64,000 bases of DNA, taken from positions 186,001 through 250,000 of IMG/VR virus record IMGVR_UViG_3300035212_003113; one strand, given 5' to 3'. Positions within the stretch are counted from its first letter, which is position 1. The number at the start of each line of letters is the position of its first letter. Shown piece by piece: positions 1-64,000 of the stretch. Below the pieces are notes generated by a model. It was not told the DNA's origin and did no database searches. It was given only the letters and a program-made list of their open reading frames with translations. Position numbers and translations under genes: made by a program.

Positions 1-807
1 CCTGGTCGCAGAAAGATAGATACCGGCGCCAACATGGACGGAGCCCTTTCTGCAATAAGAGAGCTTAATAGAGCACTGATCAGAGGCACTAAGCTAGAGA
101 GAGCACAGCTGGATATGTTCCTTGATAGCATGCATCGCTTTGGCATAAAGACGGACGAGTTTGGCGCCGAGGTTATCGAGGTCACAGAGGATGTCGAGAC
201 CGCGCCGCTAGAGGCCACAGGTCCTACTGCAGAGGTCCAGGTCGAAGCACCGACAGAAGAGGACGTTTTGGAAATTAGTGAGGATGACGTAACTTCCCTA
301 GAGCCCCCCGCCGCAGAGTCAGGAAAAATGGCGCCTGATGAGGAGGAGCCGGTTGAAATCTCACAAGAGGATATTCAGCCGATTGAAGAGCCAGCCGCAG
401 AAGCCCCTCCGGCCCCTGTTGCCCCGGCCTATGACCTGACCGAGGCACATGATGCCTTGCACCAGGTCGCAGAAGGTACTTCGTCTGCTGCCAAGGCCGC
501 CGGCGCAGTTGGCGATACCGCCAACAAGCTCTCGACCCTGGTCAGCCGGCTCAGTGCAATGCTGCCCCCAACTGTGGACGTAGCTGCACTGCCCGCCAAG
601 TTGCATGCTGCAACTGAAACGGCCAAGGCGGTGCAGGCCCTGGTGTCCTCGTCTGTCCGCTCGCCCACATGGACGGCAGGTTCTGAGTTGCCGCACATGC
701 CCGAGTTGGACAAACTGATCTCCGAAGTAGATCAGATTATGTCGCCAACACGGCGGGCATCTAGGTCTCTCCGCTTCGTAAGAACAGGAGACTCCTGGTT
801 GATCTGA
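1..807 (+). CDS. Hypothetical acidic Pro/Ala/Glu-rich protein, probably 5'-truncated by the window edge
   Basis: Frame is open from base 1 through the ATG at 34 to TGA at 805-807; repeated EI(S/T)ED motifs; followed by a terminator. Confidence 0.65.
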   Translation, partial: PGRRKIDTGANMDGALSAIRELNRALIRGTKLERAQLDMFLDSMHRFGIKTDEFGAEVIEVTEDVETAPLEATGPTAEVQVEAPTEEDVLEISEDDVTSLEPPAAESGKMAPDEEEPVEISQEDIQPIEEPAAEAPPAPVAPAYDLTEAHDALHQVAEGTSSAAKAAGAVGDTANKLSTLVSRLSAMLPPTVDVAALPAKLHAATETAKAVQALVSSSVRSPTWTAGSELPHMPELDKLISEVDQIMSPTRRASRSLRFVRTGDSWLI

Positions 808-809
808 AG

Positions 810-838
810 AAAAGCCCGGCCCCAAGCCGGGCTTTTTT
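810..838. terminator. Intrinsic terminator, possibly bidirectional
   Basis: AAAAGCCCGGC-cccaa-GCCGGGCTTTTTT. Confidence 0.85.
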
Positions 839-860
839 GTCTGCTGCTTTTTGTGACAAG

Positions 861-866
861 TGTAAG
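861..866 (+). promoter_or_regulatory. Candidate leaderless-mRNA promoter element TGTAAG, 7 nt before ATG 874
   Basis: Same hexamer and spacing at 8905, 16839(-) and 25165; no SD. Confidence 0.55.
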
Positions 867-873
867 TCTTGGC

Positions 874-2112
874 ATGAACACACCAACCACAAAGCTAGTC
901 GAAAAAGACGGCAACTTTATAGTGTCAATTACTGTTCCAACCCGTGATGTCGAGGACGCACTAAATTCTGCCGCCTCGGCAATCATGCCTTCGGCCGAAG
1001 TGCCCGGGTTCCGCCCAGGGCACACGCCACTGCCAGTAATTCGTCAGCATTACTCTACGCAGCTAAAGACGCAGGTGTCGGCCAAGCTAGTGCAGGAGGC
1101 AACTCGCACTGCTCTAAAGCAGCTAAGCATCTCGGCCGGCGCCCGTCCTACGTTAGATGGCGACTGTCGTCCGCGCGGCATTCGCAAGTGGCTCGGCAAG
1201 TTCGATATCAATGGTTCATTTTCTTTTTCGGTTGTGACTCCGGTCCCACCAAGAGTAGAGGCGGTCTGTGTCGACGGACTCAACATCGACACTAATGCGG
1301 ACGACTCCTCTCGTGCCGTAGACGAGCAGCTGCACCACCTGCGTCATGACTTTGTCATCAAGACAGTTTCAGAACTGCCATCCGCCGACGGTGACGAGGT
1401 CGTTTGCTCGATTACCGCTACAGATAGCAACGGACAGGAGATCCCAGACTTACGCCTGACAAGCTTTCCACTTTCCATGGATTTGCAAGCCAGCAACATG
1501 CTTAGCAAGACAATGGCACAGCACCTTCTTGGCAAGCGCCCCGGAGATATCGCAGAATTCTCCGAAGACGGCACCACGTACCGCATGGCTGTGGAAAGCG
1601 TCAGCAACCAGCAGCTGCCCCCCCTTGATGACGAATTTGCGGTCAAGTGTGGTTTCACGTCGCTTGCAGATCTGCGCCAACAGGTACTTAATGAGTGGTT
1701 TCTGAAAAATGCCGGCAGGGTTCGACGAGCGCTACATCTGCAGGTTCGCGAGCAGCTTGTAAAGAACAATCCTTTTGAAGTTCCCTCGGAGTGGCTCGCA
1801 GATTACGACAACAAAGTCCGCGGTCTTGCTCAAAATGACGAAACACTCCAGGGAGCAGATGCAGCGGAGTTCGCAAGGGTTTACGCAGCATCAGACTACC
1901 TACTAGAGCTTCTAGAGGATCAGTTCCCGGCAGAGACTACAATTTCAGATGTAGATTTGATTCAGTACGCAAAAGAAGAGCTGGCAACTGCTGCCGTCAA
2001 GCCCGAAGACTATATCAAATTCCTAGTAAACAATGGCCAGTATGACTCGTGGGTAATTCAACAGAAAAAGACAAAGACCCTAGACTGGCTAATTTCGCGA
2101 TCAAATCAGTGA
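874..2112 (+). CDS. tig: Trigger factor (ribosome-associated chaperone/PPIase)
   Basis: Ribosome-binding signature VPGFRPGHTP (GFRxGxxP), FKBP-like middle (GDEV..., LLGKRPGD), LPPLDDEFA, C-terminal NPFEVP; ATG 874 preferred. Confidence 0.85.
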   Translation: MNTPTTKLVEKDGNFIVSITVPTRDVEDALNSAASAIMPSAEVPGFRPGHTPLPVIRQHYSTQLKTQVSAKLVQEATRTALKQLSISAGARPTLDGDCRPRGIRKWLGKFDINGSFSFSVVTPVPPRVEAVCVDGLNIDTNADDSSRAVDEQLHHLRHDFVIKTVSELPSADGDEVVCSITATDSNGQEIPDLRLTSFPLSMDLQASNMLSKTMAQHLLGKRPGDIAEFSEDGTTYRMAVESVSNQQLPPLDDEFAVKCGFTSLADLRQQVLNEWFLKNAGRVRRALHLQVREQLVKNNPFEVPSEWLADYDNKVRGLAQNDETLQGADAAEFARVYAASDYLLELLEDQFPAETTISDVDLIQYAKEELATAAVKPEDYIKFLVNNGQYDSWVIQQKKTKTLDWLISRSNQ

Positions 2113-2140
2113 GCCCCCAGTGGCAGAAAGAGAAAGAAAT

Positions 2141-2422
2141 ATGAACAAGAAGACCGTTACGTGCACCGTTAGTGGTTTCGCTGTCCGCAAGTACACGTCA
2201 GCCGAGGGCAAGAAAGAGGAAGATCCCGGCGTCGTATCCCTCGCGCTTATTGGCAACAAGGCCGATATCCGCCCAAATGAGGCCCTGGGTCAGCTGACCG
2301 TTTCGGATGTACTGGCCGCTCTTAACGTGCACCAGGAGTCGCGCGAGCAGGTAGAGATCACTCTGCACTTCTCAGTTCCAGAGGAGCTTGCCAACAAGAT
2401 CGAACAGGCCCGTCGAGGCTGA
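2141..2422 (+). CDS. Hypothetical protein
   Basis: Clean ORF with biased codons, followed by a terminator. Confidence 0.7.
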   Translation: MNKKTVTCTVSGFAVRKYTSAEGKKEEDPGVVSLALIGNKADIRPNEALGQLTVSDVLAALNVHQESREQVEITLHFSVPEELANKIEQARRG

Positions 2423-2429
2423 ACGAAAC

Positions 2430-2452
2430 GGGGCCCGCAAGGGCCCCTTTTT
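2430..2452 (+). terminator. Intrinsic terminator
   Basis: GGGGCCC-gcaa-GGGCCCC-TTTTT. Confidence 0.85.
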
Positions 2453-2458
2453 GCTTTT

Positions 2459-2770
2459 ATGAACAAGATTAAAGTAGCAAAAGCAACAACGTGTCCTAGG
2501 TGTAATTCTTTCATCTATTACCTGCCAACCCCGCTTGACGCCGGGTTAGCACAGCATCTTGCGATATTCGGGGAACCGTTTTATCCCCTTGATCGCTTCA
2601 AGGTGTTTAAAATAGAGACAGAGGGCATCTTAATCGATTCAATGATAGGTCGCGGCGAGATCCGAGTTAAGTTCAAGCAGAACGCGGTATCGATGTCTGC
2701 ACTTTTCCGGACAGCTCTTCTAGAGTGGGTACAAAGCAAAGTCGGAGCCGCCGAGTATATCGGCGCCTAG
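2459..2770 (+). CDS. Hypothetical protein with CxxC
   Basis: CPRC; fills the gap before dnaE. Confidence 0.6.
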   Translation: MNKIKVAKATTCPRCNSFIYYLPTPLDAGLAQHLAIFGEPFYPLDRFKVFKIETEGILIDSMIGRGEIRVKFKQNAVSMSALFRTALLEWVQSKVGAAEYIGA

Positions 2771-2779
2771 GTATTTAAA

Positions 2780-5700
2780 ATGAGCAAATTCGTAAACCTC
2801 CATGGCCACACATACGGTTCAGTTCTGGACGCGATCATTCGCCCTGCAGAGCTATTTAAGCGCGCCAAGGAGCTGGGCCACAAGGCAATTGCCATCACTG
2901 ATCACGGCAATATGTCGCAGATCTATCCCGCTTACAAAGAGTCAAAAAAGACCGGCGTAAAGCTTATTCCTGGCAATGAGGTTTACTTTGTCGAAGACCT
3001 AGATAATCCCAAGTCAAAGCGCCGGCATCTGGTGCTGCTCGCCGCCAACCATGAGGGGTACAAGAACTTGTGCCGCATTACATACGAGGGCTTCCTAAAT
3101 TCAGTTACCGTCATGGGTAAAGAGTTTCCTCGTATTACTGCGGACATACTTCGCAAGTACAACGCAGGTCTCTTTGCCACTTCTGCGTGCGGCGGCAGCA
3201 TCATTGCAGCACATCTGTATGAGGGCGACAACGATGGTGCTGATCGCCATGCAAAGATTTTTGCAGATATTTTCGGCGACCGCTTTTTCATAGAGATTCA
3301 GCCGCATACACTAAAGCGCGGCAATTTTGACCAGGTCCAGCTTAACAATATGCTCAAGGGCGTTGCAGAGCGCCTCGGCATTCGCATGGTTGCTACGTGC
3401 GATTCTCACTATCTAACTCCAGAGGACGAGAAGTTCCACGACATGGTTCTTGCTATCAGTGACAAGAAGTCGCTCTCTGATCTAACGCGTCATCGCTACG
3501 TGAGCAGCATTCCGTGTGGATCGTGCGCTGGCTCAGGCTGCGAGGAGTGCGGCAGCACTGGCATTGGAGAGATCATCCCATGCCCAGAGTTTTACCTGAA
3601 AACCGAAGATGAGGTCCGCGGCTTCTTCTCGAAGCAGTATTCCCCTGAGTTTGCCGAGCAGCTAATCTCGAACACCTCCATGATTGCCGACCAGTGCGAA
3701 GAGCCAAAGTATCTTGAGCCCAGCGGCGAGCGCATCCCGAAATATGATATGCGGATGATCACCTCCTGCAAAGACCACGACGAGTTTGTTGCCTGGCTGG
3801 CAGAGAAGCCTGCGCGACAGTCGATTCCAGTCGACAATGCATACCTGCGCTTTCGCGTGGCAAAGCGTTACCGCGATTACACTAAGGGCTTTGACCGAGT
3901 TAAGCAGAAGCAGTACTGGGAGCGCCTGGAAGCAGAGCTGGAGATTCTTGAGGCTCGAGGTTTTTGCAGCTATATGCTGATCGTAGCAGATGCCATCCAG
4001 TGGGCAGAGTCCGAGGAAATCTGGACAGGTATTGCTCGTGGATCGGCAGGCTCAAGCCTTATCGCATATTTTCTGGGCATTCACAAGCTGGATCCAATTC
4101 CTTATGGCCTGCTGTTCGAGCGCTTTCAGAATAAAGAGCGCGCTCAATGCCCAGATATCGATACCGATATTCTTTCATCTGGCCGTGATCGCCTGATTAA
4201 GTATATTTCTGAACGCTGGGGCCCAGAGTATGTTGCTCAGATCACTAACGTAAACCGCATCACTCCCAAGGTTGCTATCAAGGACATTGCCAAGTCCCTT
4301 GAAGTCGGCGGCACTCGCCAGGAGTCTTTTGCTATCGCTGAGAAGATCACAAAGGAAATCCCGCTCAAGGTTACAAAGCCCGATGGCAAAATTATCGAGA
4401 TTAATACGGTTGCTCTTGCAAAAGAGTACAGCCCAACTCTGGTAGATTTCTTCAAGCGGCACCCAGAGGTCGAGGCCCATGCAGAGAAGGTAGTCGGACT
4501 CCCCCGCAGCTGGGGCGTCCATGCCGGCGGCGTTATCGTCAGCGATGTCCCGCTACCCGAGTTCGTACCACTGCGCCGGGACTCAGATGGCACCGTCAGC
4601 GTGCACTATGACAAATACGTATCAGAGGAAGTCGGCCTAATCAAGATCGACATGCTTGGTCTCGATACCCTAGACGTCCTGCGCGAGGCGCATGCTGCCG
4701 CTCACAAGATGGGCATTGCGCTACCTAAACCTTGGGAAGTCCCAGAGGACGATCAGCGCGTCTACAAGATGATTTCTGATGGCGACGTTCTCGGTCTATT
4801 TCAGCTGGAAGGCGGAACGCTTGCACAGCTGTGCAAACCAATGCAGCCAAAGACTATAGAAGATATTTCTCTCATTAACGCACTCGGTCGACCTGGTGTT
4901 GACAAGGCCAAGCGCAAGCAATTTATTGAGCGCCGGCATGGTCGGCAGGAGGTCGAGTATGCTCACCCCGAGCTCGAGCACATCTCCAAGGCAACCCTTG
5001 GCATCTCTGTCTATGATGAAGATCTTCTAAAGATCGCGAACCACATCGCAGGCTGGAGTCTTTCTGAGGCTGACGGACTGCGCAAGCTAACAAAGCTAAA
5101 GGAAAAGGGCGCGGAGCTTGCGGCCAAGCTGGAGAAGAAGTTTGTGGATGATGCCGAAAAGCTCGGCCGTGTCACTCGTAAAGATGCTCAGTTCATCTGG
5201 GATAACGTTATTGCAGACTATGCAAAATACGGATTCTGCAAAGCACATTCTGTAGCTTATTCGCGAATGGGCTATGCAACTGCTTACTACAAGTATCACG
5301 CACGTGCCGCATTCCTGTGCGCCTACCTTAATCAGGAGATCTCTAAAAAGACGCCTGATACCGCTGCCTACATCGAGCAGATCAAGAAAGAGGTTCTTTC
5401 TAGCGGCATCTCTATCCGTGCCTGCGACATAAATCTGAGTGGAGACCGGTATCGCGCCATCAACAAGAAATCAATCGTTACAGGACTTAACGCCGTCAAC
5501 GGCGTTGGCGACGTAGCAATTGGGCATATCTTTGCCGGCCAGCCATATAACTCGCTTGCTGACTTCGTCTATCGTAGTCCTTCTTCTGTGAACCGCAAGA
5601 CCATTATCTCGCTCGCCAAGGCTGGCGCATTCGACGGCTTTAATATCTCGCGTCGCTGGATCTGCGAGGCTTTCTCTGAGGAGAAGCGCGCCAAGCAGCT

Positions 5701-6229
5701 GCGAACAAAGATCAACGCCCTTGGCGATGCCGCCACCAAAGACGGCAGCGATGCCCGCGATATTGATTGGTCTGGGTTTGACTATCTAGCTGATCAGAAT
5801 GCACTACGTGTAGAGTGGTCCCGCAAAGACATCCTACTCGGAGAAAAAGAAGCTCTTGGTGAATTTATCTCTGGCTCCGCAGAAGAGGTCTTTGGTGGTT
5901 TCTTCAAGAACATTGATAATCCTCTTACCAGGGCGAATATGATGGCTATGCCAAAATTCCATAAGGTAATTCTAGAAGGCATCGTACTTGGCATAGACCA
6001 GCTGCCAGTGCGCACTGGCAAGAATGCTGGTCGGATGCAAGGCAAGTTGCGCATAGAGTCACTTAAAAAAGAGGACTTTGAGGTGTCTATCTGGCCAGAC
6101 GACTGGGAGCTTGTAAAACCTCGCCTTGAGGTAGGACTGCCGGTAATAATGCGCTGTACTGTAAGAGAATGGAATGAATCTAAATCCCTTAACCTAGAAG
6201 ACATTGTCTCAATCTGGAAGGAAAAATGA
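2780..6229 (+). CDS. dnaE: DNA polymerase III alpha subunit (family C)
   Basis: PHP domain (LHGHT, TDHG, GNE, CDSH), RGSAGSSL, PDIDTD, HAGG, KIDMLGL, GFCKAHS, HhH, C-terminal OB fold. Confidence 0.97.
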   Translation: MSKFVNLHGHTYGSVLDAIIRPAELFKRAKELGHKAIAITDHGNMSQIYPAYKESKKTGVKLIPGNEVYFVEDLDNPKSKRRHLVLLAANHEGYKNLCRITYEGFLNSVTVMGKEFPRITADILRKYNAGLFATSACGGSIIAAHLYEGDNDGADRHAKIFADIFGDRFFIEIQPHTLKRGNFDQVQLNNMLKGVAERLGIRMVATCDSHYLTPEDEKFHDMVLAISDKKSLSDLTRHRYVSSIPCGSCAGSGCEECGSTGIGEIIPCPEFYLKTEDEVRGFFSKQYSPEFAEQLISNTSMIADQCEEPKYLEPSGERIPKYDMRMITSCKDHDEFVAWLAEKPARQSIPVDNAYLRFRVAKRYRDYTKGFDRVKQKQYWERLEAELEILEARGFCSYMLIVADAIQWAESEEIWTGIARGSAGSSLIAYFLGIHKLDPIPYGLLFERFQNKERAQCPDIDTDILSSGRDRLIKYISERWGPEYVAQITNVNRITPKVAIKDIAKSLEVGGTRQESFAIAEKITKEIPLKVTKPDGKIIEINTVALAKEYSPTLVDFFKRHPEVEAHAEKVVGLPRSWGVHAGGVIVSDVPLPEFVPLRRDSDGTVSVHYDKYVSEEVGLIKIDMLGLDTLDVLREAHAAAHKMGIALPKPWEVPEDDQRVYKMISDGDVLGLFQLEGGTLAQLCKPMQPKTIEDISLINALGRPGVDKAKRKQFIERRHGRQEVEYAHPELEHISKATLGISVYDEDLLKIANHIAGWSLSEADGLRKLTKLKEKGAELAAKLEKKFVDDAEKLGRVTRKDAQFIWDNVIADYAKYGFCKAHSVAYSRMGYATAYYKYHARAAFLCAYLNQEISKKTPDTAAYIEQIKKEVLSSGISIRACDINLSGDRYRAINKKSIVTGLNAVNGVGDVAIGHIFAGQPYNSLADFVYRSPSSVNRKTIISLAKAGAFDGFNISRRWICEAFSEEKRAKQLRTKINALGDAATKDGSDARDIDWSGFDYLADQNALRVEWSRKDILLGEKEALGEFISGSAEEVFGGFFKNIDNPLTRANMMAMPKFHKVILEGIVLGIDQLPVRTGKNAGRMQGKLRIESLKKEDFEVSIWPDDWELVKPRLEVGLPVIMRCTVREWNESKSLNLEDIVSIWKEK

Positions 6230-6771
6230 ACTGCATTAACTGTAACCTAGAGATTTCTCCAAGCTTCGTCGCATCTATTCGCGACAATAAATGCCCTGCC
6301 TGTGGCAAGTCATGTCTGTCGGAGGCCGACCACGGCGCCATCTTTTCAGTAGTTTCCATCATCACCTCCGCTGTTACCGACCTGTCAGAAGATATGACTG
6401 TTCGTCTCGCAACTGCTCTACACGGCAAATTTGATATCTTTCCGAAAGGCGTTGTTGTCGACGGTCAGGTGACAAAAGAGGTTGTCTACGTAAGCAGCAA
6501 TAGCCCGTCTATGCGCAAGCCTGCTCCACTGCCTGTCCGCAAAGCGCGCTCCGCACCAGAAGCTGAGCTTCCTGGTGAAAAGCTCACGCCGGCCCAGCTA
6601 GCGCGTCTCCGCCAGTTCCAGCAAATACAGGAACAAGAGGCGGGCGATGATGATGAGGCGGTCACCTTTGATGGTCCGGTTGCTGAAGATATTCGCGATG
6701 CCGAGGCGATCCGCCTGGCCAAACAAAAGATTGCAAAGATGCGAGCTGAGCAAGCCGGAATCAAGGGCTGA
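6226..6771 (+). CDS. Hypothetical protein with N-terminal zinc ribbon
   Basis: CINC...CPAC; ATGA overlap with dnaE. Confidence 0.7.
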   Translation: MNCINCNLEISPSFVASIRDNKCPACGKSCLSEADHGAIFSVVSIITSAVTDLSEDMTVRLATALHGKFDIFPKGVVVDGQVTKEVVYVSSNSPSMRKPAPLPVRKARSAPEAELPGEKLTPAQLARLRQFQQIQEQEAGDDDEAVTFDGPVAEDIRDAEAIRLAKQKIAKMRAEQAGIKG

Positions 6772-6774
6772 TAC

Positions 6775-7044
6775 ATGGAATGGAAAAAGCGCAACATAAG
6801 GAACGTGCATGTTTACTGCACAGATCTTGATGAGAAAAACTTAGAAGGCATGTTGGCAGAGTGCAAGATTGCAGATGCCCGCGGAATCATGTCCTGTGAT
6901 TTTGAAGGCAAAGTGATGCGCTTTTCTCCGGCCAAGAGTATGACATGGGGCGTTGTCTGGTATATTCAGAATCTTATGATTATGCAGCGATTGCACCAGG
7001 TTGATTCTGCTATAGAGATGCTTAAGAATCGCGGTGTGATTTGA
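6775..7044 (+). CDS. Hypothetical protein
   Basis: Tightly packed co-oriented ORF. Confidence 0.6.
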   Translation: MEWKKRNIRNVHVYCTDLDEKNLEGMLAECKIADARGIMSCDFEGKVMRFSPAKSMTWGVVWYIQNLMIMQRLHQVDSAIEMLKNRGVI

Positions 7045-7430
7045 AGTTAAAAGAGTACCTGTTGGCTACTAGTGACTTTTCTTCTCTCGGCGACATAGAT
7101 ATCCTGTTCGAAGAAGAACCGTGGGGGCGACCAGGTGCTATCATATGGGCTAGCGCAAGAAATTATTTCGTCCCTCATCGCGAGGACGTCATAGGACTGA
7201 CTATGACAATGGACTCTCATAATAAATTCTGGCGCGCCTATATTACGCAAAATCTGGACAGCTGCATATACGAAGAGCTTTCTTCAATCGGCAGACCAGC
7301 TCTCGGTCTACTGAGTATTCGCGTGCACCTAGAAGAGGAGAGCGACAGCAAGCACCGCGACACCTTGCACAGCATGAACTTTCTTGAAGATGATCACGGC
7401 TACTGGTCACATAATATCTGGAGCGAATAA
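7041..7430 (+). CDS. Hypothetical protein
   Basis: TTGA overlap with the upstream ORF; abuts the next ORF. Confidence 0.55.
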   Translation: MKLKEYLLATSDFSSLGDIDILFEEEPWGRPGAIIWASARNYFVPHREDVIGLTMTMDSHNKFWRAYITQNLDSCIYEELSSIGRPALGLLSIRVHLEEESDSKHRDTLHSMNFLEDDHGYWSHNIWSE

Positions 7431-7982
7431 ATGTCAGAAGAGCAAAAGTCTGAATCGATCATGGCCCAGCTGGAGGAGCAGATTCGTGCTGCTACTGGCT
7501 ATCCGAACATACGTATAATGATGCGTACAATTTCTGAGTACGTTAATCAGATTCCAGATACTGTCTCGACGGTAGATGGGCACACTGCTCGTGAACTAGC
7601 TGCTCGCTTCTTAAAGGGCCAGTCGCTCTGTGCAGACCTTGTTGCAATTGCAGAATTTTATGAGGGCAAGATGGCTCGTAAACAGAAGGCAACCTATTCT
7701 GAAGCGTTTATCGAGGCACACGACAAGTTCAAGACGCAGAAGGAGAAAGAGTCGTACGCAGAAATCTCTGCTACGCACGTCGATGCGGCTGAAGAGCACC
7801 TGCGTGCAAAGATGTTCCGACTTCTTATCGAGAATAAGCGCGAAGACCTAGAGAAAGCGCATTATTTTATGCGTAAGATTGCAGAGGGTGACACTATGGC
7901 TCCGCCAGATCTATCGTCTGTGCAAAATGCTCAAGGTGGTACTATTCAGCGAAGGAACGAGTCTGGTCGCGTGGGCTTCTAG
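7431..7982 (+). CDS. Putative UvsY-like recombination mediator
   Basis: All-helical; KTQKEKESYAE...LIENKREDLEKAH pattern resembles UvsY-type mediators; next to SSB, near recA. Confidence 0.45.
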   Translation: MSEEQKSESIMAQLEEQIRAATGYPNIRIMMRTISEYVNQIPDTVSTVDGHTARELAARFLKGQSLCADLVAIAEFYEGKMARKQKATYSEAFIEAHDKFKTQKEKESYAEISATHVDAAEEHLRAKMFRLLIENKREDLEKAHYFMRKIAEGDTMAPPDLSSVQNAQGGTIQRRNESGRVGF

Positions 7983-7988
7983 ACTACG

Positions 7989-8087
7989 GATAGTTCAGCA
8001 TAGCAACGCCACTATGTGGCAGTCAACTATTAACAACAGTCTGTAGGCGCAAGCCGGGATAAGAGTATCCTCACTATACGTGCAGAC
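7989..8087 (+). promoter_or_regulatory. Structured 5' leader of the SSB gene
   Basis: Stems ATAGTT/AACTAT enclosing GCCAC-tat-GTGGC; GTCTGTA/TGCAGAC enclosing GGC-gcaa-GCC and GGATA-agag-TATCC. Confidence 0.45.
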
Positions 8088-8102
8088 AAAAAGAGGAAAA
8101 AC

Positions 8103-8849
8103 ATGACTACAGTAAATGGACGTATTGCTTGGGGTGAGAAGGCTGGTGGCGGCGGTGCCGGTGCTTCAAAGCTAGATCAGAAGAACGACTTTCTGCGCCT
8201 CAAGGCTGATGGCGACTACATCATTCAGCTGCTCAGCGAAGCGCCAATGGCTTATCACGAGCACTGGAGTAAGACCGCTGATGGCGCAAACCGCAGCGTT
8301 CGATGCTCGCTACGCAATTGCACTCTTTGCAAGGAATACGAGATTGCCAAGAACTCGCCGGATGCAGCGCGACGGGAAGCCTCAAAGCAGATGCGCGCTA
8401 GCCCCAAGTATGCCATCGAGGCTTACTTGCTTGCCCAAGGCAATGAGCGCCTTGGTCAGAGCGTCGGCCGTGCGGTAATCTTTGAGTTTGGCAAGCAGAT
8501 CTATGACCAGATCTCGCAGGTCGCAAAGACTCTTGACAAGATCGGCGGTCAGCTCAACGGCAGCATTCTGCTAGTTAATCGCGAGGCTCGCCGTGGTCCG
8601 TCCGGCATGTACAGCGTCACGCTAGTGCCCACGGGTTACAAGATGAGCCAGCAGCAGCTTGACTCTGTCAAATCCTTCGAGGAGAAGGGCATTGATCTCA
8701 GCAAGCTCTATGCTCCACCAGAGGACGAGGCCAATATGCGCCGTCTTGGTCGTCTAGGCGGCCCAGGCGGAGAGGCACCGACTGCCACTGCTGCGCCATC
8801 TGATGCTGCTCCATCGGCTGGTGGTGCCAAGTGGGACGATAGCTGGTGA
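8103..8849 (+). CDS. Single-stranded DNA-binding protein, T4 gp32-like
   Basis: FLRLK..G, H...C..C-x2-C zinc ligands, IFEFGKQIYDQI, flexible tail ending acidic/aromatic (KWDDSW); SD GAGG. Confidence 0.7.
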   Translation: MTTVNGRIAWGEKAGGGGAGASKLDQKNDFLRLKADGDYIIQLLSEAPMAYHEHWSKTADGANRSVRCSLRNCTLCKEYEIAKNSPDAARREASKQMRASPKYAIEAYLLAQGNERLGQSVGRAVIFEFGKQIYDQISQVAKTLDKIGGQLNGSILLVNREARRGPSGMYSVTLVPTGYKMSQQQLDSVKSFEEKGIDLSKLYAPPEDEANMRRLGRLGGPGGEAPTATAAPSDAAPSAGGAKWDDSW

Positions 8850-8871
8850 TTAAAAATTGAATACAGCACAT

Positions 8872-8893
8872 AGCCGGCGTCAGCCGGCTTTTT
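8872..8893 (+). terminator. Intrinsic terminator
   Basis: AGCCGGC-gtca-GCCGGCT-TTTT. Confidence 0.85.
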
Positions 8894-8904
8894 GCTTTTT
8901 TTGA

Positions 8905-8910
8905 TGTAAT
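8905..8910 (+). promoter_or_regulatory. Candidate leaderless promoter element TGTAAT, 7 nt before ATG 8918
   Basis: Fixed spacing shared with three other genes. Confidence 0.55.
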
Positions 8911-8917
8911 TCTGAAA

Positions 8918-9628
8918 ATGGAACACGTATTAAGAATAGAATCTCTCCTCAGGGCTAGCTCACTCTTTCATACAATGGAAGACGTCTCTACGCAAAACCA
9001 TTTAGTGATCACCTCGCTGTCCGGACATGCAGTCGGACTGTCATATGTAATCATGACAGATGAGATCGTGCTCGACTATGACCTAGTCCTGCAGCCCACT
9101 TATGTAAATCTATATACGCTTGGTAAACTCTGCGACCTTGCCACAAATCTTGGCGTTAGTGTGCAGTCGCCGCGACCAACAGAAATGCGTACTACAAAGG
9201 TTGGCTTACGCCGCCGAGTATCTCCGGTACTTCTGCAAACACTGCAGGATGTCGAGTCAGCGATAAATATATTCTGTTTTGCAGTCGATTCTGCATCTGA
9301 ATATTTTCAGCGCGTTGCTGTATCTCATACTCTTCCGAACGTCGACATCTCTATGTGGGAAGGCGTTGATCTGAATTTCACAAACATCGACAGACTTACC
9401 GAGCGCAAGGCGATAACATATACGGACTGGCGTGCCCTAGCAGAAACAGTTGCAGAGCTAGATATTCCTGATGAGTACATAGAAGGCATGGTGGATATTG
9501 CCAACCGCTGCCAGCTTTTCGAGGAAGCAAATCCGCACCTGCCTATTGCCCAAGTAGTTGATCCGCTGCTTGCACTGCTAGAAGAAATGGATGAGCGTCC
9601 GCCACCAAACAGCTATGATGTGAATTGA
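8918..9628 (+). CDS. Hypothetical protein
   Basis: 236-aa ORF at the head of the ruvC-dnaJ-recA operon. Confidence 0.7.
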   Translation: MEHVLRIESLLRASSLFHTMEDVSTQNHLVITSLSGHAVGLSYVIMTDEIVLDYDLVLQPTYVNLYTLGKLCDLATNLGVSVQSPRPTEMRTTKVGLRRRVSPVLLQTLQDVESAINIFCFAVDSASEYFQRVAVSHTLPNVDISMWEGVDLNFTNIDRLTERKAITYTDWRALAETVAELDIPDEYIEGMVDIANRCQLFEEANPHLPIAQVVDPLLALLEEMDERPPPNSYDVN

Positions 9629-10344
9629 TGCGCCTATTATCCCTTGATATATCAAGCCGAAATACGGGCTGGACTCTGCTTGAGAACGGCGTGCCGCTAT
9701 TGACCGGAGATATAGCTCCTCCGGACACAGGACATCCAGCCAAGCTCCATTTTTTTCGGAGCAAGGTATTTGATCTCTGTAGCGCTCATTCCCCTGAGCA
9801 GTTGTGCATCGAGGATGTTTGGGCTGGTAAAAATAAACTAACGTACAAGATACTTTCCCTGTACCATGGAGTCGTCTATCAGCTATCGGCCGAGTTTGGC
9901 CTGCAGTTGCAAGTAATGACGCCAAGCCGGTTCCGACGACTGGTCGGAGCCGTCCACAAAGTAAAGCTAAACTACGCTGACCGCGAAGATGCAAAGGCAG
10001 CAGTTGGAACGCTTGTCTGCTCGCTTTATCCAGAGCTATCATCGGCTTCGGAAGACGTGCACGATTCTGTTGGAATTGCACTTGCAGCGCACTATTGGCA
10101 TGAGAACTTTTCATCCGCGCTTGAAGCTGCAAAAGCATCCAATCCAAAGATACGATCCGAGTCACGTCTCGCAGACATAGCAGACCGGGCGACCGAAGCC
10201 TACTTTAAAGACTTGGAGAAAGAAAATGCAAAATCCGTGGGAAACGCTGGGGGTGACTCCGGGAACGCCTCCGGAGGAACTAAAAAAGGCCTACAAAAAG
10301 CTGGCCCTGCAGTTCCATCCAGATCGAAATCCCGGCAATCCTGA
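9628..10344 (+). CDS. ruvC: RuvC-like Holliday junction resolvase
   Basis: LSLDISSRNTGW (catalytic Asp), CIED, EDVHDSVGIA. Confidence 0.8.
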   Translation: MRLLSLDISSRNTGWTLLENGVPLLTGDIAPPDTGHPAKLHFFRSKVFDLCSAHSPEQLCIEDVWAGKNKLTYKILSLYHGVVYQLSAEFGLQLQVMTPSRFRRLVGAVHKVKLNYADREDAKAAVGTLVCSLYPELSSASEDVHDSVGIALAAHYWHENFSSALEAAKASNPKIRSESRLADIADRATEAYFKDLEKENAKSVGNAGGDSGNASGGTKKGLQKAGPAVPSRSKSRQS

Positions 10345-11158
10345 GGCCGAAGAGCGGTTCAAGCAAATCACAGCAGCCTACGAAAGCATTACTTCTGGCA
10401 GTGCTGACCCGACGCCCGCAGAGCGCGAATTCACAGAAGATATGCTCAATGACCTTTTTGGGCAGTTCGGCTTTGGCTTTGGAAACCGCAGTCCTCGTAA
10501 TCAGGCATATGCAGAGGTAGAGCCAATCTCTATATCTGTGCGAGAGTACTGCACTGGTTCTAAGAAAAGCACAAAGATTCGTATCGACGGACCTTGTGCA
10601 ACTTGCTCTGGAATTGGCGCCACTCTTGGCAACTACACTCAATGCCAGCCTTGCCGCGGCACTGGCAAGGCTACATACCGACAGGGCTTCGTTACTGTGT
10701 CTATGGGCAACTGCCCTGCGTGCTCTGGGGCCGGTAGATCCATAAAAAAGGCATGCGAAGCCTGTGCGGGCGCTGGTCGGGGAATCCAGGAAAGCTCTAT
10801 TGCTGTCGATCTGCTGCCAGGGATCAGCAATGGTATCATGATTAATTATGGCGGTGCTCGCCTAGGTATTCCTATTGTTGTGCAAGACAGTGGAGATTTA
10901 CTTATCGAGGGCGCAAACATTCGCTCAAAAATCTCTATAAGCCTTGAGCAGGCGCTTTTCGGCTGCAAACTGCAGGTCGAAACTGCCCTTGGCACAAAAA
11001 CAGTTTCTATCGATCCCCTTAAATACGGGTCTGCTGAGCTGCGCCTGCGCGGTCTTGGTGTCCAGGGCACCAGTCCTGGCGACCATATGCTTGATGTAAG
11101 GGTAACGATGCCAGAAGACGATGTCCGAAGAAAGATAAAAGAGGCATTAGATGAGTAA
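10226..11158 (+). CDS. dnaJ: DnaJ/Hsp40 co-chaperone
   Basis: J domain with HPD, four CxxCxGxG repeats, C-terminal ISLEQALFG...LRGLG. Confidence 0.93.
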   Translation: MQNPWETLGVTPGTPPEELKKAYKKLALQFHPDRNPGNPEAEERFKQITAAYESITSGSADPTPAEREFTEDMLNDLFGQFGFGFGNRSPRNQAYAEVEPISISVREYCTGSKKSTKIRIDGPCATCSGIGATLGNYTQCQPCRGTGKATYRQGFVTVSMGNCPACSGAGRSIKKACEACAGAGRGIQESSIAVDLLPGISNGIMINYGGARLGIPIVVQDSGDLLIEGANIRSKISISLEQALFGCKLQVETALGTKTVSIDPLKYGSAELRLRGLGVQGTSPGDHMLDVRVTMPEDDVRRKIKEALDE

Positions 11159-12287
11159 TAATAAAGACTTCCTGAAGGCTTTTAACAAAGCATTCTCTAA
11201 GAATGGAACGGATGCTGCGCGCAAAGCCAGTGATCCGCAAGCGTACAAGGGGGAGGTGATTGAATTTCCGTCCTTGACGCTTGGCGACGCTAGCCACTAC
11301 TGGGGCTTGCCGCTTGGCAAGATCACCCAGTTCCACGGCCCGGAAGGCTGTGGAAAAACTTTTTTTGCCATGCTCATGGTAAAGCAGGCTCAGGACAAGT
11401 ATCCTGGCAGCAGCGTTGTGTGGTTCGATGCCGAGTATAGCTTCAATGAAACCTGGGCAAAGAATCTTGGAATCGATACGGACCGCCTCGTAATCGTGCC
11501 CGAGAATAACGCTGCGGTCATCTTTACGATGATCTGCGGTCGCTCCAATGACCAGGGCAAGAAGATCGATCTTGGTATTCTTGACCACGTTGGCGGGAAA
11601 ACGCTTGACTGCAAGCTGATTGTACTAGATAGCATCGCAAATCTTATCTACCCGATTGAGGAGAATCGCGGCTTCGATGAACAGGAGATGGCCGCTGGTG
11701 CTCGCTTCCTTATGAAGGGCATGAAGCGCACCACTCCAATGCTCGCTGAGACTGGCACGTCCTTTCTGTGTATCAATCAGGCGCGCGAGAAGATTGGCGA
11801 GCGAATCCCAACCCTCACGTATCCTGGTGGTCGTCCGTATCGCCACACTCTGAGTCTTGCTGTTCTCTTCAAAGCCTCTGGCTCAAAAGACGGCCAGATT
11901 CAGAGCGAGAACGAGCGCAAGCAGGGTCACAAGATTCTTGCAACAGTAGAGAAAACGCGCGCTGGTCCGGACAAGTGGAAGAGCGAATTCTGGCTCGATT
12001 TCTCTAAAGGCGTCGTCAATCGCGGTGCCGAAGCCGCAATGCTTGGAGATGCTTATGGCATCATCTCTCGTCCAAATGCTGTCACCTGGATCTATGAAGA
12101 TCTCACGGTAAAGGGCAAGGATGCGTTCGCCGCGGCCCTCGAGGCTCGACCCGATCTAGTAGAAAAACTAATCGCACATATTCAGGAGATTAAGACCAGC
12201 GGCAATGGCCGACCCGCTGTATTGTCAGAAGACGATACTGGTCCGGTTTCTGACTTCGAGGTCGGTGACAGTGGAGAGGTAGCTTGA
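11151..12287 (+). CDS. recA: RecA recombinase
   Basis: GLPLGKITQFHGPEGCGKT, FDAE, IVLDSIA, INQAREKIG, PGG. Confidence 0.95.
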   Translation: MSNNKDFLKAFNKAFSKNGTDAARKASDPQAYKGEVIEFPSLTLGDASHYWGLPLGKITQFHGPEGCGKTFFAMLMVKQAQDKYPGSSVVWFDAEYSFNETWAKNLGIDTDRLVIVPENNAAVIFTMICGRSNDQGKKIDLGILDHVGGKTLDCKLIVLDSIANLIYPIEENRGFDEQEMAAGARFLMKGMKRTTPMLAETGTSFLCINQAREKIGERIPTLTYPGGRPYRHTLSLAVLFKASGSKDGQIQSENERKQGHKILATVEKTRAGPDKWKSEFWLDFSKGVVNRGAEAAMLGDAYGIISRPNAVTWIYEDLTVKGKDAFAAALEARPDLVEKLIAHIQEIKTSGNGRPAVLSEDDTGPVSDFEVGDSGEVA

Positions 12288-12766
12288 AAACTCATTGTCC
12301 AGCCTGTGGCAAGTCGTCACTGAACTTCATACACAAGCAGACCGGACGCCTTTACTGCAGCTCATGCGGGCAGCAGATTGCTGCGTCAGAGACCATATTG
12401 GCGGCCCTTGTCCGTAAGGGCGCCTTTCTCCCTGATGACTTCTTCTCTCGGCCTGAGCCAGAAGTGGTCAAGGAGGTTGTTCCTGAGCCGTACGATGCGC
12501 GAGCAGCCGCCATGCGGCGAATACAGAGCTCTCAGCGTCAGCTTGACAGCGGTCGCGAGTCTGATATGTCCAGGAAAATTAACATTCCTAAGATGAGTCG
12601 CGAAGAGGCAACCGCTCGAAAGCGAGCGATAGTTGCAAGTCTGGCGAATACTGATGAGTTGATCTCTCAGGCAGCTCAACCACCTAGCCCGGATTTGGCC
12701 TCTGACTTTGCAGAGATCGGTCTTGACCTAGGGGAGGTTGATAGCATCCTGAAGAGCGACCAGTGA
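12284..12766 (+). CDS. Hypothetical protein with N-terminal zinc ribbon
   Basis: CPAC...CSSC; SD GGAGAGG; coupled to recA and primase. Confidence 0.7.
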   Translation: MKTHCPACGKSSLNFIHKQTGRLYCSSCGQQIAASETILAALVRKGAFLPDDFFSRPEPEVVKEVVPEPYDARAAAMRRIQSSQRQLDSGRESDMSRKINIPKMSREEATARKRAIVASLANTDELISQAAQPPSPDLASDFAEIGLDLGEVDSILKSDQ

Positions 12767-13497
12767 TCGAAAAAGAAGCATTAGATACGACAGTGCAACT
12801 GTGTGGCCTCGGGATCTGGACTGATCCCGAGGTCCTCTCTTATTGTCGTGAACGCGGCATAGCGGACAGCACTATTCGCGAGTGGGGGCTTGGAGCCTTC
12901 CCGGAAGATCCTAATCAGCTGTTTGCCCTCAGTTCAAAGATCAATACTCCGAAAATGTTCTCTGGCAGCATCCTGCGTCTCATTGATGGTTATTTTGAGT
13001 CTTCGTTTTTAAAGAATCGGCTGATCATACCTGTCAACGACCCATATGGCGTACCAATTGCTATCATGGGGCGCACTACACTGTCTCAAGAAGTTGTCAA
13101 GCAGCACGACTTCCCAAAGTACTACAATACTCACTATAATAAAACTCGCTCACTATTCGGACTTGATCGTGCGATAAGTACCGTTCTGCGTACAGGTGAG
13201 ATCATACTGGTCGAAGGCAACGTAGACGTCATCATGGCGCATCAGCATGGCCTAAAGAATGTTGTTGCCACCAGTTCTTCGAACATAAGCTCGCATCAAA
13301 TTTCGCTGGCTGCAAGATATGCTGAGCGCATCTACTTGGCGCTAGATGGAGACGAAGCTGGCCGAGCCGGAATACAAAGGGCGCTTGAAAAATATGGCGC
13401 GGCGGCCAAGCAGCTGGGAATCACGATAGCTCCCCTTCATATATCTGGAGGGAAGGATTTAGACGAAGCCCTAAGGGCAGGAGGTATAAGATGGTAG
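12763..13497 (+). CDS. dnaG: DnaG-type primase catalytic core (TOPRIM), no zinc-binding domain
   Basis: NRLIIP, GR, PKYYN, VEGNVDVI, LDGDEAG, KDLDE. Confidence 0.85.
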   Translation: MIEKEALDTTVQLCGLGIWTDPEVLSYCRERGIADSTIREWGLGAFPEDPNQLFALSSKINTPKMFSGSILRLIDGYFESSFLKNRLIIPVNDPYGVPIAIMGRTTLSQEVVKQHDFPKYYNTHYNKTRSLFGLDRAISTVLRTGEIILVEGNVDVIMAHQHGLKNVVATSSSNISSHQISLAARYAERIYLALDGDEAGRAGIQRALEKYGAAAKQLGITIAPLHISGGKDLDEALRAGGIRW

Positions 13498-13769
13498 AAG
13501 AGAATTGTCTTGTTAAGTTTTACGCTGATTGGTGCGGTCCCTGTAAGCAGTTTTCGCCCACGATTGACCGAGTTGTTGCCGAAACCGGCGTAAAGCTAGT
13601 CCAAATAAATGTAGATGCTCAGCCGGAGCTCGCCCAGCAATTTGGAGTGCGCAGCATTCCTGCTCTTTTTGCCGTCAAGGGCGGTGTACCGGTCGGCTCA
13701 GTATTTGGTAACAAGCCAGAAGCAGATGTCCGCGAGCTCGTTAGAAAGGTAGTAGGAACACCTGAATGA
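13491..13769 (+). CDS. trxA: Thioredoxin
   Basis: FYADWCGPC, VRSIP. Confidence 0.95.
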   Translation: MVEENCLVKFYADWCGPCKQFSPTIDRVVAETGVKLVQINVDAQPELAQQFGVRSIPALFAVKGGVPVGSVFGNKPEADVRELVRKVVGTPE

Positions 13770-14329
13770 AAGTTGTTATTTATGATGCCAGCTTTAGGGC
13801 CGGATGGGTGGGAAATTCCTGGGTACTGGGCGGACGTCTTTACCGAGCTCTGCGCAAAGTCGATCTTGTTATCCCAGTACTGCTGTGGGAGCAAGTAGCC
13901 TCAGAGCTACAGAAATTGCCTAACTATAGTATAAAAGACTTGCAGGTCTGGAGCCACGGCCATCCCGGCGGAGTGTCAATAAATGGCGAATCCATTAACA
14001 ATCGCAATATCAATCCTGCTTTCTGGGGCAGTATTGCTCGAAAGCTGCGTGGCGACGGACGAGTGTGGTTTCGCACCTGCGCTACGTTTTGTGGTTATGC
14101 CGGACATGAATTTGCAAAAAAGCTCGCCGATACCATGGATCGAACGGTAGTAGGTCATACATATATTATTGGTCCTTTTCAGTCGGGATTGCATGTGCAC
14201 CAACCTGGACGGGAGCCAAACTGGTCGCCTCAGGAAGGTTTGGAGGTTAGGAAAGATGGTAGCACGGGCATTAGAATGTCAGGTCCGCTTCAGCCGAACA
14301 CCGTGACATGCCTACATACTGATTTTTAA
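13766..14329 (+). CDS. DUF4347/caspase-fold-like protein with His-Cys dyad
   Basis: WSHGHPG and WFRTCATF followed by G..FAKKLAD. Confidence 0.5.
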   Translation: MKVVIYDASFRAGWVGNSWVLGGRLYRALRKVDLVIPVLLWEQVASELQKLPNYSIKDLQVWSHGHPGGVSINGESINNRNINPAFWGSIARKLRGDGRVWFRTCATFCGYAGHEFAKKLADTMDRTVVGHTYIIGPFQSGLHVHQPGREPNWSPQEGLEVRKDGSTGIRMSGPLQPNTVTCLHTDF

Positions 14330-14338
14330 CGAGGACAA

Positions 14339-14737
14339 ATGAGCAACCCGAAGCAGCCAAAGAAGATGTCCACAGAAGAGTGGATTCAATTACTTCTTGA
14401 TAACCAAGACGCTTGGAAAGATAGGCTAGCTTACGTAGATGAAGAAGCCCGGCGCATCTTCTTTAGCTCTTCGGGTCCTCCTCTAGACTCCAACCTACAA
14501 TTCGTAAGCGTTTACTTTTACGCTACTTATATGTTTAACTTCATATCTTCTCTCGTGGCAGACCCGGATATTGGAGTTCCAAAAGAAATACTAGAATACC
14601 ATTCTGAGCTAGCTGAAGAGCTGGCTCAAAGCGCTTACAAGGATTCCACTTCGCACCTGAAGCGCAAGCAGAAACTGTTAGATGGAGATGACATAGATCC
14701 AGAACTACTGGTAACAATGAAAAAAGGTGACGCATGA
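14339..14737 (+). CDS. Hypothetical protein
   Basis: SD GAGGA; ATGA overlap with the next gene. Confidence 0.7.
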   Translation: MSNPKQPKKMSTEEWIQLLLDNQDAWKDRLAYVDEEARRIFFSSSGPPLDSNLQFVSVYFYATYMFNFISSLVADPDIGVPKEILEYHSELAEELAQSAYKDSTSHLKRKQKLLDGDDIDPELLVTMKKGDA

Positions 14738-15432
14738 GGATACTGCTGGCTTTTTTACTTTCTTGCTTAATCGCTTGCCAACCAAAAAGCCCGCCGCCTC
14801 CTCTAGAAGTATCTGCTGAGAAAAATATATGGAAAATGCAGACCCTCACTTCACAATGCACTTCCTTCCAGATCGATAAAGAGCTGATTGTCACCGCAGC
14901 CCACTGCGCGCACTCTCAGCTCTTTTTATTTAAAAATGGACCAGATACCCTTGAAGGCAAGCTGGTGGGTCTTTCAGAAGAATCAGACATTGCAGTGTTT
15001 TTTGTTCCAGGCGCTGATCGCCCAGGATTCCCAGTAGGCGAGAATCCGCCGGCTCCAGGCGAAGAGCTGGTGGCAATCGGCTTCCCTGCTCGCGTTACAG
15101 ATAGCTACGTCTTTGTGCCGGTGCGAATTGCAGGACTTGCTCGCTCTCCTGATGGCAGCATATTTGCCCGAACTATGGGTCCGTCTGTGTGGCCAGGCAT
15201 GAGCGGCGGTCCACTGGTCAATTCGCGTGGCGAAGTTGTCGGCGTAGTCTCGAGCACTGGCCAAATATTCTTCGGCCCAGAAAACGATCCAACAAGCCTG
15301 ATGCGCGAAGCTGGTAACTTCTCAGTGGATCTAATGAAAACAATAACTGATATAATTGCTGCTGCGAATCGTCGTGCCTATGAGAACGGTGAATCAGAGG
15401 AAGAGCCAGAAACTTCCGGCACTAGCGAATAA
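14734..15432 (+). CDS. Trypsin-like serine protease with predicted lipoprotein signal
   Basis: TAAHC, SDIA, PGMSGGP triad; hydrophobic N-terminus ending LIAC. Confidence 0.85.
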   Translation: MRILLAFLLSCLIACQPKSPPPPLEVSAEKNIWKMQTLTSQCTSFQIDKELIVTAAHCAHSQLFLFKNGPDTLEGKLVGLSEESDIAVFFVPGADRPGFPVGENPPAPGEELVAIGFPARVTDSYVFVPVRIAGLARSPDGSIFARTMGPSVWPGMSGGPLVNSRGEVVGVVSSTGQIFFGPENDPTSLMREAGNFSVDLMKTITDIIAAANRRAYENGESEEEPETSGTSE

Positions 15433-15434
15433 AG

Positions 15435-15460
15435 AAACGGGGCCGCGAGGCCCCGTTTTT
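15435..15460. terminator. Bidirectional terminator between convergent genes
   Basis: AAACGGGGCC-gcga-GGCCCCGTTTTT. Confidence 0.9.
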
Positions 15461-16826
15461 ATTTAATCACGCCCGCCTTTGCGGCAGCAATCATCTCATG
15501 TCGTCTACCTGGATCTGCCCAGTCTGCTTGTGCAGACGACCCTAGTGATACCAGTGGATCATAGTAGCAAAAAACTTCACCGGGCTTTACGCTGGGCGCC
15601 GCATATACCGAGATGCCGCTGCTCCGGTCGTACGCCTCGAACGAGTGCGCATCGCGCTTGCCGCCCCCTCCAGGAGCGTCTACAACGAACACAGGCGTGT
15701 TGAAGCCGGCAGTACTGCCTCGCACCCCCTTCTCGATCTCAAGGGCCGTAGAAACCGCTGTACGCAAGTCCTCCGTGCCGCGCACCAAGTCGTGCACGTA
15801 TACATAATAAGGATGCACATTAATCCAGCTCAGCCGCTTTACCAGCATCTTCATAGTTTCTATGCTATCGTTCACGCCGCGCTGCAGTACGCTCTGGTTA
15901 CGGACAGTGACTCCGCGCTCCATCAGCAGATTGCACGCCCGTGCACTGATTCCTGTTATTTCCGCAGGATGATTAAAGTGCGTATGAATTACCACTTCCT
16001 TGTGCAGCTGGCGACCGCGAGCCGCAATATCGCAGATCGCATCAGTCCATGCTGTATCGGTCAGCACCTTCATTGGCTGGATTGCAAGCCCTTTTGTAGC
16101 GTAGCGCCACCGCCGTACATGCGGAATGGCCAGTAACCGCTCTCCAATAGCACGCACTTGATCGGCGCGCAGCCGGTAGCTGTCTCCGCCACTCACAACG
16201 ACATCCTCTACCTCGGGCCGCGATTCGATGTACTGGAAGATCCTCGACCAGCGCTCCTCGTCGGCCTTCAGACTGATCTTTTCTACCATATCTGTATCCA
16301 GGCCGACCGCATAACTGCGCGTACAAAAACGGCAATAGACCGGGCATGTATCAAGTGCTAGAAATAGTACTTTATCTGCATAGCGATGCGTCAACCCTGG
16401 CACCGGGCTGTCGTCCTGCTCGTGTAGCGAGTCCAGAGTCAACATGGGATGATCGGGCTCTAATTCACTGCCTACTGGCAGGAATTGCCGGCGAATTGGA
16501 TCAGTATACGGGCTTGACCAGTCGATCAGGCTCATTAGATACGGGCTTATGCGAACGGCCATGGGAGCAGCGGCAAATCCAGCTTGCACATCTGCAATGA
16601 AATCTTCTGACACAAGGTCGCGAACCGCGACTACTAGCCGGTCTGCTGAAGTTATCGCATTTTTTTCCTGCCAGGTGTGGCTTAGGAAAGCCCCCTCGTC
16701 GATCTCGCTCCACGCCGGAATCTTCCTCCAAAACTCGTCCGTGCGCAAGTTGCGGTGATCCAGGGCTGCGGCCGGAGCTGGCGGCTTAAGACTGTTAACG
16801 CTGTCAAGAATTTGTAGTTTGCTCAT
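15459..16826 (-). CDS. kamA: KamA-family radical SAM enzyme (lysine 2,3-aminomutase-like)
   Basis: DPIRRQ, GLTHRY, CPVYCRFCTR, SGGD, HFNHP, NQSVL, PYY, DAPGGGGK (PLP lysine); start moved to ATG 16826. Confidence 0.9.
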   Translation of the reverse strand: MSKLQILDSVNSLKPPAPAAALDHRNLRTDEFWRKIPAWSEIDEGAFLSHTWQEKNAITSADRLVVAVRDLVSEDFIADVQAGFAAAPMAVRISPYLMSLIDWSSPYTDPIRRQFLPVGSELEPDHPMLTLDSLHEQDDSPVPGLTHRYADKVLFLALDTCPVYCRFCTRSYAVGLDTDMVEKISLKADEERWSRIFQYIESRPEVEDVVVSGGDSYRLRADQVRAIGERLLAIPHVRRWRYATKGLAIQPMKVLTDTAWTDAICDIAARGRQLHKEVVIHTHFNHPAEITGISARACNLLMERGVTVRNQSVLQRGVNDSIETMKMLVKRLSWINVHPYYVYVHDLVRGTEDLRTAVSTALEIEKGVRGSTAGFNTPVFVVDAPGGGGKRDAHSFEAYDRSSGISVYAAPSVKPGEVFCYYDPLVSLGSSAQADWADPGRRHEMIAAAKAGVIK

Positions 16827-16833
16827 GGCTACT

Positions 16834-16839
16834 ATTACA
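16834..16839 (-). promoter_or_regulatory. Candidate leaderless promoter element TGTAAT, 7 nt before kamA ATG
   Basis: ATTACA on + strand; no SD. Confidence 0.55.
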
Positions 16840-16884
16840 AGATTGCCCATTCATGCGACCTTGAGGCTGGTAGTAGCGTGCAAC

Positions 16885-16910
16885 AAAAAACCCCGCTTTT
16901 TCAGCGGGGT
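16885..16910 (-). terminator. Intrinsic terminator after the adhesin gene
   Basis: ACCCCGCT/AGCGGGGT stem with T-tract on the minus strand. Confidence 0.8.
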
Positions 16911-16935
16911 CTCTTATTAAGATTACATCACCCTA

Positions 16936-19227
16936 TCAGCTGCCTGAAGTCGGATGCGAACCCGGAAGGCCAAAGTTCGCTGTATAGCGAGCAACGCCTT
17001 TGGTTATGCGGAAATCATCTATATGCCCAAAATAGCCAGAAGTACCTGGATTTGTTGTGGAGACTGAGCCAATTACAAGTGGTTCGCCGTTAGATGGAAT
17101 TGTGCCACTTGCCGTACCAATTGCTGCAGAAGTGCCATTGACGTATAGGGTAAACGTGCCTCCACTCCTAACAAATGCCAGGTGCGTCCAAGTGTTTGCA
17201 GGGATAATATCACCAGTCGCCGCGCTTACGGCCCAACTGGTACCATTAGTTGTGGCATAGTAATACGCACGGTACGCATTAAGTGACGAGTTGAACTGCA
17301 AGAATCCTATAACACCTCCGTAAATACTAAGCGACTGTCTTTTACCAAACAGGTATTTTTGCGTCCCATTTGCAAGGCCGTTAATAGGATTAATCCACAT
17401 TTCAATTGTATAGTTTCCAGATCCAAATTCAAGACTCTGGCTTGAAGGAACAGATAGATAATCTCCAACGCCATCAAAATATAAACTCGAGCCGCCATAT
17501 CTGCTTTGTGCCGTGCTAATAAAGGCATTGCCGACTCGTGATACCGCAAAGGCATTGGCGCTGCTGTCAACAAACGACGTGCTGCCATTTGCCCCATCGG
17601 CCTTCATTAGCAGCGAGACGCTTGAGAAGTACGGGTCCGAGACTGGGTGGGAGCCCGGAGGCGTAAAGTTCGCAGTGTATCGGGCGATACCTTTGGTCAC
17701 ACGCAAGTCGTCTATGTAGCCGTTGAGGTCGTAGGTGTAGCCGGGGACAGATGTTCTGCCGACGAGCTGGGCGTGCGTTGTAGTTACATTCTGACTCGAC
17801 AGTGTTGTCGAGCCTATCAGTGCCCCGTTGAGAAAAAATCGCGTCAGAGTCCCTTGCCGAGATACTGCTGCGTGGTGCCACTGGTTTTGGGCAACCGTGG
17901 CAGGAGCGTTGAGCCCGCCCCCGCTACCGGACTGGTAGTTCTCAAAGCCTAGCCCAGTTCCGGTGGTTGACGAGTCGCCTAGTATGTAAAAGTTGTAGCC
18001 CATGGAGGATCCTGAAGGTGCAAAACATGAAAATATGGTCGCGATTCGCTGGTTGCCCGCACTCAGCGGCGAGTTTCCAGCGATAAAAAACCAGCACTCT
18101 ATGGTGAAGTTGCCAGTCCCGAAGCTGAACAGCGCGGAGTTTGCAATAGATAGGTTGTCCCCGCTGCCATCAAAATATGCACTGGATCCGCCGAACTTAC
18201 TCTGTGCGGTTCTAATCGCAGCATTACCAAGCCTTGAGATGGCAAGATTATTAGCGCTGCTATCGACAAACGACGTGCTGTTATTTGCCCCGTCAGCCTT
18301 AAGTAATAGCGAGACGTTTGCGAAGGATGCGTCCACAGCGTCCGCAACCGTAAGCGTGACCGTAGCTGCAGCAGAATTCGCCGTGCCATCGTTGACCCTG
18401 AAGGTAAAGCTGTCTGAGCCGGAATAGCCGCTATTCGGAGTATACGTCAGGCTTGGAGCCGTACCGGTCAAGGAGCCGTTGGCAGGATTCGTCACAACCG
18501 TGTACGTCAATGCGCTGCCTTCGACATCGCTGCCCGCCAGAGTTATTGCAGTTGCGGTGTCACGGTTCACCGATACGCTCTGGGCAGTAGCCGCAGGCGT
18601 GTCATTGACGGCAGTTACTGTGATGCTAACGGTAGCAGTAGAAGAGTTCACGTACCCGTCGTTAACGCGGAACGTAAAGCTGTCCGAGCCGTTGTAGTTC
18701 GCATTGGGCGTATAGACCAGGTTCGGGGCGTTACCCGTCAGCACGCCATTGCTTGGGCCGGCGACTACTGCGTAGGTCAGCGGATTTCCGTCGATATCAC
18801 TGCCTGTCAGGGTAATAGCAACGTAGCCGTCTTCGAGCACGCTGACGCTCTGGGCAGTAGCCTCAGGCGTGTCATTAACCGCAGTTACTGTTATTGAAAC
18901 AGTAGCCACGGCCGAATCTGCTGTACCATCATTAGCTTTGAACGTAAAGCTGTCCGAGCCGTTGTAGTTTGCGTTAGGCGTATAAGTCAGGCTCGGAGCG
19001 GAGCCACTTAGGACGCCATTAGTCGGGCCGTCAACTACTGTATAGGTCAGTATATCGCCATTTGCATCACTGGCAGTGAGCACGATGTTGGCCGCAGCAT
19101 CCTCAGATGTCGAGATGTTCTGGCCTACAACTACGGGAGCCACAGGGCCGGTACCAGGTAGAACTGTATCCGAAGTCTGAGAGGTCGATAGTATAGCTGG
19201 ACTTAATAAACCAAAATTACTGGGCAT
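16936..19227 (-). CDS. Virion surface/adhesin protein: three Ig-like (Big_9/cadherin-like) repeats plus two LamG/ConA-like domains
   Basis: 3x LTYTPN..Y.GSDSFTF..NDG; 2x VSLL.KADGAN.STSFVDSS...FDG.GD..., DD.R.TKG.ARYTANF; SD GGAG before ATG 19227. Confidence 0.85.
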   Translation of the reverse strand: MPSNFGLLSPAILSTSQTSDTVLPGTGPVAPVVVGQNISTSEDAAANIVLTASDANGDILTYTVVDGPTNGVLSGSAPSLTYTPNANYNGSDSFTFKANDGTADSAVATVSITVTAVNDTPEATAQSVSVLEDGYVAITLTGSDIDGNPLTYAVVAGPSNGVLTGNAPNLVYTPNANYNGSDSFTFRVNDGYVNSSTATVSITVTAVNDTPAATAQSVSVNRDTATAITLAGSDVEGSALTYTVVTNPANGSLTGTAPSLTYTPNSGYSGSDSFTFRVNDGTANSAAATVTLTVADAVDASFANVSLLLKADGANNSTSFVDSSANNLAISRLGNAAIRTAQSKFGGSSAYFDGSGDNLSIANSALFSFGTGNFTIECWFFIAGNSPLSAGNQRIATIFSCFAPSGSSMGYNFYILGDSSTTGTGLGFENYQSGSGGGLNAPATVAQNQWHHAAVSRQGTLTRFFLNGALIGSTTLSSQNVTTTHAQLVGRTSVPGYTYDLNGYIDDLRVTKGIARYTANFTPPGSHPVSDPYFSSVSLLMKADGANGSTSFVDSSANAFAVSRVGNAFISTAQSRYGGSSLYFDGVGDYLSVPSSQSLEFGSGNYTIEMWINPINGLANGTQKYLFGKRQSLSIYGGVIGFLQFNSSLNAYRAYYYATTNGTSWAVSAATGDIIPANTWTHLAFVRSGGTFTLYVNGTSAAIGTASGTIPSNGEPLVIGSVSTTNPGTSGYFGHIDDFRITKGVARYTANFGLPGSHPTSGS

Positions 19228-19305
19228 TAATTCTCCCTGGATCACTGGCCTTGCACGAATTTTGCTTGGCCATACTGCAGTATATTTAGTACCGTCGGCA
19301 GCTCC

Positions 19306-19325
19306 CGGCCGGGGTACCCCGGCCG
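19306..19325. repeat. Perfect 20-bp palindrome between divergent genes
   Basis: CGGCCGGGGTACCCCGGCCG equals its own reverse complement. Confidence 0.9.
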
Positions 19326-19376
19326 CAAAACCTATCATTGCAGGCGCATAGAGGTAATGTCAAAAGCCGGAGCACC

Positions 19377-19793
19377 ATGATTTTTTCGCTTTTCAAACGC
19401 GCCAGCCCAGCGGTAGCAGCCGGAGCAGTCATAATAGCAAACAACACTGGCAGGATACTGCTACAACTACGCGCACCATACCTCAGTGCCGGCGGAAAAT
19501 GGAGCCTGGTTGGCGGCGGAGTCGAGCCCGGAGAATCACCAGAACGCGCCATGTTTCGCGAAATCGCCGAAGAAACAGGCGCCGCATTAGAAGGCAAACC
19601 TCAGTACCTGCACACGTATGAGAAAAAAGACTTCAAATATCACAGCTACCTGCTGCGCATTCCAGAAGAGTTCGAACCAGTAGGCAACCAGGAGTCTGCC
19701 GAGCACCGGTGGGTAGATATTGACGACCTGCCCGAACCGCTTCATCCCGGGATGAAGCCCCTAATACCCATAATCCTTCTCGCAATAAAATAA
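19377..19793 (+). CDS. Nudix hydrolase
   Basis: Nudix box GGVEPGESPERAMFREIAEETG; SD GGAG before ATG 19377. Confidence 0.92.
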   Translation: MIFSLFKRASPAVAAGAVIIANNTGRILLQLRAPYLSAGGKWSLVGGGVEPGESPERAMFREIAEETGAALEGKPQYLHTYEKKDFKYHSYLLRIPEEFEPVGNQESAEHRWVDIDDLPEPLHPGMKPLIPIILLAIK

Positions 19794-19820
19794 AACAGCC
19801 AGAAACCCGTCCGGCTTGCG

Positions 19821-19852
19821 GCCCGCAGATTGTTTGCGGGCTTCTTCTTTTT
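19821..19852 (+). terminator. Probable intrinsic terminator
   Basis: GCCCGCAGA-ttg-TTTGCGGGC-TTCTTCTTTT. Confidence 0.65.
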
Positions 19853-19985
19853 ACCTGCCAGCCAAAATATGCCAGACCGCCGGCTATAAAATGTAATTCA
19901 ATACGAGATAGGTTAAGATTTTTATTAGCAGTCGAGGTGATTTATTTCTAAGTCAAGCAATTCCCAGTATCTTTATCGCGAGGTC

Positions 19986-20378
19986 GTGGTCGACCCTGTT
20001 ATCCTTTCTACCGTTTATCTCAAAAACGCAACGTATAACATCAACGAAGTTGAGCTGATGGAAGAACTCAAAGAACTTCAGGATCGGCTGATTGCCAAGA
20101 TCAAAGAGGTCATTGATACGTGCTTGACCGAGAGGCAGCGCGAGGTGATGATACGGACGTATTTAGAGCAAAGAACGCAGATGGAAGTGGCAGACATGCT
20201 AGGGGTATGTCAGACGACTGTACATAAGATTATCTCTGGCAATATCGACTATTCCAACGGAGGGAGACGTTACGGCGGAGCGCTAAAGAAGATAAAGAAG
20301 ATCTGCGAAACTGATCAAGAAGTGGTGCAGATTCTCTCTCGTCTCGAGGAGATCAAGGGACTTCTGAGCGAAACCTAG
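19986..20378 (+). CDS. Stand-alone sigma70 region-4-like HTH protein
   Basis: LTERQREVM..TYLEQRTQMEVADMLGVCQTTVHK; start uncertain. Confidence 0.7.
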   Translation: MVDPVILSTVYLKNATYNINEVELMEELKELQDRLIAKIKEVIDTCLTERQREVMIRTYLEQRTQMEVADMLGVCQTTVHKIISGNIDYSNGGRRYGGALKKIKKICETDQEVVQILSRLEEIKGLLSET

Positions 20379-20470
20379 CGCTTTCAGGTCTTCGTCTGGC
20401 CATTATTTCCTATTAAACATGAAACCACAGAGCCCGTGATCCGGTGAACGGTTGTTTGCAGACACCAACA

Positions 20471-20493
20471 AAAAGCCCGCTTTGCGGCGGGCC
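20471..20493 (-). terminator. Intrinsic terminator (paralog of 21302-21326)
   Basis: GCCCGC-cgcaaa-GCGGGC-TTTTT on the minus strand. Confidence 0.75.
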
Positions 20494-20497
20494 ATTT

Positions 20498-20623
20498 TCA
20501 TTCTTCTTCTACAGCAAGTCCTAGCAGTACGCCGTCAACCGCGTCTCCTTCACGCGCCAGTTCAGCTGCATAAAGCTTGTTCACTACCTTTACAGGACTA
20601 GAGAGTAAATCGGCCTTGCGAGC
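20498..20623 (-). pseudogene. Start-less diverged copy of the 3' end of gene 21331-21672
   Basis: ARKADLLSSPVKVVNKLYAAELAREGDAVDGVLLGLAVEEE* vs ARKADLLTSLVKVANELDAAGLANEADAVDSVLRGLAAVEE* (29/41 identical by hand); in-frame TAG at 20642-20644 with no start codon between. Confidence 0.8.
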
Positions 20624-20654
20624 ACTTGGGGTAAAAACAACCTAGCCCGGTTGC

Positions 20655-21218
20655 TTATTTTTTGATCGTACTGAGCTCTGAACCTGCATGCCCTACCTTA
20701 CCAACGTTTATAGAGAACTTGCCCTCGTTGGTTTCAACATCCAGCGTATCACCGCTTTTTGCCCAAATAAGAATTGACTCTCCATGCTTGGTCTGTTCTG
20801 CTCCTTTTGCAGATGTTACAGTTACTTGTCCATCAGCTGAGTTATGTGTTAGAAAGAGTGCCATATAATTTGGAAAATACTCTACAGTTACGCTAGCAGA
20901 TTTGGTGGTTTCATCTTCTATTGGGACTATAGAGACGCCCCAGCCATGAGCATTTAGAAGTTTTAGAAGAGAATCGATTGTCCGTACTCCGTCTAGTGCA
21001 CCTGCGATCTGCATGCCGGGTAAAGAATGTCGGGTTTGTCCTTCTCCACCTTGTAGTGATGCGCCACAATGGGGGCAAACTTTTTCTTTGGCACCTGCAT
21101 CTACTGCAATTTTTTTAAACCGATCTCCGATATCCATGGCTAGGCGAGCATTTCGGGCATCACCCTTCTGTAGGAATTTCTGCGCAAGGTCATACGCAGC
21201 AGCAGTCTTTTTAAGCAT
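20655..21218 (-). CDS. Hypothetical protein (CPHC knuckle), N-terminal LKKTA motif
   Basis: SD GAGG; 187-aa ORF. Confidence 0.7.
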   Translation of the reverse strand: MLKKTAAAYDLAQKFLQKGDARNARLAMDIGDRFKKIAVDAGAKEKVCPHCGASLQGGEGQTRHSLPGMQIAGALDGVRTIDSLLKLLNAHGWGVSIVPIEDETTKSASVTVEYFPNYMALFLTHNSADGQVTVTSAKGAEQTKHGESILIWAKSGDTLDVETNEGKFSINVGKVGHAGSELSTIKK

Positions 21219-21301
21219 AAGGAGCCTCTTTATTTGGGGCCCTTTGCCTGAGCCCGGTCAAACTTTCATATTTCTTATTTTCGGATTCATAGAAGCAACT
21301 G

Positions 21302-21326
21302 AAAAACCCGCTTCGCAGCGGGCTTT
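21302..21326 (-). terminator. Intrinsic terminator
   Basis: GCCCGC-tgcgaa-GCGGGT-TTTT on the minus strand. Confidence 0.75.
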
Positions 21327-21330
21327 CAAT

Positions 21331-21672
21331 TCACTCTTCTACCGCAGCCAGCCCACGCAGTACACTATCAACTGCGTCTGCTTCGTTGGCCAATCCAGCT
21401 GCATCGAGCTCGTTCGCGACCTTTACGAGGCTAGTGAGCAGGTCGGCTTTACGAGCATTTAGGGCAAACTGAATCTGGCCTAATAGTTCTCGCTCGGCCT
21501 TTGTCAACTTCTTGTCGCCCTCTGCGCGCGCCTGGAGCTCCTTCTTTTTCTTTTTTAGAAGTGCGGTTGGGATCTTCTTGTCCGCAGGCACCTTGAGCTT
21601 TTTATGCAGCTCGCCCTTTTCCTCAAGATTAACGGCTCCCTGCATCCACTTGTTTTTTTTCTTAGCAGCCAC
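21331..21672 (-). CDS. Small Lys-rich basic protein with C-terminal shared helical module
   Basis: KWMQGAV...GELHKKLKVPADKKIP; SD GAGGTG; possible DNA-condensing core protein (inference). Confidence 0.75.
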   Translation of the reverse strand: MAAKKKNKWMQGAVNLEEKGELHKKLKVPADKKIPTALLKKKKKELQARAEGDKKLTKAERELLGQIQFALNARKADLLTSLVKVANELDAAGLANEADAVDSVLRGLAAVEE

Positions 21673-21769
21673 TGCGCACCTCTATAAAATGATCTAGCGC
21701 ATTGCTTTGCAATATTTAGTAGAGGGGCTGAACTGGCAGCCCTTGCTATTATTGAAGCAGTAGGAGCCC

Positions 21770-22522
21770 ATGAGCAACAAATTCCCTTTGTTTAAGACTG
21801 CTGGATCGGGGCTAAAGGCTGAGGCTGGCCTATCGGAGATTGCAGACAGCGTACTAGATAAGATAAAAGATCTTAGCGACAGTGATGCAGTCAAGACAAT
21901 AAAACAGTTGCCAAAGGACATCTATAACAAGCTATTTGGCGATGATGCCGACGAGCCTGTCAGTGATGACAAGCAGGCTCCGGCTCCTCCAAAGACAAAA
22001 AAGTATTATCAGCAGGTGCTCTCGGAGAGCGAGAAGAAGACGCCGGGTGGAAAGCCTATAACTGTCACAAAGCTGCAGACCATTCCTGGTCCCCCTGGAT
22101 CAGATGATGCTTTTTATGCACGAGTACTAAGTGGCATCGGCGCTCCTGTAACACCCGAGACAAAAAAATTTCTATATGCATGGAGAAAGGCAGAGGGAGG
22201 GATGGCTGCATTTAATCCATTTAATACCACAAGATCACTATCCGGCGAGACACTGACGAATTATAATAGCCACGGCGTAAAAAACTACCCCAGCGAAGAC
22301 CACGGGGTAGCTGCAACAATTGCCACGCTTCTGGGTGGAAAGTACAGTTCTATAGTGGATGCCCTCAGGGACCAGTCTCCTGGTGCCGCTATGCGTGCGG
22401 CGCAGGCATTGGCAAAGACTCCCTGGGGCACTGGTCGCGGAGTTATAAACGTACTGCGCAGCAAGCAGATCACTCGCATGCCAATTTACTGGCTACCTGA
22501 AGAAGGCAGTGCGCTGACCTAG
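21770..22522 (+). CDS. Putative lysozyme-fold/lytic transglycosylase-like protein
   Basis: AWRKAEGG...FNPFNTT...NSHGVKNYPS...G.AAT..TL..G.Y; SD AGGAG. Confidence 0.55.
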   Translation: MSNKFPLFKTAGSGLKAEAGLSEIADSVLDKIKDLSDSDAVKTIKQLPKDIYNKLFGDDADEPVSDDKQAPAPPKTKKYYQQVLSESEKKTPGGKPITVTKLQTIPGPPGSDDAFYARVLSGIGAPVTPETKKFLYAWRKAEGGMAAFNPFNTTRSLSGETLTNYNSHGVKNYPSEDHGVAATIATLLGGKYSSIVDALRDQSPGAAMRAAQALAKTPWGTGRGVINVLRSKQITRMPIYWLPEEGSALT

Positions 22523-22572
22523 ACAGGCTATTCATATGATCGGTTAATTCCGATCTTTATATGTAAAATTAC

Positions 22573-22583
22573 CTATTAATCCG
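22573..22583 (+). promoter_or_regulatory. Candidate late promoter CTATTAATCCG
   Basis: Identical 11-mer at 49822; CTA(T/A)TAA recurs upstream of structural genes. Confidence 0.5.
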
Positions 22584-22630
22584 GGAGCTCTATTTTGGCC
22601 ATAGGTCTAAATTACCGGTATTGGAGTAAC

Positions 22631-23110
22631 ATGAAGCTGGACATTGATTGGAATTCAATTGAGCAGGCGGTTCGGCCCTCAAAGCCTGCCACGCTGGACT
22701 TCTCAGCTGTTGGCAGCCAGTTTACAAAGGTAGCGTTTGACGTGTACAAGCGCACTGGCGAGGATTCGCTGTGGGAGCTTCGCGAGGCCGAGGACGGCCG
22801 CAAGATCCTGGTCGCTCTATATGAGGAATCAGAGGGCGAGACCGTTAAGACCGCATCTGCCTCTGAGTGGTCGGCACATGCCGACGCGTCGCGTCAATTT
22901 GTTACGCTAGCTTTCCAGGGCACTCCGGTCTACAAGTTCTCGTCCAAGGAGCACGGCTTTGATGAGGGCAGCGCAGCGCAGTTTGCTAACTACGTAGTTG
23001 CGCAGGCAAAGCAGCCCGACTTTATCGCAAAGATGGCATTCAGCCTTACCCCGGCTCGCCGGGCACACCTGCTAGGCATCGTCCGCAATCAGGGGAAAAC
23101 AAATGAGTGA
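22631..23110 (+). CDS. Hypothetical head-cluster protein
   Basis: SD GGAG before ATG 22631; TKVA, VKTA motifs. Confidence 0.75.
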   Translation: MKLDIDWNSIEQAVRPSKPATLDFSAVGSQFTKVAFDVYKRTGEDSLWELREAEDGRKILVALYEESEGETVKTASASEWSAHADASRQFVTLAFQGTPVYKFSSKEHGFDEGSAAQFANYVVAQAKQPDFIAKMAFSLTPARRAHLLGIVRNQGKTNE

Positions 23111-24602
23111 TATTAAGCACCAGCTTGATGCTTTTATTAAGGCTGCCTCTGCAGCGATTGTCGAAGACTCCAAAGATTATTTTATATCGGATGTACTCGG
23201 CCGCATTGAGACTGCCTATGGTCGTACAAAAGATGCCAGCCTGCATGCGCTTCACAACATCGTGAAGTCGCACAAGGACAGCGTAATCATCAGCCGCGCC
23301 GAACTGCGCAGCGGTTGGGAGCGCGTTGCTAGCCTTGGGCGTGCAGATGTGGTTCGCGACGAGATCGGCGACCTCCTGGGTGCCGCTGCTCCGGACACTG
23401 GTGTTGTGCGCAGCTCGGAAAAGACCGCAATGAATGCAGGTGGCGCTGCCATTGATATCTCGGTTGACGAGTCTGCCAAGTACGCAGCGCTATTTGGTGA
23501 GCACGTCGCCACCCGCTCTATCCGCAGTGGTGCCGATGCAGTGTCTGCCGAAATTCGCGACTATGGTCTTGACGCCAAGCTTACGCTGGCTGCCCAGGAT
23601 TCGCGCTTTGCTGTATTCGCAGCAGAGCTAAGCGATGGCAAGCGCACCGCCAGTGCACTGATTCCTGTTGAAGTAAAAAACGGCAACGTCCTGCTCCCGT
23701 CGGTATTCTTCGGCTCCACCTTTTCTGAATTTAATGCAGACAATCTCAACAAGTGGGCATCCGCTGGTGGTGCCGCATCGGTATCTGCCGTAGGCCTTCT
23801 GGATCATTTGAATAATCTTGCTGGTCCAGCGCTGGTCGAGGCCGGCAAGGCAGAGTGGGACGCCGGGATTGGCATTGCTGGCGGTACAGGCGTTGACCTT
23901 GGCCAGGCCGCTTCGCCTGTCCTAGCTAACGCAGAAGTTCCGGCCGAGCTCACTGCGGCTGCCCGTGATCTGGGTGGCACTGATTTCGAGCAGATCTTTA
24001 AAGAGGCTACTGTCAAGTGCGGCCAGGAGAAGCTTGCATCTGCTCGCCAGATGCTCGCCAATGAGCTGCGCTTTGCAAACGTTCGCCATGATAAGATTGT
24101 AGTCGACAGCGAGCTGGAGAACGGCATTCGCCTTGGCACGCATGTCCGCACGGCTGCTGGCAAACAGTACATAACCGTCCCAGTAGAATTTGATGGCAAG
24201 AGCGTACTGCTCCCCGGCTTCTTCCAGGCCGGCAACCGCGTACTTGAATTCTCGGATCACGCTCTGCACTCTGTTGCAGCAGATGGCGAGACGTCATTCC
24301 GGTCAATTGCAAGCAGCATGCGCACTGCTTCATTCTCTGACCTCTACAAAGTAGTCATCAAGAATGCTCAGTTTGGCAACCTAGCTGGTGCCGAAGAGGC
24401 GATGGCAGTTATCCTAGAAGAACATGGTGAAGAGCTCCATCGTCAGGCATTCCAGGATATGATCTCTGTCATTCAGAAGAGCGCCACCATGGAGCGTAAC
24501 GATTTCGACAAGTACGCAGCAGACCTGGCCGACGGCGGCAGCGAGACGGCTAATTATGTCTCTAACAAGGTAAACCTGGCCATGTTTGGCCTTCTGGATT
24601 GA
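23103..24602 (+). CDS. Hypothetical head-cluster protein with internal duplication
   Basis: IPVEVKNGNVLLPSVF vs VPVEFDGKSVLLPGFF. Confidence 0.8.
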   Translation: MSDIKHQLDAFIKAASAAIVEDSKDYFISDVLGRIETAYGRTKDASLHALHNIVKSHKDSVIISRAELRSGWERVASLGRADVVRDEIGDLLGAAAPDTGVVRSSEKTAMNAGGAAIDISVDESAKYAALFGEHVATRSIRSGADAVSAEIRDYGLDAKLTLAAQDSRFAVFAAELSDGKRTASALIPVEVKNGNVLLPSVFFGSTFSEFNADNLNKWASAGGAASVSAVGLLDHLNNLAGPALVEAGKAEWDAGIGIAGGTGVDLGQAASPVLANAEVPAELTAAARDLGGTDFEQIFKEATVKCGQEKLASARQMLANELRFANVRHDKIVVDSELENGIRLGTHVRTAAGKQYITVPVEFDGKSVLLPGFFQAGNRVLEFSDHALHSVAADGETSFRSIASSMRTASFSDLYKVVIKNAQFGNLAGAEEAMAVILEEHGEELHRQAFQDMISVIQKSATMERNDFDKYAADLADGGSETANYVSNKVNLAMFGLLD

Positions 24603-24604
24603 TT

Positions 24605-25129
24605 ATGCTTAAAATCGCAAGTATAGAAAAAGAAATCACAGAACTAGATGGTGCTGGTAGCGACGAGAAAACTCGTGCTGCCGCAGCTCTTGATTTTGCA
24701 GCATACGATACGGATGATCTGCGTCGCGTAGCTGCACTTGTAGTGGGCTTTGCCGATGCATTTGACGCAGACGGCCACAAGACTGCTGCAGATGCACTTG
24801 ATCGCGTTCTGAATAAGTTCGCTGCCTCGCCAGAAGCATTCTGGGATCCGCCAAAGCGCCGTCCTATGGACCTGGTGCCGCCAGTACGCTCTTCCCTGGG
24901 GGACATTGGACACAGTCTCAGTACGAGACACTCGCCCGATCTTCCTGGTGTCCAGCTCGTACGCGTTTCAGATGGCGTATACCGCGATCCAGTAACCAAC
25001 AAGACATATGACTTTCATCGTGGCTTTGTGCTGGATGACGGCACAAAATACGTCGGAGGCTCTGTATCGGCCCAGACGCCGGCCGGAAACGAGAAGTTTA
25101 GGCCACTGAAGCAGCAAATAGACTACTGA
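24605..25129 (+). CDS. Hypothetical head-cluster protein carrying the shared helical module
   Basis: MLKIAS N-terminus; FADAFDADGHKTAADALDRVL. Confidence 0.75.
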   Translation: MLKIASIEKEITELDGAGSDEKTRAAAALDFAAYDTDDLRRVAALVVGFADAFDADGHKTAADALDRVLNKFAASPEAFWDPPKRRPMDLVPPVRSSLGDIGHSLSTRHSPDLPGVQLVRVSDGVYRDPVTNKTYDFHRGFVLDDGTKYVGGSVSAQTPAGNEKFRPLKQQIDY

Positions 25130-25164
25130 CTTCAGAGGGGCTCTTAAACGGGCCCCTAATTATT

Positions 25165-25170
25165 TGTAAT
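25165..25170 (+). promoter_or_regulatory. Candidate leaderless promoter element TGTAAT, 7 nt before ATG 25178
   Basis: Fixed spacing; no SD. Confidence 0.55.
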
Positions 25171-25177
25171 TAGCTTT

Positions 25178-25882
25178 ATGGCAACAAAAAACAAAGTACT
25201 GTCTCATATCGACCGAGATATAATTATCAAGATGCTTTCTGATGGCGAAAGTCCACAGAAAGTTGCCGAGTTTCTACAGACAAAGTATCCTGGGAAACAC
25301 AATGCACATCTAAATATTCATTGGCGAACAATCCACGACTTCCGTGATCGCTTCATGCCTTCTGGCAAACTAAGCAAAATTGCTATACAGGAGTCAGAGG
25401 TTCCGCGCTGGGCAAAAGAGAACGCGGATATAAAAGCCGAGCTAATGAAGAGCTCTGCGTACCAGAATGCAATAGCGAAGCTGGCCGAGGAAGAGATTAG
25501 CGTAAAAAAAGAATTGGTTCAGTTGCTTACTCTTGTCAAAGGCCGTATGGAGTTCTACTACAACGAGCTGGCAGTGAATAATAAGATGGATGAGCGCAAT
25601 GAGAAAGTGCTGCTAGAGCAGATGAAACTGCTGCTGTCCATACTCAGTCAACATGATAAAGCAGAGACGACGGCTGCTGCGGCTGCAACAGAAGTCAACG
25701 TTAGCATTAATATCGTAAAAGATCATGCACTTATAATAAGAGAAGCAGTGCGCGATACGCTAGACAGCGTAGACCCAAACCTCGCGATAGAGTTTATGGA
25801 GCGCCTTAATCTTAAAATGAAGGAGCTTGAGTATACGGAAACTACAGGTATTATTCCTATAGGCGGGAGAATAAATGTTTGA
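25178..25882 (+). CDS. Hypothetical protein, possible terminase small subunit
   Basis: N-terminal HTH-like segment, helical middle, VNVSINI strand; function is inference only. Confidence 0.4.
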   Translation: MATKNKVLSHIDRDIIIKMLSDGESPQKVAEFLQTKYPGKHNAHLNIHWRTIHDFRDRFMPSGKLSKIAIQESEVPRWAKENADIKAELMKSSAYQNAIAKLAEEEISVKKELVQLLTLVKGRMEFYYNELAVNNKMDERNEKVLLEQMKLLLSILSQHDKAETTAAAAATEVNVSINIVKDHALIIREAVRDTLDSVDPNLAIEFMERLNLKMKELEYTETTGIIPIGGRINV

Positions 25883-27233
25883 CTATTCCGATCCAAAGCT
25901 AGATGGCGAGATGCTCCAGATCCTGGAGCGTATAGCTGCGCGTGCAGCTGGCAGTGGCGTAAATCCAAATGACCTAGTAAAGTATCTTTTCTTAGAGAGG
26001 ATTGTACACGATGGACTGCGGCACATTGGACTGCATTTCTCCGATGCAGAACGAAGACCTCTGATTATGCACCTAATGCGGTGCGACGTGGATGATCTAA
26101 AAGGTATAGCAGATGAGATGGTCTCTGTGCTCAAGGGCATGAGTGATAAGAATATCACTTACAGCTTTAAGTTAGGAGACAGGATCAAGAAGGCTTATCC
26201 AGTACGGGTAGATACAGCTGTATATACGGGTATAAATAAAGATTTCCCGGGTCTGGCGTCGCGGGCCGCAAACTTAATATCTTCGGGCCTATTAGAACCA
26301 GACGCAATTCGTAGAACAATCTCTCACCTCCCAGTGAGCGACCGACTTGACTTCTTGACCTGGTATGGATTAAAGTACAAGTCAGGAAAAAATATTTCTT
26401 ACTTGGCTGCCCAGGAGGACGTCTTGATCAAAAAAGTTGCTAATGGGGACGATCAGTTTCCTAGCTATATCTACGAGTTTGAGCGCCGAAACAAGCCTGC
26501 TGCAGAGGTTCCGGTTTCGGTAAGCTTTGCAAAAGATTCTGACGCAGATCCAATGTCTGCCGCTGAGTTTAAAAAGATGCGGGAGAAGATGGTCGGCAGG
26601 ACATTTGCCATTGACAAACTTCTGGAGAAATACCGTCACCTTCTCAAGGAAGAGCAGTTTGATGCGGTAGAAGATAGCCTTAATGCGCTGCGCAAAAACA
26701 TCCGCAGACTAAAGGTTGCTACACTTAGTGACGCAATAGAAAAAACTGCATTCATGGCAGAGCAAAACGACTGGTTCGAGGGAGCAGATCTTATTCGCCG
26801 CCTGGCAGCTAGTGATGAGCAATTCGTAAAGATTGCAAATCTAATATCACGTCCAGAGGACTTGGGCAAGGTATTGAAGTCTCTTGATGAAATCTCCGGC
26901 TTCCTGCGTCAGCGCGCCATAATAAGAGAGCTGTCGGCGCGTGATATCGATATCTTTAATCTTGGATTTGGCCATATGCCCGAGATTGGCGACGCAGCGG
27001 CAAAGCTAATGGAGGCATTTAATGGCGCTGCAAATAAAATAGACGATCTTGTTAGCAAGCTTCGCGCAGAGCTCCAGCAGCAGACCGCTCCGAAGATGGC
27101 TCCGGAAGTGGTTAAAACGCTCGTCAAGCCCCAGGACCTGCCCCTTGTCAAGGCTCTTGAGCCAGGCGTCGCTCCTGCGCAACCAGAGCCATCTGGCGAA
27201 TTAGCTCCTCTGCCCAAGAAGCCTCTTCTATGA
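25875..27233 (+). CDS. Hypothetical head-cluster protein
   Basis: Several KxA motifs, one helical module, Pro-rich tail. Confidence 0.75.
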   Translation: MFDYSDPKLDGEMLQILERIAARAAGSGVNPNDLVKYLFLERIVHDGLRHIGLHFSDAERRPLIMHLMRCDVDDLKGIADEMVSVLKGMSDKNITYSFKLGDRIKKAYPVRVDTAVYTGINKDFPGLASRAANLISSGLLEPDAIRRTISHLPVSDRLDFLTWYGLKYKSGKNISYLAAQEDVLIKKVANGDDQFPSYIYEFERRNKPAAEVPVSVSFAKDSDADPMSAAEFKKMREKMVGRTFAIDKLLEKYRHLLKEEQFDAVEDSLNALRKNIRRLKVATLSDAIEKTAFMAEQNDWFEGADLIRRLAASDEQFVKIANLISRPEDLGKVLKSLDEISGFLRQRAIIRELSARDIDIFNLGFGHMPEIGDAAAKLMEAFNGAANKIDDLVSKLRAELQQQTAPKMAPEVVKTLVKPQDLPLVKALEPGVAPAQPEPSGELAPLPKKPLL

Positions 27234-27937
27234 AAACCGTAGCGCATCTTATGAAAAAAGTTGCCGATATAGCTCGCATGTGCGGACTACCGCGGCCTTT
27301 TATCGTTGGAGGCGCAGTTCGCAATATGATATCTGGGACGGACCCTGCGGACTATGACATAACTTGTGGCTCTGAGCATAATCTACGCCTTGCAGACGAA
27401 GTCGCCAAACACTTTGGCGTACCGGTTTATGAAACCGGGGTCGGCGCCAAGAAAATGGTTATAGATGGTGTAGAGCTGGACTTCAGTCCTCATGTCATCT
27501 ATCATCACAGCGAGAAAGGTCCTTTTGAATCAGAGACCTATAGCCGCGATTTCACCATAAATACCATGATGGTGGCATGCGACAATGGTGAATTCGTAGA
27601 CCTATGTGGCGGGCTACAGGATCTAGAGAGCAGGATCATAAGATGTCCAGTCAGTCCTCAGGTAACTTTCAAGGACCCGGCCCGACTACTCAGGCTGCTG
27701 CGCCATATCGCAGACGGCCTAAGCCCTGATTCAGAAACAGAGGCGGAAGCATGCGCTCAATTTCACAATGTGGCGAAGCTGCATCACCGGCATGCGGGCA
27801 AGATGATAAATGATGCTATTCGCAAGAATCCGGCCGTGCTAGACTGGCTGCATAGTCGTGGTTTAATTAAGCATGTTCCAATGACAAAACTTATAATAGG
27901 AGAGCTGGCACGCCGTCGGCTACTGCACCATGCATGA
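27230..27937 (+). CDS. CCA-adding enzyme/poly(A) polymerase-family nucleotidyltransferase (short)
   Basis: FIVGGAVRN, DYDI, SRDFTIN, GGLQDL, KDPARLLR. Confidence 0.85.
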   Translation: MKTVAHLMKKVADIARMCGLPRPFIVGGAVRNMISGTDPADYDITCGSEHNLRLADEVAKHFGVPVYETGVGAKKMVIDGVELDFSPHVIYHHSEKGPFESETYSRDFTINTMMVACDNGEFVDLCGGLQDLESRIIRCPVSPQVTFKDPARLLRLLRHIADGLSPDSETEAEACAQFHNVAKLHHRHAGKMINDAIRKNPAVLDWLHSRGLIKHVPMTKLIIGELARRRLLHHA

Positions 27938-28322
27938 CTTAAAGAAGTGGAAACACAAGATAATAAATGAGGCGCTTGCAATTCACAATGAATGTGGACC
28001 AGACTCGTCCCCGCTGATCATGGCGCTTGCTGATTGGTCACGGGATCATCCACTGTGCGGGGACGATGCTCGAGTGCCGCCGTTCTTTAGGAACAATTAC
28101 GATTATGGCTCCGGAGAGGGTTTGACCGGCGCGCTTGAAGAGTACCGGAAGAAGTCTGCGCGATCACTCAAAAAGCGCGTTTACGAAGCGTATGCTACAG
28201 ACTCAGCAATTCCTACAGAGGCTTATTGCGGCAAAGAGCGCAATCGTCGGTACTGGCGATCTGCTGGATCCACAAAAGCAGTAAGAGATTTCTTGAAATA
28301 TATAGACCAGGTGAGCTGTTGA
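27930..28322 (+). CDS. Hypothetical protein
   Basis: Packed co-oriented ORF. Confidence 0.65.
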   Translation: MHDLKKWKHKIINEALAIHNECGPDSSPLIMALADWSRDHPLCGDDARVPPFFRNNYDYGSGEGLTGALEEYRKKSARSLKKRVYEAYATDSAIPTEAYCGKERNRRYWRSAGSTKAVRDFLKYIDQVSC

Positions 28323-28861
28323 AAAAGCTAGCGATTATCCGAACCCAGGACGGCGTGCACCGCTGTCCTTTTGGCCTAAGTATACAGACTGCCTGCAGGA
28401 ATGCGGGTAACTCCGTACTACGCATGGAAGCACTTGATAATGTCGAGGCGGATGATCGCGATCTGCAACTAGAGCACAATGTTGCCGCATATGCTTTGCA
28501 TGGGGCAGGGCGCTGCATATTTGCAGACAAGCTTGCGGAGAATGGCCGCGTAGTTCACTGTGACTATGGCGAGCCTGGCGCAGGCATGAGAGACTCCCCT
28601 ATGGATGCCATACAGGTGTATCCGCGAATGTTCGGCGCTATGGGTATTCACGGTTATTATAGCTATCCGCTGGCTAGCTACTGGGATAATCCTGGCAATG
28701 CCAATTTATTCGACGGCATCTATGGCTATGCATCCCAAGAAGAGCCTGGCCTTATAATTAATGCAGATTCTACGGAAAACACAGAATTAGATAGCGCTGA
28801 TGCGGAGAGGGTTTCTGCAGCGATTTCAGATCTAATTGGACACGGAGATGCAGATGAATGA
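28319..28861 (+). CDS. Hypothetical Cys-containing protein
   Basis: TTG start overlapping the upstream TGA with SD AGGTG gives MKKLAIIR. Confidence 0.7.
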   Translation: MKKLAIIRTQDGVHRCPFGLSIQTACRNAGNSVLRMEALDNVEADDRDLQLEHNVAAYALHGAGRCIFADKLAENGRVVHCDYGEPGAGMRDSPMDAIQVYPRMFGAMGIHGYYSYPLASYWDNPGNANLFDGIYGYASQEEPGLIINADSTENTELDSADAERVSAAISDLIGHGDADE

Positions 28862-29720
28862 CGAACTCCTAAATATAATCGATGACGACCTCATGCTTGA
28901 GGAGGATGGCGACTCTGGTGCAGACATCCATGTGATTCCAGGGTCAGGGCTTTCTGTCGTTGACCTAAAGGAGCCCGAGCGCGAGACCGATTGGGAAACC
29001 GATGGCGATCATGATAAATTTCTAGTCTATCTAGCCGATAAAATGAAGTCAATTCCGCGCCACCGCGGTCATACGACCGTAGGTGTAGAGCGCGCAATAT
29101 CCTATCTCAAGAAGCTTGATGGTGAGATTAGCAAGGCAATCCGCTCGGACGAGAAGAATATTATTGACGAGGAAGAGGCTGAGGGAATCCGTGATCAGAT
29201 TTATGATTATGTTGATCGCCTAGAAGAGGCTCTTCAGAATCTTAGTGACAAGAAGCACCGCCGCCGCAGCTCCAACGTGAAGATTTCTTCCTCGGTCTAC
29301 TCCCGCATCGGGCCAAATGGCGACCCAATGTATTATATTCGTGCAGAGAATGATGGCGAGGAGTCGCTGCTGCAGGTTGCGCTCGAGGAGCCTAGCGACC
29401 TACAGGTACGTGCCTATATTGAGTGGGAGGAGGGCAAGTTTAAGAAAGAGGCCTCCTCTGCTCGCATTGTCCTCATGGCCGATCCGTTTCTCCACGAGGT
29501 AACGAACATCATCATTCGCTCCCACGTAACCTATGGTCGCAACATCGAGTCAGTTTATCGTGATCTGGCTAAGAAGTATACCTTCACAAACCGTGATCAT
29601 CTCGCAGTCCACTCCCTCCTTCGGGAAAAGGGCTTGCTGATAGATCGTGATCTAAGTCGCCTAGGCGAGGAAGTTGAGATTGGCACCCAGAGTGTTGGCG
29701 CCAAATCTTATCCAGCCTGA
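28854..29720 (+). CDS. Hypothetical head-cluster protein
   Basis: SD GGAG; acidic N-terminus; FKKEA motif. Confidence 0.75.
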   Translation: MNDELLNIIDDDLMLEEDGDSGADIHVIPGSGLSVVDLKEPERETDWETDGDHDKFLVYLADKMKSIPRHRGHTTVGVERAISYLKKLDGEISKAIRSDEKNIIDEEEAEGIRDQIYDYVDRLEEALQNLSDKKHRRRSSNVKISSSVYSRIGPNGDPMYYIRAENDGEESLLQVALEEPSDLQVRAYIEWEEGKFKKEASSARIVLMADPFLHEVTNIIIRSHVTYGRNIESVYRDLAKKYTFTNRDHLAVHSLLREKGLLIDRDLSRLGEEVEIGTQSVGAKSYPA

Positions 29721-29728
29721 GGAGAAGC

Positions 29729-30226
29729 ATGACCATTTGGGATGATCTCTATAAAGACCTAGTAAAGAGCGAGCTTCGCCAGGATGGCGTATCGCCGCTA
29801 GATGGCGAGTTCCGTACTGTCGAGGCCAAAGTCGATGAACTGCGCAAGCGAGTAGGTCTAGATGCAGTACAGAGTATGACAAAAGAAGCATCTATGCGCA
29901 AGTCTGCCGCTGATTCTGGCCGAGACAAGCAGATGGAGCAGTGCGCCATTGATGCAAAGTCATATGCCTCTGGTCTCGTTGATCTGCGTCGTGCCGGCAT
30001 AACGCTGCGAGCTGTGATGGATGACCTAAAAAATAAATTCCATGATAAGCTTGAGCTAATTCGAGATATGGAGAATGAACTGGAAGAGTTCGTTCAAAAG
30101 CAGTTAGATAAATACAAAGTTGACTCACCTGCGCCGATACCAGTGCTATATAACAAGCCAGAAGGCGGGCAAAGAGACGAAGACAACAATATATTCGAAA
30201 ATATCTCTGATAAGCTAAAGCACTGA
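29729..30226 (+). CDS. Hypothetical head-cluster protein
   Basis: SD GAGGAG; MTKEASMRKSA. Confidence 0.75.
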   Translation: MTIWDDLYKDLVKSELRQDGVSPLDGEFRTVEAKVDELRKRVGLDAVQSMTKEASMRKSAADSGRDKQMEQCAIDAKSYASGLVDLRRAGITLRAVMDDLKNKFHDKLELIRDMENELEEFVQKQLDKYKVDSPAPIPVLYNKPEGGQRDEDNNIFENISDKLKH

Positions 30227-30246
30227 AAAGCGCCTGTAGTTGCAAT

Positions 30247-30279
30247 AAGTCCGGCTTAAAATGCCGGATTTATGTTTTT
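30247..30279 (+). terminator. Hairpin/possible terminator before terL
   Basis: AAGTCCGGC-ttaaaat-GCCGGATTT followed by a T-rich tract. Confidence 0.5.
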
Positions 30280-30290
30280 GTGGAGCAAGC

Positions 30291-32150
30291 ATGGTAAGCC
30301 CTAAGAAAATAAAAGCTTTAACACCGAAAGACATTTTTGATGAAATCAAGAAAGATATCTCAAAAATAGATCCAGTTAGCTTTGCAGAAAATCATTTGAC
30401 AATAGACGGAAAGCCATTCGACTTATCGGGCTCGGGCTGGAAGTACATGGCGGAAATCTATCGGATGATATCTGCTCAGGTAGAGAATAAAGAGGCGCGC
30501 CCAATTGTTCTACTGAAGGGACGTCAGGTCGGTGCAACCATCATGGCAGGGGTGCTCAGCCTACACATGGGTAGCTCTGGCCTATATGGTATTGAATCCG
30601 GCAAACCCCCGATCCGAGTCATGCATGTTTTTCCTGATCTGAAGCGCTGCGGCGTGTATGCAAAGGATATTCTTGCAAGTCTAATTAGCGGTGCTAAAGA
30701 GAATTATATCTCAAGGCGTGCGCTTAAGGTTGCAAAGGTCGTAGATCTGGAGGACACGCAGACCCAGAAGAATTTTGTCGGCATGAACAAGATTCGTATC
30801 GACTCCATAGGGAAGTCAGGCGACCGTATTCGCGGTAGCACGCAGGATGTTTTGCTTTATGATGAAATCCAAGACATGGGGCGCACTGCCATAGAGAATA
30901 CTCTCAAGGTTCTAACTGCAACCCCATACGGTGCTCCTACTAAGGGGGTACAGGTATTCTTTGGAACGCCTAAGCATGCAGGCTCATACTTCTGGTCTCT
31001 CTGGGAAGACTCTGATCAGCGATTTTATCAACTGCGCTGCAAGCATTGCGACCACCATTTCTTTCTCTATAATCTTGAAAATGATGACTGGAACGAGACT
31101 TGGGTAAAAGAGCAACTAGTAAAGTGTCCTTCCTGCCTAAAGACTCAGGACAAGAGAGAGGCAGTAGACCTGGGAAGGTGGGTCGCAACTAAGCCGTTTA
31201 ATGCAAAGGGCGAGCCGCAGAAATTCGTAGGATATCATTTTAACATGATGCTTAGCCCTCTCTTCACAAAAGAGAATGTGCTTGAGTACTGGCCGCAGCA
31301 TAATAAAAATGCATCCGAGCGGGCATGGAGAAACGAGACCAAGGGGCAATTTTACTCTGCTAGCGAAGTACCGCTTACCTTGGAAGAGGTTTATGCAAAT
31401 GCTCTCGACGAGAGTCGCGGCGTTGCAAAAAGTATATCCTCTCCAGCCGGCAAGAGTTACTTCCTTGGGATGGACTGGGGTGAGAAGGTTGAATCTGATT
31501 CAGACCTAGAGGCGAAACGCGGCAAATCTTTCACCTGTGCTGTCATACTATCAGTGGATCACACAGGCGTTCTCACTATAGAGAATGCGGTTCGCCTAAA
31601 AAAGAATGACCCGGATTACAAGATGAATGTTGTCCGCAAACTAATGTCTGATTTTCACATAGATCAGGCGGCAGCAGACTTTTATTACGGCAACGACTTT
31701 GTTCGACTGGTTCAGCATAACGAGGGCCTAAAGGATAAATTCTTGGGCTGCACAAATCTCAGTAACTCTAAGCGAGCTTTCTCTTATGATGAGAAAGACC
31801 TAATGGTAGGCGTGAACAAGGACCAGGTCCTTGATGAGATATTTGCTCTATTTAAGAGAGGGCGTATAAAAATACCGGCCAAAGGCGACTCACTAGAGCT
31901 ACTGAGTTGGCTAGTTGATCATATTACGTCCATGGAAACACACACCAAGACAAAAGACGGCATTGTGCTAAAAACATATAAAAAGGGCGTAATACAGAAC
32001 GACGGATTAATGGCACTAATGTACGCATATACAGCGTACAAATTCATGGTAACTCGCAAATTCAGCGAATTTGCAGTCGAGGGTGTAAATAAAAAACGCC
32101 AAGAAGAGGTAGTTGTTCCAGTTGTGGGCTACATTCCGCGCATGCACTGA
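30291..32150 (+). CDS. terL: Terminase large subunit (lambda gpA-like)
   Basis: Walker A KGRQVGAT, Walker B LLYDEIQD, motif III FGTP, CxxC...CxxC, nuclease GMDWG and NDGLMA; SD GGAG before ATG 30291. Confidence 0.9.
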   Translation: MVSPKKIKALTPKDIFDEIKKDISKIDPVSFAENHLTIDGKPFDLSGSGWKYMAEIYRMISAQVENKEARPIVLLKGRQVGATIMAGVLSLHMGSSGLYGIESGKPPIRVMHVFPDLKRCGVYAKDILASLISGAKENYISRRALKVAKVVDLEDTQTQKNFVGMNKIRIDSIGKSGDRIRGSTQDVLLYDEIQDMGRTAIENTLKVLTATPYGAPTKGVQVFFGTPKHAGSYFWSLWEDSDQRFYQLRCKHCDHHFFLYNLENDDWNETWVKEQLVKCPSCLKTQDKREAVDLGRWVATKPFNAKGEPQKFVGYHFNMMLSPLFTKENVLEYWPQHNKNASERAWRNETKGQFYSASEVPLTLEEVYANALDESRGVAKSISSPAGKSYFLGMDWGEKVESDSDLEAKRGKSFTCAVILSVDHTGVLTIENAVRLKKNDPDYKMNVVRKLMSDFHIDQAAADFYYGNDFVRLVQHNEGLKDKFLGCTNLSNSKRAFSYDEKDLMVGVNKDQVLDEIFALFKRGRIKIPAKGDSLELLSWLVDHITSMETHTKTKDGIVLKTYKKGVIQNDGLMALMYAYTAYKFMVTRKFSEFAVEGVNKKRQEEVVVPVVGYIPRMH

Positions 32151-32158
32151 GGTAGGAT

Positions 32159-34000
32159 ATGACAGATAATCACAATAAATGGGGCACAGTAGATTGGCAG
32201 ACTCCACCAGAGCCGCTCGCCTTGGCGTCCCGCCCTGATGGCAAGACGCCGTATCGCCCACCTGCGTATTCTAATGTCTCCGTTCCTGAGCGCACGCGGG
32301 ACTTTGCCATTAGCGAGGCATCCCTGCGCTCATTAGGCCCGGAGCGCCGTGCTCAAGTAGAGGATGAGATGCTGCGCAAGACAGCGGTAGCTGGCGATCC
32401 TCGCGTACAGTTAGGCAATGCAGTTGCAGCTGGCAAGCAAAGCCTTATCAAGACTGCTGCTGCTTCAGAACTAGGCGGACAGCTGCATATCGCTGGTCGT
32501 GGCAATACCACGAACATGATGCCTAATCTGTATTCGCCTCTGTTTCTGACTGCCAACCTACAGCTGCCGCGTGATCGCATAACCGCTAATGCGTGGAATC
32601 GCGCATTCTACGAGACAAATCCTCTTGTACGTAATGCAATCAACCTTCATGCTACTTATCCGATTAGCAAGCTAGTTATCAAGTGCAAGGATAAGAAAAT
32701 CGAGCGCAAGTACTTGGACATGGCGAAGCGCGTTGATCTTTTCAACGTAGTTCAGCAGGTAGCCCTCGAGTACTGGATGATTGGCGAAGTATTTCCATAT
32801 GCGGAGTACGACGAAGACCGCAACATGTGGTCGAAGATATACTGCCACAATCCAGACTACGTTGTAGTAAAGCGTACCCCGATTCCAGGTGAATCGATTA
32901 TTGCTCTTAAGCCAGACCCCAAGCTGCTGCAAATAGTTCAGTCAAATGACCCGGTCCATCGCGCGTATCGCGAGAAAATGGATCCGTCGCTGCTAGATGC
33001 AATTGCTCGCAACGAGTACATTCCACTCGATGGCTTTAATATTAGCCACATCAAGAACGAGTCGACAGCATACAATACCCACGGATCCTCTGTTATAGTT
33101 TCTGTCTGGAAAGATCTCGTGCTGTGGGACCTTTTCCGCGAGAATAAGTTTATTCAGGCAGATGCCATGGTAAATCCCATGACACTGGTAAAGGTAGGCG
33201 CCTCGAATGCAGATGGTCACTATCCGCGACAGGAAGAGCTGTCGGCTATGCGTGATGTGTTCGAGCATGCGCAGTACGATAAGGATTTTAAGATATTTAC
33301 GCACCCAGATGTTGCAATAGAGAGAATCGGCTACAACGGCGGTATCCTCGACATATCTGGAGACTTGAATTTTATACTTGATAATATATTCATTGGCCTT
33401 ATGGTCCCGAAGGCAGTGATTACGCAGGAGGGTGCGTCCTACGCCTCGGCGTCAGTCGCTCTCGACGTCATTCGTCAGCGATATAATAACTTCCGCACGA
33501 AGATGACAAACTGGCTTGTGAATAAGATCTTTGCGCCCATGGCAGAGGCCAATGACTTTTATGAGACCATTGATGGCCAGAAGCATCTGGTCCTGCCCGA
33601 GATAGAGTGGAATCAGATGACGCTCTATGACGTCGATACGTACATAGGTCATCTCCTGAATTTGCTTGACAAGACTCCGCCTACTGCGCCGGTAGGCGTA
33701 AGTCGCACAACCGTGTACCGCAGTCTTGGGCTAGATTTCCAGGACGAGCTAGCGAATCAGAGGAAAGAGGCAATTCAGATGGCAATTGTTGCCAAAGAGA
33801 TGGCTGCGATTGCAGGCATGTCCTTGTCCGAGCTCCGTACGCTTGATCCCGATCAGCCGATCATAGAAAAAGAGGATGCGCTGCTGCCCGGAGTTGCTCC
33901 AGAGGGTGCCCCTCCAGGCGGAGACATGGGGATGCCTCCTTCGGGACCTGATGCCGGTCCACCGCCTGGTGGCGCCGAGCTACCTATGCCGCCGATGTGA
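32159..34000 (+). CDS. Portal protein
   Basis: Follows terL; FYETNPLVRNAINLH, EYWMIGEVFPY, NPDYV, helical C-half, Pro/Gly tail. Confidence 0.8.
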   Translation: MTDNHNKWGTVDWQTPPEPLALASRPDGKTPYRPPAYSNVSVPERTRDFAISEASLRSLGPERRAQVEDEMLRKTAVAGDPRVQLGNAVAAGKQSLIKTAAASELGGQLHIAGRGNTTNMMPNLYSPLFLTANLQLPRDRITANAWNRAFYETNPLVRNAINLHATYPISKLVIKCKDKKIERKYLDMAKRVDLFNVVQQVALEYWMIGEVFPYAEYDEDRNMWSKIYCHNPDYVVVKRTPIPGESIIALKPDPKLLQIVQSNDPVHRAYREKMDPSLLDAIARNEYIPLDGFNISHIKNESTAYNTHGSSVIVSVWKDLVLWDLFRENKFIQADAMVNPMTLVKVGASNADGHYPRQEELSAMRDVFEHAQYDKDFKIFTHPDVAIERIGYNGGILDISGDLNFILDNIFIGLMVPKAVITQEGASYASASVALDVIRQRYNNFRTKMTNWLVNKIFAPMAEANDFYETIDGQKHLVLPEIEWNQMTLYDVDTYIGHLLNLLDKTPPTAPVGVSRTTVYRSLGLDFQDELANQRKEAIQMAIVAKEMAAIAGMSLSELRTLDPDQPIIEKEDALLPGVAPEGAPPGGDMGMPPSGPDAGPPPGGAELPMPPM

Positions 34001-34006
34001 TGAGAG

Positions 34007-34423
34007 ATGCTTAAGAATGATATAAAACTGTACAAGGATGGCAATCGAGCCGCAGAGATGCGGCTCATCTCCTTTATTCTTGACTGCGAAAAGCGCTTGG
34101 ATCGCAATGCTGCAGCCGCGCTGGTCAGTGTCGGAGGGAAGGTAGGAACAATAGCGAGACTTGCTACTGAAAAGATTGCGGCTGAGCTACTCAAGAAACA
34201 GGCCCAGGTGCAACTAAAGATCAGGATCCAGAGCTGCCTAAATACTATTGAAAGCTCCGGCTTTTTTCGTGATGCCGGTGCGAGCAAAAGCGTATGGGTG
34301 CCGCTTCTTAAGGAGGCCTCGGCACTGCGCTGGAGATTGAAAACCGACCAGGAAGTATATAATATTGATCTAAGAATAAGAAGAATGATAGATCTTGCGC
34401 GCCAAATCGGGATTAGCATATGA
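34007..34423 (+). CDS. Hypothetical protein
   Basis: Packed ORF with KIA/KQA/KEA motifs. Confidence 0.65.
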   Translation: MLKNDIKLYKDGNRAAEMRLISFILDCEKRLDRNAAAALVSVGGKVGTIARLATEKIAAELLKKQAQVQLKIRIQSCLNTIESSGFFRDAGASKSVWVPLLKEASALRWRLKTDQEVYNIDLRIRRMIDLARQIGISI

Positions 34424-35586
34424 CCAAAAAGATCGAGCCGATACAAAAAAAATCTTGGACACTGAAAAGCATTGAAAAAGATATATTAGGCGCCCTTCCA
34501 GATATAAAAAAGGAGAAGGATCGTCTAGTCAAGATGGTGACAGACAAGTTTTCAGATGAGGGCGACGCTGATGAGACCAAGAGGGAGGATGTTCGGCCAC
34601 AGAGCCAGAAGCGCCCTCCTAAACCCGTAATAGCTCAGCAGGATGCCATACTGGTGCCGCCTGGAACCAGAGTTCATGCAATAAGGGACGGCATTGCTTC
34701 TGTGCACAGAGATACGGTAGAAGGTCATATAGTGACTATAGCAGATCCAGTTTTCTACGGGATTGGTAATTTTCTTGGATTTGGAAAGGACGATGCCTAT
34801 GTTTATTCCGGGTTTGCATCAATACAGGTAAAAGACGGCGACGAGATAAAGAGTGGACAGGTAATAGGTATTGCGCGGCCAATGCCAGGCTCATCAGGCA
34901 AGTCGTATATCAGGATAACAAAAAAAGTGGACGGTTCCCGCTCCACTATGGCCCAATCAGAACTGCACTCTGCAGTCAAGACTTCTGATTTTTCAAAGAT
35001 TCCTCGCGAGGGCATAACGAGCACGAATGCCTCTCGCCCCGTAGATGCTCCGATCAAAGGGTCACCAGGGACTAGAGACACCAACACCTATAACAGCGTT
35101 ATAGATCAATTTCAAGTAGATAAGAATCCAAGATATACCCCTCGCGCGCACAAGCCAGGCGGGAGCCTCCAGACATTTTGCAATATATTTGTCTGGGATG
35201 TGACAGAGGCGATGGGCTCCCCGCTGCCTCACTGGGTCGATGGGAATGGAAATCCTGCTCAGCCTGGCAAGGGAAGTCGCGAACTAAACGGCAATGCTAG
35301 CGTAGACTGGCTGGCCCAGCATGGCTCTAGATTCGGCTGGAAAGAGGTCGATGAGGCAGAGGCGCAGGAGTACGCTAACAAGGGTCATGCCGTCGTTGCA
35401 GGCCAGAAAGAAATCGGCAAATCAAAGATTGGTCACGTTGCAATGGTTAGACCGGGAAAGATAACAAGGCATGGACCGTCTGTAGCAAATGCTGGGGGCA
35501 GGAATATAAACAAGGCTCAGGTGGCACAGGTATTTGGAGCTGGCTACAAGAATGGTCTAATAAGATATTGGGCAAACCTTGCATAA
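34420..35586 (+). CDS. Degenerate M23-like domain fused to a CHAP/NlpC-like Cys-His peptidoglycan hydrolase
   Basis: PGTRVHAIRDG...VKDGDEIKSGQVIG without metal-ligand His; TFCNIFV and GHVAMV. Confidence 0.7.
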   Translation: MTKKIEPIQKKSWTLKSIEKDILGALPDIKKEKDRLVKMVTDKFSDEGDADETKREDVRPQSQKRPPKPVIAQQDAILVPPGTRVHAIRDGIASVHRDTVEGHIVTIADPVFYGIGNFLGFGKDDAYVYSGFASIQVKDGDEIKSGQVIGIARPMPGSSGKSYIRITKKVDGSRSTMAQSELHSAVKTSDFSKIPREGITSTNASRPVDAPIKGSPGTRDTNTYNSVIDQFQVDKNPRYTPRAHKPGGSLQTFCNIFVWDVTEAMGSPLPHWVDGNGNPAQPGKGSRELNGNASVDWLAQHGSRFGWKEVDEAEAQEYANKGHAVVAGQKEIGKSKIGHVAMVRPGKITRHGPSVANAGGRNINKAQVAQVFGAGYKNGLIRYWANLA

Positions 35587-35601
35587 AATCGGAGCAAGAA
35601 T

Positions 35602-36495
35602 ATGCCAAAGTTCCTTTCTAAACGAGAAGAAAAGACCTGGAAAAAGGCCAAGTCTGCTTTTAAGAAGCAGAAGGGCCGAGCTCCGGGAAAAAAAGATTGG
35701 CCGCTAGTGATGCATATTTTCCAGGGCATGGAAAAGCGTGCAGTGAACATAGTTATTAAGCCGTACGAAATTTTTGTAAAAGAAGGCCTCGACCTGGTTG
35801 AACAGGTCTTTGGTGCTGGCTATTTCTCTGGCGTAAGTACCATTGTTGTGCAGCCGCACCAGACGCATCACTATGGAGAAGTCATTTCTGACGATCCAGA
35901 GACAATATACATATCGGCAGACAGGATAGAGCAGGAGTTTGCGCAGCATCCGTTAGAGAGGGCGTTTCAAATGGCCTCTACTCTTGTTCACGAAATGGGA
36001 CACATTAAATCTGGATTCAAGGGCGGAGAGGGCCCGGCCGAGGCCGAGGAGCATCGTTTTGCTCAGGTATTTAAGGAAAAGATTAAGTCAAATCCTGAGG
36101 CATTCAAGAAGTTCGATAAGAAATCCGTACTGCACGCCGACTTGGTTCGCCTCGCCAATGATGCAGATCTAGATGGTCACGTTGCGGCGGCCGACTTCTT
36201 AGATTCTGCTTTGCACAAAAAGGCAGATTCAACTGCAGATGTTGAGCAGATAATCCAAGGGATTATTGCACTTATCCGATACATGGTTAGCCGTGTATCA
36301 GATGAGAACAAGCAGAGCTTCAAAAACAGCCTTTTGCTAAAAATACGTCAGATATCCCCAGAGCTGTCTCAGAAAAGGAAGAACCCTTCTGCTGGCATAG
36401 GTGCCGTTTTTGGTCTTCTGAAGAACTTGATGGCAGGATTAGATCCTGCTCAGATAGGGTATATAGTTGGGCAGATTGCTTCGAGGGCAGCATGA
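35602..36495 (+). CDS. HExxH metallopeptidase-motif protein with shared helical module
   Basis: TLVHEMGH...GE..AE; LVRLANDADLDGHVAAADFLD. Confidence 0.65.
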   Translation: MPKFLSKREEKTWKKAKSAFKKQKGRAPGKKDWPLVMHIFQGMEKRAVNIVIKPYEIFVKEGLDLVEQVFGAGYFSGVSTIVVQPHQTHHYGEVISDDPETIYISADRIEQEFAQHPLERAFQMASTLVHEMGHIKSGFKGGEGPAEAEEHRFAQVFKEKIKSNPEAFKKFDKKSVLHADLVRLANDADLDGHVAAADFLDSALHKKADSTADVEQIIQGIIALIRYMVSRVSDENKQSFKNSLLLKIRQISPELSQKRKNPSAGIGAVFGLLKNLMAGLDPAQIGYIVGQIASRAA

Positions 36496-37184
36496 AGAAG
36501 AATGCAAGCACAGAGATGACCTCTCAGACCGACCCTGTTACCGGCAACAAGATATACGTAACTACCACGGCTCGCCTGCTCTTCAGGAAGATGCATCCTG
36601 AATGGGCAAAGGTAAAAAACGATATATTGAATGAGGCAATAGCAAAGGCATTTGCCTCTGCGAAGGTGATTCAAACCTTTAAATCTAAGAAATGGGAAGA
36701 GGAAGGCGATATCCGTGGCAGCGATTCGAGCAAGTTCATATGCATTCATCGCGGCTCTTTTCTCATAATTATAGCTGCAAAAGGCAGTCACAATCTGCCG
36801 CCTCCGCCAGCCAGATCGTCAAAAGCTAGCGCCCGCGTTGCGCTAGAGAAAAGTGCTGAAGGGCGGGACGATGCTATGCGCGCCCACCGCGGCTGGCTAG
36901 CGGAGCACTATTTTGATTTCTTTGTCGGGCATGCTGCGCTTGATGCCGAGAGTGAGAAGTCTCTTAAGGAGTATATAAAAAACAATGGTGGGCTCAAGAG
37001 TATGAAAGGCGCATCTCCTAAAGAACTCGCGGCCAAGGCTAAGAAAAAGCCGAGTGATGTTGCCAGCCAAATGGCCAGGACCATGCTCAGCGAGGATCAG
37101 CGCGGCCAGCTGACGCGCGAACCAGGTCTTTTGAACGATAGGCCTGGCAATCTTTCTGTTCCGTTTTCATTTCCACTGGAGTGA
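36492..37184 (+). CDS. Hypothetical basic protein
   Basis: ATGA overlap; MKKNA, LEKSA. Confidence 0.7.
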   Translation: MKKNASTEMTSQTDPVTGNKIYVTTTARLLFRKMHPEWAKVKNDILNEAIAKAFASAKVIQTFKSKKWEEEGDIRGSDSSKFICIHRGSFLIIIAAKGSHNLPPPPARSSKASARVALEKSAEGRDDAMRAHRGWLAEHYFDFFVGHAALDAESEKSLKEYIKNNGGLKSMKGASPKELAAKAKKKPSDVASQMARTMLSEDQRGQLTREPGLLNDRPGNLSVPFSFPLE

Positions 37185-37187
37185 GTG

Positions 37188-37748
37188 ATGTCTAGTATTA
37201 CCAAGAAATCTGCAGTGGAGTTTTCCGTTCCAGTCTCAGATGGCGAAAAAGAGCGCGCTGTCGCACTGAAGGATCGCATACATGATTTTTGCGATAGAAT
37301 AAAGAAGTTCAAGGATTTTTTCGATGCCTTTTTTACTTCTCTTGAGCAGATCAGCTCAGGCAAAGACCTAATTCCAATTGGCGCCACACTAAAGCGCTAT
37401 CAGTATAAGCTGCGCTCTCACTTTAATAACTGCGTCAAGACCCTTTCCCTGGTACTGGTTTCATATAGGAGTCTTTATTCTGAGTCACGTACGGATCAGA
37501 TAAGGGACGTAATGATGAATACTTTTTCTGAGGCACGGCTCAAGTTCATAGAGCTGATGAGTCTGATGGATGATTTTGACTCAGATAATTTTATAGCAGG
37601 GGCCAAGGAAAACTATCAACAGATCAATAATTATATGGAAAAGGTATTGGCCAGCTGCCAAGAAGAGTGGATTTCGCATATAGATAAGAATATTCTGGGT
37701 AAATTGAAGCTAGCTTCGAGTTTTTCGCTTGTAAGGACTACCAAATGA
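37188..37748 (+). CDS. Hypothetical helical protein
   Basis: SD GGAG; ITKKSA. Confidence 0.7.
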   Translation: MSSITKKSAVEFSVPVSDGEKERAVALKDRIHDFCDRIKKFKDFFDAFFTSLEQISSGKDLIPIGATLKRYQYKLRSHFNNCVKTLSLVLVSYRSLYSESRTDQIRDVMMNTFSEARLKFIELMSLMDDFDSDNFIAGAKENYQQINNYMEKVLASCQEEWISHIDKNILGKLKLASSFSLVRTTK

Positions 37749-37885
37749 TAATTAAATACGGGACATCCGAGGCCGCCGAAGTAATCGATGCGAAGAATAT
37801 TCCTTCGTGGGTGACTCGCGATCCGCCGAAATCCGAGCAGGATGGCGTGACGGAGTCTGACGATAATACAGAGGAAAAAGAATGA
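37745..37885 (+). CDS. 46-aa micro-protein absent from the ORF track
   Basis: MIIKYGTSEAAEVIDAKNIPSWVTRDPPKSEQDGVTESDDNTEEKE; ATGA overlaps at both ends, SD AAGGA. Confidence 0.65.
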   Translation: MIIKYGTSEAAEVIDAKNIPSWVTRDPPKSEQDGVTESDDNTEEKE

Positions 37886-40800
37886 GTATTGTCAAGCATG
37901 CCTTTATCGATGGCGTTTCTATTGGAATACTAGATAACAACAAACTCAATGATGATCCGGGCGTACAAGCCCGGTTTGCGGCCGTCACGAACAAGCTTCG
38001 TGACGAGCAAAAGAAGCGCGGCAGCAAGGAGCTCTCTCCTTATGTGGATGACTTCCTTTATGCCAGCTGCATTATGATGCATGCTGCAGAGGCAGCACTT
38101 GTCAATCAGGAGACGGGTGAACCGATCAAGACTGCGGCCGGCAAGTCGGCTGCAGGTTGGTTCGAGAAATACGATATCGATGGCGGCAAAGAGACTGCTC
38201 GCTGGGTATCGCCAGATGGCATTCGCCCAGTAAAGAATAACAATGGAGATATCTTCCCAGAATCCGAGCTACTAAAGGCCTATAAGAACTGGGTCGGCAA
38301 GCCGCTCTGCAAAGATCATGTGTCTAGCTCCGTAGACGGCATCCGCGGCGTAATCGTAGATACGTATTATGATCCAAAGTTTAAGCGTGTTCACGCGCTA
38401 TTTGCACTTGATAAGAAGAACTATCCCGATCTCGCCCGCAAGGTAGAGGCCGGCTATGCCACCAATGTCTCTATGGGCACGGCGGTTGGTCGCTCTATCT
38501 GCAGCGAGTGCCAGAACGTTGCAACCGTAGCATCTGAATTCTGCTCGCACGTCAAGTCGCGTACGCATTACGGCGAGATCAACTTTGATCTAAATCCAAT
38601 TGAGCTGAGCATCGTTGTCACCGGTGCAGATCCGCGTGCGAAGATTCGCAAGATTGTTGCAAGCCTAGACGAGTACCGTGCCCAGGCAGAGGAGCTGCGC
38701 AAGGTAAAAGGCGCTCCGCTAGAGGAGCTTGATCAGATTTCTGCAAACATCAAGGCTGCCGCAGCAGTTGCGGAAGAGATCGACGTAAAGCCGGTACTGT
38801 CCGACATAATCAGTATAATGGAGACATCAGAGCCTGGCAGTGGCGCCTTTGGTGATGCAACAGATAAGCTTGTCGCTCTGCTCTCGGAAGAGGGTAATGC
38901 TGAAGCCGTTTACTCTAACATCAAAGATGATCGCCCTCTGGTCGATTCGTTGCTAAATGCTCTACGAAGAGCTAAGGCACAGGATCTGGTGGAAAAGCTG
39001 AATTCTCTAAGGATTCAGAATGTGTCAGTGCCATCGATGCAGTCAACGGATACGACCAAGACGGTTGGCAGTGTAGATGGCGCGCTATCTAATTTGAATA
39101 CTAGCATAAAACCCAGCTCAACGCTGGGAGATATAGAGCTAGAGAACCAGGTAAGTGCGTTTGCTCCAGGTACCCGTGACATGTCCGGTCTGCAGCAATT
39201 TGCAGCATTATATACAGATGGCGTAGCCACAAAAGACGGGCAGCTGCTTGAAAAAGCAGCTAATGATCTGGCAGGCAGAATAACATCTATTAAAAACAGT
39301 TTGGATAGTTTGAAATCGTGTCTCCCGACCCAGAAGGCGGGAGTGGGAACAGGAGATATTATGACGTTTGATGAACTACGGAAGCGTGCTAACCTGCGGA
39401 AGAAGGCTTACATGCAGGGAACTGAGGAACCAAAGTCTTACCCCGCCATGGGAAATCCGGATCTACGTGATGGCGACCATCACCTACACGGTGAAGAGCT
39501 CGACACCTCCGTAGCTAATCCAGACCAGAAGACGAAGGAAATGCTGCTTCGCGCGTCGCTTAACGAGCGCCGTACTGCCCGCGCAGAGAAGCTGAAGGCC
39601 ATTGCTGAAATGGCTGTTGTCGTCAAGGACCAGTCAGGCAATCCAGCCGGCGCAATTGTCAACAAGAAGTTCGTTCCAAAGGCAATGGCTGATGATGGCC
39701 ACGACGCCGATGACGCCGATCACGCTGAAGACGGCGATCACGCCGCTGATGCCGAGCTCAAGAAGGCAGAGGCCGCTCTCGTTCAGCGCCTTGAGATGCT
39801 GAAGGAAGCCGCTAAGAAGAAGGCCAAAAAGCCAGTTAAGGAAGAAGAAGAGGATAAGCCTGCCAAGGGCGGCAAGGATGCCAAGAAGGCTAAGCCAACC
39901 AAGGGCGACGACAAGATGGACAAGATGAAGAAGAAGGCTTATCCACAGGGCACTGCTGAGCCAGAGTCATACAAGCCAATGGGCGATCCAGACCTCCGCG
40001 ACGGCGATCATCACCTGGGTGGCAAGGAGCTCGACACCAAGGCAGGCAATCCTGATCAGAAGGTCAAGGAGCTAATTCAGCGCGCCGGCCTAAAGGCTCG
40101 TCTCACCAAGTCGGCCAACGTTGCAAACTCACGTTGGGCAGTCCTCGCAGGCGACAAGGAAGTGTTCTCGGTCACCGCCGGCGATGCGTACAATGTTCAC
40201 CTTAATAAGCAGAGCGATGTTGCTGGCAAGACCTGGGGCGATCTGTTCGTTTCGCCAGCCTATGGCAAGCAGCTTATGGCGCAGATTCGCGCTGGCAAGA
40301 TTAGCAAGTTGGCAGAAGAGCTTGATGCTGCGAAGCAGTCAGTTGATGCTCCGGCCGCTGATGCAGCTCCAGCCCCCGCCGCTGCACCAGCTCCGGCCCC
40401 AATGGTAGATGTCGTTCCAGAAGCCAAGGGCGATGACGACATGAAGGACAAGCTCATGGCCGCTCTCGAGAAGCTCGAGGAGTGCATGCAGAATCTAAAA
40501 GACATTGTCATGGGCTCCGATAAGGGCGTAGACAACGTTGATGTAGATACCATGGCCGCTACGGCTTCACTCGACCGTGGCATGTTCGAGGCTCACGCAG
40601 AGCTGGCTTCGCTGGCTAGCGAGCTCAGCTTCCTCGCCAAGGAAGCAAATCTGAGCGTTCCGTCGGTACGCCTTGCTGCTCGCGCGGCAATCCGTGACGG
40701 TCACCTCGCTGCAATCGAGGCTAACGAGCGCATCGCTGAGTACGCCGATGCCTGCGACGGCGGCATGTATGTTCTCGATGAGGAGGAGCTAGAAGAGGTC

Positions 40801-41691
40801 GCCGAGGAAGTCGAGGAGGCTATTGAAGAGCACGATGAGGAGGAGCACGGCGATCTAGACAAGGCCCTAGAGGACCTCCGCAAGGAGCTTGCCGAGCTCG
40901 AGGACAAGGTTGATGAGCTCGAGGAAGAGGTCGAGGAAGGCGAAGAGGACGAGGAGAAGGAGTCGGACGCTATGGACGACAAACTCGCCGCCCGCGCCGC
41001 AATGCGCCAGCAGCTCGTTGCTCGCGCCGCGAAGGCTGATATGGTCACCGCAGATCCGATGTTGAATATTCACGGCAAGGGCGAGGGCAAGCTCGACCTC
41101 GGCATGAATATCTCGGATGATGGCGATGTCGTTGAGAGCGTATTCGAGGTACAGCAGAAGGTCATGAATACTCTTGGCGAGAAAGTCAAGAAGGCCGCTG
41201 CCGGTATCGCTGAGGCCGTCCGCAAGGGCGTCCTGAAGGATTCGCAGCTCGATGTACTCGTTGCTACCGCTGCAGTCGATGCAGAGGCCGTTAAGTACTA
41301 CCGCGATTACTTCGCCGGCGCCGATGCCGACTTCGCCAAGGGCCTTGTTGCAGAGTTCAAGAAGTCTGCTTCCGCCACAGAGGACGTTGGCTTCCGTTAC
41401 AAGCGCGCATACGCAGTAGCAATCGATGCACAGGCTCGCAACCTAATTGGCACCGGCCGCGCCGCTCTTGATGAGTGCGCCGACACGCTGGCCAACGGCA
41501 GCGACGCGAACTTCGATAGCTTCAAGCGCATGGTTGGCAGTGTCAAGACCTCTGTCCGTACGGCCGGTGTCGTACCCCAGATGGGCGTCGTTGATGGCGG
41601 CGAAGCCACGAATACGCGCACGGCCTCGGACAATGGTTCCGTTGATGTACGCGATTGGCGCAGCCTAGGCAAAGCGCTGTTCGATATCTGA
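37882..41691 (+). CDS. Prohead maturation protease fused to scaffold/core protein
   Basis: NNNGDIF, GKPLCKDH (His), VSMG (Ser), CxxC...CxH, ELSIV..GAD as in HK97/assemblin-fold proteases; long charged coiled-coil C-terminus. Confidence 0.8.
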   Translation: MSIVKHAFIDGVSIGILDNNKLNDDPGVQARFAAVTNKLRDEQKKRGSKELSPYVDDFLYASCIMMHAAEAALVNQETGEPIKTAAGKSAAGWFEKYDIDGGKETARWVSPDGIRPVKNNNGDIFPESELLKAYKNWVGKPLCKDHVSSSVDGIRGVIVDTYYDPKFKRVHALFALDKKNYPDLARKVEAGYATNVSMGTAVGRSICSECQNVATVASEFCSHVKSRTHYGEINFDLNPIELSIVVTGADPRAKIRKIVASLDEYRAQAEELRKVKGAPLEELDQISANIKAAAAVAEEIDVKPVLSDIISIMETSEPGSGAFGDATDKLVALLSEEGNAEAVYSNIKDDRPLVDSLLNALRRAKAQDLVEKLNSLRIQNVSVPSMQSTDTTKTVGSVDGALSNLNTSIKPSSTLGDIELENQVSAFAPGTRDMSGLQQFAALYTDGVATKDGQLLEKAANDLAGRITSIKNSLDSLKSCLPTQKAGVGTGDIMTFDELRKRANLRKKAYMQGTEEPKSYPAMGNPDLRDGDHHLHGEELDTSVANPDQKTKEMLLRASLNERRTARAEKLKAIAEMAVVVKDQSGNPAGAIVNKKFVPKAMADDGHDADDADHAEDGDHAADAELKKAEAALVQRLEMLKEAAKKKAKKPVKEEEEDKPAKGGKDAKKAKPTKGDDKMDKMKKKAYPQGTAEPESYKPMGDPDLRDGDHHLGGKELDTKAGNPDQKVKELIQRAGLKARLTKSANVANSRWAVLAGDKEVFSVTAGDAYNVHLNKQSDVAGKTWGDLFVSPAYGKQLMAQIRAGKISKLAEELDAAKQSVDAPAADAAPAPAAAPAPAPMVDVVPEAKGDDDMKDKLMAALEKLEECMQNLKDIVMGSDKGVDNVDVDTMAATASLDRGMFEAHAELASLASELSFLAKEANLSVPSVRLAARAAIRDGHLAAIEANERIAEYADACDGGMYVLDEEELEEVAEEVEEAIEEHDEEEHGDLDKALEDLRKELAELEDKVDELEEEVEEGEEDEEKESDAMDDKLAARAAMRQQLVARAAKADMVTADPMLNIHGKGEGKLDLGMNISDDGDVVESVFEVQQKVMNTLGEKVKKAAAGIAEAVRKGVLKDSQLDVLVATAAVDAEAVKYYRDYFAGADADFAKGLVAEFKKSASATEDVGFRYKRAYAVAIDAQARNLIGTGRAALDECADTLANGSDANFDSFKRMVGSVKTSVRTAGVVPQMGVVDGGEATNTRTASDNGSVDVRDWRSLGKALFDI
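39361..41691 (+). CDS. Predicted nested in-frame scaffold protein (776 aa) from internal ATG
   Basis: AGGAG at 39351-39355, CTATTAA at 39287, apparent codon-usage shift downstream. Confidence 0.6.
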   Translation: MTFDELRKRANLRKKAYMQGTEEPKSYPAMGNPDLRDGDHHLHGEELDTSVANPDQKTKEMLLRASLNERRTARAEKLKAIAEMAVVVKDQSGNPAGAIVNKKFVPKAMADDGHDADDADHAEDGDHAADAELKKAEAALVQRLEMLKEAAKKKAKKPVKEEEEDKPAKGGKDAKKAKPTKGDDKMDKMKKKAYPQGTAEPESYKPMGDPDLRDGDHHLGGKELDTKAGNPDQKVKELIQRAGLKARLTKSANVANSRWAVLAGDKEVFSVTAGDAYNVHLNKQSDVAGKTWGDLFVSPAYGKQLMAQIRAGKISKLAEELDAAKQSVDAPAADAAPAPAAAPAPAPMVDVVPEAKGDDDMKDKLMAALEKLEECMQNLKDIVMGSDKGVDNVDVDTMAATASLDRGMFEAHAELASLASELSFLAKEANLSVPSVRLAARAAIRDGHLAAIEANERIAEYADACDGGMYVLDEEELEEVAEEVEEAIEEHDEEEHGDLDKALEDLRKELAELEDKVDELEEEVEEGEEDEEKESDAMDDKLAARAAMRQQLVARAAKADMVTADPMLNIHGKGEGKLDLGMNISDDGDVVESVFEVQQKVMNTLGEKVKKAAAGIAEAVRKGVLKDSQLDVLVATAAVDAEAVKYYRDYFAGADADFAKGLVAEFKKSASATEDVGFRYKRAYAVAIDAQARNLIGTGRAALDECADTLANGSDANFDSFKRMVGSVKTSVRTAGVVPQMGVVDGGEATNTRTASDNGSVDVRDWRSLGKALFDI
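39394..40092 (+). repeat. Two copies of a 56-aa repeat (39394-39561, 39925-40092)
   Basis: KKAY.QGT.EP.SY..MG.PDLRDGDHHL.G.ELDT...NPDQK.KE...RA.L, 38/56 identical by hand. Confidence 0.9.
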
Positions 41692-41714
41692 GTAAAATAG
41701 TACTCAGATAAACG

Positions 41715-41744
41715 AGTCCCCGCTCCGGCGGGGACTTCTTTTTT
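41715..41744 (+). terminator. Intrinsic terminator
   Basis: AGTCCCCGC-tccg-GCGGGGACT-TCTTTTTT. Confidence 0.9.
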
Positions 41745-41841
41745 ATAAATCGCGCCGGCAGATCAATAAATGTAAATATTTTTGTCCGTCTAGCGGACCG
41801 TAATTTATTGAAAAGGAACATATAAGCCAGGTGAGGCATTT

Positions 41842-41985
41842 ATGTTTGACTTAGACCGGCTTGAGATGCAGTCAGAAATGCAAGAGCTGAAAGAGTTGGG
41901 CCTAGATCCGGAGGAAATACGAGGATATATATGTTTTTTCTGGGTAGATTCTGAAGAAAGTGAGGTAGGAAATGTCATCAATTGA
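41842..41985 (+). CDS. 47-aa acidic micro-protein absent from the ORF track
   Basis: MFDLDRLEMQSEMQELKELGLDPEEIRGYICFFWVDSEESEVGNVIN; SD GAGG. Confidence 0.55.
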   Translation: MFDLDRLEMQSEMQELKELGLDPEEIRGYICFFWVDSEESEVGNVIN

Positions 41986-42178
41986 TATCGCAGATGAGAT
42001 CGCAAAGGGAATGCAGGATGCCTTGACAGAGAATGCTCCCAAGATCGAAGGGCACTTTTCAGGCGTTGCTAACCAGCTGGCCAATACTGCCAATGCGTTA
42101 GATGCTGCCGGTAGCCCGTTGGCTGCACGAGTAGACTCGCTGCTTGGTCAGATGGTCAGTGTACTAGGAGAGGACTGA
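41972..42178 (+). CDS. Small protein consisting largely of the shared helical module
   Basis: LANTANALDAAGSPLAARVDSLL; SD GAGG/AGGA. Confidence 0.7.
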   Translation: MSSIDIADEIAKGMQDALTENAPKIEGHFSGVANQLANTANALDAAGSPLAARVDSLLGQMVSVLGED

Positions 42179-42885
42179 TGCTTAGGCCAATTCACGTAGG
42201 TAGAAATTGGCCAACGCAGCGGCCTCTTGATCCTAATGCGACCTTCCTGCCTGGCATGATTGCCCAGCACAAGCTGATCGGCAATGAAATCGTACTGGGC
42301 GTAAGCGACGGTATCGCACCATTTGGCATAATAGAGGACGTGCGCGAGGTAGCTCACGTAAGGCCATCTATTGATGAAATAGTTGTTATAACTCCTGATT
42401 CATCAGAAATAGATGTGTCAACGGGTGTTCCAGCACTTGCAATAAGCAAGGTTGCATTTCTTAAAAACGCCAATGTGCTGCAGCACAGCTTTGCCTCGGA
42501 CATTCCCGGCGTAGAGCTGATTGCAATAAATGGCGCAGTCAATGTCGTCGCAGGCACTGTTCTGAATGCCAAGCTTAGCCCGATATCTACAACTAATGAC
42601 AGCGTAATGATACGTGTTAGATATTCCTATTATGTGCCGAACCGGCCAGGAGACGATACTACGCTAGGCAGCAACAAGGTAACCGTATGGCCAAATCCCA
42701 GTGGCTGCATATTTGCTACTGATCAGTATGAGACAGCAGTGCCATATCCGCTTAATGCAGCGCTCTATGTAAGCTCTGGCGGTCGTCTGACTACCGAGCA
42801 GCTAATGGATGCCCAGCCGGCCGTAGCAATGGTTTGTGTGCCACCCACTAGCGTAAACCCAATGCTAGAGTTTATGTGGCTGTGA
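42178..42885 (+). CDS. Putative capsid decoration-like protein (paralog of 49117)
   Basis: TTLGSNKVTVW...G.LT vs TSTASGKVTLW...GLL. Confidence 0.5.
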   Translation: MLRPIHVGRNWPTQRPLDPNATFLPGMIAQHKLIGNEIVLGVSDGIAPFGIIEDVREVAHVRPSIDEIVVITPDSSEIDVSTGVPALAISKVAFLKNANVLQHSFASDIPGVELIAINGAVNVVAGTVLNAKLSPISTTNDSVMIRVRYSYYVPNRPGDDTTLGSNKVTVWPNPSGCIFATDQYETAVPYPLNAALYVSSGGRLTTEQLMDAQPAVAMVCVPPTSVNPMLEFMWL

Positions 42886-42892
42886 GGAGTTT

Positions 42893-43477
42893 ATGAAAAA
42901 AGATCTTTCATCGTTTGCGCGTATGTTCGAGGCGGATTCCGGCATGGATCGCCGCGACCCATTTGTTTCTGCGTGGTCAGATGCGCTCATGCAGAGCAAT
43001 TCACAGCGCAATCGCAAGTTTATTGCTACTGACGTAGACAACTGGCTGAATACCATGATGAAAGAGGCGGCGGGCGCCGATGACTCTGCCACGGTAGATG
43101 TTTGGCTTGATGGCAGCAATGACCTATTCTGCGTATCGCTAACGGATACGTCAGGCTGCTCAGAGTTCTGTGTAGCTCCGCCACGCAGTCCTAAAACGGA
43201 CAAAGAGCGCCTCATTCTTTCTGTAATCAACGGCGGACAGGATGCTTACGACGCTCTGCGCAAGACCGTTATGAAATTCAAAGCTGGCGATGCGCCAGCA
43301 GTGACTGAGTCGGACAAGCGCGAAGCAGAGATCGTCGAAGAAGAGATGTCCGATGACCAAATAGATGAGATCTCTGGTAAACTAGATAAGGCTGCTTCCC
43401 TAGTTGCTAATAATCAAGCTGCAGCATACATGATCGAATTAGCAGCCTCTCGCATCAGAGAGCTTAAGAACGGGTGA
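42893..43477 (+). CDS. Hypothetical protein
   Basis: SD GAGGAG; MMKEA. Confidence 0.7.
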   Translation: MKKDLSSFARMFEADSGMDRRDPFVSAWSDALMQSNSQRNRKFIATDVDNWLNTMMKEAAGADDSATVDVWLDGSNDLFCVSLTDTSGCSEFCVAPPRSPKTDKERLILSVINGGQDAYDALRKTVMKFKAGDAPAVTESDKREAEIVEEEMSDDQIDEISGKLDKAASLVANNQAAAYMIELAASRIRELKNG

Positions 43478-43482
43478 AAAAT

Positions 43483-43872
43483 ATGTCTAAGTTTGTTGAT
43501 GTAGACGGCATTCTTGCCGAGGTTCAGAAGAAGATGGCCGGCCAGTCGACCATGCCGAAGAGCGTCTTCAAGCAGGACGCCGCTCGTGAAGACGTTGATG
43601 TTCAGAGCGAGCTAAACAAGCGCGCCGAGGCCTACTTCAGTAAGATCCTTGACGAAGCTCACCCGAAGTCAGTAAAGCTCGAGGGCATCGACGCAACGGT
43701 AATGACTCTAGAGGATCGCCATGCTGCGGCCATGGAGACCTTGAGCGACGCAAAGCGCAAGAAGCTTGCGGCCGTTGCTATGCAGCTAGTTCATGTTGCG
43801 AATCAGGCTGAAAAAGATGGCCTAACAAAGCAGGCCGCTGATCTTCGTATTGCTGCTCGCAAGCTAGTTTGA
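43483..43872 (+). CDS. Hypothetical internal protein with AHP motif and helical module
   Basis: ILDEAHPK; LVHVANQAEKDGLTKQAADL. Confidence 0.75.
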   Translation: MSKFVDVDGILAEVQKKMAGQSTMPKSVFKQDAAREDVDVQSELNKRAEAYFSKILDEAHPKSVKLEGIDATVMTLEDRHAAAMETLSDAKRKKLAAVAMQLVHVANQAEKDGLTKQAADLRIAARKLV

Positions 43873-43884
43873 AGTGGTTTTTCA

Positions 43885-44826
43885 ATGAGTACCAAGAAAC
43901 AAAAAATAGGCGAGATATTCGCGTCGCTTCAATCAGACCTCTTGCGGCTCAATGAGGTAGCAGCCTCTCGCTTCGTAAAGCGCGCATGGATGTTCGAAAG
44001 TGCTTATACAAATACTGCGGATGCGCTTAAGAATTTAAAGTCTGCAAAAGAGAGTGCCGAAGAAGCAGTGAAAGGCGTTCCAGTTCTCGCCAGAGAGGGC
44101 AAGATAAAAGATCCTACCGCCGTTTTACGCGACTTTCAGCTATTGAATAAGAGCATCTCTGCTCAGGTGCGTGCTTTTGAGCTCGAGCTGGAAAAGCCAC
44201 TAAGGCAGCTTGATTACTGGGCAAAGACTGGTCCATCGTTCCTGAAGCAAAAGAAGGCAGAGATAGAGAGTATGCTTGATGCTGCTAAAAAAAGTAGCGC
44301 TGCTCCAACATCTCTTGCCATATTTGATACTCCGGCGGAGGATCTCCTTGATCCGATTACAAGGGCCCTCTCGGATGCAGTTGATGAAATAGAGAATGCG
44401 CAGTCGGCCCTTGGTGATTCTGCTGATGCGGCATCTGTACCGGCAGCACAGCCCGATGCAGCAGTTGCTCCATCGCCTGATGGCGCCGCAGCCGGTGACG
44501 AGGCTTCTCAGGCGTACGACACATATATACTTGGCGGAAAGAAGGCTCTGGATGAGTTCTTTGACAAGTATAATGTAGAGCAAGACCCCAAAGATCCAAA
44601 CTTTATCAAAGAGTATTTTGATATAGTCAAGAAACACATAATTGACAGCAAACAAGTGCAGACATTGATGCTGAATGCTGACAAACAGGGCGAGGCGAGA
44701 GAGAAGCTGATTCGCATGCCCAGATTTATCGAGGCAGCCCAGAAGGCGCATAATGCAGTTGTGGATCAAATACAAATCGCCTCGAATCAAATTGATCAGG
44801 CAGACGCAACTCTTCCAGAGAGATAA
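43885..44826 (+). CDS. Hypothetical helical protein
   Basis: FVKRA motif; packed ORF. Confidence 0.7.
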   Translation: MSTKKQKIGEIFASLQSDLLRLNEVAASRFVKRAWMFESAYTNTADALKNLKSAKESAEEAVKGVPVLAREGKIKDPTAVLRDFQLLNKSISAQVRAFELELEKPLRQLDYWAKTGPSFLKQKKAEIESMLDAAKKSSAAPTSLAIFDTPAEDLLDPITRALSDAVDEIENAQSALGDSADAASVPAAQPDAAVAPSPDGAAAGDEASQAYDTYILGGKKALDEFFDKYNVEQDPKDPNFIKEYFDIVKKHIIDSKQVQTLMLNADKQGEAREKLIRMPRFIEAAQKAHNAVVDQIQIASNQIDQADATLPER

Positions 44827-44828
44827 GC

Positions 44829-45995
44829 ATGGCAAAATTCAGCACAAGTAACATTCCTCGTCCTGACGCAGCCAGCGGCACCGGAGGTCGTGCATCTGGC
44901 GGTTCGGGCAAGCCAGCCAAGACGGTTAAGCAGGACTGGGTCACGTCTCTGCAGAATAAGCTAGTGGAGCAATCCAAGAAGCTAAATGCGCCAATTGACC
45001 TTGGTCCTACTGGCGTCGATGGCGTTTATGGCAAAAAGACGCGCGGAGCCGTAGAGGTAGTCGCCAAGGCTCTAAAAATAGAGAATCCTCTTGATGCGAA
45101 TGGCCGTCCGACAAAGGAATTTAATGATAAAGTTGGACTGGGTGACAATGTCGCTGCACCAGGGACTCCTACTGCACCAGGGACTCCTGCTGCACCAGGA
45201 TCACCAGATGCGCCGGAAAAAGAAGGCGAGGCGGTTCAATTTCTCAATGATGTCGATGTAGATGGCAAGAACATAAGCATAGGTGTTCTTGAGGCCGGAC
45301 TTCCGACGACAATGACCAAAACATTAGATGCCGGAGGGCAAGAGCTTCCGCTGTCTCCAGCCGAGGCACTGTCTAGGTTTAAGATGATAAGAGACGCAAT
45401 GCTTGCCGCTGGATTTTCTGTTTCATCCGAAATGCCTAATGTTCGCAGTCTTTCGAGTTCATCAGACTATGCTCGTGCATCGGAACAACTTGAGACCGTC
45501 TGGAAAGAACTGACTTCTCATCTGGAGAGTCTTGAAAAGGCTATAGTTGCAAAAATTACAGAAAAGCGAAAGGCAATGGGTCTGTCTGCCGGCTCTACTC
45601 AGAGAGCATACAAGGCTGAGAGGAGTACGTCTCTTTTTCCGAAAGCAATAAATGCGGGGCTGATTACGGCGTACAAATGGCTAAGCGGATATCTTAAAGA
45701 GATGGAGAAGGGCGACGAGACCAACCCCCGGCCGCTTTTAGAGGTAATGAAGCGGAACACGGGCGTCGCAGTCGACCGAAACTATCCGCATGACATGTGG
45801 AACGACGAACAGGCTCGTAAGGTGGGCCAGATACTGCGATCAGCCGGAGGCTGGCTTGGAGAGAGGATTGTTCCAGCAGACACCTCTCAGTACTACAAAG
45901 GGCCGTATAGAGACGACATTGTAGATAAGGAATGGACGAATGCTTTCAAAGAGAACAGCAATGAAATCTGGAAAATAATTAGAGGCCAGAAATGA
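44829..45995 (+). CDS. Protein with PG_binding_1-like peptidoglycan-binding domain
   Basis: VTSLQNKL...DLGPTGVDGVYGKKTRGAV; APGTP linker repeats. Confidence 0.65.
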   Translation: MAKFSTSNIPRPDAASGTGGRASGGSGKPAKTVKQDWVTSLQNKLVEQSKKLNAPIDLGPTGVDGVYGKKTRGAVEVVAKALKIENPLDANGRPTKEFNDKVGLGDNVAAPGTPTAPGTPAAPGSPDAPEKEGEAVQFLNDVDVDGKNISIGVLEAGLPTTMTKTLDAGGQELPLSPAEALSRFKMIRDAMLAAGFSVSSEMPNVRSLSSSSDYARASEQLETVWKELTSHLESLEKAIVAKITEKRKAMGLSAGSTQRAYKAERSTSLFPKAINAGLITAYKWLSGYLKEMEKGDETNPRPLLEVMKRNTGVAVDRNYPHDMWNDEQARKVGQILRSAGGWLGERIVPADTSQYYKGPYRDDIVDKEWTNAFKENSNEIWKIIRGQK

Positions 45996-47209
45996 GCGTA
46001 GTCAAAGACATCTTCAAGGCATACAAGGCATCCGGCTATCGCGATGTTGAATTTGACAGCATGTTGAGCTCGGCCAAGGGTGCGCTCGGCCTCTCTGAGG
46101 ACGAGGTCATAGGTATGCTTGCCGAGGCGTGGGACAGCGGTGCTCTCAAAAACCTAGAGTCGTATGCTTCGTTCGCTCCGCCGGTTGAGTCAGGCGAGAT
46201 GCTTCTTTTTAAAAAAGCAAATCCTGGGACTCCCGAATTCGACTATGTAGAGGCGCTACTCGACTCTCTTGATAGTGCGGTTGCGGCAAAAAATGCGCAA
46301 GATGTGCAGGATCTGACAAAGAAAATTGATGCAGTCGCGAAATCAAGTAACACTGAATATAAAAAGGCGCTATTTGATATAATAGAGAGCAAGAGATCGC
46401 CAACAGAGACAATTGATGACATGCCCATAATGAGGGGCATAAGTGGCGCTAGCGGGGACACATTTGATTCGATTAAAGCGATTCATGAATACGGCACTAC
46501 GAGAGGCTTTGCCGTGCCAGGCGCTGCATCGGCATATGTTCCGCGCCTAGGTTCTGTTAACGAGGTCGCCGATATAGCGAAAGAATTAAAAAAACCATCG
46601 CCAGATCCGAGGGCAATAGAAAGATTTAAAAACATATCCGAGGCGAAGGTTGGTCTCTGGGGCAAAGATGCCGATGCTGCCAGGCAACTGGCTAGGGACT
46701 TTAATGAAAATGAGATGCGCGGCCTGTTAAGTAAATTGGGACTGCCCCCTGATCAAGAGATGAAGCTCCTCAATAACTTTTTGGAGAATAAGGGCTCAAG
46801 AATGACCAAGCTCTTGGAAAGAGAGAAGGGGGTTCTCGGGGCCCTTACCAAAATATTTTCCAAGAACAAAGGGGTAAGTGCTCTCGAAAAGTTTAAGGCT
46901 GGCGGCACGCTTTTGGGCGCTCCTGCACGAGCATTTTTGTGGATGCCAAAAATGTTATGGAAGCTCAAGGGTTTTCCTGTGTTAGGCCCGATTGCAGGCA
47001 TTTTAGCTGGCCTGGGTCAGACTGCGGCCGCTGGATACATTGGTCTTAAGACATTTTTTGGCGACGATGACAAGCCAGACGTATCTGCGCCTGTTGAAGC
47101 ACCCGCTGGCAATGGCTCTGTACCCGGATCAATCGCAGATCCTGCTCTCGCTGGCAACTTGCATCAAAAGATGCGCACAATTCTAAAAAGGACCTTTGGT
47201 CCCCGCTGA
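45992..47209 (+). CDS. Hypothetical protein with C-terminal hydrophobic Gly-rich segments
   Basis: GFPVLGPIAGILAGLGQTAAAGYIGL; LFKKA. Confidence 0.7.
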   Translation: MSVVKDIFKAYKASGYRDVEFDSMLSSAKGALGLSEDEVIGMLAEAWDSGALKNLESYASFAPPVESGEMLLFKKANPGTPEFDYVEALLDSLDSAVAAKNAQDVQDLTKKIDAVAKSSNTEYKKALFDIIESKRSPTETIDDMPIMRGISGASGDTFDSIKAIHEYGTTRGFAVPGAASAYVPRLGSVNEVADIAKELKKPSPDPRAIERFKNISEAKVGLWGKDADAARQLARDFNENEMRGLLSKLGLPPDQEMKLLNNFLENKGSRMTKLLEREKGVLGALTKIFSKNKGVSALEKFKAGGTLLGAPARAFLWMPKMLWKLKGFPVLGPIAGILAGLGQTAAAGYIGLKTFFGDDDKPDVSAPVEAPAGNGSVPGSIADPALAGNLHQKMRTILKRTFGPR

Positions 47210-47236
47210 ACAGATTCGGTAAAATAGGAGTACGCT

Positions 47237-49045
47237 ATGTCTATCGCTGACAATATAGAAAAAGAATTTGCCAGACTGCTTCGCGAGTCCAGATCTGTTG
47301 CGCGCCATAAGCTAGTTGCCCAGGCCGCCGACAAGGAAGACGCCATAAGAGCCAAGCGCCCTCGCAAAGAGAAGAACAAGAAGAGCGTCATCGAAGAAGC
47401 TCATCCGGGCGAAGTGTTTGTTGCCGAGTCTGACGGGCTTGGTGGCCTAGCCGGAAACCCAGAGCAGGTACAACAGCAGATACTCGACGCACTGAATCGC
47501 CGTCCTTCTGCTTTTCCATATCAGGGCCTTGTGGCAAATGCCATGGCTGACTTTGAGAAGACCGCAGAAGTGCTCGAATCACACAATCTATTTAGCGAGG
47601 CCGCAGCAATCCGCAAGGTTGCCGCGGAGTGGCTATCGGTGTTAGAAAGGCGAGGGGGCTTAAAAAAAAAGGCATCAGATGGGGTTCCGGATCAAGTGAT
47701 CTCTCCTAGCGGAGAGGTGATAGAAGATTTTATCAATGTCCCTAGTGCTCGTCCAAATGCGCCCGGATCGGCAAAGACGCCTCCTTCTGCTTCTCCTCCC
47801 CCATCCGGAGCGTTCATCCCTGATGCAGAAGAGGTCCGCGGCGGTGCGGCAGCAGCTTCAGCCGAAGGGAAGGCGGCTACTCGTGTTGTTGGTCCAGTAC
47901 CAGTAGATCCATCTGCGGCCGTGGCAGATGCAAAAAAAGCTGCAGATGCTACACAGCCTCTTGCCGATGCTGGAAAAGCTGCCGCAAAGGCAAAAGGCTT
48001 CTTCTCAAAGGCACTGAAATATCTTGGCGTGGCTGGCGATGCGGCCATGATCGGCTCGTATGCCCTTGACAAGGATTGGACATCTGTAATAGGTACTGTT
48101 GGCGCGGGCGGTGTGGCCGCAGCTGCTGCCGCATTGAGTGCACCGTTGGCCGCAGCTGCAGGAGGAGTAACAGCAGCAGCAGGAATAGGCATAGGCATAT
48201 ACAGCTTGATCAATGAGACTATTCTCGGAGCTTGGCAAGAGGATCTAGAAACGGACATAAATGATGCCATTGGGGCTGTCCAGTCAGTTCTAGATGATAA
48301 TGACACGGATACTGCCCAGAGGTCTGCAGCCCAGACCATGATGAATGAGCTGCAAGCTATTGTCAAAAATATATCCGTTTTGCGCCAGGAGGCTAAGAAA
48401 GGTGAGCGGGCAAACATGAACGCAGTGGCCCAAGGGATGTCTGATATCGAAGATTCTGTGCGCGCGGCTCGCATAGCGGCAGATGATCTAAAAGGTGCGA
48501 CCGTATTTGATCTTGGGGTGCGAAAAGTCATCGCCACTCTTGATGATATAGAAGAGTCTAATCAGGAGTTCAACGAAGAACTGCAGAGCAAGGTAGATCC
48601 ATCAATGTCCAAACTTACGGATGCCATTAAGCAGATTTCTGCTGCGGCAGCAGCGAGAAAGGGCATAATAGGAGAGCTTAATATAAATGTGGGCGGCTCT
48701 TCGCCAGGCTCCTCATCATCCTCTTCGTCTCAAGGCTCTCCAGCTGTCTCCACGGATGATCCTGCTCATATCAAAGAAGTGCAGGCTGCAATAAACGACC
48801 TGCAGGCCGCAGACGCAGGATTCAGCCCAAGGCTTGCTCTAACTGGAAAGTGGGATCCGCCGACAGAAAAGGCGCTTGAGTCCTACGTTCAGCTTTGGTT
48901 AGAAGTCGACCCAGGTCTTGTCCAGGTTATAAGTGTTGAAAGCCTTAAGGACGCTGAGGGCAGCGTTATACGCGCCATGAATCGCGACTATCGCAATAAA
49001 GAGGAAGTAATCGCCTCTATCATGAGAGCTTCGACTAATAAATAG
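47237..49045 (+). CDS. Putative ejection/internal protein with hydrophobic hairpin and C-terminal PG-binding-like domain
   Basis: AHP motif, helical module, LKKKAS, long Ala/Gly hydrophobic stretch, IKEVQAAIN...LTGKWDPPTEKAL. Confidence 0.6.
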   Translation: MSIADNIEKEFARLLRESRSVARHKLVAQAADKEDAIRAKRPRKEKNKKSVIEEAHPGEVFVAESDGLGGLAGNPEQVQQQILDALNRRPSAFPYQGLVANAMADFEKTAEVLESHNLFSEAAAIRKVAAEWLSVLERRGGLKKKASDGVPDQVISPSGEVIEDFINVPSARPNAPGSAKTPPSASPPPSGAFIPDAEEVRGGAAAASAEGKAATRVVGPVPVDPSAAVADAKKAADATQPLADAGKAAAKAKGFFSKALKYLGVAGDAAMIGSYALDKDWTSVIGTVGAGGVAAAAAALSAPLAAAAGGVTAAAGIGIGIYSLINETILGAWQEDLETDINDAIGAVQSVLDDNDTDTAQRSAAQTMMNELQAIVKNISVLRQEAKKGERANMNAVAQGMSDIEDSVRAARIAADDLKGATVFDLGVRKVIATLDDIEESNQEFNEELQSKVDPSMSKLTDAIKQISAAAAARKGIIGELNINVGGSSPGSSSSSSSQGSPAVSTDDPAHIKEVQAAINDLQAADAGFSPRLALTGKWDPPTEKALESYVQLWLEVDPGLVQVISVESLKDAEGSVIRAMNRDYRNKEEVIASIMRASTNK

Positions 49046-49116
49046 TGTAATAACTGATGTTTTAGAGGTCGAGACGCGGTCTGGCCACTTTAAACGAAAT
49101 AAGTGAGGTAATTAAA

Positions 49117-49767
49117 ATGGCTCTATATCCTGTTCAGCCCGGCATCCAACCACTAGGTCTTTTCGACGTTCTCGACACCGAGCTCGCCACCATCAAGGGC
49201 GGCGAGGTTATGACCCTCGGTTCAGCTGCTACCACCAACTCAGGCACGGAGACCGCTGCTCCCGACGTTCTCGACGGCTACACCTTCGAGGCGACCGCCA
49301 GCCGTCCAGTTGCTCAGAAGGCTTCGCTCGCAGCGAACGCTTTCGTTGCTCTCGCCGATGAGGGCACTGGTCCCGACTACTTCACCATGCTCGGCACGGT
49401 AGTAGGCGGCAAGACCGGTCTCGTTGTCAGCGGCGGCGCCGTCCTCGGCCCACACACCTCGACCGCTTCGGGCAAGGTCACCCTATGGGACAAGCCCGGT
49501 CTCTACGAGGTTACCCTCGATGCAGTAGCTTCGGACTTCGCCAGCACGGCTCTCGTTCCTGGTAAAGTTCTCGGCTTCACCGCCGCGGGCTTGCTGCAGC
49601 GTAACGGCGGCGTCGGCGCTCTCGCCGACAGCGGCTGCGCAGTATTCGTCGAGTTCTCGCAGTCGTCCAGCCTCGTCACCACGCCAGCTCGTCTGGTCGG
49701 CGGTGCGAATGCTCCTGACCGCGTCAAGATCATGTTCCTCGGCGCTGCTGGCAAGGCTCTGACCTGA
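49117..49767 (+). CDS. Abundant capsid decoration/cement-like protein
   Basis: Codon bias similar to the MCP, own promoter motif and terminator, SGKVTLW; position near MCP. Confidence 0.6.
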   Translation: MALYPVQPGIQPLGLFDVLDTELATIKGGEVMTLGSAATTNSGTETAAPDVLDGYTFEATASRPVAQKASLAANAFVALADEGTGPDYFTMLGTVVGGKTGLVVSGGAVLGPHTSTASGKVTLWDKPGLYEVTLDAVASDFASTALVPGKVLGFTAAGLLQRNGGVGALADSGCAVFVEFSQSSSLVTTPARLVGGANAPDRVKIMFLGAAGKALT

Positions 49768-49792
49768 TATATACCTAAAAGGTATGGGATTT

Positions 49793-49820
49793 GGGCCGCT
49801 AAATGCGGCCCTTTTCTTTT
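49793..49820 (+). terminator. Intrinsic terminator
   Basis: GGGCCGC-taaat-GCGGCCC-TTTTCTTTT. Confidence 0.88.
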
Positions 49821-49907
49821 GCTATTAATCCGCCCAGATAGTTGTATCAAGGGTGGCCACCTATTGTAAAATAAAAAGGTTCTGCCATTGGAATTACGGA
49901 GTAAGCG

Positions 49908-51917
49908 ATGCCATATGTTTGTGATGTTCGTAGAGATAACAAGTTAACGGTCATAGAGGTAGATGGGCGTCTGTATATCGAAAGTCAAGAGTACACCCCA
50001 ACAAATCTTGCTCCAATTGCTTTTTCACAGGGCCCTACTACGTGGCCCCCCGCTGCATCGAGTGCCTCTGGTAGATTTCCTGCTCAACAGCTATCCCTTT
50101 CACGAGTATATTCTCGCGGCTACACCGGTCTTTACCCATTTACTGATACAGATGGCGAGGCCTATGACACAACTCGTACGATGTGCGGACTGAGCGTACT
50201 TGGTCCAGTTGTCTATTCTTCGGCTTACGAGAGGTTCTATTGCTGGGGCAATAGCTCGTCTGCAAACAACGCCGTATCGTCATTTGACGATTCATTTAGA
50301 ATGGTTTCTGGTAGCCTTGGGACAATAGGTGGCACTTATTCTGTTTATGGCTTCTTTTTGCCTTCACAGAATAACAGATGGTTTGCCATAGCGCCTCATG
50401 GGCCAGGAATCGGAGCTGATGGAACTAGCGCTCTGACTGCAGCCACGGTAGGGTCTTTGCTGGAAAGCGGCGTAGTGTCTACCAATTCAGCATCGAGCTG
50501 GTGGCATCAGCTACATGTTCCCTACCTCGGTACCGATTGGCTGGTATCAGTTCTATCTCCTTGGCAGAATGGATTTAGTTCCGTGGTAGCATATAACGAC
50601 GTTAGAATTGCTTATTATAATCGCAATACAGGGGCTGGTACTGACCTCGGTATATGGCTGGACGTTGCCACTACGTTTCTGCCGAGTGCCGGGCTGTCCG
50701 CATTCTCAACGCTCGGGTGCTCTCCCAGTAATCACATAAGGACGAGCACTGATGAAGTTTATTTCTATTTCCCTATTCTTAGTAGTACCAATGAGACAAC
50801 AACTGGTCTTCCTGGCTTTAAGGTAGCCATCGGCACGATCAGCGGGTTAAATTCCACCCCTACTCGTACGCCGATCAGTACTGCCTATACAATAAGTGCA
50901 GTCGATACCGTAGCCAATACCATTACGACAAGTGCGGATGCTCCGAACTTTTCAGTTGTGCGCTTTACTGCAACAGGAGTAGGAGCGGCTGTTCCGCCGC
51001 CACTTGAGACTGGGCGCGACTACTGGACGATCAGACAGTCGGCCAATATAAGCAAGATCGCAACGACCTATCAAAATGCGGTCGATGGCTACTCTGTAGA
51101 TCTTACTGGTGCTGGCGCCGGAACTCGCGTGGCCACTGCATTTGAATTCCTGACGCTAGATGTCAATTCGATTTCATCAGGTGGAGCTGCAGTCACAAAC
51201 AGGAACGCAATTCCAGGCACTATTACTCGTATGTGGGTATTCGAGGATGCCGGCATCAAATACCTATGCATGGGCGTCTCTGAAGGCGGCACCCGAGCGA
51301 CGCTTAACTCCAGCGTCATGAATCTTTATTTGTGGCGTCTAGATAGCAAGCGCCAGGCAACATTCCTGCAGAAGGTCACGGCAGGCAGCGCTGGTCGCGT
51401 AAGAAGCTTCTTTACGCTTGATGAGGCGCAGAAGCGGATAGCCATGATTTACGATGATCGCATAATGTTCTACCAGTGGAACCCATCTACAAACTGGACC
51501 TTTCAGTCAACACAGGATGTGCAGGTGCAGGACGTAGGTGTGGATACGCTTGGTCGCACATGGGTAACAAACCGCGGAACATATGCTGGTCCAATGGCAG
51601 GTATTCCGGCTAACCAGCAGCAACTGTATGTGTTTGAGCCATCTGGCGCTGCGGCAAACATAGTGGTTTCATTTGCGCAGAATGCTTATACGTACAGCGG
51701 GACCCCTGTTGCCTCAAATATAATCGTAAATGCCTATGACACAACTGGCGCCCGCGTCGCACTTGGCGTAACGCTTACTCGCGACTCTACGAATTTCTCA
51801 TTTACTGCCGACGCACCGTCAGCATCAGTAGTTACGAGTACTTCGGCCGATACTCTTGTGCCGATCTCTATATTCTCTACCGGATTGCTTTCCGTACTTG
51901 CTGTGCCAGGAACATGA
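49908..51917 (+). CDS. Beta-rich putative virion surface/receptor-binding protein
   Basis: Ser/Thr/aromatic-rich; VRFT...PPPLETGRDYW...KIATT...VDLTGAG module typical of phage fibres. Confidence 0.6.
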   Translation: MPYVCDVRRDNKLTVIEVDGRLYIESQEYTPTNLAPIAFSQGPTTWPPAASSASGRFPAQQLSLSRVYSRGYTGLYPFTDTDGEAYDTTRTMCGLSVLGPVVYSSAYERFYCWGNSSSANNAVSSFDDSFRMVSGSLGTIGGTYSVYGFFLPSQNNRWFAIAPHGPGIGADGTSALTAATVGSLLESGVVSTNSASSWWHQLHVPYLGTDWLVSVLSPWQNGFSSVVAYNDVRIAYYNRNTGAGTDLGIWLDVATTFLPSAGLSAFSTLGCSPSNHIRTSTDEVYFYFPILSSTNETTTGLPGFKVAIGTISGLNSTPTRTPISTAYTISAVDTVANTITTSADAPNFSVVRFTATGVGAAVPPPLETGRDYWTIRQSANISKIATTYQNAVDGYSVDLTGAGAGTRVATAFEFLTLDVNSISSGGAAVTNRNAIPGTITRMWVFEDAGIKYLCMGVSEGGTRATLNSSVMNLYLWRLDSKRQATFLQKVTAGSAGRVRSFFTLDEAQKRIAMIYDDRIMFYQWNPSTNWTFQSTQDVQVQDVGVDTLGRTWVTNRGTYAGPMAGIPANQQQLYVFEPSGAAANIVVSFAQNAYTYSGTPVASNIIVNAYDTTGARVALGVTLTRDSTNFSFTADAPSASVVTSTSADTLVPISIFSTGLLSVLAVPGT

Positions 51918-52264
51918 CGGACTACTATCTTAATACAACGAGCGGTACCGCTACGTCTGCAGTGCGGGCCGCCTCTTATGTCAGGCAAGAGATTCCATTT
52001 GTCCCTCTGCCTGACCAGGTGTCTGCGTCATCGAATGTCTCGTGGGGGTCGGTGGCCGTTGCCATTGCCTTTTCTTTTCAGGCCAGTGACCTACCTCCTG
52101 CAATTTATCCAGAGTCCGCGACAGCGTCTGCCGTATCATCCAGCGGACTGTTTTTTGGAGCGAATCTTGCGCCAGTAGCGGCATCGGCAATTGTATTACA
52201 GACCGACACTCCGGAGCCACCTCCTTCTGGTGGTGGAGCTGGGTTGCGTTTTTATTGGGGTTGA
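51914..52264 (+). CDS. Small Ala/Ser-rich hypothetical protein
   Basis: ATGA overlap; SGGG linker ending in FYWG. Confidence 0.65.
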   Translation: MTDYYLNTTSGTATSAVRAASYVRQEIPFVPLPDQVSASSNVSWGSVAVAIAFSFQASDLPPAIYPESATASAVSSSGLFFGANLAPVAASAIVLQTDTPEPPPSGGGAGLRFYWG

Positions 52265-52266
52265 AT

Positions 52267-52452
52267 GTGAAAAAGATAGATATAAAAATAGAGGAAGAGT
52301 CTCCGCACACGGTCAGTATTTATGTTGACGAGCATCATGTTGCTTGGCAGCCATTTGAACCAGGAAGCTTATTGCCATGGTCATCAAAGGCGGCTGCTCA
52401 GGCATGGGGTGATGAATGGGTACTGAAAAATGTATCACAAGAAAGCGAATAA
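52267..52452 (+). CDS. Small hypothetical protein, possible fibre-assembly chaperone
   Basis: QPFEP...PWSSKAAAQAW; start uncertain. Confidence 0.55.
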   Translation: MKKIDIKIEEESPHTVSIYVDEHHVAWQPFEPGSLLPWSSKAAAQAWGDEWVLKNVSQESE

Positions 52453-52458
52453 TAGAGG

Positions 52459-52484
52459 AAGGGCCGTCGGCCCTTTTTCTTTTT
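52459..52484 (+). terminator. Intrinsic terminator
   Basis: AAGGGCC-gtc-GGCCCTT-TTTCTTTTT. Confidence 0.75.
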
Positions 52485-52614
52485 GGCTATCAATTTGGAT
52501 AGCACTGTTTAAGCATGCCTATTAATTCTGTAGGTAATTTTCGTAATTAATTTTGGTGACTCTTGTCCCCAAAGTGCAAGTAAGAGTAAGTAAAGTTCAC
52601 TTCGGAGAAAAACA

Positions 52615-53619
52615 ATGTCAAATCTTTTTGATAACTCAGGCGAGCTCGGTGGTCTGACCACCCGCGACGCGCTGAAGAGCCTCGTTCGCATTGCCAAGGT
52701 TCTAGAGGAGGGCATGCCCTCGAACGCCGTCGCCGCTGGTCGTCCTTCGACCACCGAGACGCAGCGTGATGAGCTCGTCCGCCAGGCCATCCTCGATCAG
52801 GGCGGCAAGGTCGCTCTCGCCCAGGCCATGGCGCTCCCAATCCGCCGCAACCTTGATTACTCGGGCGTTGCTCGCCGCGGCCTCGTCGTTGACGAGCTCG
52901 CCACCGGCGTTCTCCCGCTTTACGAGCGCGATATCGATGTCGCTGCATTCGTAATCTCGGCCAATGGCGCAGTTCCAGAGAGCCCCGTCCGTGGCGACCG
53001 CGTATTCGTTCCAGAGTTCGACATCGCCTGTCACCCACTCGTTCGTATCCGTGAGGCTCGCCAACGCCGCTTCAACGTCATCGAGCGCACCGTTCAGAAG
53101 GCCAAGCAGGAGATCGCCGCGACCGAGGACGCTAACTTCTTCGCCGCTCTCGACTTCGCTGCTGACGCCGCCCTCGGTGGTGAGAACACCGCCCAGGTTC
53201 TCGGTGCCCGCATCTCGCGCGCCGACATGGTTGAGATCAAGTCAGAGGTCGATCAGTGGGACTTGCTCACCAGCAAGTTCTTCATGAACATCCGCGACTT
53301 CCAGGACCTGCTCCTCTGGACGTCACAGGGTGGTACGTCGGCTGCCGAGGTTGATCCGGTAACGCACCGCGAGATCCTCCAGACCGGTCTCTACGCCAAG
53401 CTGTTCACCGCTGACATCATCGTCAGCAAGCTCGTTCCCTTCGGCAGCGTCTTCGGCTGCGCAGAGCCCGACATGGTCGGCGTAATGCCAATTCGCCAGA
53501 ACGTCGAAGTCGTTCCGAACGACAAGATGGATCGCCTCAGCCTCGGCTGGACGGTATTCGAGACCATCGGCATCGGCGTAGTCAACGCTCGCGGCGTTGC
53601 AGTCGGTCGCAAGGCCTGA
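52615..53619 (+). CDS. Major capsid protein (HK97 fold)
   Basis: LAQAMALPIRRNLDYSG..R..L.VD.L..G..P.Y, VPEFDIA, AKQEIAATEDANF, GWTVFETIGIGVVNARG; strongest codon bias in the window; SD GGAG. Confidence 0.85.
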   Translation: MSNLFDNSGELGGLTTRDALKSLVRIAKVLEEGMPSNAVAAGRPSTTETQRDELVRQAILDQGGKVALAQAMALPIRRNLDYSGVARRGLVVDELATGVLPLYERDIDVAAFVISANGAVPESPVRGDRVFVPEFDIACHPLVRIREARQRRFNVIERTVQKAKQEIAATEDANFFAALDFAADAALGGENTAQVLGARISRADMVEIKSEVDQWDLLTSKFFMNIRDFQDLLLWTSQGGTSAAEVDPVTHREILQTGLYAKLFTADIIVSKLVPFGSVFGCAEPDMVGVMPIRQNVEVVPNDKMDRLSLGWTVFETIGIGVVNARGVAVGRKA

Positions 53620-53643
53620 TAGTAGCTTAAAAAGCTAAAGATT

Positions 53644-53671
53644 GACCGCCGCAAGGCGGTCTTCTTTTTTT
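53644..53671 (+). terminator. Intrinsic terminator
   Basis: GACCGCC-gcaa-GGCGGTC-TTCTTTTTTT. Confidence 0.92.
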
Positions 53672-53736
53672 GCGCCGACTGCTGCATATGGCTCGAGCAG
53701 TATAGAATTCATGTGAGGCATGCTCCAGGAGCGCAC

Positions 53737-54090
53737 GTGAATTTTCTAGATTTTATTTTTCGCAAGTACGAGGAACCGGTTGAGCCAGCCGATGGCTATC
53801 TTACTCACTCACCTGTAACACATTCTATAATGCGTCCAGGCGTCTATGAGTGCTTTGGACGAGAAGTAAAGATCCTTGGATTCGACCAGGCCGGGCAGCT
53901 CTTTGCCACCTTATATATGTGCCACAAGGGTACCGGAGAATGCTCAGAATGGCGTACGCTGGGTTTCCATAGGATGTCCAGCGGAGATGGTGACGAGACG
54001 TGGGACTGTCTGATAGATAAGTGCGCAATCGTCCTTCACGCTGCTGAGCAAGGTGGAAGGCTTAAAGTAAAGATAGAGGTAGATAAATGA
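53737..54090 (+). CDS. Hypothetical protein
   Basis: SD AGGAG before GTG 53737; coupled to thyA. Confidence 0.6.
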   Translation: MNFLDFIFRKYEEPVEPADGYLTHSPVTHSIMRPGVYECFGREVKILGFDQAGQLFATLYMCHKGTGECSEWRTLGFHRMSSGDGDETWDCLIDKCAIVLHAAEQGGRLKVKIEVDK

Positions 54091-54941
54091 CAGAAGCAGC
54101 TTACCTAGATACAATGCGCCAGATAATAGATCATGGCATCGAAATAGGTGATCGCACAGGAGTAGGTACGCGAGCGATATTTGGAGCTCAGCTTAAATTT
54201 GATATGGCTGATGGGTTTCCTCTTTTGACGACACGTCGCATCGCATTCAGGATTGCATTTGAAGAAATGATGTGGTTTCTCAGAGGGCAGACCGATTCAA
54301 AGATCCTTGAGGGCAAAAAGATCAATATATGGAAGGGTAACTCTACCCGGCATTTTCTAGATTCTCGTGGCCTGCATCATCTGAGCGAAGGCGACATAGG
54401 GGCGGGATATGGTCACCAGTTACGAAATTTTAATGGTAGCGCTGCTTCTCCTGGCCATGATCAGCTAGCGGCAATTGTTTCAGAGGTCCAGAGAAATCCT
54501 CATAGCCGCCGCCACTTTGTTAGTTACTGGAATCCTCAGCAGGTTCTAACAGAAGCCGCTTTGCCGCCGTGTCATGTGAGTTGGGCGCTGCAGGTTGCCG
54601 CTGGTCGCCTTAATCTATCTTTTCAGATGAGGTCTAATGACTTTTACCTGGGGAATCCTACGAACATAGCTGGCTACGGTTTTTTGCTGCATGCTCTTTC
54701 AAGGCTATTTTCGCTTGAGCCAGGCTTGCTTGTATTCCAGGGCTCGGATGTGCACCTGTATTCCAACCAGCTAGAAAATGCCAAGATTCAGGTAACAAGG
54801 CAGCCACTGCAGCTTCCGCAGTTGCGGATAATTCCAGATCTGCAGTCACTTGACGACCTGCTGCGCCTAGAATTCTCAGACATAGAGCTGCTCAATTATA
54901 GTCATCATCCAGATCTGCCGAAAGTCGAGATGGCCGTATGA
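54087..54941 (+). CDS. thyA: Thymidylate synthase
   Basis: DRTGVGT, FPLLTT, YGHQLR, SRR, ALPPCH, MRSND..LG.P.N, DVHLY. Confidence 0.97.
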   Translation: MTEAAYLDTMRQIIDHGIEIGDRTGVGTRAIFGAQLKFDMADGFPLLTTRRIAFRIAFEEMMWFLRGQTDSKILEGKKINIWKGNSTRHFLDSRGLHHLSEGDIGAGYGHQLRNFNGSAASPGHDQLAAIVSEVQRNPHSRRHFVSYWNPQQVLTEAALPPCHVSWALQVAAGRLNLSFQMRSNDFYLGNPTNIAGYGFLLHALSRLFSLEPGLLVFQGSDVHLYSNQLENAKIQVTRQPLQLPQLRIIPDLQSLDDLLRLEFSDIELLNYSHHPDLPKVEMAV

Positions 54942-55393
54942 GAGCATTCCGGCTAATAGGCATCGCCGCTGTTTCAGAAAATGGTGTAATCGGAGCTGAC
55001 AACTCTCTGCCATGGAATTTGCCAGAAGACCTGGCTTGGTTCAAGAGCATTACTCTTGGTAGTACTCTTGCAATGGGTCGAGCTACATTTGAATCAATAG
55101 GGCGTCCTCTGCCTGGTCGTACCACGTATATACTTACGCGTAGCCCTCGCACAGAGATGGAGATCTCCTCAATCGACGACATATCCAAGCACACTGGGAG
55201 AGTTTTCCTCTGTGGTGGCTCAGAGATATATGCCAGGTATTTGTTTGAGTGTGACGAGCTGCTAGTTACCCGTGTTTTCGGCGAGTATGCAGGCGACAAA
55301 TATTTTCCTTATTTTGCTCACAAATTTTCGCTTGCAGAGATAATAAAGGAAACGGCTGCATTTCGTATAGAAAGGTATAGCAGAAACAAATGA
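54938..55393 (+). CDS. folA: Dihydrofolate reductase
   Basis: NGVIG..NSLPWNLPEDL, MGRATFESIGRPLPGR, CGG, GDKYFP. Confidence 0.96.
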   Translation: MRAFRLIGIAAVSENGVIGADNSLPWNLPEDLAWFKSITLGSTLAMGRATFESIGRPLPGRTTYILTRSPRTEMEISSIDDISKHTGRVFLCGGSEIYARYLFECDELLVTRVFGEYAGDKYFPYFAHKFSLAEIIKETAAFRIERYSRNK

Positions 55394-55821
55394 AAATATG
55401 CAAGGCAGAAATGAGATGGGGTACCGCAGACATCCGGGCTGCAGCTATAGAGAAGTGTTTTGCTGACTTGCTGTCGGAGTCGTCATACTCTTTTGAGAGT
55501 GGATCTGTTCAAAAAGCTGTCCTAAACAGTGGATGCTTGATTGACTCGGATGGCATAATGCCGATCCTTGTAGGAAGTATAGCAGAATTTATTTCATTCG
55601 AGGTCACGCCAGGAGAGAGCTACACATCAAGCGGGTCTCTGATAGACTATGCTGTGTCACAGTTTTATCAAGGGAGGCGGAGATCATCTGGCTGCTTTAG
55701 CTTGCGACTAAAGCTCGGTGCACAGGAAGTGCCGCTGCTTGCCGGAGGACTTGTGCTGGTGGCAGGCCGGGAGACGCCTAAATCATCAAGCTTTTTTGAG
55801 AGTTATCGCGATTTTGACTAA
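55390..55821 (+). CDS. Hypothetical protein
   Basis: ATGA overlap with folA. Confidence 0.55.
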   Translation: MKICKAEMRWGTADIRAAAIEKCFADLLSESSYSFESGSVQKAVLNSGCLIDSDGIMPILVGSIAEFISFEVTPGESYTSSGSLIDYAVSQFYQGRRRSSGCFSLRLKLGAQEVPLLAGGLVLVAGRETPKSSSFFESYRDFD

Positions 55822-55977
55822 AGAAGCAGACTATTCATATTTTATCTGAGCTGTGTGCTACGATAAATAATGGAAACAGCTCAATTAAAGTAGTAATAGA
55901 TACTATGGTACCATGAAGAAAGGCAGGCGCTGTCCAATCTGCAGGCGCAGGCGACAGAAAGGCCTCGGAGGAAGTTA

Positions 55978-56874
55978 GTGGCAAAGGTAGAGCCAGTTTT
56001 ACCTAAATTCTTGGTAAAGAATATAAGCGGCGGCGACCTGCTTATTCTTAACTCATTTCCTATTCGCCCAGGCCAAACAATCGACGTATACAAGTCTGCA
56101 GAGTACCAGTCTGATCGCGTAGATGTCACTAATATGATCTTGCGCGGCCTGGAGATGCCAGATGGCGACATTTATGTTAAATGGAAGATTAAGCGCAAGA
56201 TAGAGGTTCTTGAATTCCAGAATCCCAATTACCAGGGAAATGGAATTACTGCAAACAAGATACAGACGACGAACGACTACTTTGAGGGTGCTGTTCTATC
56301 TGTCGTCGGCGGCAAGCTCGTGTGGATGGATTCAGCAGCCAGTGCAATGGCTTCTGATTTCTTGCTTCTTGCTCCAGACAGTGGTCTTCCTAATAGCCGT
56401 GTTCTTACTGGAGAAGTTGGCGAAATAGATCTTCAGGATGCTGGGCCGGGCAGCAGCGTCAACATTGCTCTTGCAGATACTGCAGTCTCTCCTGGTAGCT
56501 ATGGCTCTACGCTTCAGATTCCTAACTTCACAGTAGACGGCAAAGGACGCATAACCTTTGCAGCAAATACGCCACTGCCTCCTATTGGCCAGAATATAAA
56601 TGGCATCAGAAGGGTGAGTACCGATGTATCAATCTCTTCCGAGACAGATTTTACGCTTCTTGTTGACGCCAGTGCTGGGCAGGTAGTCATAACATTGCCG
56701 ACACCAACAATCGATGGCATGCTCTTTAACATAAAGAAGGTCGACACTAGCGATAACTTCGTAGTAGTTTCGCCGGAGACAGGGCTGCTCGACGGAGACA
56801 GCACGCAGCTCATCATAGATCCATGGCAAAGCATGTCTGTTCAATCCCTTGATGGCGACTGGTTCATCATATAG
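55978..56874 (+). CDS. Virion fibre/adaptor protein with shared C-terminal beta domain
   Basis: TAVSPGSYG...FTVDGKGRITFA fibre repeat; TLP...IKKVD...DG...DGDWFII; SD GGAGG. Confidence 0.7.
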   Translation: MAKVEPVLPKFLVKNISGGDLLILNSFPIRPGQTIDVYKSAEYQSDRVDVTNMILRGLEMPDGDIYVKWKIKRKIEVLEFQNPNYQGNGITANKIQTTNDYFEGAVLSVVGGKLVWMDSAASAMASDFLLLAPDSGLPNSRVLTGEVGEIDLQDAGPGSSVNIALADTAVSPGSYGSTLQIPNFTVDGKGRITFAANTPLPPIGQNINGIRRVSTDVSISSETDFTLLVDASAGQVVITLPTPTIDGMLFNIKKVDTSDNFVVVSPETGLLDGDSTQLIIDPWQSMSVQSLDGDWFII

Positions 56875-56966
56875 CCGTTTGCGTTATCTTATAATAATTG
56901 TGTATAACGCGAAAGCAAAAGTGTAGCCAAGGAAAGCAGGAAGGTCAGCCAACAAAGGGAGCATAA

Positions 56967-58346
56967 ATGACCTTTAGACCATATACTGGTAAGGTCAGGC
57001 TTGGCGACTCGGATATCTTCCTAGATATTTCCGATTTTTCGCAGCCTGAATATGATGGATATGTACTTTCTCGTAGTGGAGAGACAATTGTCGCCACTCT
57101 TATCGGCCAGAGCAAACTGGCACTGTCAGAGCCTCAGAATCCAAGTGATGCCGCAACGAAGGCATACGTAGATTCAGTTGTCGCCTCGGTTGATCCGGCT
57201 GGCGACGTAGGCCAGATCCAGTTTAACCTGGATAACGACAACATGGGCGCCAGCCCGAATTTTGCATGGAATGACTCTACCAGCACCCTGAGTGTTTCTG
57301 GTAAGGTCTCAGTAAGTGGCGAATTCGTAATTGCCGAGAGCGTAAACCTGCCAGCCGGTCAGTCCGGTGCAGGCAAGCTGGCAGCCAAGGATAACGGAGC
57401 CCTGTACTTCGTTGATTCCGACGGCTACTCGCACTACGTAATGCCCGATGGCCTCGTGACGCTATCTGGTCTTTCGCCTGTTGTTGACTTCTCGCCAGAG
57501 CTGCCCTCATTCAGAACGATCAACCTTTCGGGCACAACTGCTTTCTCCGCTTCCAACTACGGCAGCGGCCGCGCAGTCAGCGTAAGAATGGTTGCTGGCG
57601 CTAGCACAAGAGCAATCAGTTTTCCAAATGGTTGGAAGTGGCTTGGCGGCGGCAGTGGTCCAACCTCTGTCCCAGCAAACAAGGTCGCGATGGTCTCGGT
57701 CGTATCCTATGGATCCGATGAGTCTGATGTAGTTGCCGGTTGGTCGTACACTGACTCTGCGGTTATCACTGGTAACGCCACCACTGGTCAAATAGCATTT
57801 TTCAATGGTGATCGTAATATTTCAGGCGAAACAAACCTGCAGTGGGATGCAGCTAATGATCGCCTGCTTATCGGCAGCGTAGCATCGCCAGCAGCAAGTC
57901 TGCATGTAGCAGGCACAGTTCAGGTCGATGGTACAGCGTCTTTCACTCAGTCGCCTTCTATGGGCGGCAACAGAGTTACGGATGTTGCTTCGCCTTCGGC
58001 AGATACTGATGCTGTTAACAAGAGCTATGTAGAGTCAAGAAGGCTATATAGCATACAGATGGTAACGGCAGACGCGTCTATTGAAGCCGACAAGGATCTT
58101 GTGTTCGTGGGCGGCGCTGGTAGTTCAGTACTTAGACTGCCTCTCGCCACTGTCTCGAATGCAGGCAAGGCCATTACGATCAAGAAGACGAATACAGGAG
58201 AAGCAGATCTCGTAGGCACTCAGATTGGCTCAGGCCAGTCGGTCGACGGGACGCAGGTCGACGGAACCTCCGTCTACTACAACATTTTCCTGCAGAATGA
58301 AACTGTCACGCTTGTTAGCGATGGCAGCAACTGGTTCGTAATCTGA
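56967..58346 (+). CDS. Fibre protein 1 (MTFRPY family)
   Basis: Shared N-terminus, DAATKAYVD/DAVNKSYV neck motifs, shared C-terminal domain ending SDGSNWFVI. Confidence 0.8.
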   Translation: MTFRPYTGKVRLGDSDIFLDISDFSQPEYDGYVLSRSGETIVATLIGQSKLALSEPQNPSDAATKAYVDSVVASVDPAGDVGQIQFNLDNDNMGASPNFAWNDSTSTLSVSGKVSVSGEFVIAESVNLPAGQSGAGKLAAKDNGALYFVDSDGYSHYVMPDGLVTLSGLSPVVDFSPELPSFRTINLSGTTAFSASNYGSGRAVSVRMVAGASTRAISFPNGWKWLGGGSGPTSVPANKVAMVSVVSYGSDESDVVAGWSYTDSAVITGNATTGQIAFFNGDRNISGETNLQWDAANDRLLIGSVASPAASLHVAGTVQVDGTASFTQSPSMGGNRVTDVASPSADTDAVNKSYVESRRLYSIQMVTADASIEADKDLVFVGGAGSSVLRLPLATVSNAGKAITIKKTNTGEADLVGTQIGSGQSVDGTQVDGTSVYYNIFLQNETVTLVSDGSNWFVI

Positions 58347-58394
58347 TAGACTGGGAAGGTCGCCGCCGCGTCGTCATGCGGCCTTTCCCGTCTA
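58347..58394. other. Long intergenic hairpin without T-tract
   Basis: TAGAC..GGGAAGGTCGC / GCGGCCTTTCCC.GTCTA. Confidence 0.55.
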
Positions 58395-58466
58395 ATAATA
58401 ATATAGCATAGTCCGCAAGCGAACATAGTTAGGTAAGCGAGCAAGCCTAAACAAATAGGAGTCCAC

Positions 58467-61229
58467 ATGACTTTTAGACCATATGCCGGAAAAGTCCGTC
58501 TTGGTGATTCGGACGTTTTCCTTGATATCTCAGAGCTGCAGGACGGGTATGTCCTTTCGCGCAGCGGCAGCGAAGTCGTTGCCACCCTAATCGGCCAGGA
58601 CAAGCTGGCCCTCGGCACCCCTTCACGCGGCTCAGATGCTGCGACGAAGGAGTACGTTGACGGCCTGGTTGATTCCGAAGAGGCCCGCGCCATCGCCGCA
58701 GAGTCTGCAATCCAGGCAGAAGTTGACGCAGAGGAAGTTGCCCGCGCAGCTGGTGACACGACTCTCACCACGAACCTCAATGCAGAGATTGCCCGCGCAA
58801 CCTCCGCAGAGGCCGGCCTGCAGAGCCAGATCAGCAGCATCGTCTCAAACGTTGACCCAGCTGCTCTCGACTCACTGACCGAGATCGTTGATGCTTTCCA
58901 GGGTGCCGACGGTTACATCCTCGATTCACTCGCCTCGCTCTCGACCGGTTCAAACTCGGCCCTCCAGGCAGAGATCAACCGTGCTACCGCTGCAGAAGTT
59001 GCCCTCCAGGCAGCTCTTGATGCAGAAGTAGTTGCTCGTGGCGCCGATGTTGATGCAGAAGAGGCTCGTGCAATGGCAGCAGAGGCTGATCTTGCCTCTG
59101 ACCTCTCCGACGAGGAAGCTGCCCGCATTGCAGGCGATGCAGCTCTTTCTGCCAGCCTTGCTGCAGAGGTTGCTCGTGCGACCGCCGCTGAGGGTGTCCT
59201 CACGACCAATCTCAGCAATGAGGTTGCCCGCGCAACCGCCGCTGAGGGCGTTCTGCAGAGCAACATCGATGCAGAAGAGGCCCGTGCTCTCGCCGCAGAG
59301 GCCGGTCTCCAGAGCGACATCGACGCAGAGGAGGCTCGTGCTCTTGCTGCTGAAGGCGCTCTTCAGAGCGAGCTTGATGCAGAAGAGGCCCGTGCTCTCT
59401 CGGCCGAAGGCGTTCTTCAGGACAATATCGATGCAGAGCAATCCGCTCGTGTATCGGCAGACAGCGTAGAGCAGGCTGCTCGTATCGCTGGCGACGCAGC
59501 ACTTCAGGCTGCTATCGATGCAGAGGCCGCTGCCCGCGCCGCTGGCGACCTTTCGCTCCAGGGCGATCTTACCTCCGAGGTAAATCGCGCAACTGCTGCA
59601 GAGGCCGCTCTGCAGGCAGAGATTGACGCAGAGGAAGTCCGCGCCGCTGCCGCAGAGGCAACGCTGACCTCCAACCTTGCAGCAGAGATTGCTCGTGCAA
59701 CGGCCGCAGAGGGCGTTCTTACGACCAACCTCAGCAACGAGGTTTCACGCGCAACTGCCGCCGAGACCGCTCTCCAGGGCGAGATCGACGCAGAAGAGGT
59801 CCGTGCTCTCGCAGCCGAGGCCGCCATTCAGGCAGAAGTCGATGCAGAAGAGGTTCGTGCCCTCGCTGCAGAGGCCGGTCTCCAGGGCGAGATTGACGCA
59901 GAGGAAGTTGCCCGCGCAGCTGGCGACACGACTCTCACCACGAACCTCAATGCAGAGATTGCCCGTGCAACCTCCGCAGAGGCCGGTCTGCAGAGCCAGA
60001 TCAGCAGCATCGTTTCGAACGTTGATCCAGCTGCTCTTGACTCGCTGACCGAGATCGTTGATGCCTTCCAGGGTGCCGACGGCTACATTCTCGACTCACT
60101 CGCCGCACTGTCGTCCGGTTCAAACTCCGCCCTCCAGGCAGAGATCAACCGTGCAACGGCTGCAGAGGTAGCTCTCCAGGCATCAATTGATGCCGAGGTC
60201 TCAGCCCGCACTGCAGACGTCAATGCAGAGGAGAGCCGCGCTCTCGCTGCAGAGGCAACCCTCCAGAGCAACATCGACGCAGAGGCAGTTGCCCGCGCAG
60301 CAGATGTTGATGCAGAAGAGGCTCGTGCACTTGCCGCCGAGGCAGGTCTCCAGAGCGATATCGATGGTGAAGAGGCCCGCGCTCTCGCCGCCGAAGGCGT
60401 GCTCCAGGGCAACATTGATGCAGAAGTTGCTCGCGCAACCGCTGCAGAGGGTGTTCTTACGACCAACCTCTCCAACGAGGTTTCCCGTGCAACGGCCGCT
60501 GAGGGCGTTCTTCAGGGCAACATCGACTCCGAGATTGCTCGCGCTCTTGCCGCAGAGGATGCACTCGATGCAGCCATCACTGCAGAAGAGACCCGCGCAA
60601 TGGCAGCCGAGTCCGCAGAGGCTGCTGCTCGTGCCGCTCAGGACACCGTCCTCGAGGGCATGATCAACACCGAGACCGTGAATCGCCAGGCTGATGTCGA
60701 TGCAGAAGAGGCCCGCGCTCTTGCTGCAGAGGCAGTTGTTCAGGCCGCCGTTGATGCAGAGGTTGCTCGCGCAACCGCCGCAGAAGGCGTCCTCACGACC
60801 AACCTGAGCAACGAGGTTTCCCGTGCAACCGCTGCAGAGACCGCTCTTCAGAGTGAGATTGATGCAGAGGAAGTTGCTCGCGCAGCAGCAGACTCGGCCC
60901 TTGATGGTCGCGTCGGCTCGCTCGAGGCAACCCGCGCTCGCATGTCGGGCGTCCAGAGCGTTTCGGCTGATGCAGGCGTTGCTGGCGACAAGGACATTGT
61001 CCTCGTCACCTGCTCGTCGGTTGACGTTGTTGTCACGCTGCCCGCAGCATCGTCTGCTTCCGGCCGCATGATCTTCATCAAGAAGATCGATGCCACCAGC
61101 CACGATGTCGTTGTCAAGTCGGTCTCCGGCTCCATCGACGGTACGGCTGCCAGCACCGGCAAGCACATCTACCTGCAGTACGAAGCAATGACCGTTGTTT
61201 CGGATGGCTCGAACTGGTACATCGTCTGA
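58467..61229 (+). CDS. Fibre protein 2: long Ala/Glu coiled-coil stalk
   Basis: Shared N-terminus, 18-residue repeats (AEGVLTTNLSNEVARATA), two DPAALDSLTEIVDAF necks, shared C-terminal domain. Confidence 0.85.
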   Translation: MTFRPYAGKVRLGDSDVFLDISELQDGYVLSRSGSEVVATLIGQDKLALGTPSRGSDAATKEYVDGLVDSEEARAIAAESAIQAEVDAEEVARAAGDTTLTTNLNAEIARATSAEAGLQSQISSIVSNVDPAALDSLTEIVDAFQGADGYILDSLASLSTGSNSALQAEINRATAAEVALQAALDAEVVARGADVDAEEARAMAAEADLASDLSDEEAARIAGDAALSASLAAEVARATAAEGVLTTNLSNEVARATAAEGVLQSNIDAEEARALAAEAGLQSDIDAEEARALAAEGALQSELDAEEARALSAEGVLQDNIDAEQSARVSADSVEQAARIAGDAALQAAIDAEAAARAAGDLSLQGDLTSEVNRATAAEAALQAEIDAEEVRAAAAEATLTSNLAAEIARATAAEGVLTTNLSNEVSRATAAETALQGEIDAEEVRALAAEAAIQAEVDAEEVRALAAEAGLQGEIDAEEVARAAGDTTLTTNLNAEIARATSAEAGLQSQISSIVSNVDPAALDSLTEIVDAFQGADGYILDSLAALSSGSNSALQAEINRATAAEVALQASIDAEVSARTADVNAEESRALAAEATLQSNIDAEAVARAADVDAEEARALAAEAGLQSDIDGEEARALAAEGVLQGNIDAEVARATAAEGVLTTNLSNEVSRATAAEGVLQGNIDSEIARALAAEDALDAAITAEETRAMAAESAEAAARAAQDTVLEGMINTETVNRQADVDAEEARALAAEAVVQAAVDAEVARATAAEGVLTTNLSNEVSRATAAETALQSEIDAEEVARAAADSALDGRVGSLEATRARMSGVQSVSADAGVAGDKDIVLVTCSSVDVVVTLPAASSASGRMIFIKKIDATSHDVVVKSVSGSIDGTAASTGKHIYLQYEAMTVVSDGSNWYIV
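58723..60182 (+). repeat. Near-identical ~290-bp direct repeat (58723-59012 and 59893-60182)
   Basis: Colinear at offset 1170 with mostly synonymous differences; related third copy near 62640-62870. Confidence 0.9.
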
Positions 61230-61256
61230 TAATTAGCTATTAAAGCTAATTAAGGC

Positions 61257-61286
61257 CCGGCCCCAGAGATGGGGCCGGTTCTTTTT
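61257..61286 (+). terminator. Intrinsic terminator
   Basis: CCGGCCCCA-gaga-TGGGGCCGG-TTCTTTTT. Confidence 0.9.
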
Positions 61287-61427
61287 CTATTAAAAAACTG
61301 GCGTTCTTGCGCGCTAGGATAGCATTTGGCGTTTCAGCGAGCTCGATGCTAGGGTACACTCTCTTGGTATGCAGAAGTCCCATGGCAAGAGTAAGTGAAA
61401 TCATAAAGGTAAAGCAGGAGTAAAAAG

Positions 61428-64000
61428 ATGACTTTTAGACCGTATGCTGGCAAGGTACGCCTTGGCAACACAGATGTGTTTCTTGATATCTCAGAGCTGC
61501 AGGATGGCTATGTGCTATCGCGCGAAGGCTCAGAAATCGTCGCAACTCTTATCGGGCAGGATAAGCTTAGCCTAAGTGCTCCGCTTAATGATTCCGATGC
61601 AGCGACCAAAGCCTATGTTGACGCGGCCCTTTCTGGCGCTGTTTCAGATGGATATGTCGATCTTGAGGCTGAGCGCATTGCCCGCATTGCTGCGGACAGC
61701 TCGCTACAGGGCCAGATTGACAACATTGTATCAAATCTCGACCCGGCTGCGCTGGACTCGCTAACTGAAATCGTTGCAGCTTTCCAGGGAGCCGACGGCG
61801 ACCTGAGCACGTCCATCAGCTCGCTTGCAGCATCTGCGAGCTCTGCTCTGGCTGCAGAGACTGCAGAGCGCATTGCTCAAGACGGTTATATTTCTGCAGA
61901 TTTGGATGCAGAGATTGCCCGCGCCACGGCAGCCGAGGCCGCACTGGAAGCAGAATTGGCCACAGAAGAGGCTCGTGCTATTGCTGCTGAGGCACTGCTC
62001 CAGGCCGCGGTTGACGCAGAGGCTGCTCGTGCAGCTGCCGCAGAGGCAGCTCTGGCTGACGATATTGCCGCAGAACAGGCTGCTCGTATTGCTGGTGATG
62101 CAGCACTCGCCGCAGATCTTGATACTGAAGAGGCTCGCGCCCTCGCCGCAGAGGCAGATCTTGCTGCAGATATTACTGCAGAAGAGAACGCTCGCCAGGC
62201 CGCAGATCTTGCTGAAACCGCTGCCCGTATTGCTGGTGACGAGAGCCTTCAGGCGGCTCTGACGAGTGAGATAAATGATCGCCTTGCCGCAGACCTTGCT
62301 GTTCAGGCCGACCTGACCTCCGAGGTTAGCCGTGCTCTTGCTGCAGAAGCCGCAATTCAGGCAGAAGTTGATGCAGAAGAGGTAGCCCGTGCTGCCGGTG
62401 ACGCACAGCTGACGTCTGATCTCGCTGACGAGGTTTCCCGTGCAACCGCTGCAGAGACCGCTCTCCAGGGCGAGATCGACGCAGAGGAGCTTGCTCGCGC
62501 TGCTGCTGATACCGCTCTTGAGGCAGATATCGCAGCAGAAGAGGTACGCGCTCTGGCTGCGGAGGCAGCTCTACAGAGCGACCTCTCGGACGAGACCGCT
62601 GCCCGCATTGCTGGTGACGCAACACTGACTGCAGACCTGTCTGCAGAAGTCGTTCGTGCAACGGCTGCAGAGGCCGGCCTACAGAGCCAGATCAGCAGCA
62701 TTATCTCGAACGTGGATCCTGCGGCACTCGACTCCCTTACGGAGATCGTTGACGCATTCCAGGGTGCAGATGGTTATATTCTAGATTCGCTCGCTGCGCT
62801 TTCAAGCGGCACGAACTCTGCTCTCCAGGCAGAGATTGTTCGCGCAACTGCGGCAGAAGTTGCCCTGCAGGCAGCTATCGATGCAGAGGCTGCAGCTCGC
62901 GCAGCAGATGTTGACGCAGAAGAGGCCCGTGCTCTTGCGGCAGAAGTTGCCCTCCAGGCAGCCATTGATGCCGAGGCAGTAGCCCGCGCCGCTGACGTTG
63001 ATGCAGAGGAAGTTCGTGCCCTTGCTGCAGAGGCAGCACTGGCAGCCGATATTGCCACGGAAACTGCTCGTGCCACAGCGGCCGAGGCGGTTCTGACGGC
63101 AGATCTCGCTACAGAGGTTGCTCGCGCCACGGCAGCCGAAGGCGTTCTGACGTCAAATCTTAACTCCGAGATTGCTCGCGCTCTTGCTGCAGAGGATGCA
63201 CTCGACGCGGCAATCGCTGCCGAGACTGCTCGTGCAACGGCAGCAGAAGGCACGCTGACCGCCAATCTAAATAGCGAAATTATACGCGCCACGGCCGCCG
63301 AGCTGGCTCTTGATAATGCAATAGATGCAGAGGCAGCCGAGCGCGCAGCGCAGGACGGTTATCTTGCTGCAGATATTGCCGCAGAGGAGGCTCGTGCTCT
63401 GGCTGCTGAGGCCGCAGAGGCAGCTGCCCGCGCCGCCGCTGACGACGCGCTCGATGCTCGCCTTGACGGCATGGAGTCTGAGCGTAGCCAGATGGTACTG
63501 TTTGAGACGGCACCACAGGTTTATGCAGACGGTTCGCCTGGCTCGATTGATCCGATTGATGTCTCGCGTCTTCTGTTGTCGCCACCGCAGTCGCCTGTTC
63601 GCAATGGCTGGTATTTCCGCAACGCGGTAGCTAGCTCGAAGATCAACTGGTACCTGTTCGACGGTCTTGCGAATCCGGTAAAGGTCGGCAGCACGGCTGC
63701 GCCTGACCTTAATGGCTATATGGTCGTCACTGTTGACGGCAATGGTCTTTCGACCGGTCAAAACGTTCCAGTCTCTGGCCGTCCTTGGTTCTCGATGTAC
63801 GCAGGCACAAATATTGCTGCATTCCTGAATCGCGTAACCTTCCAGGTTCCATCGACAACCTCTCTCCCGGCCAAGACAAAGGTGATTCTTTACTTTGGTC
63901 AGGATCCGGGTGCCACGGTATATCCCGCCGATCAGACTCTGCAGCGCATTGCAATGACCTCTGTTTCTACCTCGGGTTCGCCTACGGCCGGAACGCAGGT
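61428..64000 (+). CDS. Fibre protein 3 (3'-truncated; absent from the ORF track)
   Basis: SD AGGAG, MTFRPYAGKVRLGNTDVFLDISELQDGY, coiled-coil stalk, then a different beta domain (GWYFRN...KINWYLFDG); open to the window edge. Confidence 0.9.
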   Translation, partial: MTFRPYAGKVRLGNTDVFLDISELQDGYVLSREGSEIVATLIGQDKLSLSAPLNDSDAATKAYVDAALSGAVSDGYVDLEAERIARIAADSSLQGQIDNIVSNLDPAALDSLTEIVAAFQGADGDLSTSISSLAASASSALAAETAERIAQDGYISADLDAEIARATAAEAALEAELATEEARAIAAEALLQAAVDAEAARAAAAEAALADDIAAEQAARIAGDAALAADLDTEEARALAAEADLAADITAEENARQAADLAETAARIAGDESLQAALTSEINDRLAADLAVQADLTSEVSRALAAEAAIQAEVDAEEVARAAGDAQLTSDLADEVSRATAAETALQGEIDAEELARAAADTALEADIAAEEVRALAAEAALQSDLSDETAARIAGDATLTADLSAEVVRATAAEAGLQSQISSIISNVDPAALDSLTEIVDAFQGADGYILDSLAALSSGTNSALQAEIVRATAAEVALQAAIDAEAAARAADVDAEEARALAAEVALQAAIDAEAVARAADVDAEEVRALAAEAALAADIATETARATAAEAVLTADLATEVARATAAEGVLTSNLNSEIARALAAEDALDAAIAAETARATAAEGTLTANLNSEIIRATAAELALDNAIDAEAAERAAQDGYLAADIAAEEARALAAEAAEAAARAAADDALDARLDGMESERSQMVLFETAPQVYADGSPGSIDPIDVSRLLLSPPQSPVRNGWYFRNAVASSKINWYLFDGLANPVKVGSTAAPDLNGYMVVTVDGNGLSTGQNVPVSGRPWFSMYAGTNIAAFLNRVTFQVPSTTSLPAKTKVILYFGQDPGATVYPADQTLQRIAMTSVSTSGSPTAGTQ

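What the first reader, a model, noticed from the sequence alone, without database searches (positions are those of the whole stretch)
861..25180. TGTAAK-N7-ATG: a leaderless-mRNA promoter class
Seen: four genes without a Shine-Dalgarno have TGTAA(T/G) exactly 7 nt before the ATG. They are tig (861-866, ATG 874), 8918 (8905-8910), kamA (16839-16834 minus, ATG 16826) and 25178 (25165-25170), and each follows a terminator or hairpin. Established: a -10 element about 7 nt before an ATG is the signature of leaderless transcripts. Inference: TGTAAT lacks the conserved -11A of sigma70 TATAAT, so it may be read by a phage-encoded or alternative sigma factor. Leaderless initiation could keep these genes translated when host initiation is impaired.
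Basis: partly seen in the sequence, partly recalled or inferred. Interest (0 to 1): 0.7.

Follow-up and report, generated by a model that had tools for sequence, protein, structure and literature searches.

The report
Conserved TGTAA promoter-like box, leaderless genes
In an uncultured 372-kb lake phage, four operon-leading genes have no ribosome-binding site but carry a conserved TGTAA box exactly 8 bases before the ATG, and related phages show that this box behaves like a promoter -10 element, so these genes are most likely made as leaderless mRNAs, a known trick of some phages here using an unusual box.

Summary
All four TGTAAK-N7-ATG sites lie at the stated coordinates, lack a Shine-Dalgarno (SD) sequence and follow a GC-rich hairpin. 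The window belongs to a complete 371.7-kb jumbo phage from lake metagenomes.

Own-genome statistics alone are only suggestive: 6 start-linked TGTAA at that offset against 0.6 expected. The comparative evidence is strong. In relatives with 40-80% protein identity, all four orthologous sites keep TGTAA and the spacing, while the 7-nt spacer and the flanks drift.

At one site more distant relatives keep hairpin+TGTAAT but lie 19 nt from the ATG, and there an SD (GAGGT) appears. Another relative has TATAAT-N12 at that place. At the tig site one has CATAAT-N7.

Genome-wide, TGTAA is the top non-T-run 5-mer just after terminator-like hairpins (10 of 97 against 0.9 expected), mostly ahead of leadered, SD-bearing genes.

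So TGTAAN behaves as a -10-type promoter box, and at N7 it should give leaderless mRNA.

The phage encodes its own sigma70-family factor (region 2, Zn ribbon, region 4) and a ribosomal protein bS21. Which sigma reads the box is unknown, and no RNA data were available.

This is a new variant of a known kind, as Thermus phages phiYS40 and Lalka27a already show.

The parts
810..836 (+). Terminator-like hairpin (11-bp stem, T tract) ending the upstream operon, 24 nt before the box of site 1
861..866 (+). TGTAAG box, site 1, 7 nt before ATG 874
   Evidence: Orthologs: G1/L023 TGTAAT, L022 TGTAAT, L025 TGTAAA, L024 CATAAT, all N7
874..2112 (+). Trigger-factor-like gene (412 aa), first gene of the tig to DnaE (Pol III alpha) to SSB-like operon; no SD
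   Evidence: Pfam Trigger_N 2.8e-19. The N-terminus matches the SD-led orthologs in L021 and L026
8872..8889 (+). Intrinsic-terminator-like hairpin plus T tract, 15 nt before the box of site 2
8905..8910 (+). TGTAAT box, site 2, 7 nt before ATG 8918
   Evidence: Orthologs have TGTAAC-N7-ATG in G1, G2, L022 and L024, with spacers tctgaaa, cctaggc, gctaggc and gttttat
8918..9628 (+). 236-aa gene of unknown function heading the RuvC-like, DnaJ-like, UvsX/RecA-like, primase operon; no SD
16890..16910 (-). Bidirectional terminator-like hairpin, 50 nt upstream of the box of site 3
16834..16839 (-). TGTAAT box, site 3, 7 nt before ATG 16826
   Evidence: TGTAAT-N7-ATG is kept in G1 and G2. The upstream in-frame ATG at 16850 is not conserved in G1 or G2
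15459..16826 (-). Lysine-2,3-aminomutase-like gene (455 aa); no SD at the conserved start
   Evidence: Pfam LAM_C at its cut-off; start MSKLQI conserved
25136..25157 (+). GC-rich hairpin (weak T tract), 7 nt before the box of site 4
   Evidence: A hairpin 6-8 nt before the hexamer is kept in G2, L029, L027, L028 and L035
25165..25170 (+). TGTAAT box, site 4, 7 nt before ATG 25178
   Evidence: G2 and L029 are the same. L028 and L035 have TGTAAT-N19-ATG with GAGGT. L027 has TATAAT-N12
25178..25882 (+). 234-aa gene of unknown function heading the operon that runs through a nucleotidyltransferase into the large terminase (30261-32150); no SD
19892..19897 (+). TGTAAT box of the same kind ahead of a leadered gene: about 90 nt before the sigma-region-4-like HTH gene 19986-20378. 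The motif (C/T)ATAAAATGTAAT is conserved in G1 and G2
22562..22567 (+). TGTAAA box 6 nt after a small hairpin, ahead of a leadered gene (GGAG SD, ATG 22631). TGTAAA is kept in L029

Best explanation
TGTAAN is a -10-type promoter box of this jumbo-phage clade, without any conserved -35. It is usually placed just behind the terminator-like hairpin of the preceding operon.

At four operon heads (tig-DnaE, the RuvC/UvsX/primase operon, the kamA-like gene, and the operon leading to the terminase) the box ends exactly 7 nt before the ATG and there is no SD. RNA polymerase should therefore start at or next to the A of the ATG, giving a leaderless mRNA whose 5'-terminal AUG is bound directly by the ribosome.

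What is shown: the motif, its spacing, its conservation, the absence of an SD, the hairpin association, and the link between box-to-ATG distance and SD presence across relatives.

What is inferred: promoter function, the transcription start site (TSS) at +1 of the ATG, and the reading factor. The kept G at position 2 and the free last base do not fit the sigma70 TANNNT rule. A phage factor is therefore a reasonable but untested reader: the phage's own sigma, or a modifier of host RNA polymerase.
For: 1. Sixteen orthologous sites in 4 groups keep T-13 G-12 T-11 A-10 A-9 (15-16 of 16). The N7 spacer has within-group identity of only 0.29-0.39 in three groups, and the upstream flanks 0.43-0.68.
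2. At site 4 the hexamer stays 6-8 nt after the hairpin while its distance to the ATG changes. At N7 there is no SD (window, G2, L029). At N19 there is GAGGT (L028, L035). L027 has TATAAT-N12.
3. The tig ortholog in L024 has CATAAT-N7-ATG. Distant tig orthologs (37-38% identity) have hairpin + GGAG + start and no box.
4. TGTAA lies within 22 nt after 10 of 97 terminator-like hairpins against 0.87 expected (p 3e-8). It ranks first among 30 same-composition permutations. There are none at control offsets -80, -60, +66 and +88.
5. These other sites precede leadered genes with an SD 13-90 nt downstream, and several are conserved in G1, G2 and L029.
6. All sites use ATG. The base at -1 is a pyrimidine in 14 of 16, so Y-1/R+1 fits a TSS.
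7. The first 40 nt of these coding sequences are G-poor and weakly folded: in the top third of the SD-led gene distribution for 15 of 16 sites, and for the window's four genes a mean of -2.1 against -5.0 kcal/mol in 126 SD-led genes, with p 0.02 for folding and 0.007 for G content.
8. A TA-like box about 12 bp before the start codon is the accepted in-silico signature of leaderless genes (PMC3160421).
9. Phage precedents exist: phiYS40 and Lalka27a.
Against: - There are no transcript data: no RNA run was listed. The TSS is therefore inferred.
- Hairpins in this clade are sometimes followed at once by SD + start with no room for a promoter (L021, L026, L034, L036; relatives of window gene 2459). 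Read-through transcripts therefore exist and could also carry these ATGs on leadered RNA.
- The intergenic sense/antisense bias of TGTAA is only 59 to 37.
- The class is small, and own-genome statistics alone do not survive multiple testing.
- The box lies one base further from the ATG (-13 to -8) than the commonest -10 register.
- The host is unknown, so its capacity for leaderless translation is unknown.
Confidence: 0.6

Rival explanations
1. RNA-level signal. UGUAA, 8 nt before the AUG, acts on read-through (leadered) transcripts as an SD substitute or as the operator of a translational regulator, in the manner of T4 RegA. It would be bound by a phage or host protein (S1, the phage bS21-modified ribosome, or an RNA-binding repressor).
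For: The box sits where an SD would sit. Several hairpins in the clade are followed directly by SD + start, so read-through mRNAs exist. The phage encodes a bS21 homolog that could alter initiation. The regulated genes are replication and packaging operon heads, as with RegA targets (from knowledge, not tested).
Against: The same box occurs 13-90 nt from start codons that have their own SD. In L028 and L035 it stays next to the hairpin, not next to the ATG. Orthologous positions hold TATAAT or CATAAT, which are DNA -10 variants. I could see no complementarity of UGUAA to the 16S rRNA 3' end (from memory of that sequence, not tested).
Confidence: 0.13
2. Hairpin-linked RNA processing or termination signal. 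Hairpin plus UGUAA marks a cleavage or 3'-end/5'-end formation site, so short-leader or leaderless 5' ends arise by processing rather than by initiation.
For: There is a strong association of TGTAA with the 22 nt after hairpins, and the hairpin-to-box distance is conserved within each site.
Against: The hairpin-to-box distance differs widely between sites (4 to 50 nt), whereas the box-to-ATG distance is exact in the SD-less class. Nothing explains the link between N7 and the absence of an SD, or the TATAAT/CATAAT substitutions.
Confidence: 0.08
3. It is a promoter, but an ordinary host-sigma one. TGTAAN would be a deliberately weak or activator-dependent -10 read by the host primary sigma (middle-promoter logic, as with T4 MotA/AsiA), with no dedicated phage sigma. 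This rivals only the 'alternative sigma' part of the claim, so its confidence overlaps with that of the best explanation.
For: TATAAT and CATAAT occupy orthologous positions. A conserved small region-4-like HTH protein (window 19986-20378) lies in the same module in the relatives. The operon that carries the phage sigma gene is itself headed by hairpin+TGTAAT, which suits a box read before that sigma exists.
Against: G at position 2 is kept in 15 of 16 sites and the last base is free, the opposite of the -11A/-7T rule. There is no conserved -35 or TGn extension.
Confidence: 0.25
4. Chance similarity with no function.
For: Own-genome positional enrichment does not survive correction for all k-mers and offsets.
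Against: The box and its spacing are conserved at all four orthologous sites across lineages whose spacers have randomised, and there is hairpin-linked enrichment.
Confidence: 0.02

Closest known systems
Leaderless ('TA-led') bacterial genes: a -10 box TANNNT about 12 bp before the start codon (Actinobacteria, Deinococcus-Thermus; PMC3160421, PMC4633059)
   Same: A -10-like box at a fixed short distance before the ATG, no SD, an AUG start, and an unstructured 5' coding end.
   Different: The box is TGTAA(N). It has G where the invariant A stands and a free last base where the invariant T stands, and its register is one base further upstream (-13 to -8). There are only 4-6 genes per genome, in a genome otherwise rich in strong SDs.
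Thermus phages phiYS40 and Lalka27a: middle/late transcripts mostly leaderless, with a non-canonical late -10 (TAGGGT) in Lalka27a (PMC3594737; bioRxiv 10.64898/2026.04.20.719267)
   Same: Phage promoter classes whose TSS is the first base of the start codon, and a non-consensus -10 that suggests phage-modified RNA polymerase specificity.
   Different: Those are experimentally mapped, affect most transcripts, and come from a host phylum where leaderless mRNAs are common. Here the class is a small subset, the host is unknown and there are no RNA data.
Phage T4 late promoters (TATAAATA at about -13 to -6, no -35, read by gp55/gp33 with the sliding clamp; from knowledge)
   Same: A -10-only box in the same register (TATAAA against TGTAAN at -13 to -8), no -35, and a phage-coded sigma-like reader.
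   Different: T4 late mRNAs are leadered with SDs. No gp55, gp33 or clamp link was tested here. The phage's sigma has both region 2 and region 4.
Lambda cI mRNA from PRM (the classic leaderless phage mRNA; from knowledge)
   Same: A transcript beginning at the A of the AUG in a phage of an SD-using host.
   Different: That is a single regulatory gene with a canonical sigma70 promoter. Here several operon heads share a non-canonical box.
Jumbo phages with mapped TSSs: AR9 (PMC5312081) and phiKZ (PMC8244752)
   Same: Large phages with distinct promoter classes for temporal control.
   Different: Both use their own multisubunit RNA polymerases and showed no leaderless transcripts (AR9 UTRs are 26-491 nt; phiKZ has none leaderless). 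This phage shows no Rpb2-type polymerase subunit and carries a sigma factor instead.

Membership tests
Leaderless (TA-led) genes | A -10-like promoter box about 10-12 bp upstream of the start codon | tested here: met
   TGTAAN at -13 to -8 in 4 window sites and 12 orthologous sites. The criterion is from PMC3160421
Leaderless (TA-led) genes | No Shine-Dalgarno sequence between the box and the start codon | tested here: met
   There is no SD core in the N7 spacer of any of the 16 sites, whereas most genes of the genome have a match of 4-8 nt to the anti-SD (308 of 382 called genes)
Leaderless (TA-led) genes | Transcription start coincides with the first base of the start codon | not testable with these tools
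   No RNA run was listed for this DNA. The DNA runs are lake and river metagenomes only
Leaderless (TA-led) genes | AUG start codon (leaderless initiation depends on a 5'-terminal AUG) | tested here: met
   ATG at 16 of 16 sites. SD-led orthologs in L026 and L034 use GTG
Canonical sigma70 -10 hexamer (TATAAT / TANNNT) | A at position 2 (-11A) | tested here: not met
   G in 15 of 16 orthologous sites and A in 1
Canonical sigma70 -10 hexamer (TATAAT / TANNNT) | T at position 6 (-7T) | tested here: not met
   T 10, C 4, A 1, G 1 of 16
Canonical sigma70 promoter | A -35 hexamer TTGACA-like 16-18 bp upstream, or a TGn extension | tested here: not met
   The consensus scan calls no promoter at the sites. 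Information content is 0.75 bit or less at -22 to -14. TGn is present only at site 2
Intrinsic terminators (the hairpins upstream) | A GC-rich stem-loop followed by a T tract | tested here: met
   Sites 1-3 are called by the scan. Site 4 has the stem but only a weak T tract
Sigma70-family sigma factor (262-aa ORF, G000 177957-178745, outside the window) | Region 2 and region 4 domains | tested here: met
   Own r2 scores 19.9-22 bits, below the cut-off. However, 38 of 41 family members hit Sigma70_r2 (best 7e-13), and the family profile hits PDB sigma factors over r2 and r4 (best 2e-9). Four invariant Cys lie between the two regions
Sigma70-family sigma factor (262-aa ORF) | Binds core RNA polymerase and directs it to the TGTAAN box | not testable with these tools
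   There is no functional data. Attribution of the box to this sigma is inference only
T4-type late promoter system | A gp55-like factor plus gp33 and a clamp coactivator | not tested
   Only the motif register resembles it (from memory). No search for gp55 or gp33 homologs was run

The most novel reading that the evidence does not exclude
A jumbo-phage clade uses a -10-only box (TGTAA) that breaks both base-flipping rules of sigma70 recognition (-11A, -7T). The clade places this box so that the heads of its replication and packaging operons are leaderless. Together with a phage-encoded bS21, this would form a separate SD-independent expression channel alongside about 75 promoters of a second, bipartite class.
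Probability: 0.2. Interest if true: 0.65.

Novelty: new variant of a known kind. Interest (0 to 1): 0.45.

Why it matters
Promoters and translation signals of uncultured huge phages are almost unknown. The only two jumbo phages found in the literature search to have mapped start sites, AR9 and phiKZ, showed no leaderless mRNAs.

A conserved, non-canonical -10 box that yields leaderless operon heads would have three uses:
- It gives a sequence handle for annotating gene starts that gene callers currently extend upstream. The tig gene is called at 419-442 aa instead of 412-413 in public collections.
- It helps to define temporal gene classes in this clade.
- It offers a testable pairing between a phage sigma factor and a promoter that lacks the -11A/-7T determinants.

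If the box turns out to be read by ordinary host polymerase, it remains a useful annotation rule but is biologically ordinary.

Tried and rejected
- RNA evidence: the search for RNA runs listed none. 'None was listed' does not mean none exists.
- Population variation: laying four DNA runs on window 600-1300 gave only identical contigs, so nothing could be learned about variation at site 1.
- More relatives: IMG/VR scans with tig and the 8918 protein gave only two relatives, G001 and G002. The one metagenome scan gave one contig, near-identical to G001 at the sites examined. The 81%-identity tig lineage had no retrievable DNA.
- Canonical promoters: the sigma70 consensus scan finds no more sites than shuffles do, and none at the four sites.
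- Alternative registers:
  - TGn + AATNNN as an extended -10 puts the TSS inside the ATG and keeps the final T in only 9 of 15 sites. Rejected.
  - TAANNN as the hexamer has no conserved last T. Rejected.
  - TGTAAC as an ECF-type -35 (it resembles B. subtilis sigX/sigW -35 boxes, from memory) has no conserved -10 16-17 nt downstream and would start transcription inside the genes. Rejected.
- A site-1-specific TGTCYG 17 nt upstream is shared by 4 tig orthologs but by no other site, so it is not a class feature.
- One-mismatch variants of TGTAA at offsets 7-9 add no convincing members.
- Phage polymerase and factors: no Rpb2_6 match. The T7-type RNA polymerase search is uninformative because its control rang nowhere. 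There is no IF3_C or IF-2.
- Host: the closest cultured phages have only 25% terminase identity. The kamA-like gene has a 74% homolog on a 6-kb contig of a 'Deltaproteobacteria' MAG, without the box. This is too weak to name a host.
- The phage sigma alone finds no PDB sequence match. The family profile was needed.
Full report
**The observation.** The four sites are exactly as described:
- TGTAAG 861-866 before ATG 874, the trigger-factor-like gene.
- TGTAAT 8905-8910 before ATG 8918.
- TGTAAT 16839-16834 on the minus strand before ATG 16826, the lysine-2,3-aminomutase-like gene.
- TGTAAT 25165-25170 before ATG 25178.

No spacer holds a Shine-Dalgarno (SD) core. Each site follows a GC-rich hairpin: 810-836, 8872-8889, 16910-16890 and 25136-25157. 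The first three have a T tract and are called terminator-like by the consensus scan.

**The genome.** The window is bases 186001-250000 of one 371,675-bp contig.
- The contig has a 127-bp end overlap, is 51% G+C, and is an IMG/VR virus record rated complete.
- Genes are almost all on the + strand.
- It encodes DnaE-type Pol III alpha, a gpA-type large terminase, an SSB-like protein, RuvC-like, UvsX/RecA-like and primase proteins, and a nucleotidyltransferase.
- It is therefore an uncultured jumbo phage. The DNA occurs in lake and river metagenomes.
- The nearest cultured phages share only 25% terminase identity, so the host is unknown.
- Most genes have a clear SD: 308 of 382 called genes have a match of 4-8 nt to the anti-SD.

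**Own-genome statistics.**
- TGTAAK occurs 164 times on both strands. Spacer 7 to an ATG that opens an ORF of at least 100 aa occurs 5 times, against 0-3 for every other spacer from 0 to 40.
- Over all candidate starts, TGTAA at offset 8 occurs 6 times against 0.61 expected (p 4e-5). This is the strongest position-specific signal that is neither SD nor the ATGAAGCT paralog family, but alone it would not survive correction for about 26,000 tests.
- Further candidates are G000 319736 (TGTAAA-N7-ATG, 491 aa), G000 137007 (hairpin, TGTAAC-N6-ATGATG, a thymidylate-kinase-like N-terminus) and G000 77052 (TATAAA-N8-ATG).

**Conservation in relatives.** This is the decisive evidence. I found relatives through IMG/VR, one metagenome scan and protein look-ups.
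- tig site, relatives at 51-59% protein identity: TGTAAT or TGTAAA at N7 in G001/L023, L022 and L025, and CATAAT at N7 in L024.
- Site 2, relatives at 40% identity: TGTAAC-N7-ATG in G001, G002, L022 and L024, with spacers tctgaaa, cctaggc, gctaggc and gttttat.
- kamA site: kept in G001 and G002.
- Site 4: kept in G002 and L029.
- In a logo of the 16 sites, T-13 G-12 T-11 A-10 A-9 are present in 15-16 of 16. Position -8 is T10/C4/A1/G1. The N7 positions carry 0.02-0.82 bit.
- Within orthologous groups, N7 identity is 0.29-0.39 for three groups, close to random, against 0.84-1.00 for TGTAA.

**Promoter element or translation signal?** Four lines favour a promoter -10 box.
1. The site-4 series. 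The window, G002 and L029 have hairpin, 7-8 nt, TGTAAT, N7, ATG and no SD. L028 and L035 (46-48% identity) keep hairpin, 7 nt and TGTAAT, but the ATG is 19 nt further on and the spacer contains GAGGT. L027 has hairpin, 6 nt, TATAAT-N12-ATG. L034 and L036 have hairpin followed by AGGAG or AGGA and a start, with no box. The hexamer thus stays with the hairpin, not with the ATG, and an SD appears whenever there is room for a leader.
2. Distant tig orthologs (37-38% identity, L021 and L026) have hairpin + GGAG + ATG or GTG and no box.
3. TGTAA is the most enriched 5-mer, apart from T runs, in the 22 nt after terminator-like hairpins on the coding strand: 10 of 97 against 0.87 expected (p 3e-8), with none at offsets -80, -60, +66 and +88. 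It ranks first of the 30 permutations of its own letters; the next has 6.
4. These further sites precede genes with leaders of about 13-90 nt that carry SDs: G000 26741, 134495, 175881, 205892 (window 19892), 208562 (window 22562) and 284161. Several are conserved in G001, G002 and L029.

The intergenic sense/antisense bias of TGTAA is only modest, 59 to 37.

**Features expected of leaderless mRNAs.**
- All 16 sites use ATG, whereas the SD-led orthologs in L026 and L034 use GTG.
- The base at -1 is a pyrimidine in 14 of 16 sites and C in 11, against 59% pyrimidine in 126 SD-led genes. This fits a Y-1/R+1 start.
- The first 40 nt of the coding sequences are G-poor and weakly folded. The mean over all 16 sites is about -1.7 kcal/mol. 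For the window's four genes it is -2.1 against -5.0 kcal/mol in SD-led genes (p 0.02), with lower G content (p 0.007).
- These features also fit SD-independent initiation in general.

**Which polymerase reads the box?**
- No Rpb2-type subunit was found. The T7-type search was uninformative.
- The phage has a 262-aa ORF at G000 177957-178745 whose family is clearly sigma70-like. Thirty-eight of 41 relatives hit Sigma70_r2. The family profile matches solved sigma factors over regions 2 and 4. Four invariant cysteines lie between these regions, suggesting a Zn ribbon in place of region 3.
- Two small region-4-like HTH proteins also exist (window 19986-20378; G000 22.5-23.1 kb).
- The kept G at position 2 and the free last base contradict the sigma70 -11A/-7T rule, and there is no conserved -35.
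- The sigma gene's own operon is headed by hairpin + TGTAAT. This fits autoregulation, or a box read before that sigma exists.
- Attribution of the box to any factor is therefore inference.

**Rival readings.**
- An RNA-level operator or SD substitute. This is weakened by the leadered boxes and by the TATAAT and CATAAT substitutions.
- A hairpin-linked processing signal. This is weakened by the variable hairpin-to-box distance between sites (4-50 nt).
- An ordinary host-sigma promoter that needs an activator. This is a rival only to the sigma claim.
- A caveat applies to all readings. Hairpins in this clade are sometimes followed at once by SD + start, so read-through transcripts exist.

**Comparison with what is known.**
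- A TA-like box about 12 bp before the start codon is the accepted in-silico mark of leaderless genes (PMC3160421).
- Thermus phage phiYS40 makes most middle and late mRNAs leaderless (PMC3594737).
- Lalka27a does the same, with a non-canonical late -10, TAGGGT (bioRxiv 10.64898/2026.04.20.719267).
- The jumbo phages AR9 and phiKZ showed no leaderless transcripts.
- Huge phages encoding sigma70 and S21 have been reported (PMC7162821).
- This finding is therefore a new variant of a known kind: a new box, in a new phage clade, affecting a small subset of operon heads.

**Limits.**
- No RNA run was listed, and laying DNA runs showed no variation.
- Gene calls are my own simple ORF model.
- The 16 sites are 4 orthologous groups, not 16 independent events.

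Noticed in passing
G000 2944-123237 and 350795-371437 (outside the window; none inside it): About 75 copies, all on the + strand, of a rigid bipartite motif: (G)GYCCTAAA, then 13 nt, then GATCC(T)TG. The middle comes in two sub-families, GC-rich 'GCCGGnGnCCCCC' and 'AACATTCTTTTT'. Most copies lie 20-45 nt before an SD and a small gene. This is probably the phage's main (early?) promoter class or a repeated regulatory element. It occupies the part of the genome that largely lacks hairpin+TGTAA sites.
   Followed up: partly
G000 177957-178745 (L001 1351-2139): A phage-encoded sigma70-family factor of 262 aa with region 2, four invariant Cys (a putative Zn ribbon) and region 4. It has more than 100 metagenomic relatives of similar length. 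Its operon starts with hairpin + TGTAAT at G000 175881.
   Followed up: partly
G000 170554-170712 (L037): A phage-encoded ribosomal protein bS21 homolog (43 bits, over the Pfam cut-off). No IF3 or IF2 was found.
   Followed up: no
window 2430-2461: The terminator-like hairpin 2430-2447 is followed after 11 nt by ATG 2459 (a 103-aa gene before DnaE), with neither an SD nor a TGTAA box. Relatives L022, L023 and L024 have GGAG there and a longer N-terminus. How this gene is translated in the window's phage is unexplained.
   Followed up: partly
window 19986-20378; L027 2929-3363; L028 3587-3922; L035 42-362: A small sigma-region-4-like HTH protein is conserved a few kb upstream of site 4 in all relatives. 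In the window it is preceded by the conserved TATAAAATGTAAT.
   Followed up: partly
window 22568-22630 and orthologs in L029, L027, L028: A conserved leader (about 65 nt, motif CTATYAATCYG...CTCTA) lies between the TGTAAA box and the gene starting at 22631. It is conserved even where the box is not, so it may be an RNA element or a regulator site.
   Followed up: no
G000 27862, 28812, 32256, 47327-47945, 51343, 62214, 337109-339523 and others: Many small genes begin ATGAAGCT(A/G) (MKL...). This looks like a large paralog family in the early-type regions, several members without an SD.
   Followed up: no
L021 11893-15753; L022 12029-16219; L024 11939-16011; L029 15149-18079: In relatives, DnaE carries intein hits or is split into two ORFs (915/916 + 372/378 aa), and the large terminase of the 173-kb contig holds an intein with a LAGLIDADG domain. 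The window's copies are uninterrupted.
   Followed up: no
L038 (JAYTVG010000331.1, a 'Deltaproteobacteria' MAG contig of 6 kb): It holds a 74%-identical homolog of the kamA-like gene with a different N-terminus and no TGTAA box. It is either a mis-binned phage fragment or a weak hint to the host lineage.
   Followed up: partly
window 853-873: Public gene calls extend tig upstream to GTG 853 (419 aa), or further in relatives (436-442 aa), apparently because no SD marks the true ATG. Gene callers are likely to mis-start this class.
   Followed up: partly

Follow-up and report, generated by a model that had tools for sequence, protein, structure and literature searches.

Phage-encoded glycosyltransferases are reported to modify virion structural proteins, made in the cytoplasm, of mycobacteriophages, which are siphoviruses, the glycans sitting at the C-termini of capsid and tail-tube subunits, with shielding of the particle as the proposed benefit (Freeman et al. 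2023, Cell Host Microbe, as cited in PMC12619734). O-glycans on tyrosine are known in the repetitive, exposed S-layer proteins of Paenibacillus and Thermoanaerobacter, a linkage described as chemically more stable, although only a few sites per protein are known and no consensus motif is given (PMC2943079). Short sequons such as N-x-S/T and the Bacteroidetes D-(S/T)-(A/I/L/V/M/T) are scattered over many unrelated surface proteins and have Asn, Ser or Thr as acceptors, whereas the HxH motifs of the T4 long tail fibre tip gp37 bind iron on the trimer axis.

In comparison, the locus investigated here carries the exact tripeptide Asp-Gly-Tyr (DGY), by far the most over-represented three-residue word in the tail, baseplate and fibre proteins of a whole clade of phage-G-like jumbo phages, next to a conserved glycosyltransferase gene cluster. 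DGY looks like a previously undescribed modification site, tyrosine glycosylation being the most likely, though tentative, reading. A literature search returned no paper on a DGY motif in phages.

DGY tripeptides within the window

We, first, investigated the occurrence of DGY in the window, i.e. the whole stretch of 64,000 nucleotides analysed, which is part of a 371,675-bp jumbo phage genome (hereafter G000) whose major capsid protein is 45% identical to that of Bacillus phage G (gp27). A nucleotide search of the terminase/portal region against cultured phages gave no match. Gene calls are a longest-ORF set and not a curated annotation. The features considered are the following.

56967..58346 (+), fibre 1, 459 aa; DGY codons at 57054-57062 (aa 30) and 57420-57428 (aa 152); weak tail-fibre PHROG hits on the DAVNK-type neck motif.
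58467..61229 (+), fibre 2, 920 aa, a coiled-coil stalk with 18-aa and 29-aa repeats (54-nt and 87-nt tandem repeats); DGY codons at 58542-58550 (aa 26), 58908-58916 (aa 148) and 60078-60086 (aa 538); phrog_13589, E 1.6e-65.
61428..64000 (+), fibre 3, running off the window (1003 aa in full, ending at window-equivalent 64439); DGY codons at 61503, 61647, 61881, 62769 and 63354 (aa 26, 74, 152, 448 and 643); phrog_13589, E 4.1e-31, the profile matching, as in fibre 2, over the repeat stalk.
16936..19338 (-), Ig/LamG protein, 800 aa, with 3 Big_9/cadherin-like Ig repeats (PF17963, 1.9e-54) and 2 Laminin_G_3 domains (PF13385, 2.2e-36); DGY codons at 18823-18831 (aa 170) and 18652-18660 (aa 227), both in Ig repeat 2; PHROGs labelled baseplate wedge or virion structural protein.
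49117..49767 (+), p216, a probable capsid decoration or cement protein; DGY at 49273-49281 (aa 53-55).
49908..51917 (+), p669, matching only PHROGs of unknown function; one DGY at 51084-51092 (aa 393).
12763..13497 (+), 244-aa ORF; one DGY at 12985-12993 (aa 75), compatible with the background rate.
53713..54090 (+), 125-aa ORF just downstream of the capsid gene; one DGY at 53791-53799 (aa 27).
30261..34000 (+), large terminase (30261-32150) and portal (32159-34000), assigned by PHROG hits; no DGY.
52615..53619 (+), major capsid protein, 334 aa; no DGY.

The original prediction had counted DGY in the three fibres, the Ig/LamG protein and the genes at 49117 and 49908, and its observation is confirmed, every count being correct, although the single DGY in each of 12763-13497 and 53713-54090 had been missed. 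It had also claimed that every tyrosine of the two coiled-coil stalks is in DGY. The only stalk tyrosines are Tyr150 and Tyr540 in fibre 2 and Tyr76, 154, 450 and 645 in fibre 3, and all six are in DGY, Tyr64 (KEYVD / KAYVD) lying in the neck before the stalk. The replacements of the repeat consensus are as it had described: FQGADGDL stands against FQGADGYIL, ARIAGDAAL against ERIAQDGYI and ERAAQDGYL and, in the Ig repeats, EDAA and RDTA against EDGY and NDGT against NDGY.

The six proteins hold 14 DGY against 0.53 expected from their own composition. Paralogy explains part of this, as 8 of the 10 DGY of the three fibres fall into three paralogous positions (the three N-terminal sites are one site, the three FQGADGY sites are one and the two AQDGY sites are one). 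Nine independent sites nevertheless remain (Poisson P about 6e-9), so that the vanishing of the enrichment after collapsing paralogs, which had been set beforehand as a refuting outcome, is not observed.

Over-representation of DGY in a clade of jumbo phages

Genome-wide, G000 contains 57 DGY against 16.7 (composition) or 22.8 (Markov, z = 7.2) expected, rank 2-3 of all tripeptides, and 48-52 remain after collapsing similar flanks. In the related genomes, we found 92 against 17 in G001 (rank 1), 55 against 18 in G002, 41 against 16 in G003, 20 against 2.3 in G006, 70 against 3.7 in G007 and 19 against 2.3 in G008, with a GC content ranging from 0.31 to 0.53. Six related genomes pooled give 335 against 75 (z = 30), the top of all 8,000 tripeptides, and 47 capsid-gene flanks give 224 against 31. 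Overall, genomes with GC from 0.24 to 0.54 all show the enrichment. By contrast, 80 random IMG/VR loci hold 18 DGY against 30 expected (0.6x), and the proteins of 800 aa or more in that set 3 against 4.9.

The signal lies in the protein, as the coding frame of G000 holds 57 copies and the other five frames 1-9, with mixed codons (GAY GGN TAY). The motif is exact, NGY (1.2x), EGY (0.6x), DGF (1.1x), DGW (1.1x), DAY (0.8x) and DSY (0.7x) not being enriched. DG is generally common in turns, and DGT and DGS are about 1.5-2x in random viral proteins too. However, these controls refute an artefact of paralogous repeats, of amino-acid composition, of a DNA-level motif or of a generic property of beta-rich phage structural proteins, a reading to which we give practically no weight.

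The exactness for Asp (not Glu or Asn) and for Tyr (not Phe or Trp) points to chemistry at a carboxylate and a phenol, and could also indicate another covalent chemistry, i.e. Tyr sulfation, phosphorylation, nucleotidylation, oxidation to DOPA or a cross-link, or Asp-Gly succinimide/isoaspartate formation tuned by the neighbouring Tyr, Asp-Gly being the sequence most prone to isomerisation. This reading is unlikely, since no sulfotransferase, kinase, tyrosinase or PIMT-like gene turned up among the genes scanned, albeit without a systematic search for them, and the only conserved enzymes at the locus are glycan-related.

Next, the distribution among proteins was analysed. The tail and fibre blocks of G000 hold 46 DGY against 5.1 and the rest of the genome 11 against 11.6, the head and packaging block holding none. 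The major capsid protein has no DGY in G000 or in any of its 7 orthologs, a conserved 1,579-aa protein has none in any lineage, and the terminase and portal orthologs are almost all DGY-free, one terminase ortholog, in G006, having a single DGY. DGY is depleted in the last 30% of proteins. The "virion surface" of the original prediction is roughly right, but the enrichment is mainly in tail, baseplate and fibre proteins. The DGY of p216 is invariant in all 7 orthologs at 41-75% identity. The AF2 model of p216 is only moderately confident (pLDDT 62), with DGY in a low-confidence loop, and all its top Foldseek hits are capsid decoration proteins but are not significant (E >= 0.27).

The sites turn over between lineages. 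Only 25-67% of the G000 sites are kept in orthologs, lineage-specific DGY align to DGF, DGI, DGT and the like, and tandem DGYDDGYSDGYSDGY occurs in locus L308. The motif occurs in unrelated contexts, namely coiled-coil breaks, Ig repeats, dockerin-like Ca loops and N-terminal tails. Fibre 2 gave no match in distant relatives, and the fibre N-terminal domain was found only in G008, a relative whose capsid protein is 99% identical.

A structural or metal-binding unit was considered, in which Asp and Tyr at positions i and i+2, held by a Gly with unusual backbone angles, would supply hard-oxygen ligands (for Fe3+, Ca2+ or similar) or a fixed turn/cap geometry in trimeric fibres and baseplate proteins, by analogy with T4 gp37. 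The motif is indeed concentrated in fibre and baseplate proteins and, in the p944 family, DGY tyrosines are more conserved than other tyrosines (0.84 against 0.63). Moreover, a profile of this family hits type I dockerins (E 1.3e-4 to 1e-3), with loops reading GDVNGDG(Y/I)ID and DGDGY(V/I)T, several DGY lying inside dockerin/EF-hand-like GDVNGDGY(I/V)T calcium loops, but this covers only a few of the DGY sites. As judged from the sequences and the p216 model, DGY also lies at Ca-loop position 7 and in folds with no trimer axis, namely Ig repeat loops, the extreme N-termini of proteins and a low-confidence loop of p216. The quick turnover and the tandem DGYDGY arrays also speak against this reading, a pure turn motif should also favour NGY and DGF, and unrelated phage structural proteins do not use DGY. 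We consider it rather unlikely, though the least unlikely of the alternatives.

DGY could also be a docking motif, bound non-covalently by a small decoration or shielding protein, a fibre-assembly chaperone or, as a repeated low-affinity contact, a host surface polymer. It is a short, exact, multivalent and clustered motif (26% of consecutive DGYs lie within 20 aa), present at many N-termini, where fibres attach, and specific to certain protein classes. However, no candidate partner was identified, a three-residue epitope is very small for specific protein binding, and nothing in this model explains the glycan genes described below, which makes it unlikely.

A GT4 glycosyltransferase gene at the edge of the tail genes

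A predicted GT4 (GT-B fold, retaining) glycosyltransferase is encoded directly downstream of the DGY-rich giant tail genes (G000 313990-315153, outside the window). It matches PF13692 (48.7 bits, cut-off 27) and PF00534 (46.5 bits, cut-off 26.4), i.e. Glycos_transf_1 / Glyco_trans_1_4 above the curated cut-offs, and phrog_2170 "glycosyltransferase" (E 1.8e-24). Its EX7E motif, described for GT4 in PMC2943079, reads E266-GWGMPFL-E274, and both Glu are invariant in a 4-genome alignment, so that it looks catalytically intact. A PDB sequence search gave only generic GT4 enzymes, the nearest solved relatives being MshA-like and sucrose-phosphate-synthase-like enzymes acting on small molecules. No GT4 enzyme that glycosylates tyrosine is known to us, and a complex prediction of the L308 GT4 ortholog with a DGY-rich domain gave no answer, which is no evidence either way. 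A search of 185,579 prokaryote genomes with a GT4 profile returned 3 loci, none informative, one being a 383-kb contig binned as a Chitinophagales MAG.

The gene sits at the same boundary in G000-G003. In 59 IMG/VR loci, the 10 kb upstream of it hold 703 DGY against 42.7 expected and the 10 kb downstream 24 against 27.8, and in the upstream proteins 41% of all DG dipeptides are followed by Y. Further glycan-synthesis genes usually follow. In G001 these are 3 GT2 genes, a GT11, an epimerase/dehydratase and an FkbM methyltransferase, and 70 of 74 loci have at least one such gene. DGY density rises with their number (rho 0.56), a correlation that is not corrected for phylogeny, and the GT4 adjacency, being one conserved synteny within one clade, amounts to a single evolutionary observation. 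G000 itself has only the GT4 at the tail module, with no GT2 (PF00535) above threshold in its genome.

In phage G (NC_023719), the nearest cultured relative, the large tail-fibre-region proteins gp420-431 hold 14 DGY against 2.2 expected, while the rest of the genome is at expectation (21 against 19.8). However, phage G has no homolog of the GT4, and its annotated glucosyltransferases sit among nucleotide-metabolism genes and look like DNA-modifying enzymes. This enrichment without the tail-module GT would also fit a structural role or another covalent chemistry. Particle proteomics of phage G exist (PMC12484599), in which we found no report of a search for modifications.

A putative modification site compared with described systems

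The interpretation given in the original prediction is partly supported. Selection for the motif itself, inferred there from its recurrence in unrelated folds, is strongly supported, while glycosylation, the most specific of its three mechanisms, has circumstantial support only, and cross-linking or binding of a decoration protein are neither supported nor excluded. We propose that DGY is a short linear motif under positive selection in the externally exposed tail, baseplate and fibre proteins, and in one probable capsid decoration protein, that most likely serves as a sequon for a phage-encoded post-translational modification. In this view, the GT4, probably made late together with the tail proteins, would recognise Asp-Gly-Tyr on folded or folding virion proteins in the cytoplasm and attach a first sugar to the Tyr hydroxyl, which in most relatives the neighbouring GT2, GT11, epimerase and methyltransferase gene products would extend to an oligosaccharide, giving the exposed parts of the virion a glycan coat. 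The exactness of the motif, its restriction to the clade and to certain protein classes, its turnover and the gene neighbourhood rest on the data presented here, whereas that the tyrosine is modified at all, that the modification is a sugar and that the GT4 is the enzyme are inferred, without mass-spectrometric or other direct evidence. A phage-encoded Tyr O-glycosylation sequon is the most likely of the readings, but it remains tentative and falls short of even odds.

It is possible, although more doubtful than not, that DGY is the first defined tyrosine O-glycosylation sequon and the first protein-glycosylation sequon of tailed phages, by which a large, environmentally widespread clade of jumbo phages would coat its tail fibres, baseplate and capsid decoration protein with lineage-specific glycans, using a cytoplasmic GT4 plus a variable set of extending enzymes, with sites gained and lost as in the glycan shields of animal viruses. 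If DGY is a modification site, it would give a simple sequence rule for finding modified virion proteins in hundreds of uncultured jumbo phages and a portable three-residue tag and enzyme pair for tyrosine glycoengineering, and would show that bacterial viruses evolve glycan shields by sowing sequons, as animal viruses do. Even if the mechanism is otherwise, an exact tripeptide that is the single most over-represented word in the structural proteome of a whole phage clade, and under-represented elsewhere, demands a specific biochemical explanation.

As in mycobacteriophages, phage-encoded glycosyltransferases would here modify virion proteins made in the cytoplasm, but the capsid protein has no DGY in 8 genomes, DGY is depleted in the last 30% of proteins instead of lying at C-termini, the carriers are tail, baseplate and fibre proteins of jumbo myovirus-like phages, and the putative acceptor is Tyr in an exact three-residue motif. 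Like the short bacterial and viral sequons, DGY is a three-residue word with one acidic position, scattered over many unrelated surface proteins and quickly gained and lost, the density of such words mattering more than their exact position. Transfer to those sequons is periplasmic or in the ER, while DGY would need a cytoplasmic enzyme acting on Tyr, for which no sequon has been defined, to our knowledge. S-layer proteins share the O-glycan on Tyr that is proposed here, but their glycans are built on a lipid carrier and transferred by an oligosaccharyltransferase outside the cytoplasm. The T4 gp37 motif is likewise a short i, i+2 motif repeated along a phage fibre, but its middle residue is free, its ligands are His and its sites lie on the trimer axis, whereas DGY also occurs in non-fibrous domains and in loops. 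Finally, phage G shares the related capsid protein and the DGY-rich tail-fibre region, with a weaker enrichment (6x against 9-19x) and without the tail-module GT4.

Genomic setting of the fibre genes

The 371,675-bp virus record (G000), of which bases 186001-250000 were analyzed here, carries direct terminal repeats. In this region, we identified the following packaging and head genes (window positions):

30261-32150, large terminase (629 aa)
32159-34000, portal
37882-41691, 1269-aa protein with a prohead-protease domain
52615-53619, major capsid protein

The nearest cultured relative is Bacillus phage G, whose capsid protein is 45% identical, and IMG/VR holds dozens of relatives of 200-470 kb. 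In the two closest relatives, G008 and G006, the large terminase is 976-980 aa long, which suggests an intein or other insertion in those genomes.

Downstream of the capsid gene lie three paralogous fibre genes. Two of them, fibres 2 and 3 (58467-64000), have long Ala/Glu-rich stalks built from 54-nt (18-aa) and 87-nt (29-aa) tandem repeats (DAEEARALAAEAxLQxxI). An 18-residue period is five turns of a helix and suggests an unusually straight, non-supercoiled bundle. G008 (IMGVR_UViG_3300032235_001256, loci L252-L255), whose capsid protein is 99% identical, carries four fibre genes with N-terminal domains only 28-66% identical to those of the window, two of them sitting about 35 kb upstream of the capsid gene. 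Fibre cassettes are therefore swapped between near-identical phages.

Enrichment of the DGY tripeptide in the genome and its clade

We, first, re-examined the original prediction, which had reported DGY twice in fibre 1, three times in fibre 2, five times in the visible part of fibre 3, twice in the Ig/LamG protein and once each in the proteins starting at 49117 and 49908, and had described it as replacing the repeat consensus (RIAQDGYI and RAAQDGYL for RIAGDAAL, ADGYI for ADGDL and, in Ig repeat 2, EDGY and NDGY for EDAA and NDGT). This observation is correct in all its counts and replacement examples. The six proteins hold 14 DGY against 0.53 expected from their own composition. Collapsing paralogous repeats had been named beforehand as the step that could abolish the enrichment. 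The three fibres share an N-terminal DGY, three copies of FQGADGYIL belong to one duplicated segment and the two AQDGY sites are alike, which leaves nine independent sites, still about 17 times the expectation (P about 6e-9). All six tyrosines in the two coiled-coil stalks are in DGY, as had been proposed.

ORFs were then called over the whole genome as longest-ORF approximations, and all tripeptides were counted. DGY occurs 57 times against 16.7 expected from composition and 22.8 from a first-order Markov model, and ranks second or third of 8,000 tripeptides, behind only the start-of-protein word MKL. After merging sites with similar flanks, 48-52 remain. WYR (21 against 2.7 expected) and HRD (28 against 8) are also strongly over-represented in this genome. 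The DGY codons are a mixture of GAT/GAC, GGN and TAT/TAC, and the same DNA pattern occurs only 1-9 times in each of the other five frames, so the signal is in the protein. It is also local. The blocks at 235-314 kb and 142-157 kb, which hold fibre-like, baseplate-like and giant proteins, carry 46 DGY against 5.1, while the rest of the genome is at expectation (11 against 11.6) and the packaging and head block at 208-235 kb has none.

In the same way, we examined three large relatives and three fragments, with GC content ranging from 0.31 to 0.53. DGY is the top or second tripeptide in G001 (92 against 17), G002 (55 against 18), G006 (20 against 2.3), G007 (70 against 3.7) and G008 (19 against 2.3), and is clearly enriched in G003 (41 against 16). 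In the first 400 kb of G003, TGP (124 against 25), CPQ, PQC, QCG and GPQ are hugely over-represented as well, which points to a large collagen-like or Cys-rich repeat protein family in that relative. Pooled, the DGY count is 335 against 75 (z = 30), twice the z of any homopolymer word, although the related genomes are not independent samples. The flanks of 47 capsid genes give 224 against 31. In phage G, the enrichment is confined to gp420-431, large unannotated proteins next to an XkdX gene, with 14 against 2.2, while the rest of that genome gives 21 against 19.8.

As a control, a single sample of 80 random IMG/VR loci (228,000 aa) was drawn with an arbitrary 14-mer. DGY is under-represented there (18 against 30), also among proteins of 400 aa or more and of 800 aa or more. 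Every single-residue variant is near 1x in the clade (NGY 1.2, EGY 0.6, DGF 1.1, DGW 1.1, DAY 0.8, DSY 0.7), and so are the permutations, whereas a generic turn preference would favour NGY and DGF too.

Distribution and turnover of the sites among virion proteins

The proteins that carry DGY are the same in all lineages. Portal, capsid protein, the protease-domain protein, a 1579-aa protein and a 709-aa protein have no DGY in any ortholog, and neither does the terminase, apart from a single DGY in the G006 ortholog. In contrast, p216, p666, p857, p944, p1529 and the gp6-like wedge protein have DGY in every ortholog. The p216 protein (window 49117-49767) keeps its DGY in all seven orthologs at 41-75% identity. 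The motif lies in a low-confidence loop of the predicted model, of which the fold matches, though not significant, are all capsid decoration or cement proteins.

Elsewhere, the sites turn over. Only 25-67% of G000 sites are DGY in orthologs, about the same as ordinary tyrosines, and lineage-specific DGY align to DGF, DGI, DGT, DES and others. In a 57-member family of a baseplate protein (G000 311131-313965, corresponding to 8724-11555 of locus L020, and 56 orthologs, alignment A2; model pLDDT 78, with phi812 baseplate proteins as best fold matches), DGY fills nine columns in one subgroup. These include position 7 of dockerin-like calcium loops and arrays such as RYDGYFDC-DGYVRLDGY, and one member has DGYDDGYSDGYSDGY. 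The family carries paired dockerin/EF-hand-like calcium loops (GDVNGDGxID ... DGDGYVT), and cohesin-dockerin-type modules in a phage baseplate are unusual. Tyrosines in DGY are more conserved in this family (0.84) than other tyrosines (0.63). The flanks show only mild preferences, Pro, Lys and Arg being rare after the motif, and Asp and Glu rare before it.

A glycosyltransferase gene at the boundary of the tail module and the candidate modification

The gene immediately downstream of the last DGY-bearing tail gene, G000 313990-315153, encodes a GT-B/GT4 glycosyltransferase with an intact EX7E motif, and homologs sit at the same boundary in G001-G003. A tubulin/TubZ-like GTPase gene (PF00091, E 1.8e-14; G000 317857-319203, corresponding to L020:15450-16793) lies about 2.7 kb further downstream, and PhuZ-like spindles are known from other jumbo phages. 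A profile search of IMG/VR with the GT4 returned 74 loci, all on large phage contigs. In the 59 loci with full flanks, the 10 kb upstream of the GT4, encoding co-oriented proteins of 970-2245 aa, holds 703 DGY against 42.7, while the 10 kb downstream holds 24 against 27.8. The tail-module GT4 is also carried by a 383-kb contig binned into a Chitinophagales MAG (JAIXLO010000160.1, 383,427 bp), probably a clade member mis-binned with, or co-binned with, its host, which hints at Bacteroidota hosts for part of the clade.

In G001, the GT4 is followed by three GT2 genes, a GT11 fucosyltransferase-type gene, an NAD-dependent sugar epimerase/dehydratase and an FkbM methyltransferase. At least one homolog of these genes is present in 70 of the 74 loci, and the DGY density upstream rises with their number (Spearman 0.56, not corrected for shared ancestry). 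G000 also has a second glycosyltransferase pair at 128-130 kb (128004-129800, L010:12059-13823), a GT4 'in conflict systems' (PF20706) and a GT2-like gene. However, this pair lies among helicase, AAA ATPase, ligase and dUTPase genes, and more likely serves DNA modification or a counter-defence role than virion modification.

The original prediction had taken the recurrence of DGY in unrelated folds as suggesting selection for the motif itself, and had inferred a site for phage-encoded tyrosine modification, cross-linking or binding of a decoration protein. This interpretation is supported in part. That DGY is a specifically selected functional motif is held with very high confidence, whereas the reading of a glycosylation sequon remains tentative. 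Several features fit a modification sequon best. The motif is an exact three-residue word with a carboxylate and a phenol, scattered over unrelated folds of presumably exposed virion proteins, often created by one substitution next to an existing DG, sometimes arrayed in tandem and turning over between lineages, and a glycan-synthesis cluster is conserved at its edge. The counts, their distribution and the gene neighbourhood are what the analysis establishes, while a modification of the tyrosine, its nature as a sugar and the role of the GT4 are inferred from sequence alone. Three things argue against or limit the reading of tyrosine O-glycosylation by the GT4: there is no direct evidence of modification, the synteny is one evolutionary event, and phage G keeps a 6-fold enrichment although it lacks this GT4 and its glucosyltransferases look DNA-directed. 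A structural or metal-binding unit, a docking motif, or a different chemistry at Tyr or Asp therefore remain live rivals. Tyrosine O-glycosylation by the GT4 is the most concrete candidate. Tyr-linked glycans are known in S-layers (PMC2943079), and phage-encoded virion glycosylation is known in mycobacteriophages (cited in PMC12619734).

Follow-up and report, generated by a model that had tools for sequence, protein, structure and literature searches.

The stretch analysed here (the window) comprises 64,000 nucleotides of a 372-kb phage genome, positions 186,001 to 250,000 of the IMG/VR record IMGVR_UViG_3300035212_003113. Its 19.3-49.1 kb part encodes a head-assembly module in which a five-residue pattern, hydrophobic-x-Lys-x-Ala ([ILVFM]xKxA), recurs near N-termini and at domain borders. 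The features are listed below by window position, with motif residues numbered P5 to P1 (P1 being Ala) and the residue following the motif given after a hyphen.

19338-19793, + strand: Nudix hydrolase (PHROG 1198, E 6e-26, match from residue 24), with LFKRA-S at residues 18-22 directly before the Nudix domain, seen in this sequence alone.
21331-21672, - strand: 113-aa ORF ending in a two-helix module; its LVKVA lies in helix 1 of the module.
23103-24602, + strand: 499-aa ORF with 6 motifs vs 1.0 expected; four of the six are kept in all aligned relatives of middle distance (5/5 or 6/6), FIKAA in 1 of 1 and LNKWA in 0 of 4.
24599-25129, + strand: ORF with MLKIA at residue 3 and a two-helix module (residues 43-79) ending in LNKFA-AS before the conserved C-terminal part; orthologues have 45 motifs vs 6.2 expected.
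25875-27233, + strand: 452-aa ORF with 3 motifs; orthologues have 58 vs 19.4 expected.
28836-29720, + strand: ORF with FKKEA-S (29439-29453, residues 202-206) at the border between a variable N-terminal part and a conserved C-terminal part of ~90 aa.
29729-30226, + strand: ORF with tandem sites MTKEA-S and MRKSA-A (residues 50-60), both kept in 8 of 8 relatives while P4 and P2 vary (LTKQA; LKKQA, LRKQA, LQKHA).
30261-32150, + strand: large terminase (PHROG 675, E 3e-60; Pfam GpA_ATPase), motif-free in the window (0 vs 1.1 expected).
32159-34000, + strand: portal protein (PHROG 16240, E 2e-49).
32372-32386, + strand: portal site LRKTA-V (residues 72-76), kept in close relatives (8 of 8) but in 0 of 47 distant ones.
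32444-32458, + strand: portal site LIKTA-A (residues 96-100), just before the conserved core, kept in 30 of 50 distant alignments.
35602-36495, + strand: ORF with MEKRA (43-47) and a two-helix module (177-212) ending in LHKKA-DS; relatives keep P5, P3 and P1 while P4 and P2 vary (LMKSA, LTKRA, LVKTA, LIKSA).
37882-41691, + strand: 1269-aa protease-scaffold-like fusion protein (PHROG 18299 'head maturation protease', E 7e-14, and phrog_2774), with 11 motif hits vs 3.7 expected; orthologues of 1038-1306 aa occur in related loci.
38029-38706, + strand: protease domain of this protein (residues 50-275), with invariant Asp145-His146 and Ser197-Met198-Gly199 and a CxxC...CxH insert (Cys207, Cys210, Cys221, His223).
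39394-40092, + strand: two copies of an internal ~55-aa repeat of this protein (residues 505-560 and 682-737), each starting with a motif (LRKKA, MKKKA) kept in relatives of middle distance (8 of 9 and 9 of 9).
41972-42178, + strand: 68-aa ORF ending in the two-helix module (residues 32-64).
42893-43872, + strand: two small ORFs (42893-43477 and 43474-43872) with conserved sites LDKAA-S, LNKRA-E and LTKQA-A, kept in 8 of 8 relatives of middle distance.
47237-49045, + strand: 602-aa ORF with three sites in residues 106-146 (FEKTA, IRKVA, LKKKA); FEKTA is kept in 5 of 5 distant relatives and IRKVA in 3 of 5.
52615-53619, + strand: major capsid protein (PHROG 2522, E 8e-63), outside the range of the preliminary description; residues 22-26 read LVRIA-K where most relatives have L-V-K-Y-A followed by A or S.

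Enrichment of the motif in the head module

The motif had been noticed by eye in a preliminary description of positions 19377-49045, and this observation is confirmed. Every pentapeptide listed there is present at or near its given place, although TKKSA at 37188 does not fit the strict pattern because P5 is Thr, and MKKLA at 28319 becomes LKKLA if the longer TTG ORF is used. To investigate whether the motif exceeds what composition alone would produce, a check already proposed in that description, we called ORFs with our own greedy procedure and compared observed counts with those expected from within-protein shuffles. Region 19300-49100 contained 55 motifs against 21.1 expected (z 6.8; Poisson 9.6e-10; about 3e-7 after correcting for 358 patterns), whereas the rest of the genome gave 136 vs 122 and the window outside the region 11 vs 10.4. 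Roughly 21 of the 55 hits, about a third to 40%, are expected by chance, so individual sites are not established. Among 358 h.X.Y patterns (h, hydrophobic) h.K.A ranked first in the region, compared with 80 of 400 elsewhere. The control patterns were not enriched, with A.K.h at 20 vs 22.6, h.R.A at 16 vs 13.4, h.E.A at 22 vs 18.2 and h.K.S at 12 vs 13.6; a G variant was likewise flat, and shifted registers gave ratios of 0.67-1.51. In 15-kb bins along the genome, the two clearly enriched bins lay at 195-225 kb (p 0.0017 and 2.4e-06), while 225-240 kb (p 0.032) and 150-165 kb (p 0.046) were marginal.

The excess survived removal of the 1269-aa protein (44 vs 17.6) and of four further hits linked to the two-helix module (40 vs 17.6), and the motif-bearing proteins are not paralogues of one another. 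Codon usage for Lys and Ala inside the motif equals the background, which indicates that the motif acts at the protein level. A motif lies in the first 30 residues of 9 of 31 region proteins against 32 of 450 elsewhere (Fisher 5e-4), and motif density in the first 30 residues is 11.3 vs 3.9 per 1000 aa. The preliminary claim that the motif is often followed by S, A, G or D is only partly right, as the residue after Ala in the window is S 11, A 10, N 9, F 5, E 5, D 2 and G 1 times, and Q and S dominate in relatives. Val is under-used at P5 in the window (2 of 55).

Conservation and placement of the motif, and the protease domain

To investigate whether the excess is a special feature of this phage, we examined 32 related metagenomic loci (portal about 45% identical, GC 0.34-0.45). 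All of them showed a 1.6- to 5-fold excess, and the pooled non-redundant proteins gave 589 vs 183. In a blind screen of 7839 exact a.b.c triples, L.K.A ranked 1, I.K.A 2, M.K.A 4 and F.K.A 9. The signal extends to Bacillus phage G, where gp1-gp28 contain 26 vs 9.7, the top pattern there, and the protease gp19 contains 7 vs 0.7, flanking the catalytic core. All 132 representative protease-scaffold fusions carry an excess (median 10 vs 2.9). In the cluster C mycobacteriophage Catera, in contrast, the signal is weak.

We then asked where the motif falls relative to conserved domains. In ORF 28836 it occupies the same column in 27 of 29 orthologues, with conservation of 0.20 before the site and 0.54 after it. 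In the portal it occupies the same alignment columns in 26 of 33 orthologues, with G for A in some, and lies about 15 residues before the core in the window. Among 33 portal orthologues the part before the conserved core has 46 motifs vs 3.6 expected and the core 7 vs 17.2. An alignment of 25 major capsid proteins gave 20 vs 3.5 in the N-terminal part and 0 vs 5.7 in the core. Terminase is likewise depleted (5 vs 26.4 in 33 orthologues, P 4e-7). These orthologue counts are not phylogenetically independent. P5, P3 and P1 are kept while P4 and P2 vary, and motif Lys and Ala are more conserved than other Lys and Ala (0.58 vs 0.47 and 0.64 vs 0.44), which indicates that selection acts on the motif itself. 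The i, i+2, i+4 spacing, with Pro near zero at P4 and P2, fits strand-like binding.

Some listed examples look like chance. MKKVA of the CCA-like enzyme is not kept (0 of 6 middle-distance and 0 of 28 distant relatives), and portal LRKTA is restricted to close relatives.

The 37882 product begins with a domain of the T4 gp21 / herpes assemblin fold. The AF2 model of the domain (pLDDT 92) retrieved T4 gp21 (5JBL, prob 0.99) and then herpesvirus proteases as top Foldseek hits, and VIA-align gave Z 10.4 to gp21 (128 residues at 2.4 A) and 9.4 to pseudorabies pUL26N. His146 and Ser197, the latter being the SMG serine highlighted in the preliminary description, are invariant in the family alignments. 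An hhalign comparison, with weak statistics, placed them on a His and on Ser140 of gp21. Sequence similarity to gp21 was undetectable, as neither a Pfam S77 nor a PDB sequence match was found.

A 36-residue two-helix module that ends in the motif recurs in 14 proteins. It is N-terminal in many of them, but also occurs internally and at C-termini.

A predicted cleavage signal for head maturation

Altogether, we consider that [LIMF]-x-K-x-A, usually followed by S, A, N, Q or T, is most likely the recognition signal of the capsid-maturation protease of this phage and its many uncultured relatives, the protease being the gp21/assemblin-fold serine protease at the N-terminus of the 1269-aa protein (probability about 0.65). 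We found this specificity described in no paper. The analysis itself establishes the enrichment, its restriction to the head module, its conservation and placement, its depletion in the parts presumed mature, and the protease fold with its invariant His and Ser; that cutting happens, which enzyme performs it, which bond is cut and any targeting role are inferred. The interpretation in the preliminary description, namely that the 37882 protease cuts after K-x-A, with a specificity closer to Ala-specific assemblin, and so releases cargo from helical tags, is partly supported. The motif lies where propeptide cuts are expected, at N-termini, just before the conserved portal core and capsid protein body, flanking the protease domain and about ten times in the scaffold-like tail, and the two-helix module fits the 'helical tag' idea. 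However, the Nudix and CCA-like enzymes remain only putative cargo. A cut after Lys, with the hydrophobic residue at P3 as in the L/I-x-E of T4, fits equally well, although we favour a cut after Ala (about 60:40).

Several findings weigh against this reading. The cleavage reading is well supported but indirect, with no direct evidence of cleavage; no mature termini exist for this phage or any relative, and we found no paper reporting such sites. The phage's own capsid protein has Arg at P3, and h.R.A is not enriched in the region. Motifs occur inside the folded protease core of relatives (22 vs 5.2), and some conserved motifs are followed by Pro (LKKVA-P before the protease core), which most serine proteases cannot cut. 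In addition, predicted scaffold pieces of up to 184 residues, plus a 453-residue piece holding the protease, are large for leaving a capsid. The weak signal in Catera, the lack of phylogenetic independence of the orthologue counts and the presence of a ClpP gene elsewhere in the genome also count against it.

Among the alternatives, all of which we regard as unlikely, the least unlikely is that the motif is a docking or capsid-targeting signal, bound by the scaffold, the portal or the inactive protease, which brings proteins into the procapsid without being a scissile site or with the cut made elsewhere. The motif sits at the end of a conserved module that is often N-terminal, it is kept even where it starts at residue 1 (M-x-K-x-A in 18 of 346 proteins), where removing five residues seems pointless, and its avoidance in terminase could equally prevent mis-packaging. 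On the other hand, about ten copies along the scaffold-like tail in every family member suit fragmentation better than docking, sites flank the protease core as autoprocessing sites do in T4 and phiKZ-type enzymes, and placement just before conserved mature domains is the classic propeptide pattern. In T4, targeting peptides end in the cleavage motif, so the two roles are not exclusive.

Less likely still, the motif may be cut by another protease, such as a phage ClpP homologue (genome 170941-171435, E 2e-32), an M23-like protein at 34420 (a hit below Pfam's threshold) or a host enzyme. Phage G also encodes ClpP/ClpX, reported in virion proteomics. However, ClpP has no such sequence specificity and its gene lies 15 kb outside the enriched region, M23 enzymes cut peptidoglycan cross-links, and the enrichment follows the gp21-like protease gene in every locus and is strongest in its own polypeptide. 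It is also improbable that the motif marks lysines for a modification or cross-link (acylation, methylation, isopeptide bond) made during head assembly. The invariant Lys in a fixed neighbourhood resembles short modification consensus sites such as psi-K-x-E, but no candidate modifying enzyme was seen in the head module, Arg replaces Lys at the capsid-protein site in this phage, and the variable-to-conserved transition, the N-terminal bias and the flanking of the protease core are not expected for a modification site. Finally, a by-product of Lys/Ala-rich helical scaffolding proteins or of one copied module is largely refuted, for although the region is Lys-rich (7.8% vs 4.4%) with helical, low-complexity stretches, and two to four hits come from the repeated module, the within-protein expectations, the flat controls, the lack of paralogy, a spacing that does not lie on one helix face, and the depletion in terminase and mature cores, which cannot come from composition, all speak against it.

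The T4 gp21 protease, the best structural match, likewise acts at a short motif, (L/I)-x-E (PMC9026906, PMC10052503), shared by many head proteins mostly near N-termini, and also cuts up the scaffold and itself; a hydrophobic residue lies two places before a charged one in both. Here, however, the charged residue is Lys, a fixed Ala follows two places later, and the protease is fused to a roughly 1000-aa scaffold-like tail and carries a Cys/His insert. In the giant phages phiKZ (gp175) and SPN3US (gp245), one protease trims many head and ejection proteins at (S/A/G)-x-E, leaving N-terminal propeptides, and multiple motifs occur within propeptides (PMC10052503). That motif ends in Glu, those sites were mapped by mass spectrometry whereas ours are only predicted, and no sequence relationship was detectable. 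Herpesvirus assemblin (UL26 family) shares the fold (pseudorabies, KSHV, HCMV, HSV-1 and EBV proteases at Z 7.4-9.4), is fused to the N-terminus of a scaffold protein and releases itself. It cuts (V/L/I)-x-A-S between Ala and Ser, so that, if the cut here is after Ala, both would share P1 Ala and a small polar P1', although here Lys occupies P3 and the hydrophobic residue P5, and host and virus realm are entirely different. Phage G is the nearest cultured relative (capsid protein gp27 45%, protease domain of gp19 42%, portal gp14 29% identity). Its protease is a separate 300-aa protein, its capsid protein lacks the ~45-residue N-terminal extension, and the 36-residue module was not found in its first 50 kb. 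The capsid-targeting sequences of T4 internal proteins are short N-terminal peptides that end in the protease motif and are removed after packaging. The two-helix module is comparable, but it is longer (about 36 aa), is predicted to form two helices, is not confined to N-termini, and is unrelated in sequence.

In the course of events that we infer, the protease would be built into the procapsid as part of its own scaffold-like protein and, once active, would bind exposed stretches carrying the motif as an extended strand, with the side chains at P5, P3 and P1 facing the enzyme and P4 and P2 free but unable to be Pro. It would trim the N-termini of the portal, of the capsid protein (in most relatives) and of a dozen or so accessory head proteins, free itself from the scaffold part and cut that part into pieces of about 40-180 residues. 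In several proteins the site closes the two-helix module, which may serve as the tag bringing them into the head.

Organization of the head module and over-representation of the motif

The analyzed DNA (bases 186001-250000) belongs to a 371,675-bp virus record with direct terminal repeats, which is rated complete. Sequence family searches placed the following features in and around its head module, with terminase, portal, protease fusion and capsid protein following each other in an order that is also seen in related loci:

19338, Nudix hydrolase, among unannotated ORFs upstream of the terminase
27230, CCA-like nucleotidyltransferase, among the same ORFs
30261-32150, large terminase
32159-34000, portal protein
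34420-35586 and 44829-45995, two ORFs with weak, sub-threshold hits to cell-wall hydrolase families (Peptidase_M23, E 9e-4; endolysin PHROG, E 2e-4), neither of which carries the motif
37882-41691, 1269-aa protein whose N-terminal part matches 'head maturation protease' families, continued by a scaffold-like part
52615-53619, major capsid protein
54087-54941, thymidylate synthase (PHROG 160, E 1e-87), just downstream of the capsid protein gene among structural-looking ORFs

Pfam and PHROG searches gave nothing for most accessory ORFs, and the ESM Atlas gave nothing for ORF 28836. The nearest cultured relative is Bacillus phage G (capsid protein 45%, protease domain 42% and portal 29% identity), which also has lysin genes inside its head module, followed by the cluster C mycobacteriophages. 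A comparison at the DNA level found nothing similar in the phage collection.

A preliminary description of the sequence had proposed that the pattern hydrophobic-x-K-x-A pervades the head proteins, and had named its composition-corrected enrichment as a test of this idea. To investigate whether this is the case, we called genes by a simple longest-ORF rule and counted [ILVFM]xKxA, taking expectations from shuffles of each protein or from its own composition. The region at 19300-49100 contains 55 hits against 21 expected (z 6.8), whereas the rest of the genome has 136 against 122 and the rest of the window 11 against 10.4. Among all 358 patterns of the form hydrophobic-x-X-x-Y, the K/A pattern ranks first in the region (p 1e-9) and 80th elsewhere. 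Along the genome, the two 15-kb bins from 195 to 225 kb are clearly enriched (p 0.0017 and 2.4e-06), whereas the 225-240 kb bin (p 0.032) and the 150-165 kb bin (p 0.046) are marginal.

Head-module proteins are much richer in Lys (7.8% vs 4.4%) and poorer in Cys, Thr and Ser than the rest of the proteome. We also performed a series of controls. The reversed pattern, Arg or Glu in place of Lys, Ser or Gly in place of Ala, and shifted spacings are not enriched. The excess survives removal of the 1269-aa protein (44 vs 17.6) and of the hits explained by a repeated module (40 vs 17.6), and no paralogy was found among the motif-bearing proteins at E 1e-3. Codon usage for the Lys and Ala of the motif equals the background, so the signal is in the protein and not in the DNA. 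The observation made in the preliminary description therefore held, and all of its examples are present. About 40% of the individual hits in the window are nevertheless expected by chance, and some of the listed examples (MKKVA of the CCA-like enzyme, portal LRKTA) are not conserved. The statement that the motif is often followed by S/A/G/D should read S/A/N, with Q/S in relatives, and Val is disfavored at the first position in the window.

To assess whether the excess extends to relatives, we searched IMG/VR with the portal, which gave 298 related loci. IMG samples that yielded close relatives include 3300043465 and 3300032235. In each of the 32 divergent loci long enough to test (portal about 45% identical, GC 0.34-0.45), the motif is 1.6-5 times over expectation, and pooled over 347 non-redundant proteins it occurs 589 times against 183. 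In a blind screen of 7839 exact a.b.c triples, L.K.A, I.K.A, M.K.A and F.K.A rank 1, 2, 4 and 9. Loci found through the capsid protein give 320 vs 118 upstream of that gene and 81 vs 42 downstream. Phage G gp1-gp28 show the same top pattern (26 vs 9.7), with seven hits in the 300-aa protease gp19, on both sides of its core. Copies of the motif in phage G include MAKQA (residue 20) in portal gp14, and LVKTA, LEKVA and LLKIA in gp19. In contrast, the cluster C mycobacteriophage Catera shows only a weak h.[KR].A excess (24 vs 12.7), shifted towards Arg, so that the reach of the motif beyond the phage G-like group remains uncertain on present evidence. A profile of the protease domain found 2561 protein clusters in a 1.84-billion-protein library, 216 of them at E 1e-30 or better, and all 132 long representatives among the best 150 carry the motif in excess (median 10, expected 2.9; total 1294 vs 388). 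Some family members of 1400-1665 aa (P0014, P0019, P0066, P0086, P0134 and others from this profile search) carry the protease domain at about residues 470-680, which means an extra N-terminal extension of ~470 residues ahead of the protease.

Placement of the motif and the predicted head protease

In ORF 28836 the motif occupies one alignment column in 27 of 29 orthologues, between a gap-rich variable N-terminal part and a conserved C-terminal part of ~90 residues. In the portal it sits about 15-30 residues before the conserved core in 26 of 33 sequences (about 15 in the window); the part before the core holds 46 motifs against 3.6 expected and the core 7 against 17.2. The capsid protein of most relatives has L-V-K-Y-A followed by A or S at residues 22-26, whereas the window (52678-52692) and its closest kin read L-V-R-I-A-K there, and the capsid protein of Catera has L-G-R-F-A-K at residues 11-15; either Arg is tolerated at this one site or the cut that we infer has been lost in this sub-lineage. 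Capsid N-terminal parts hold 20 motifs vs 3.5 expected, and the cores 0 vs 5.7. In the protease fusion the motif is enriched before the catalytic core (26 vs 3.1) and along the C-terminal ~900 residues (152 vs 32). The large terminase is strongly depleted across 33 orthologues (5 vs 26.4 expected) while ordinary non-head proteins of the genome are not (ratio 1.1), suggesting selection against accidental recognition even in a protein that works outside the shell.

Motif density in the first 30 residues of head-module proteins is three times that elsewhere, and in the genome of the window 9 of 31 region proteins have a motif there against 32 of 450 others. At individual sites relatives keep P5, P3 and P1 while P4 and P2 change; for example, LHKKA becomes LMKSA, LTKRA, LVKTA or LIKSA. 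The Lys and Ala of the motif are more conserved than other Lys and Ala in the same alignments. Pro is almost absent and Gly rare at the two free positions, where beta-branched residues are favored, which together with the i, i+2, i+4 spacing fits a peptide bound as an extended strand. Pro depletion is strongest at P4 and P2 and only about 0.5x after Ala, and some conserved motifs are followed by Pro.

We then proceeded to examine the protein at 37882. Residues ~57-260 are conserved across the family, and Asp145-His146, Ser197-Met198-Gly199 and a Cys207/Cys210/Cys221/His223 cluster are invariant, with His146 and Ser197 unchanged in alignments of 17 and of 64 sequences. PHROG 18299 'head maturation protease' matches the protein (E 7e-14). 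No match to Pfam or to a solved structure was found with either the single sequence or the profile, no Pfam match was found for 17 relatives, and no Peptidase_S78 match was found in the genome; a search for Peptidase_S77 matched nothing, although its controls matched nothing either. A first AlphaFold2 model based on 17 sequences was poor (pLDDT 61), whereas a 64-sequence model (pLDDT 92) gave three T4 gp21 chains as the top Foldseek hits (prob 0.99), followed by the EBV, pseudorabies, HSV-1 and HCMV proteases. VIA-align gave Z 10.4 to gp21 over 128 residues at 2.4 A and Z 7.4-9.4 to herpesvirus proteases, with 9.4 to pUL26N. The domain is thus predicted to have the fold of the gp21 / HK97 gp4 / herpes assemblin capsid-maturation serine proteases. 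A profile-sequence alignment with hhalign places His146 and Ser197 on the His of gp21 'LNH' and on Ser140, reportedly the catalytic residues of gp21 (5JBL); this alignment is statistically weak alone (E 0.017) but agrees with the fold match. The invariant CxxC...CxH cluster (window 38500-38551, residues 207-223) is probably a small zinc-binding insert just after the predicted catalytic Ser, and gp21 has no match for it in the hhalign alignment, which stops at Ser197.

The rest of the protein is helical and low-complexity and ends in a conserved C-terminal part. It includes a duplicated unit of ~55 residues (window 39394-39561 and 39925-40092), containing ...QGT.EP.SY..MG.PDLRDGDHHL.G.ELDT...NPDQK.KE..., each copy of which starts right after a motif. 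Cutting at every strict motif would give pieces of 6-184 residues plus a 453-residue piece containing the protease domain.

A recurrent two-helix module

A module of 36 residues, with two predicted helices around a D-x-x-G turn and a consensus near x-L-x-x-I-A-x-E-L-D-x-x-G-x-x-x-x-A-D-x-I-D-x-V-L-x-K-x-A, occurs in 14 proteins of this genome. It is mostly N-terminal, with eight copies at N-termini of ORFs far from the head module, and four copies lie inside the window. The locations recorded are as follows.

Window 21331-21672 (-), module-bearing ORF
Window 24599-25129, module at residues 43-79
Window 35602-36495, module at residues 177-212
Window 41972-42178, module at residues 32-64
Genome 14625-15332, module-bearing ORF
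Genome 19503-20234, module-bearing ORF
Genome 24783-25058 (-), module-bearing ORF
Genome 25286-26689, module-bearing ORF
Genome 61508-61888 (-), module-bearing ORF
Genome 64865-65695, module-bearing ORF
Genome 77052-77747, module-bearing ORF
Genome 100746-101519, module-bearing ORF
Genome 265859-267142, module-bearing ORF

In relatives the module recurs in 38 loci and usually ends in the h-x-K-x-A motif. No Pfam or PHROG family matched it, and it was not found in the first 50 kb of phage G. Its helix 1 explains two to four of the 55 hits in the window. The module may be what the preliminary description called a helical tag, and may be a capsid-targeting or docking tag.

Interpretation of the motif as a putative cleavage signal

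The simplest account of these observations is that the motif is the signal read by the head protease, as L/I-x-E is for T4 gp21 and S/A/G-x-E for phiKZ-type enzymes (PMC10052503), and we give this reading a probability of about 0.65. It would cover the restriction to the head module, the strand-like pattern, the conserved borders of putative propeptides, the flanking of the protease core, the many copies in the scaffold part, and the avoidance in mature cores and terminase. Whereas the enrichment, the placement of the motif and the match of the modeled domain to gp21 come from the analysis itself, that any site is cut, and that this domain is proteolytically active on head proteins, is inferred. 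A literature search, which did not cover González et al. 2020 on phage G, found no description of this motif and no paper reporting processing sites in phage G or in cluster C mycobacteriophages. The interpretation offered in the preliminary description, in which the 37882 protease cuts after K-x-A with a specificity closer to herpes assemblin and releases cargo from helical tags, is only partly supported.

Two readings of the bond are compatible with the sequence statistics. A cut after Ala gives a hydrophobic P5, P3 Lys, P1 Ala and a small polar P1', recalling the A|S of herpes assemblin, and the residue after Ala is mostly S, A or N in the window and Q or S in relatives. A cut after Lys gives a hydrophobic P3 as in T4, P1 Lys and P2' Ala. 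We lean slightly to the first.

Among rival explanations, the motif may be a docking signal without cleavage. It may also be read by another protease, as the phage encodes a ClpP-family protein (PF00574, E 2e-32) and phage G likewise has ClpP/ClpX, reported in its virion proteome; however, the only ClpP match lies at genome 170941-171435, 15 kb before the window and outside both the head module and the enriched region. A lysine modification site is a further alternative, and an artefact of composition or helical structure is largely excluded by the controls.

A short-motif code read by a gp21/assemblin-fold protease is already known, whereas this specificity, its spread through the phage G-like huge phages, the avoidance in terminase and the associated module appear undescribed in the literature searched. 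It is tempting to speculate, although this wider reading is tentative, that a whole clade of huge phages, including phage G and at least ~200 protein clusters of protease-scaffold fusions, carries a previously undescribed maturation code in which a gp21/assemblin-fold protease reads hydrophobic(P5)-x-Lys(P3)-x-Ala(P1), the first Lys/Ala-directed specificity for a phage prohead protease. The code would be coupled to the portable two-helix tag ending in the site, which would deliver a set of otherwise unrelated proteins, possibly including enzymes such as the Nudix hydrolase, into the capsid, where the tag is then removed. If so, the packaged and processed proteome of uncultured megaphages could be predicted from sequence alone.

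Capsid-maturation proteases with mapped motifs are few, namely those of T4, phiKZ/SPN3US and the herpesviruses, and all the known phage motifs end in Glu. A Lys/Ala-based code, shared by hundreds of uncultured huge-phage lineages and by phage G, which is in culture and for which virion LC-MS/MS data sets exist (preprint 10.1101/2024.12.16.628780; González et al. 2020), would show how specificity has drifted within one ancient fold. It would also give a sequence-only way to predict mature ends and propeptides, and perhaps which proteins are packaged, for phages that cannot be grown. The terminase depletion and the two-helix module are new leads on how such large heads avoid self-damage and recruit cargo.
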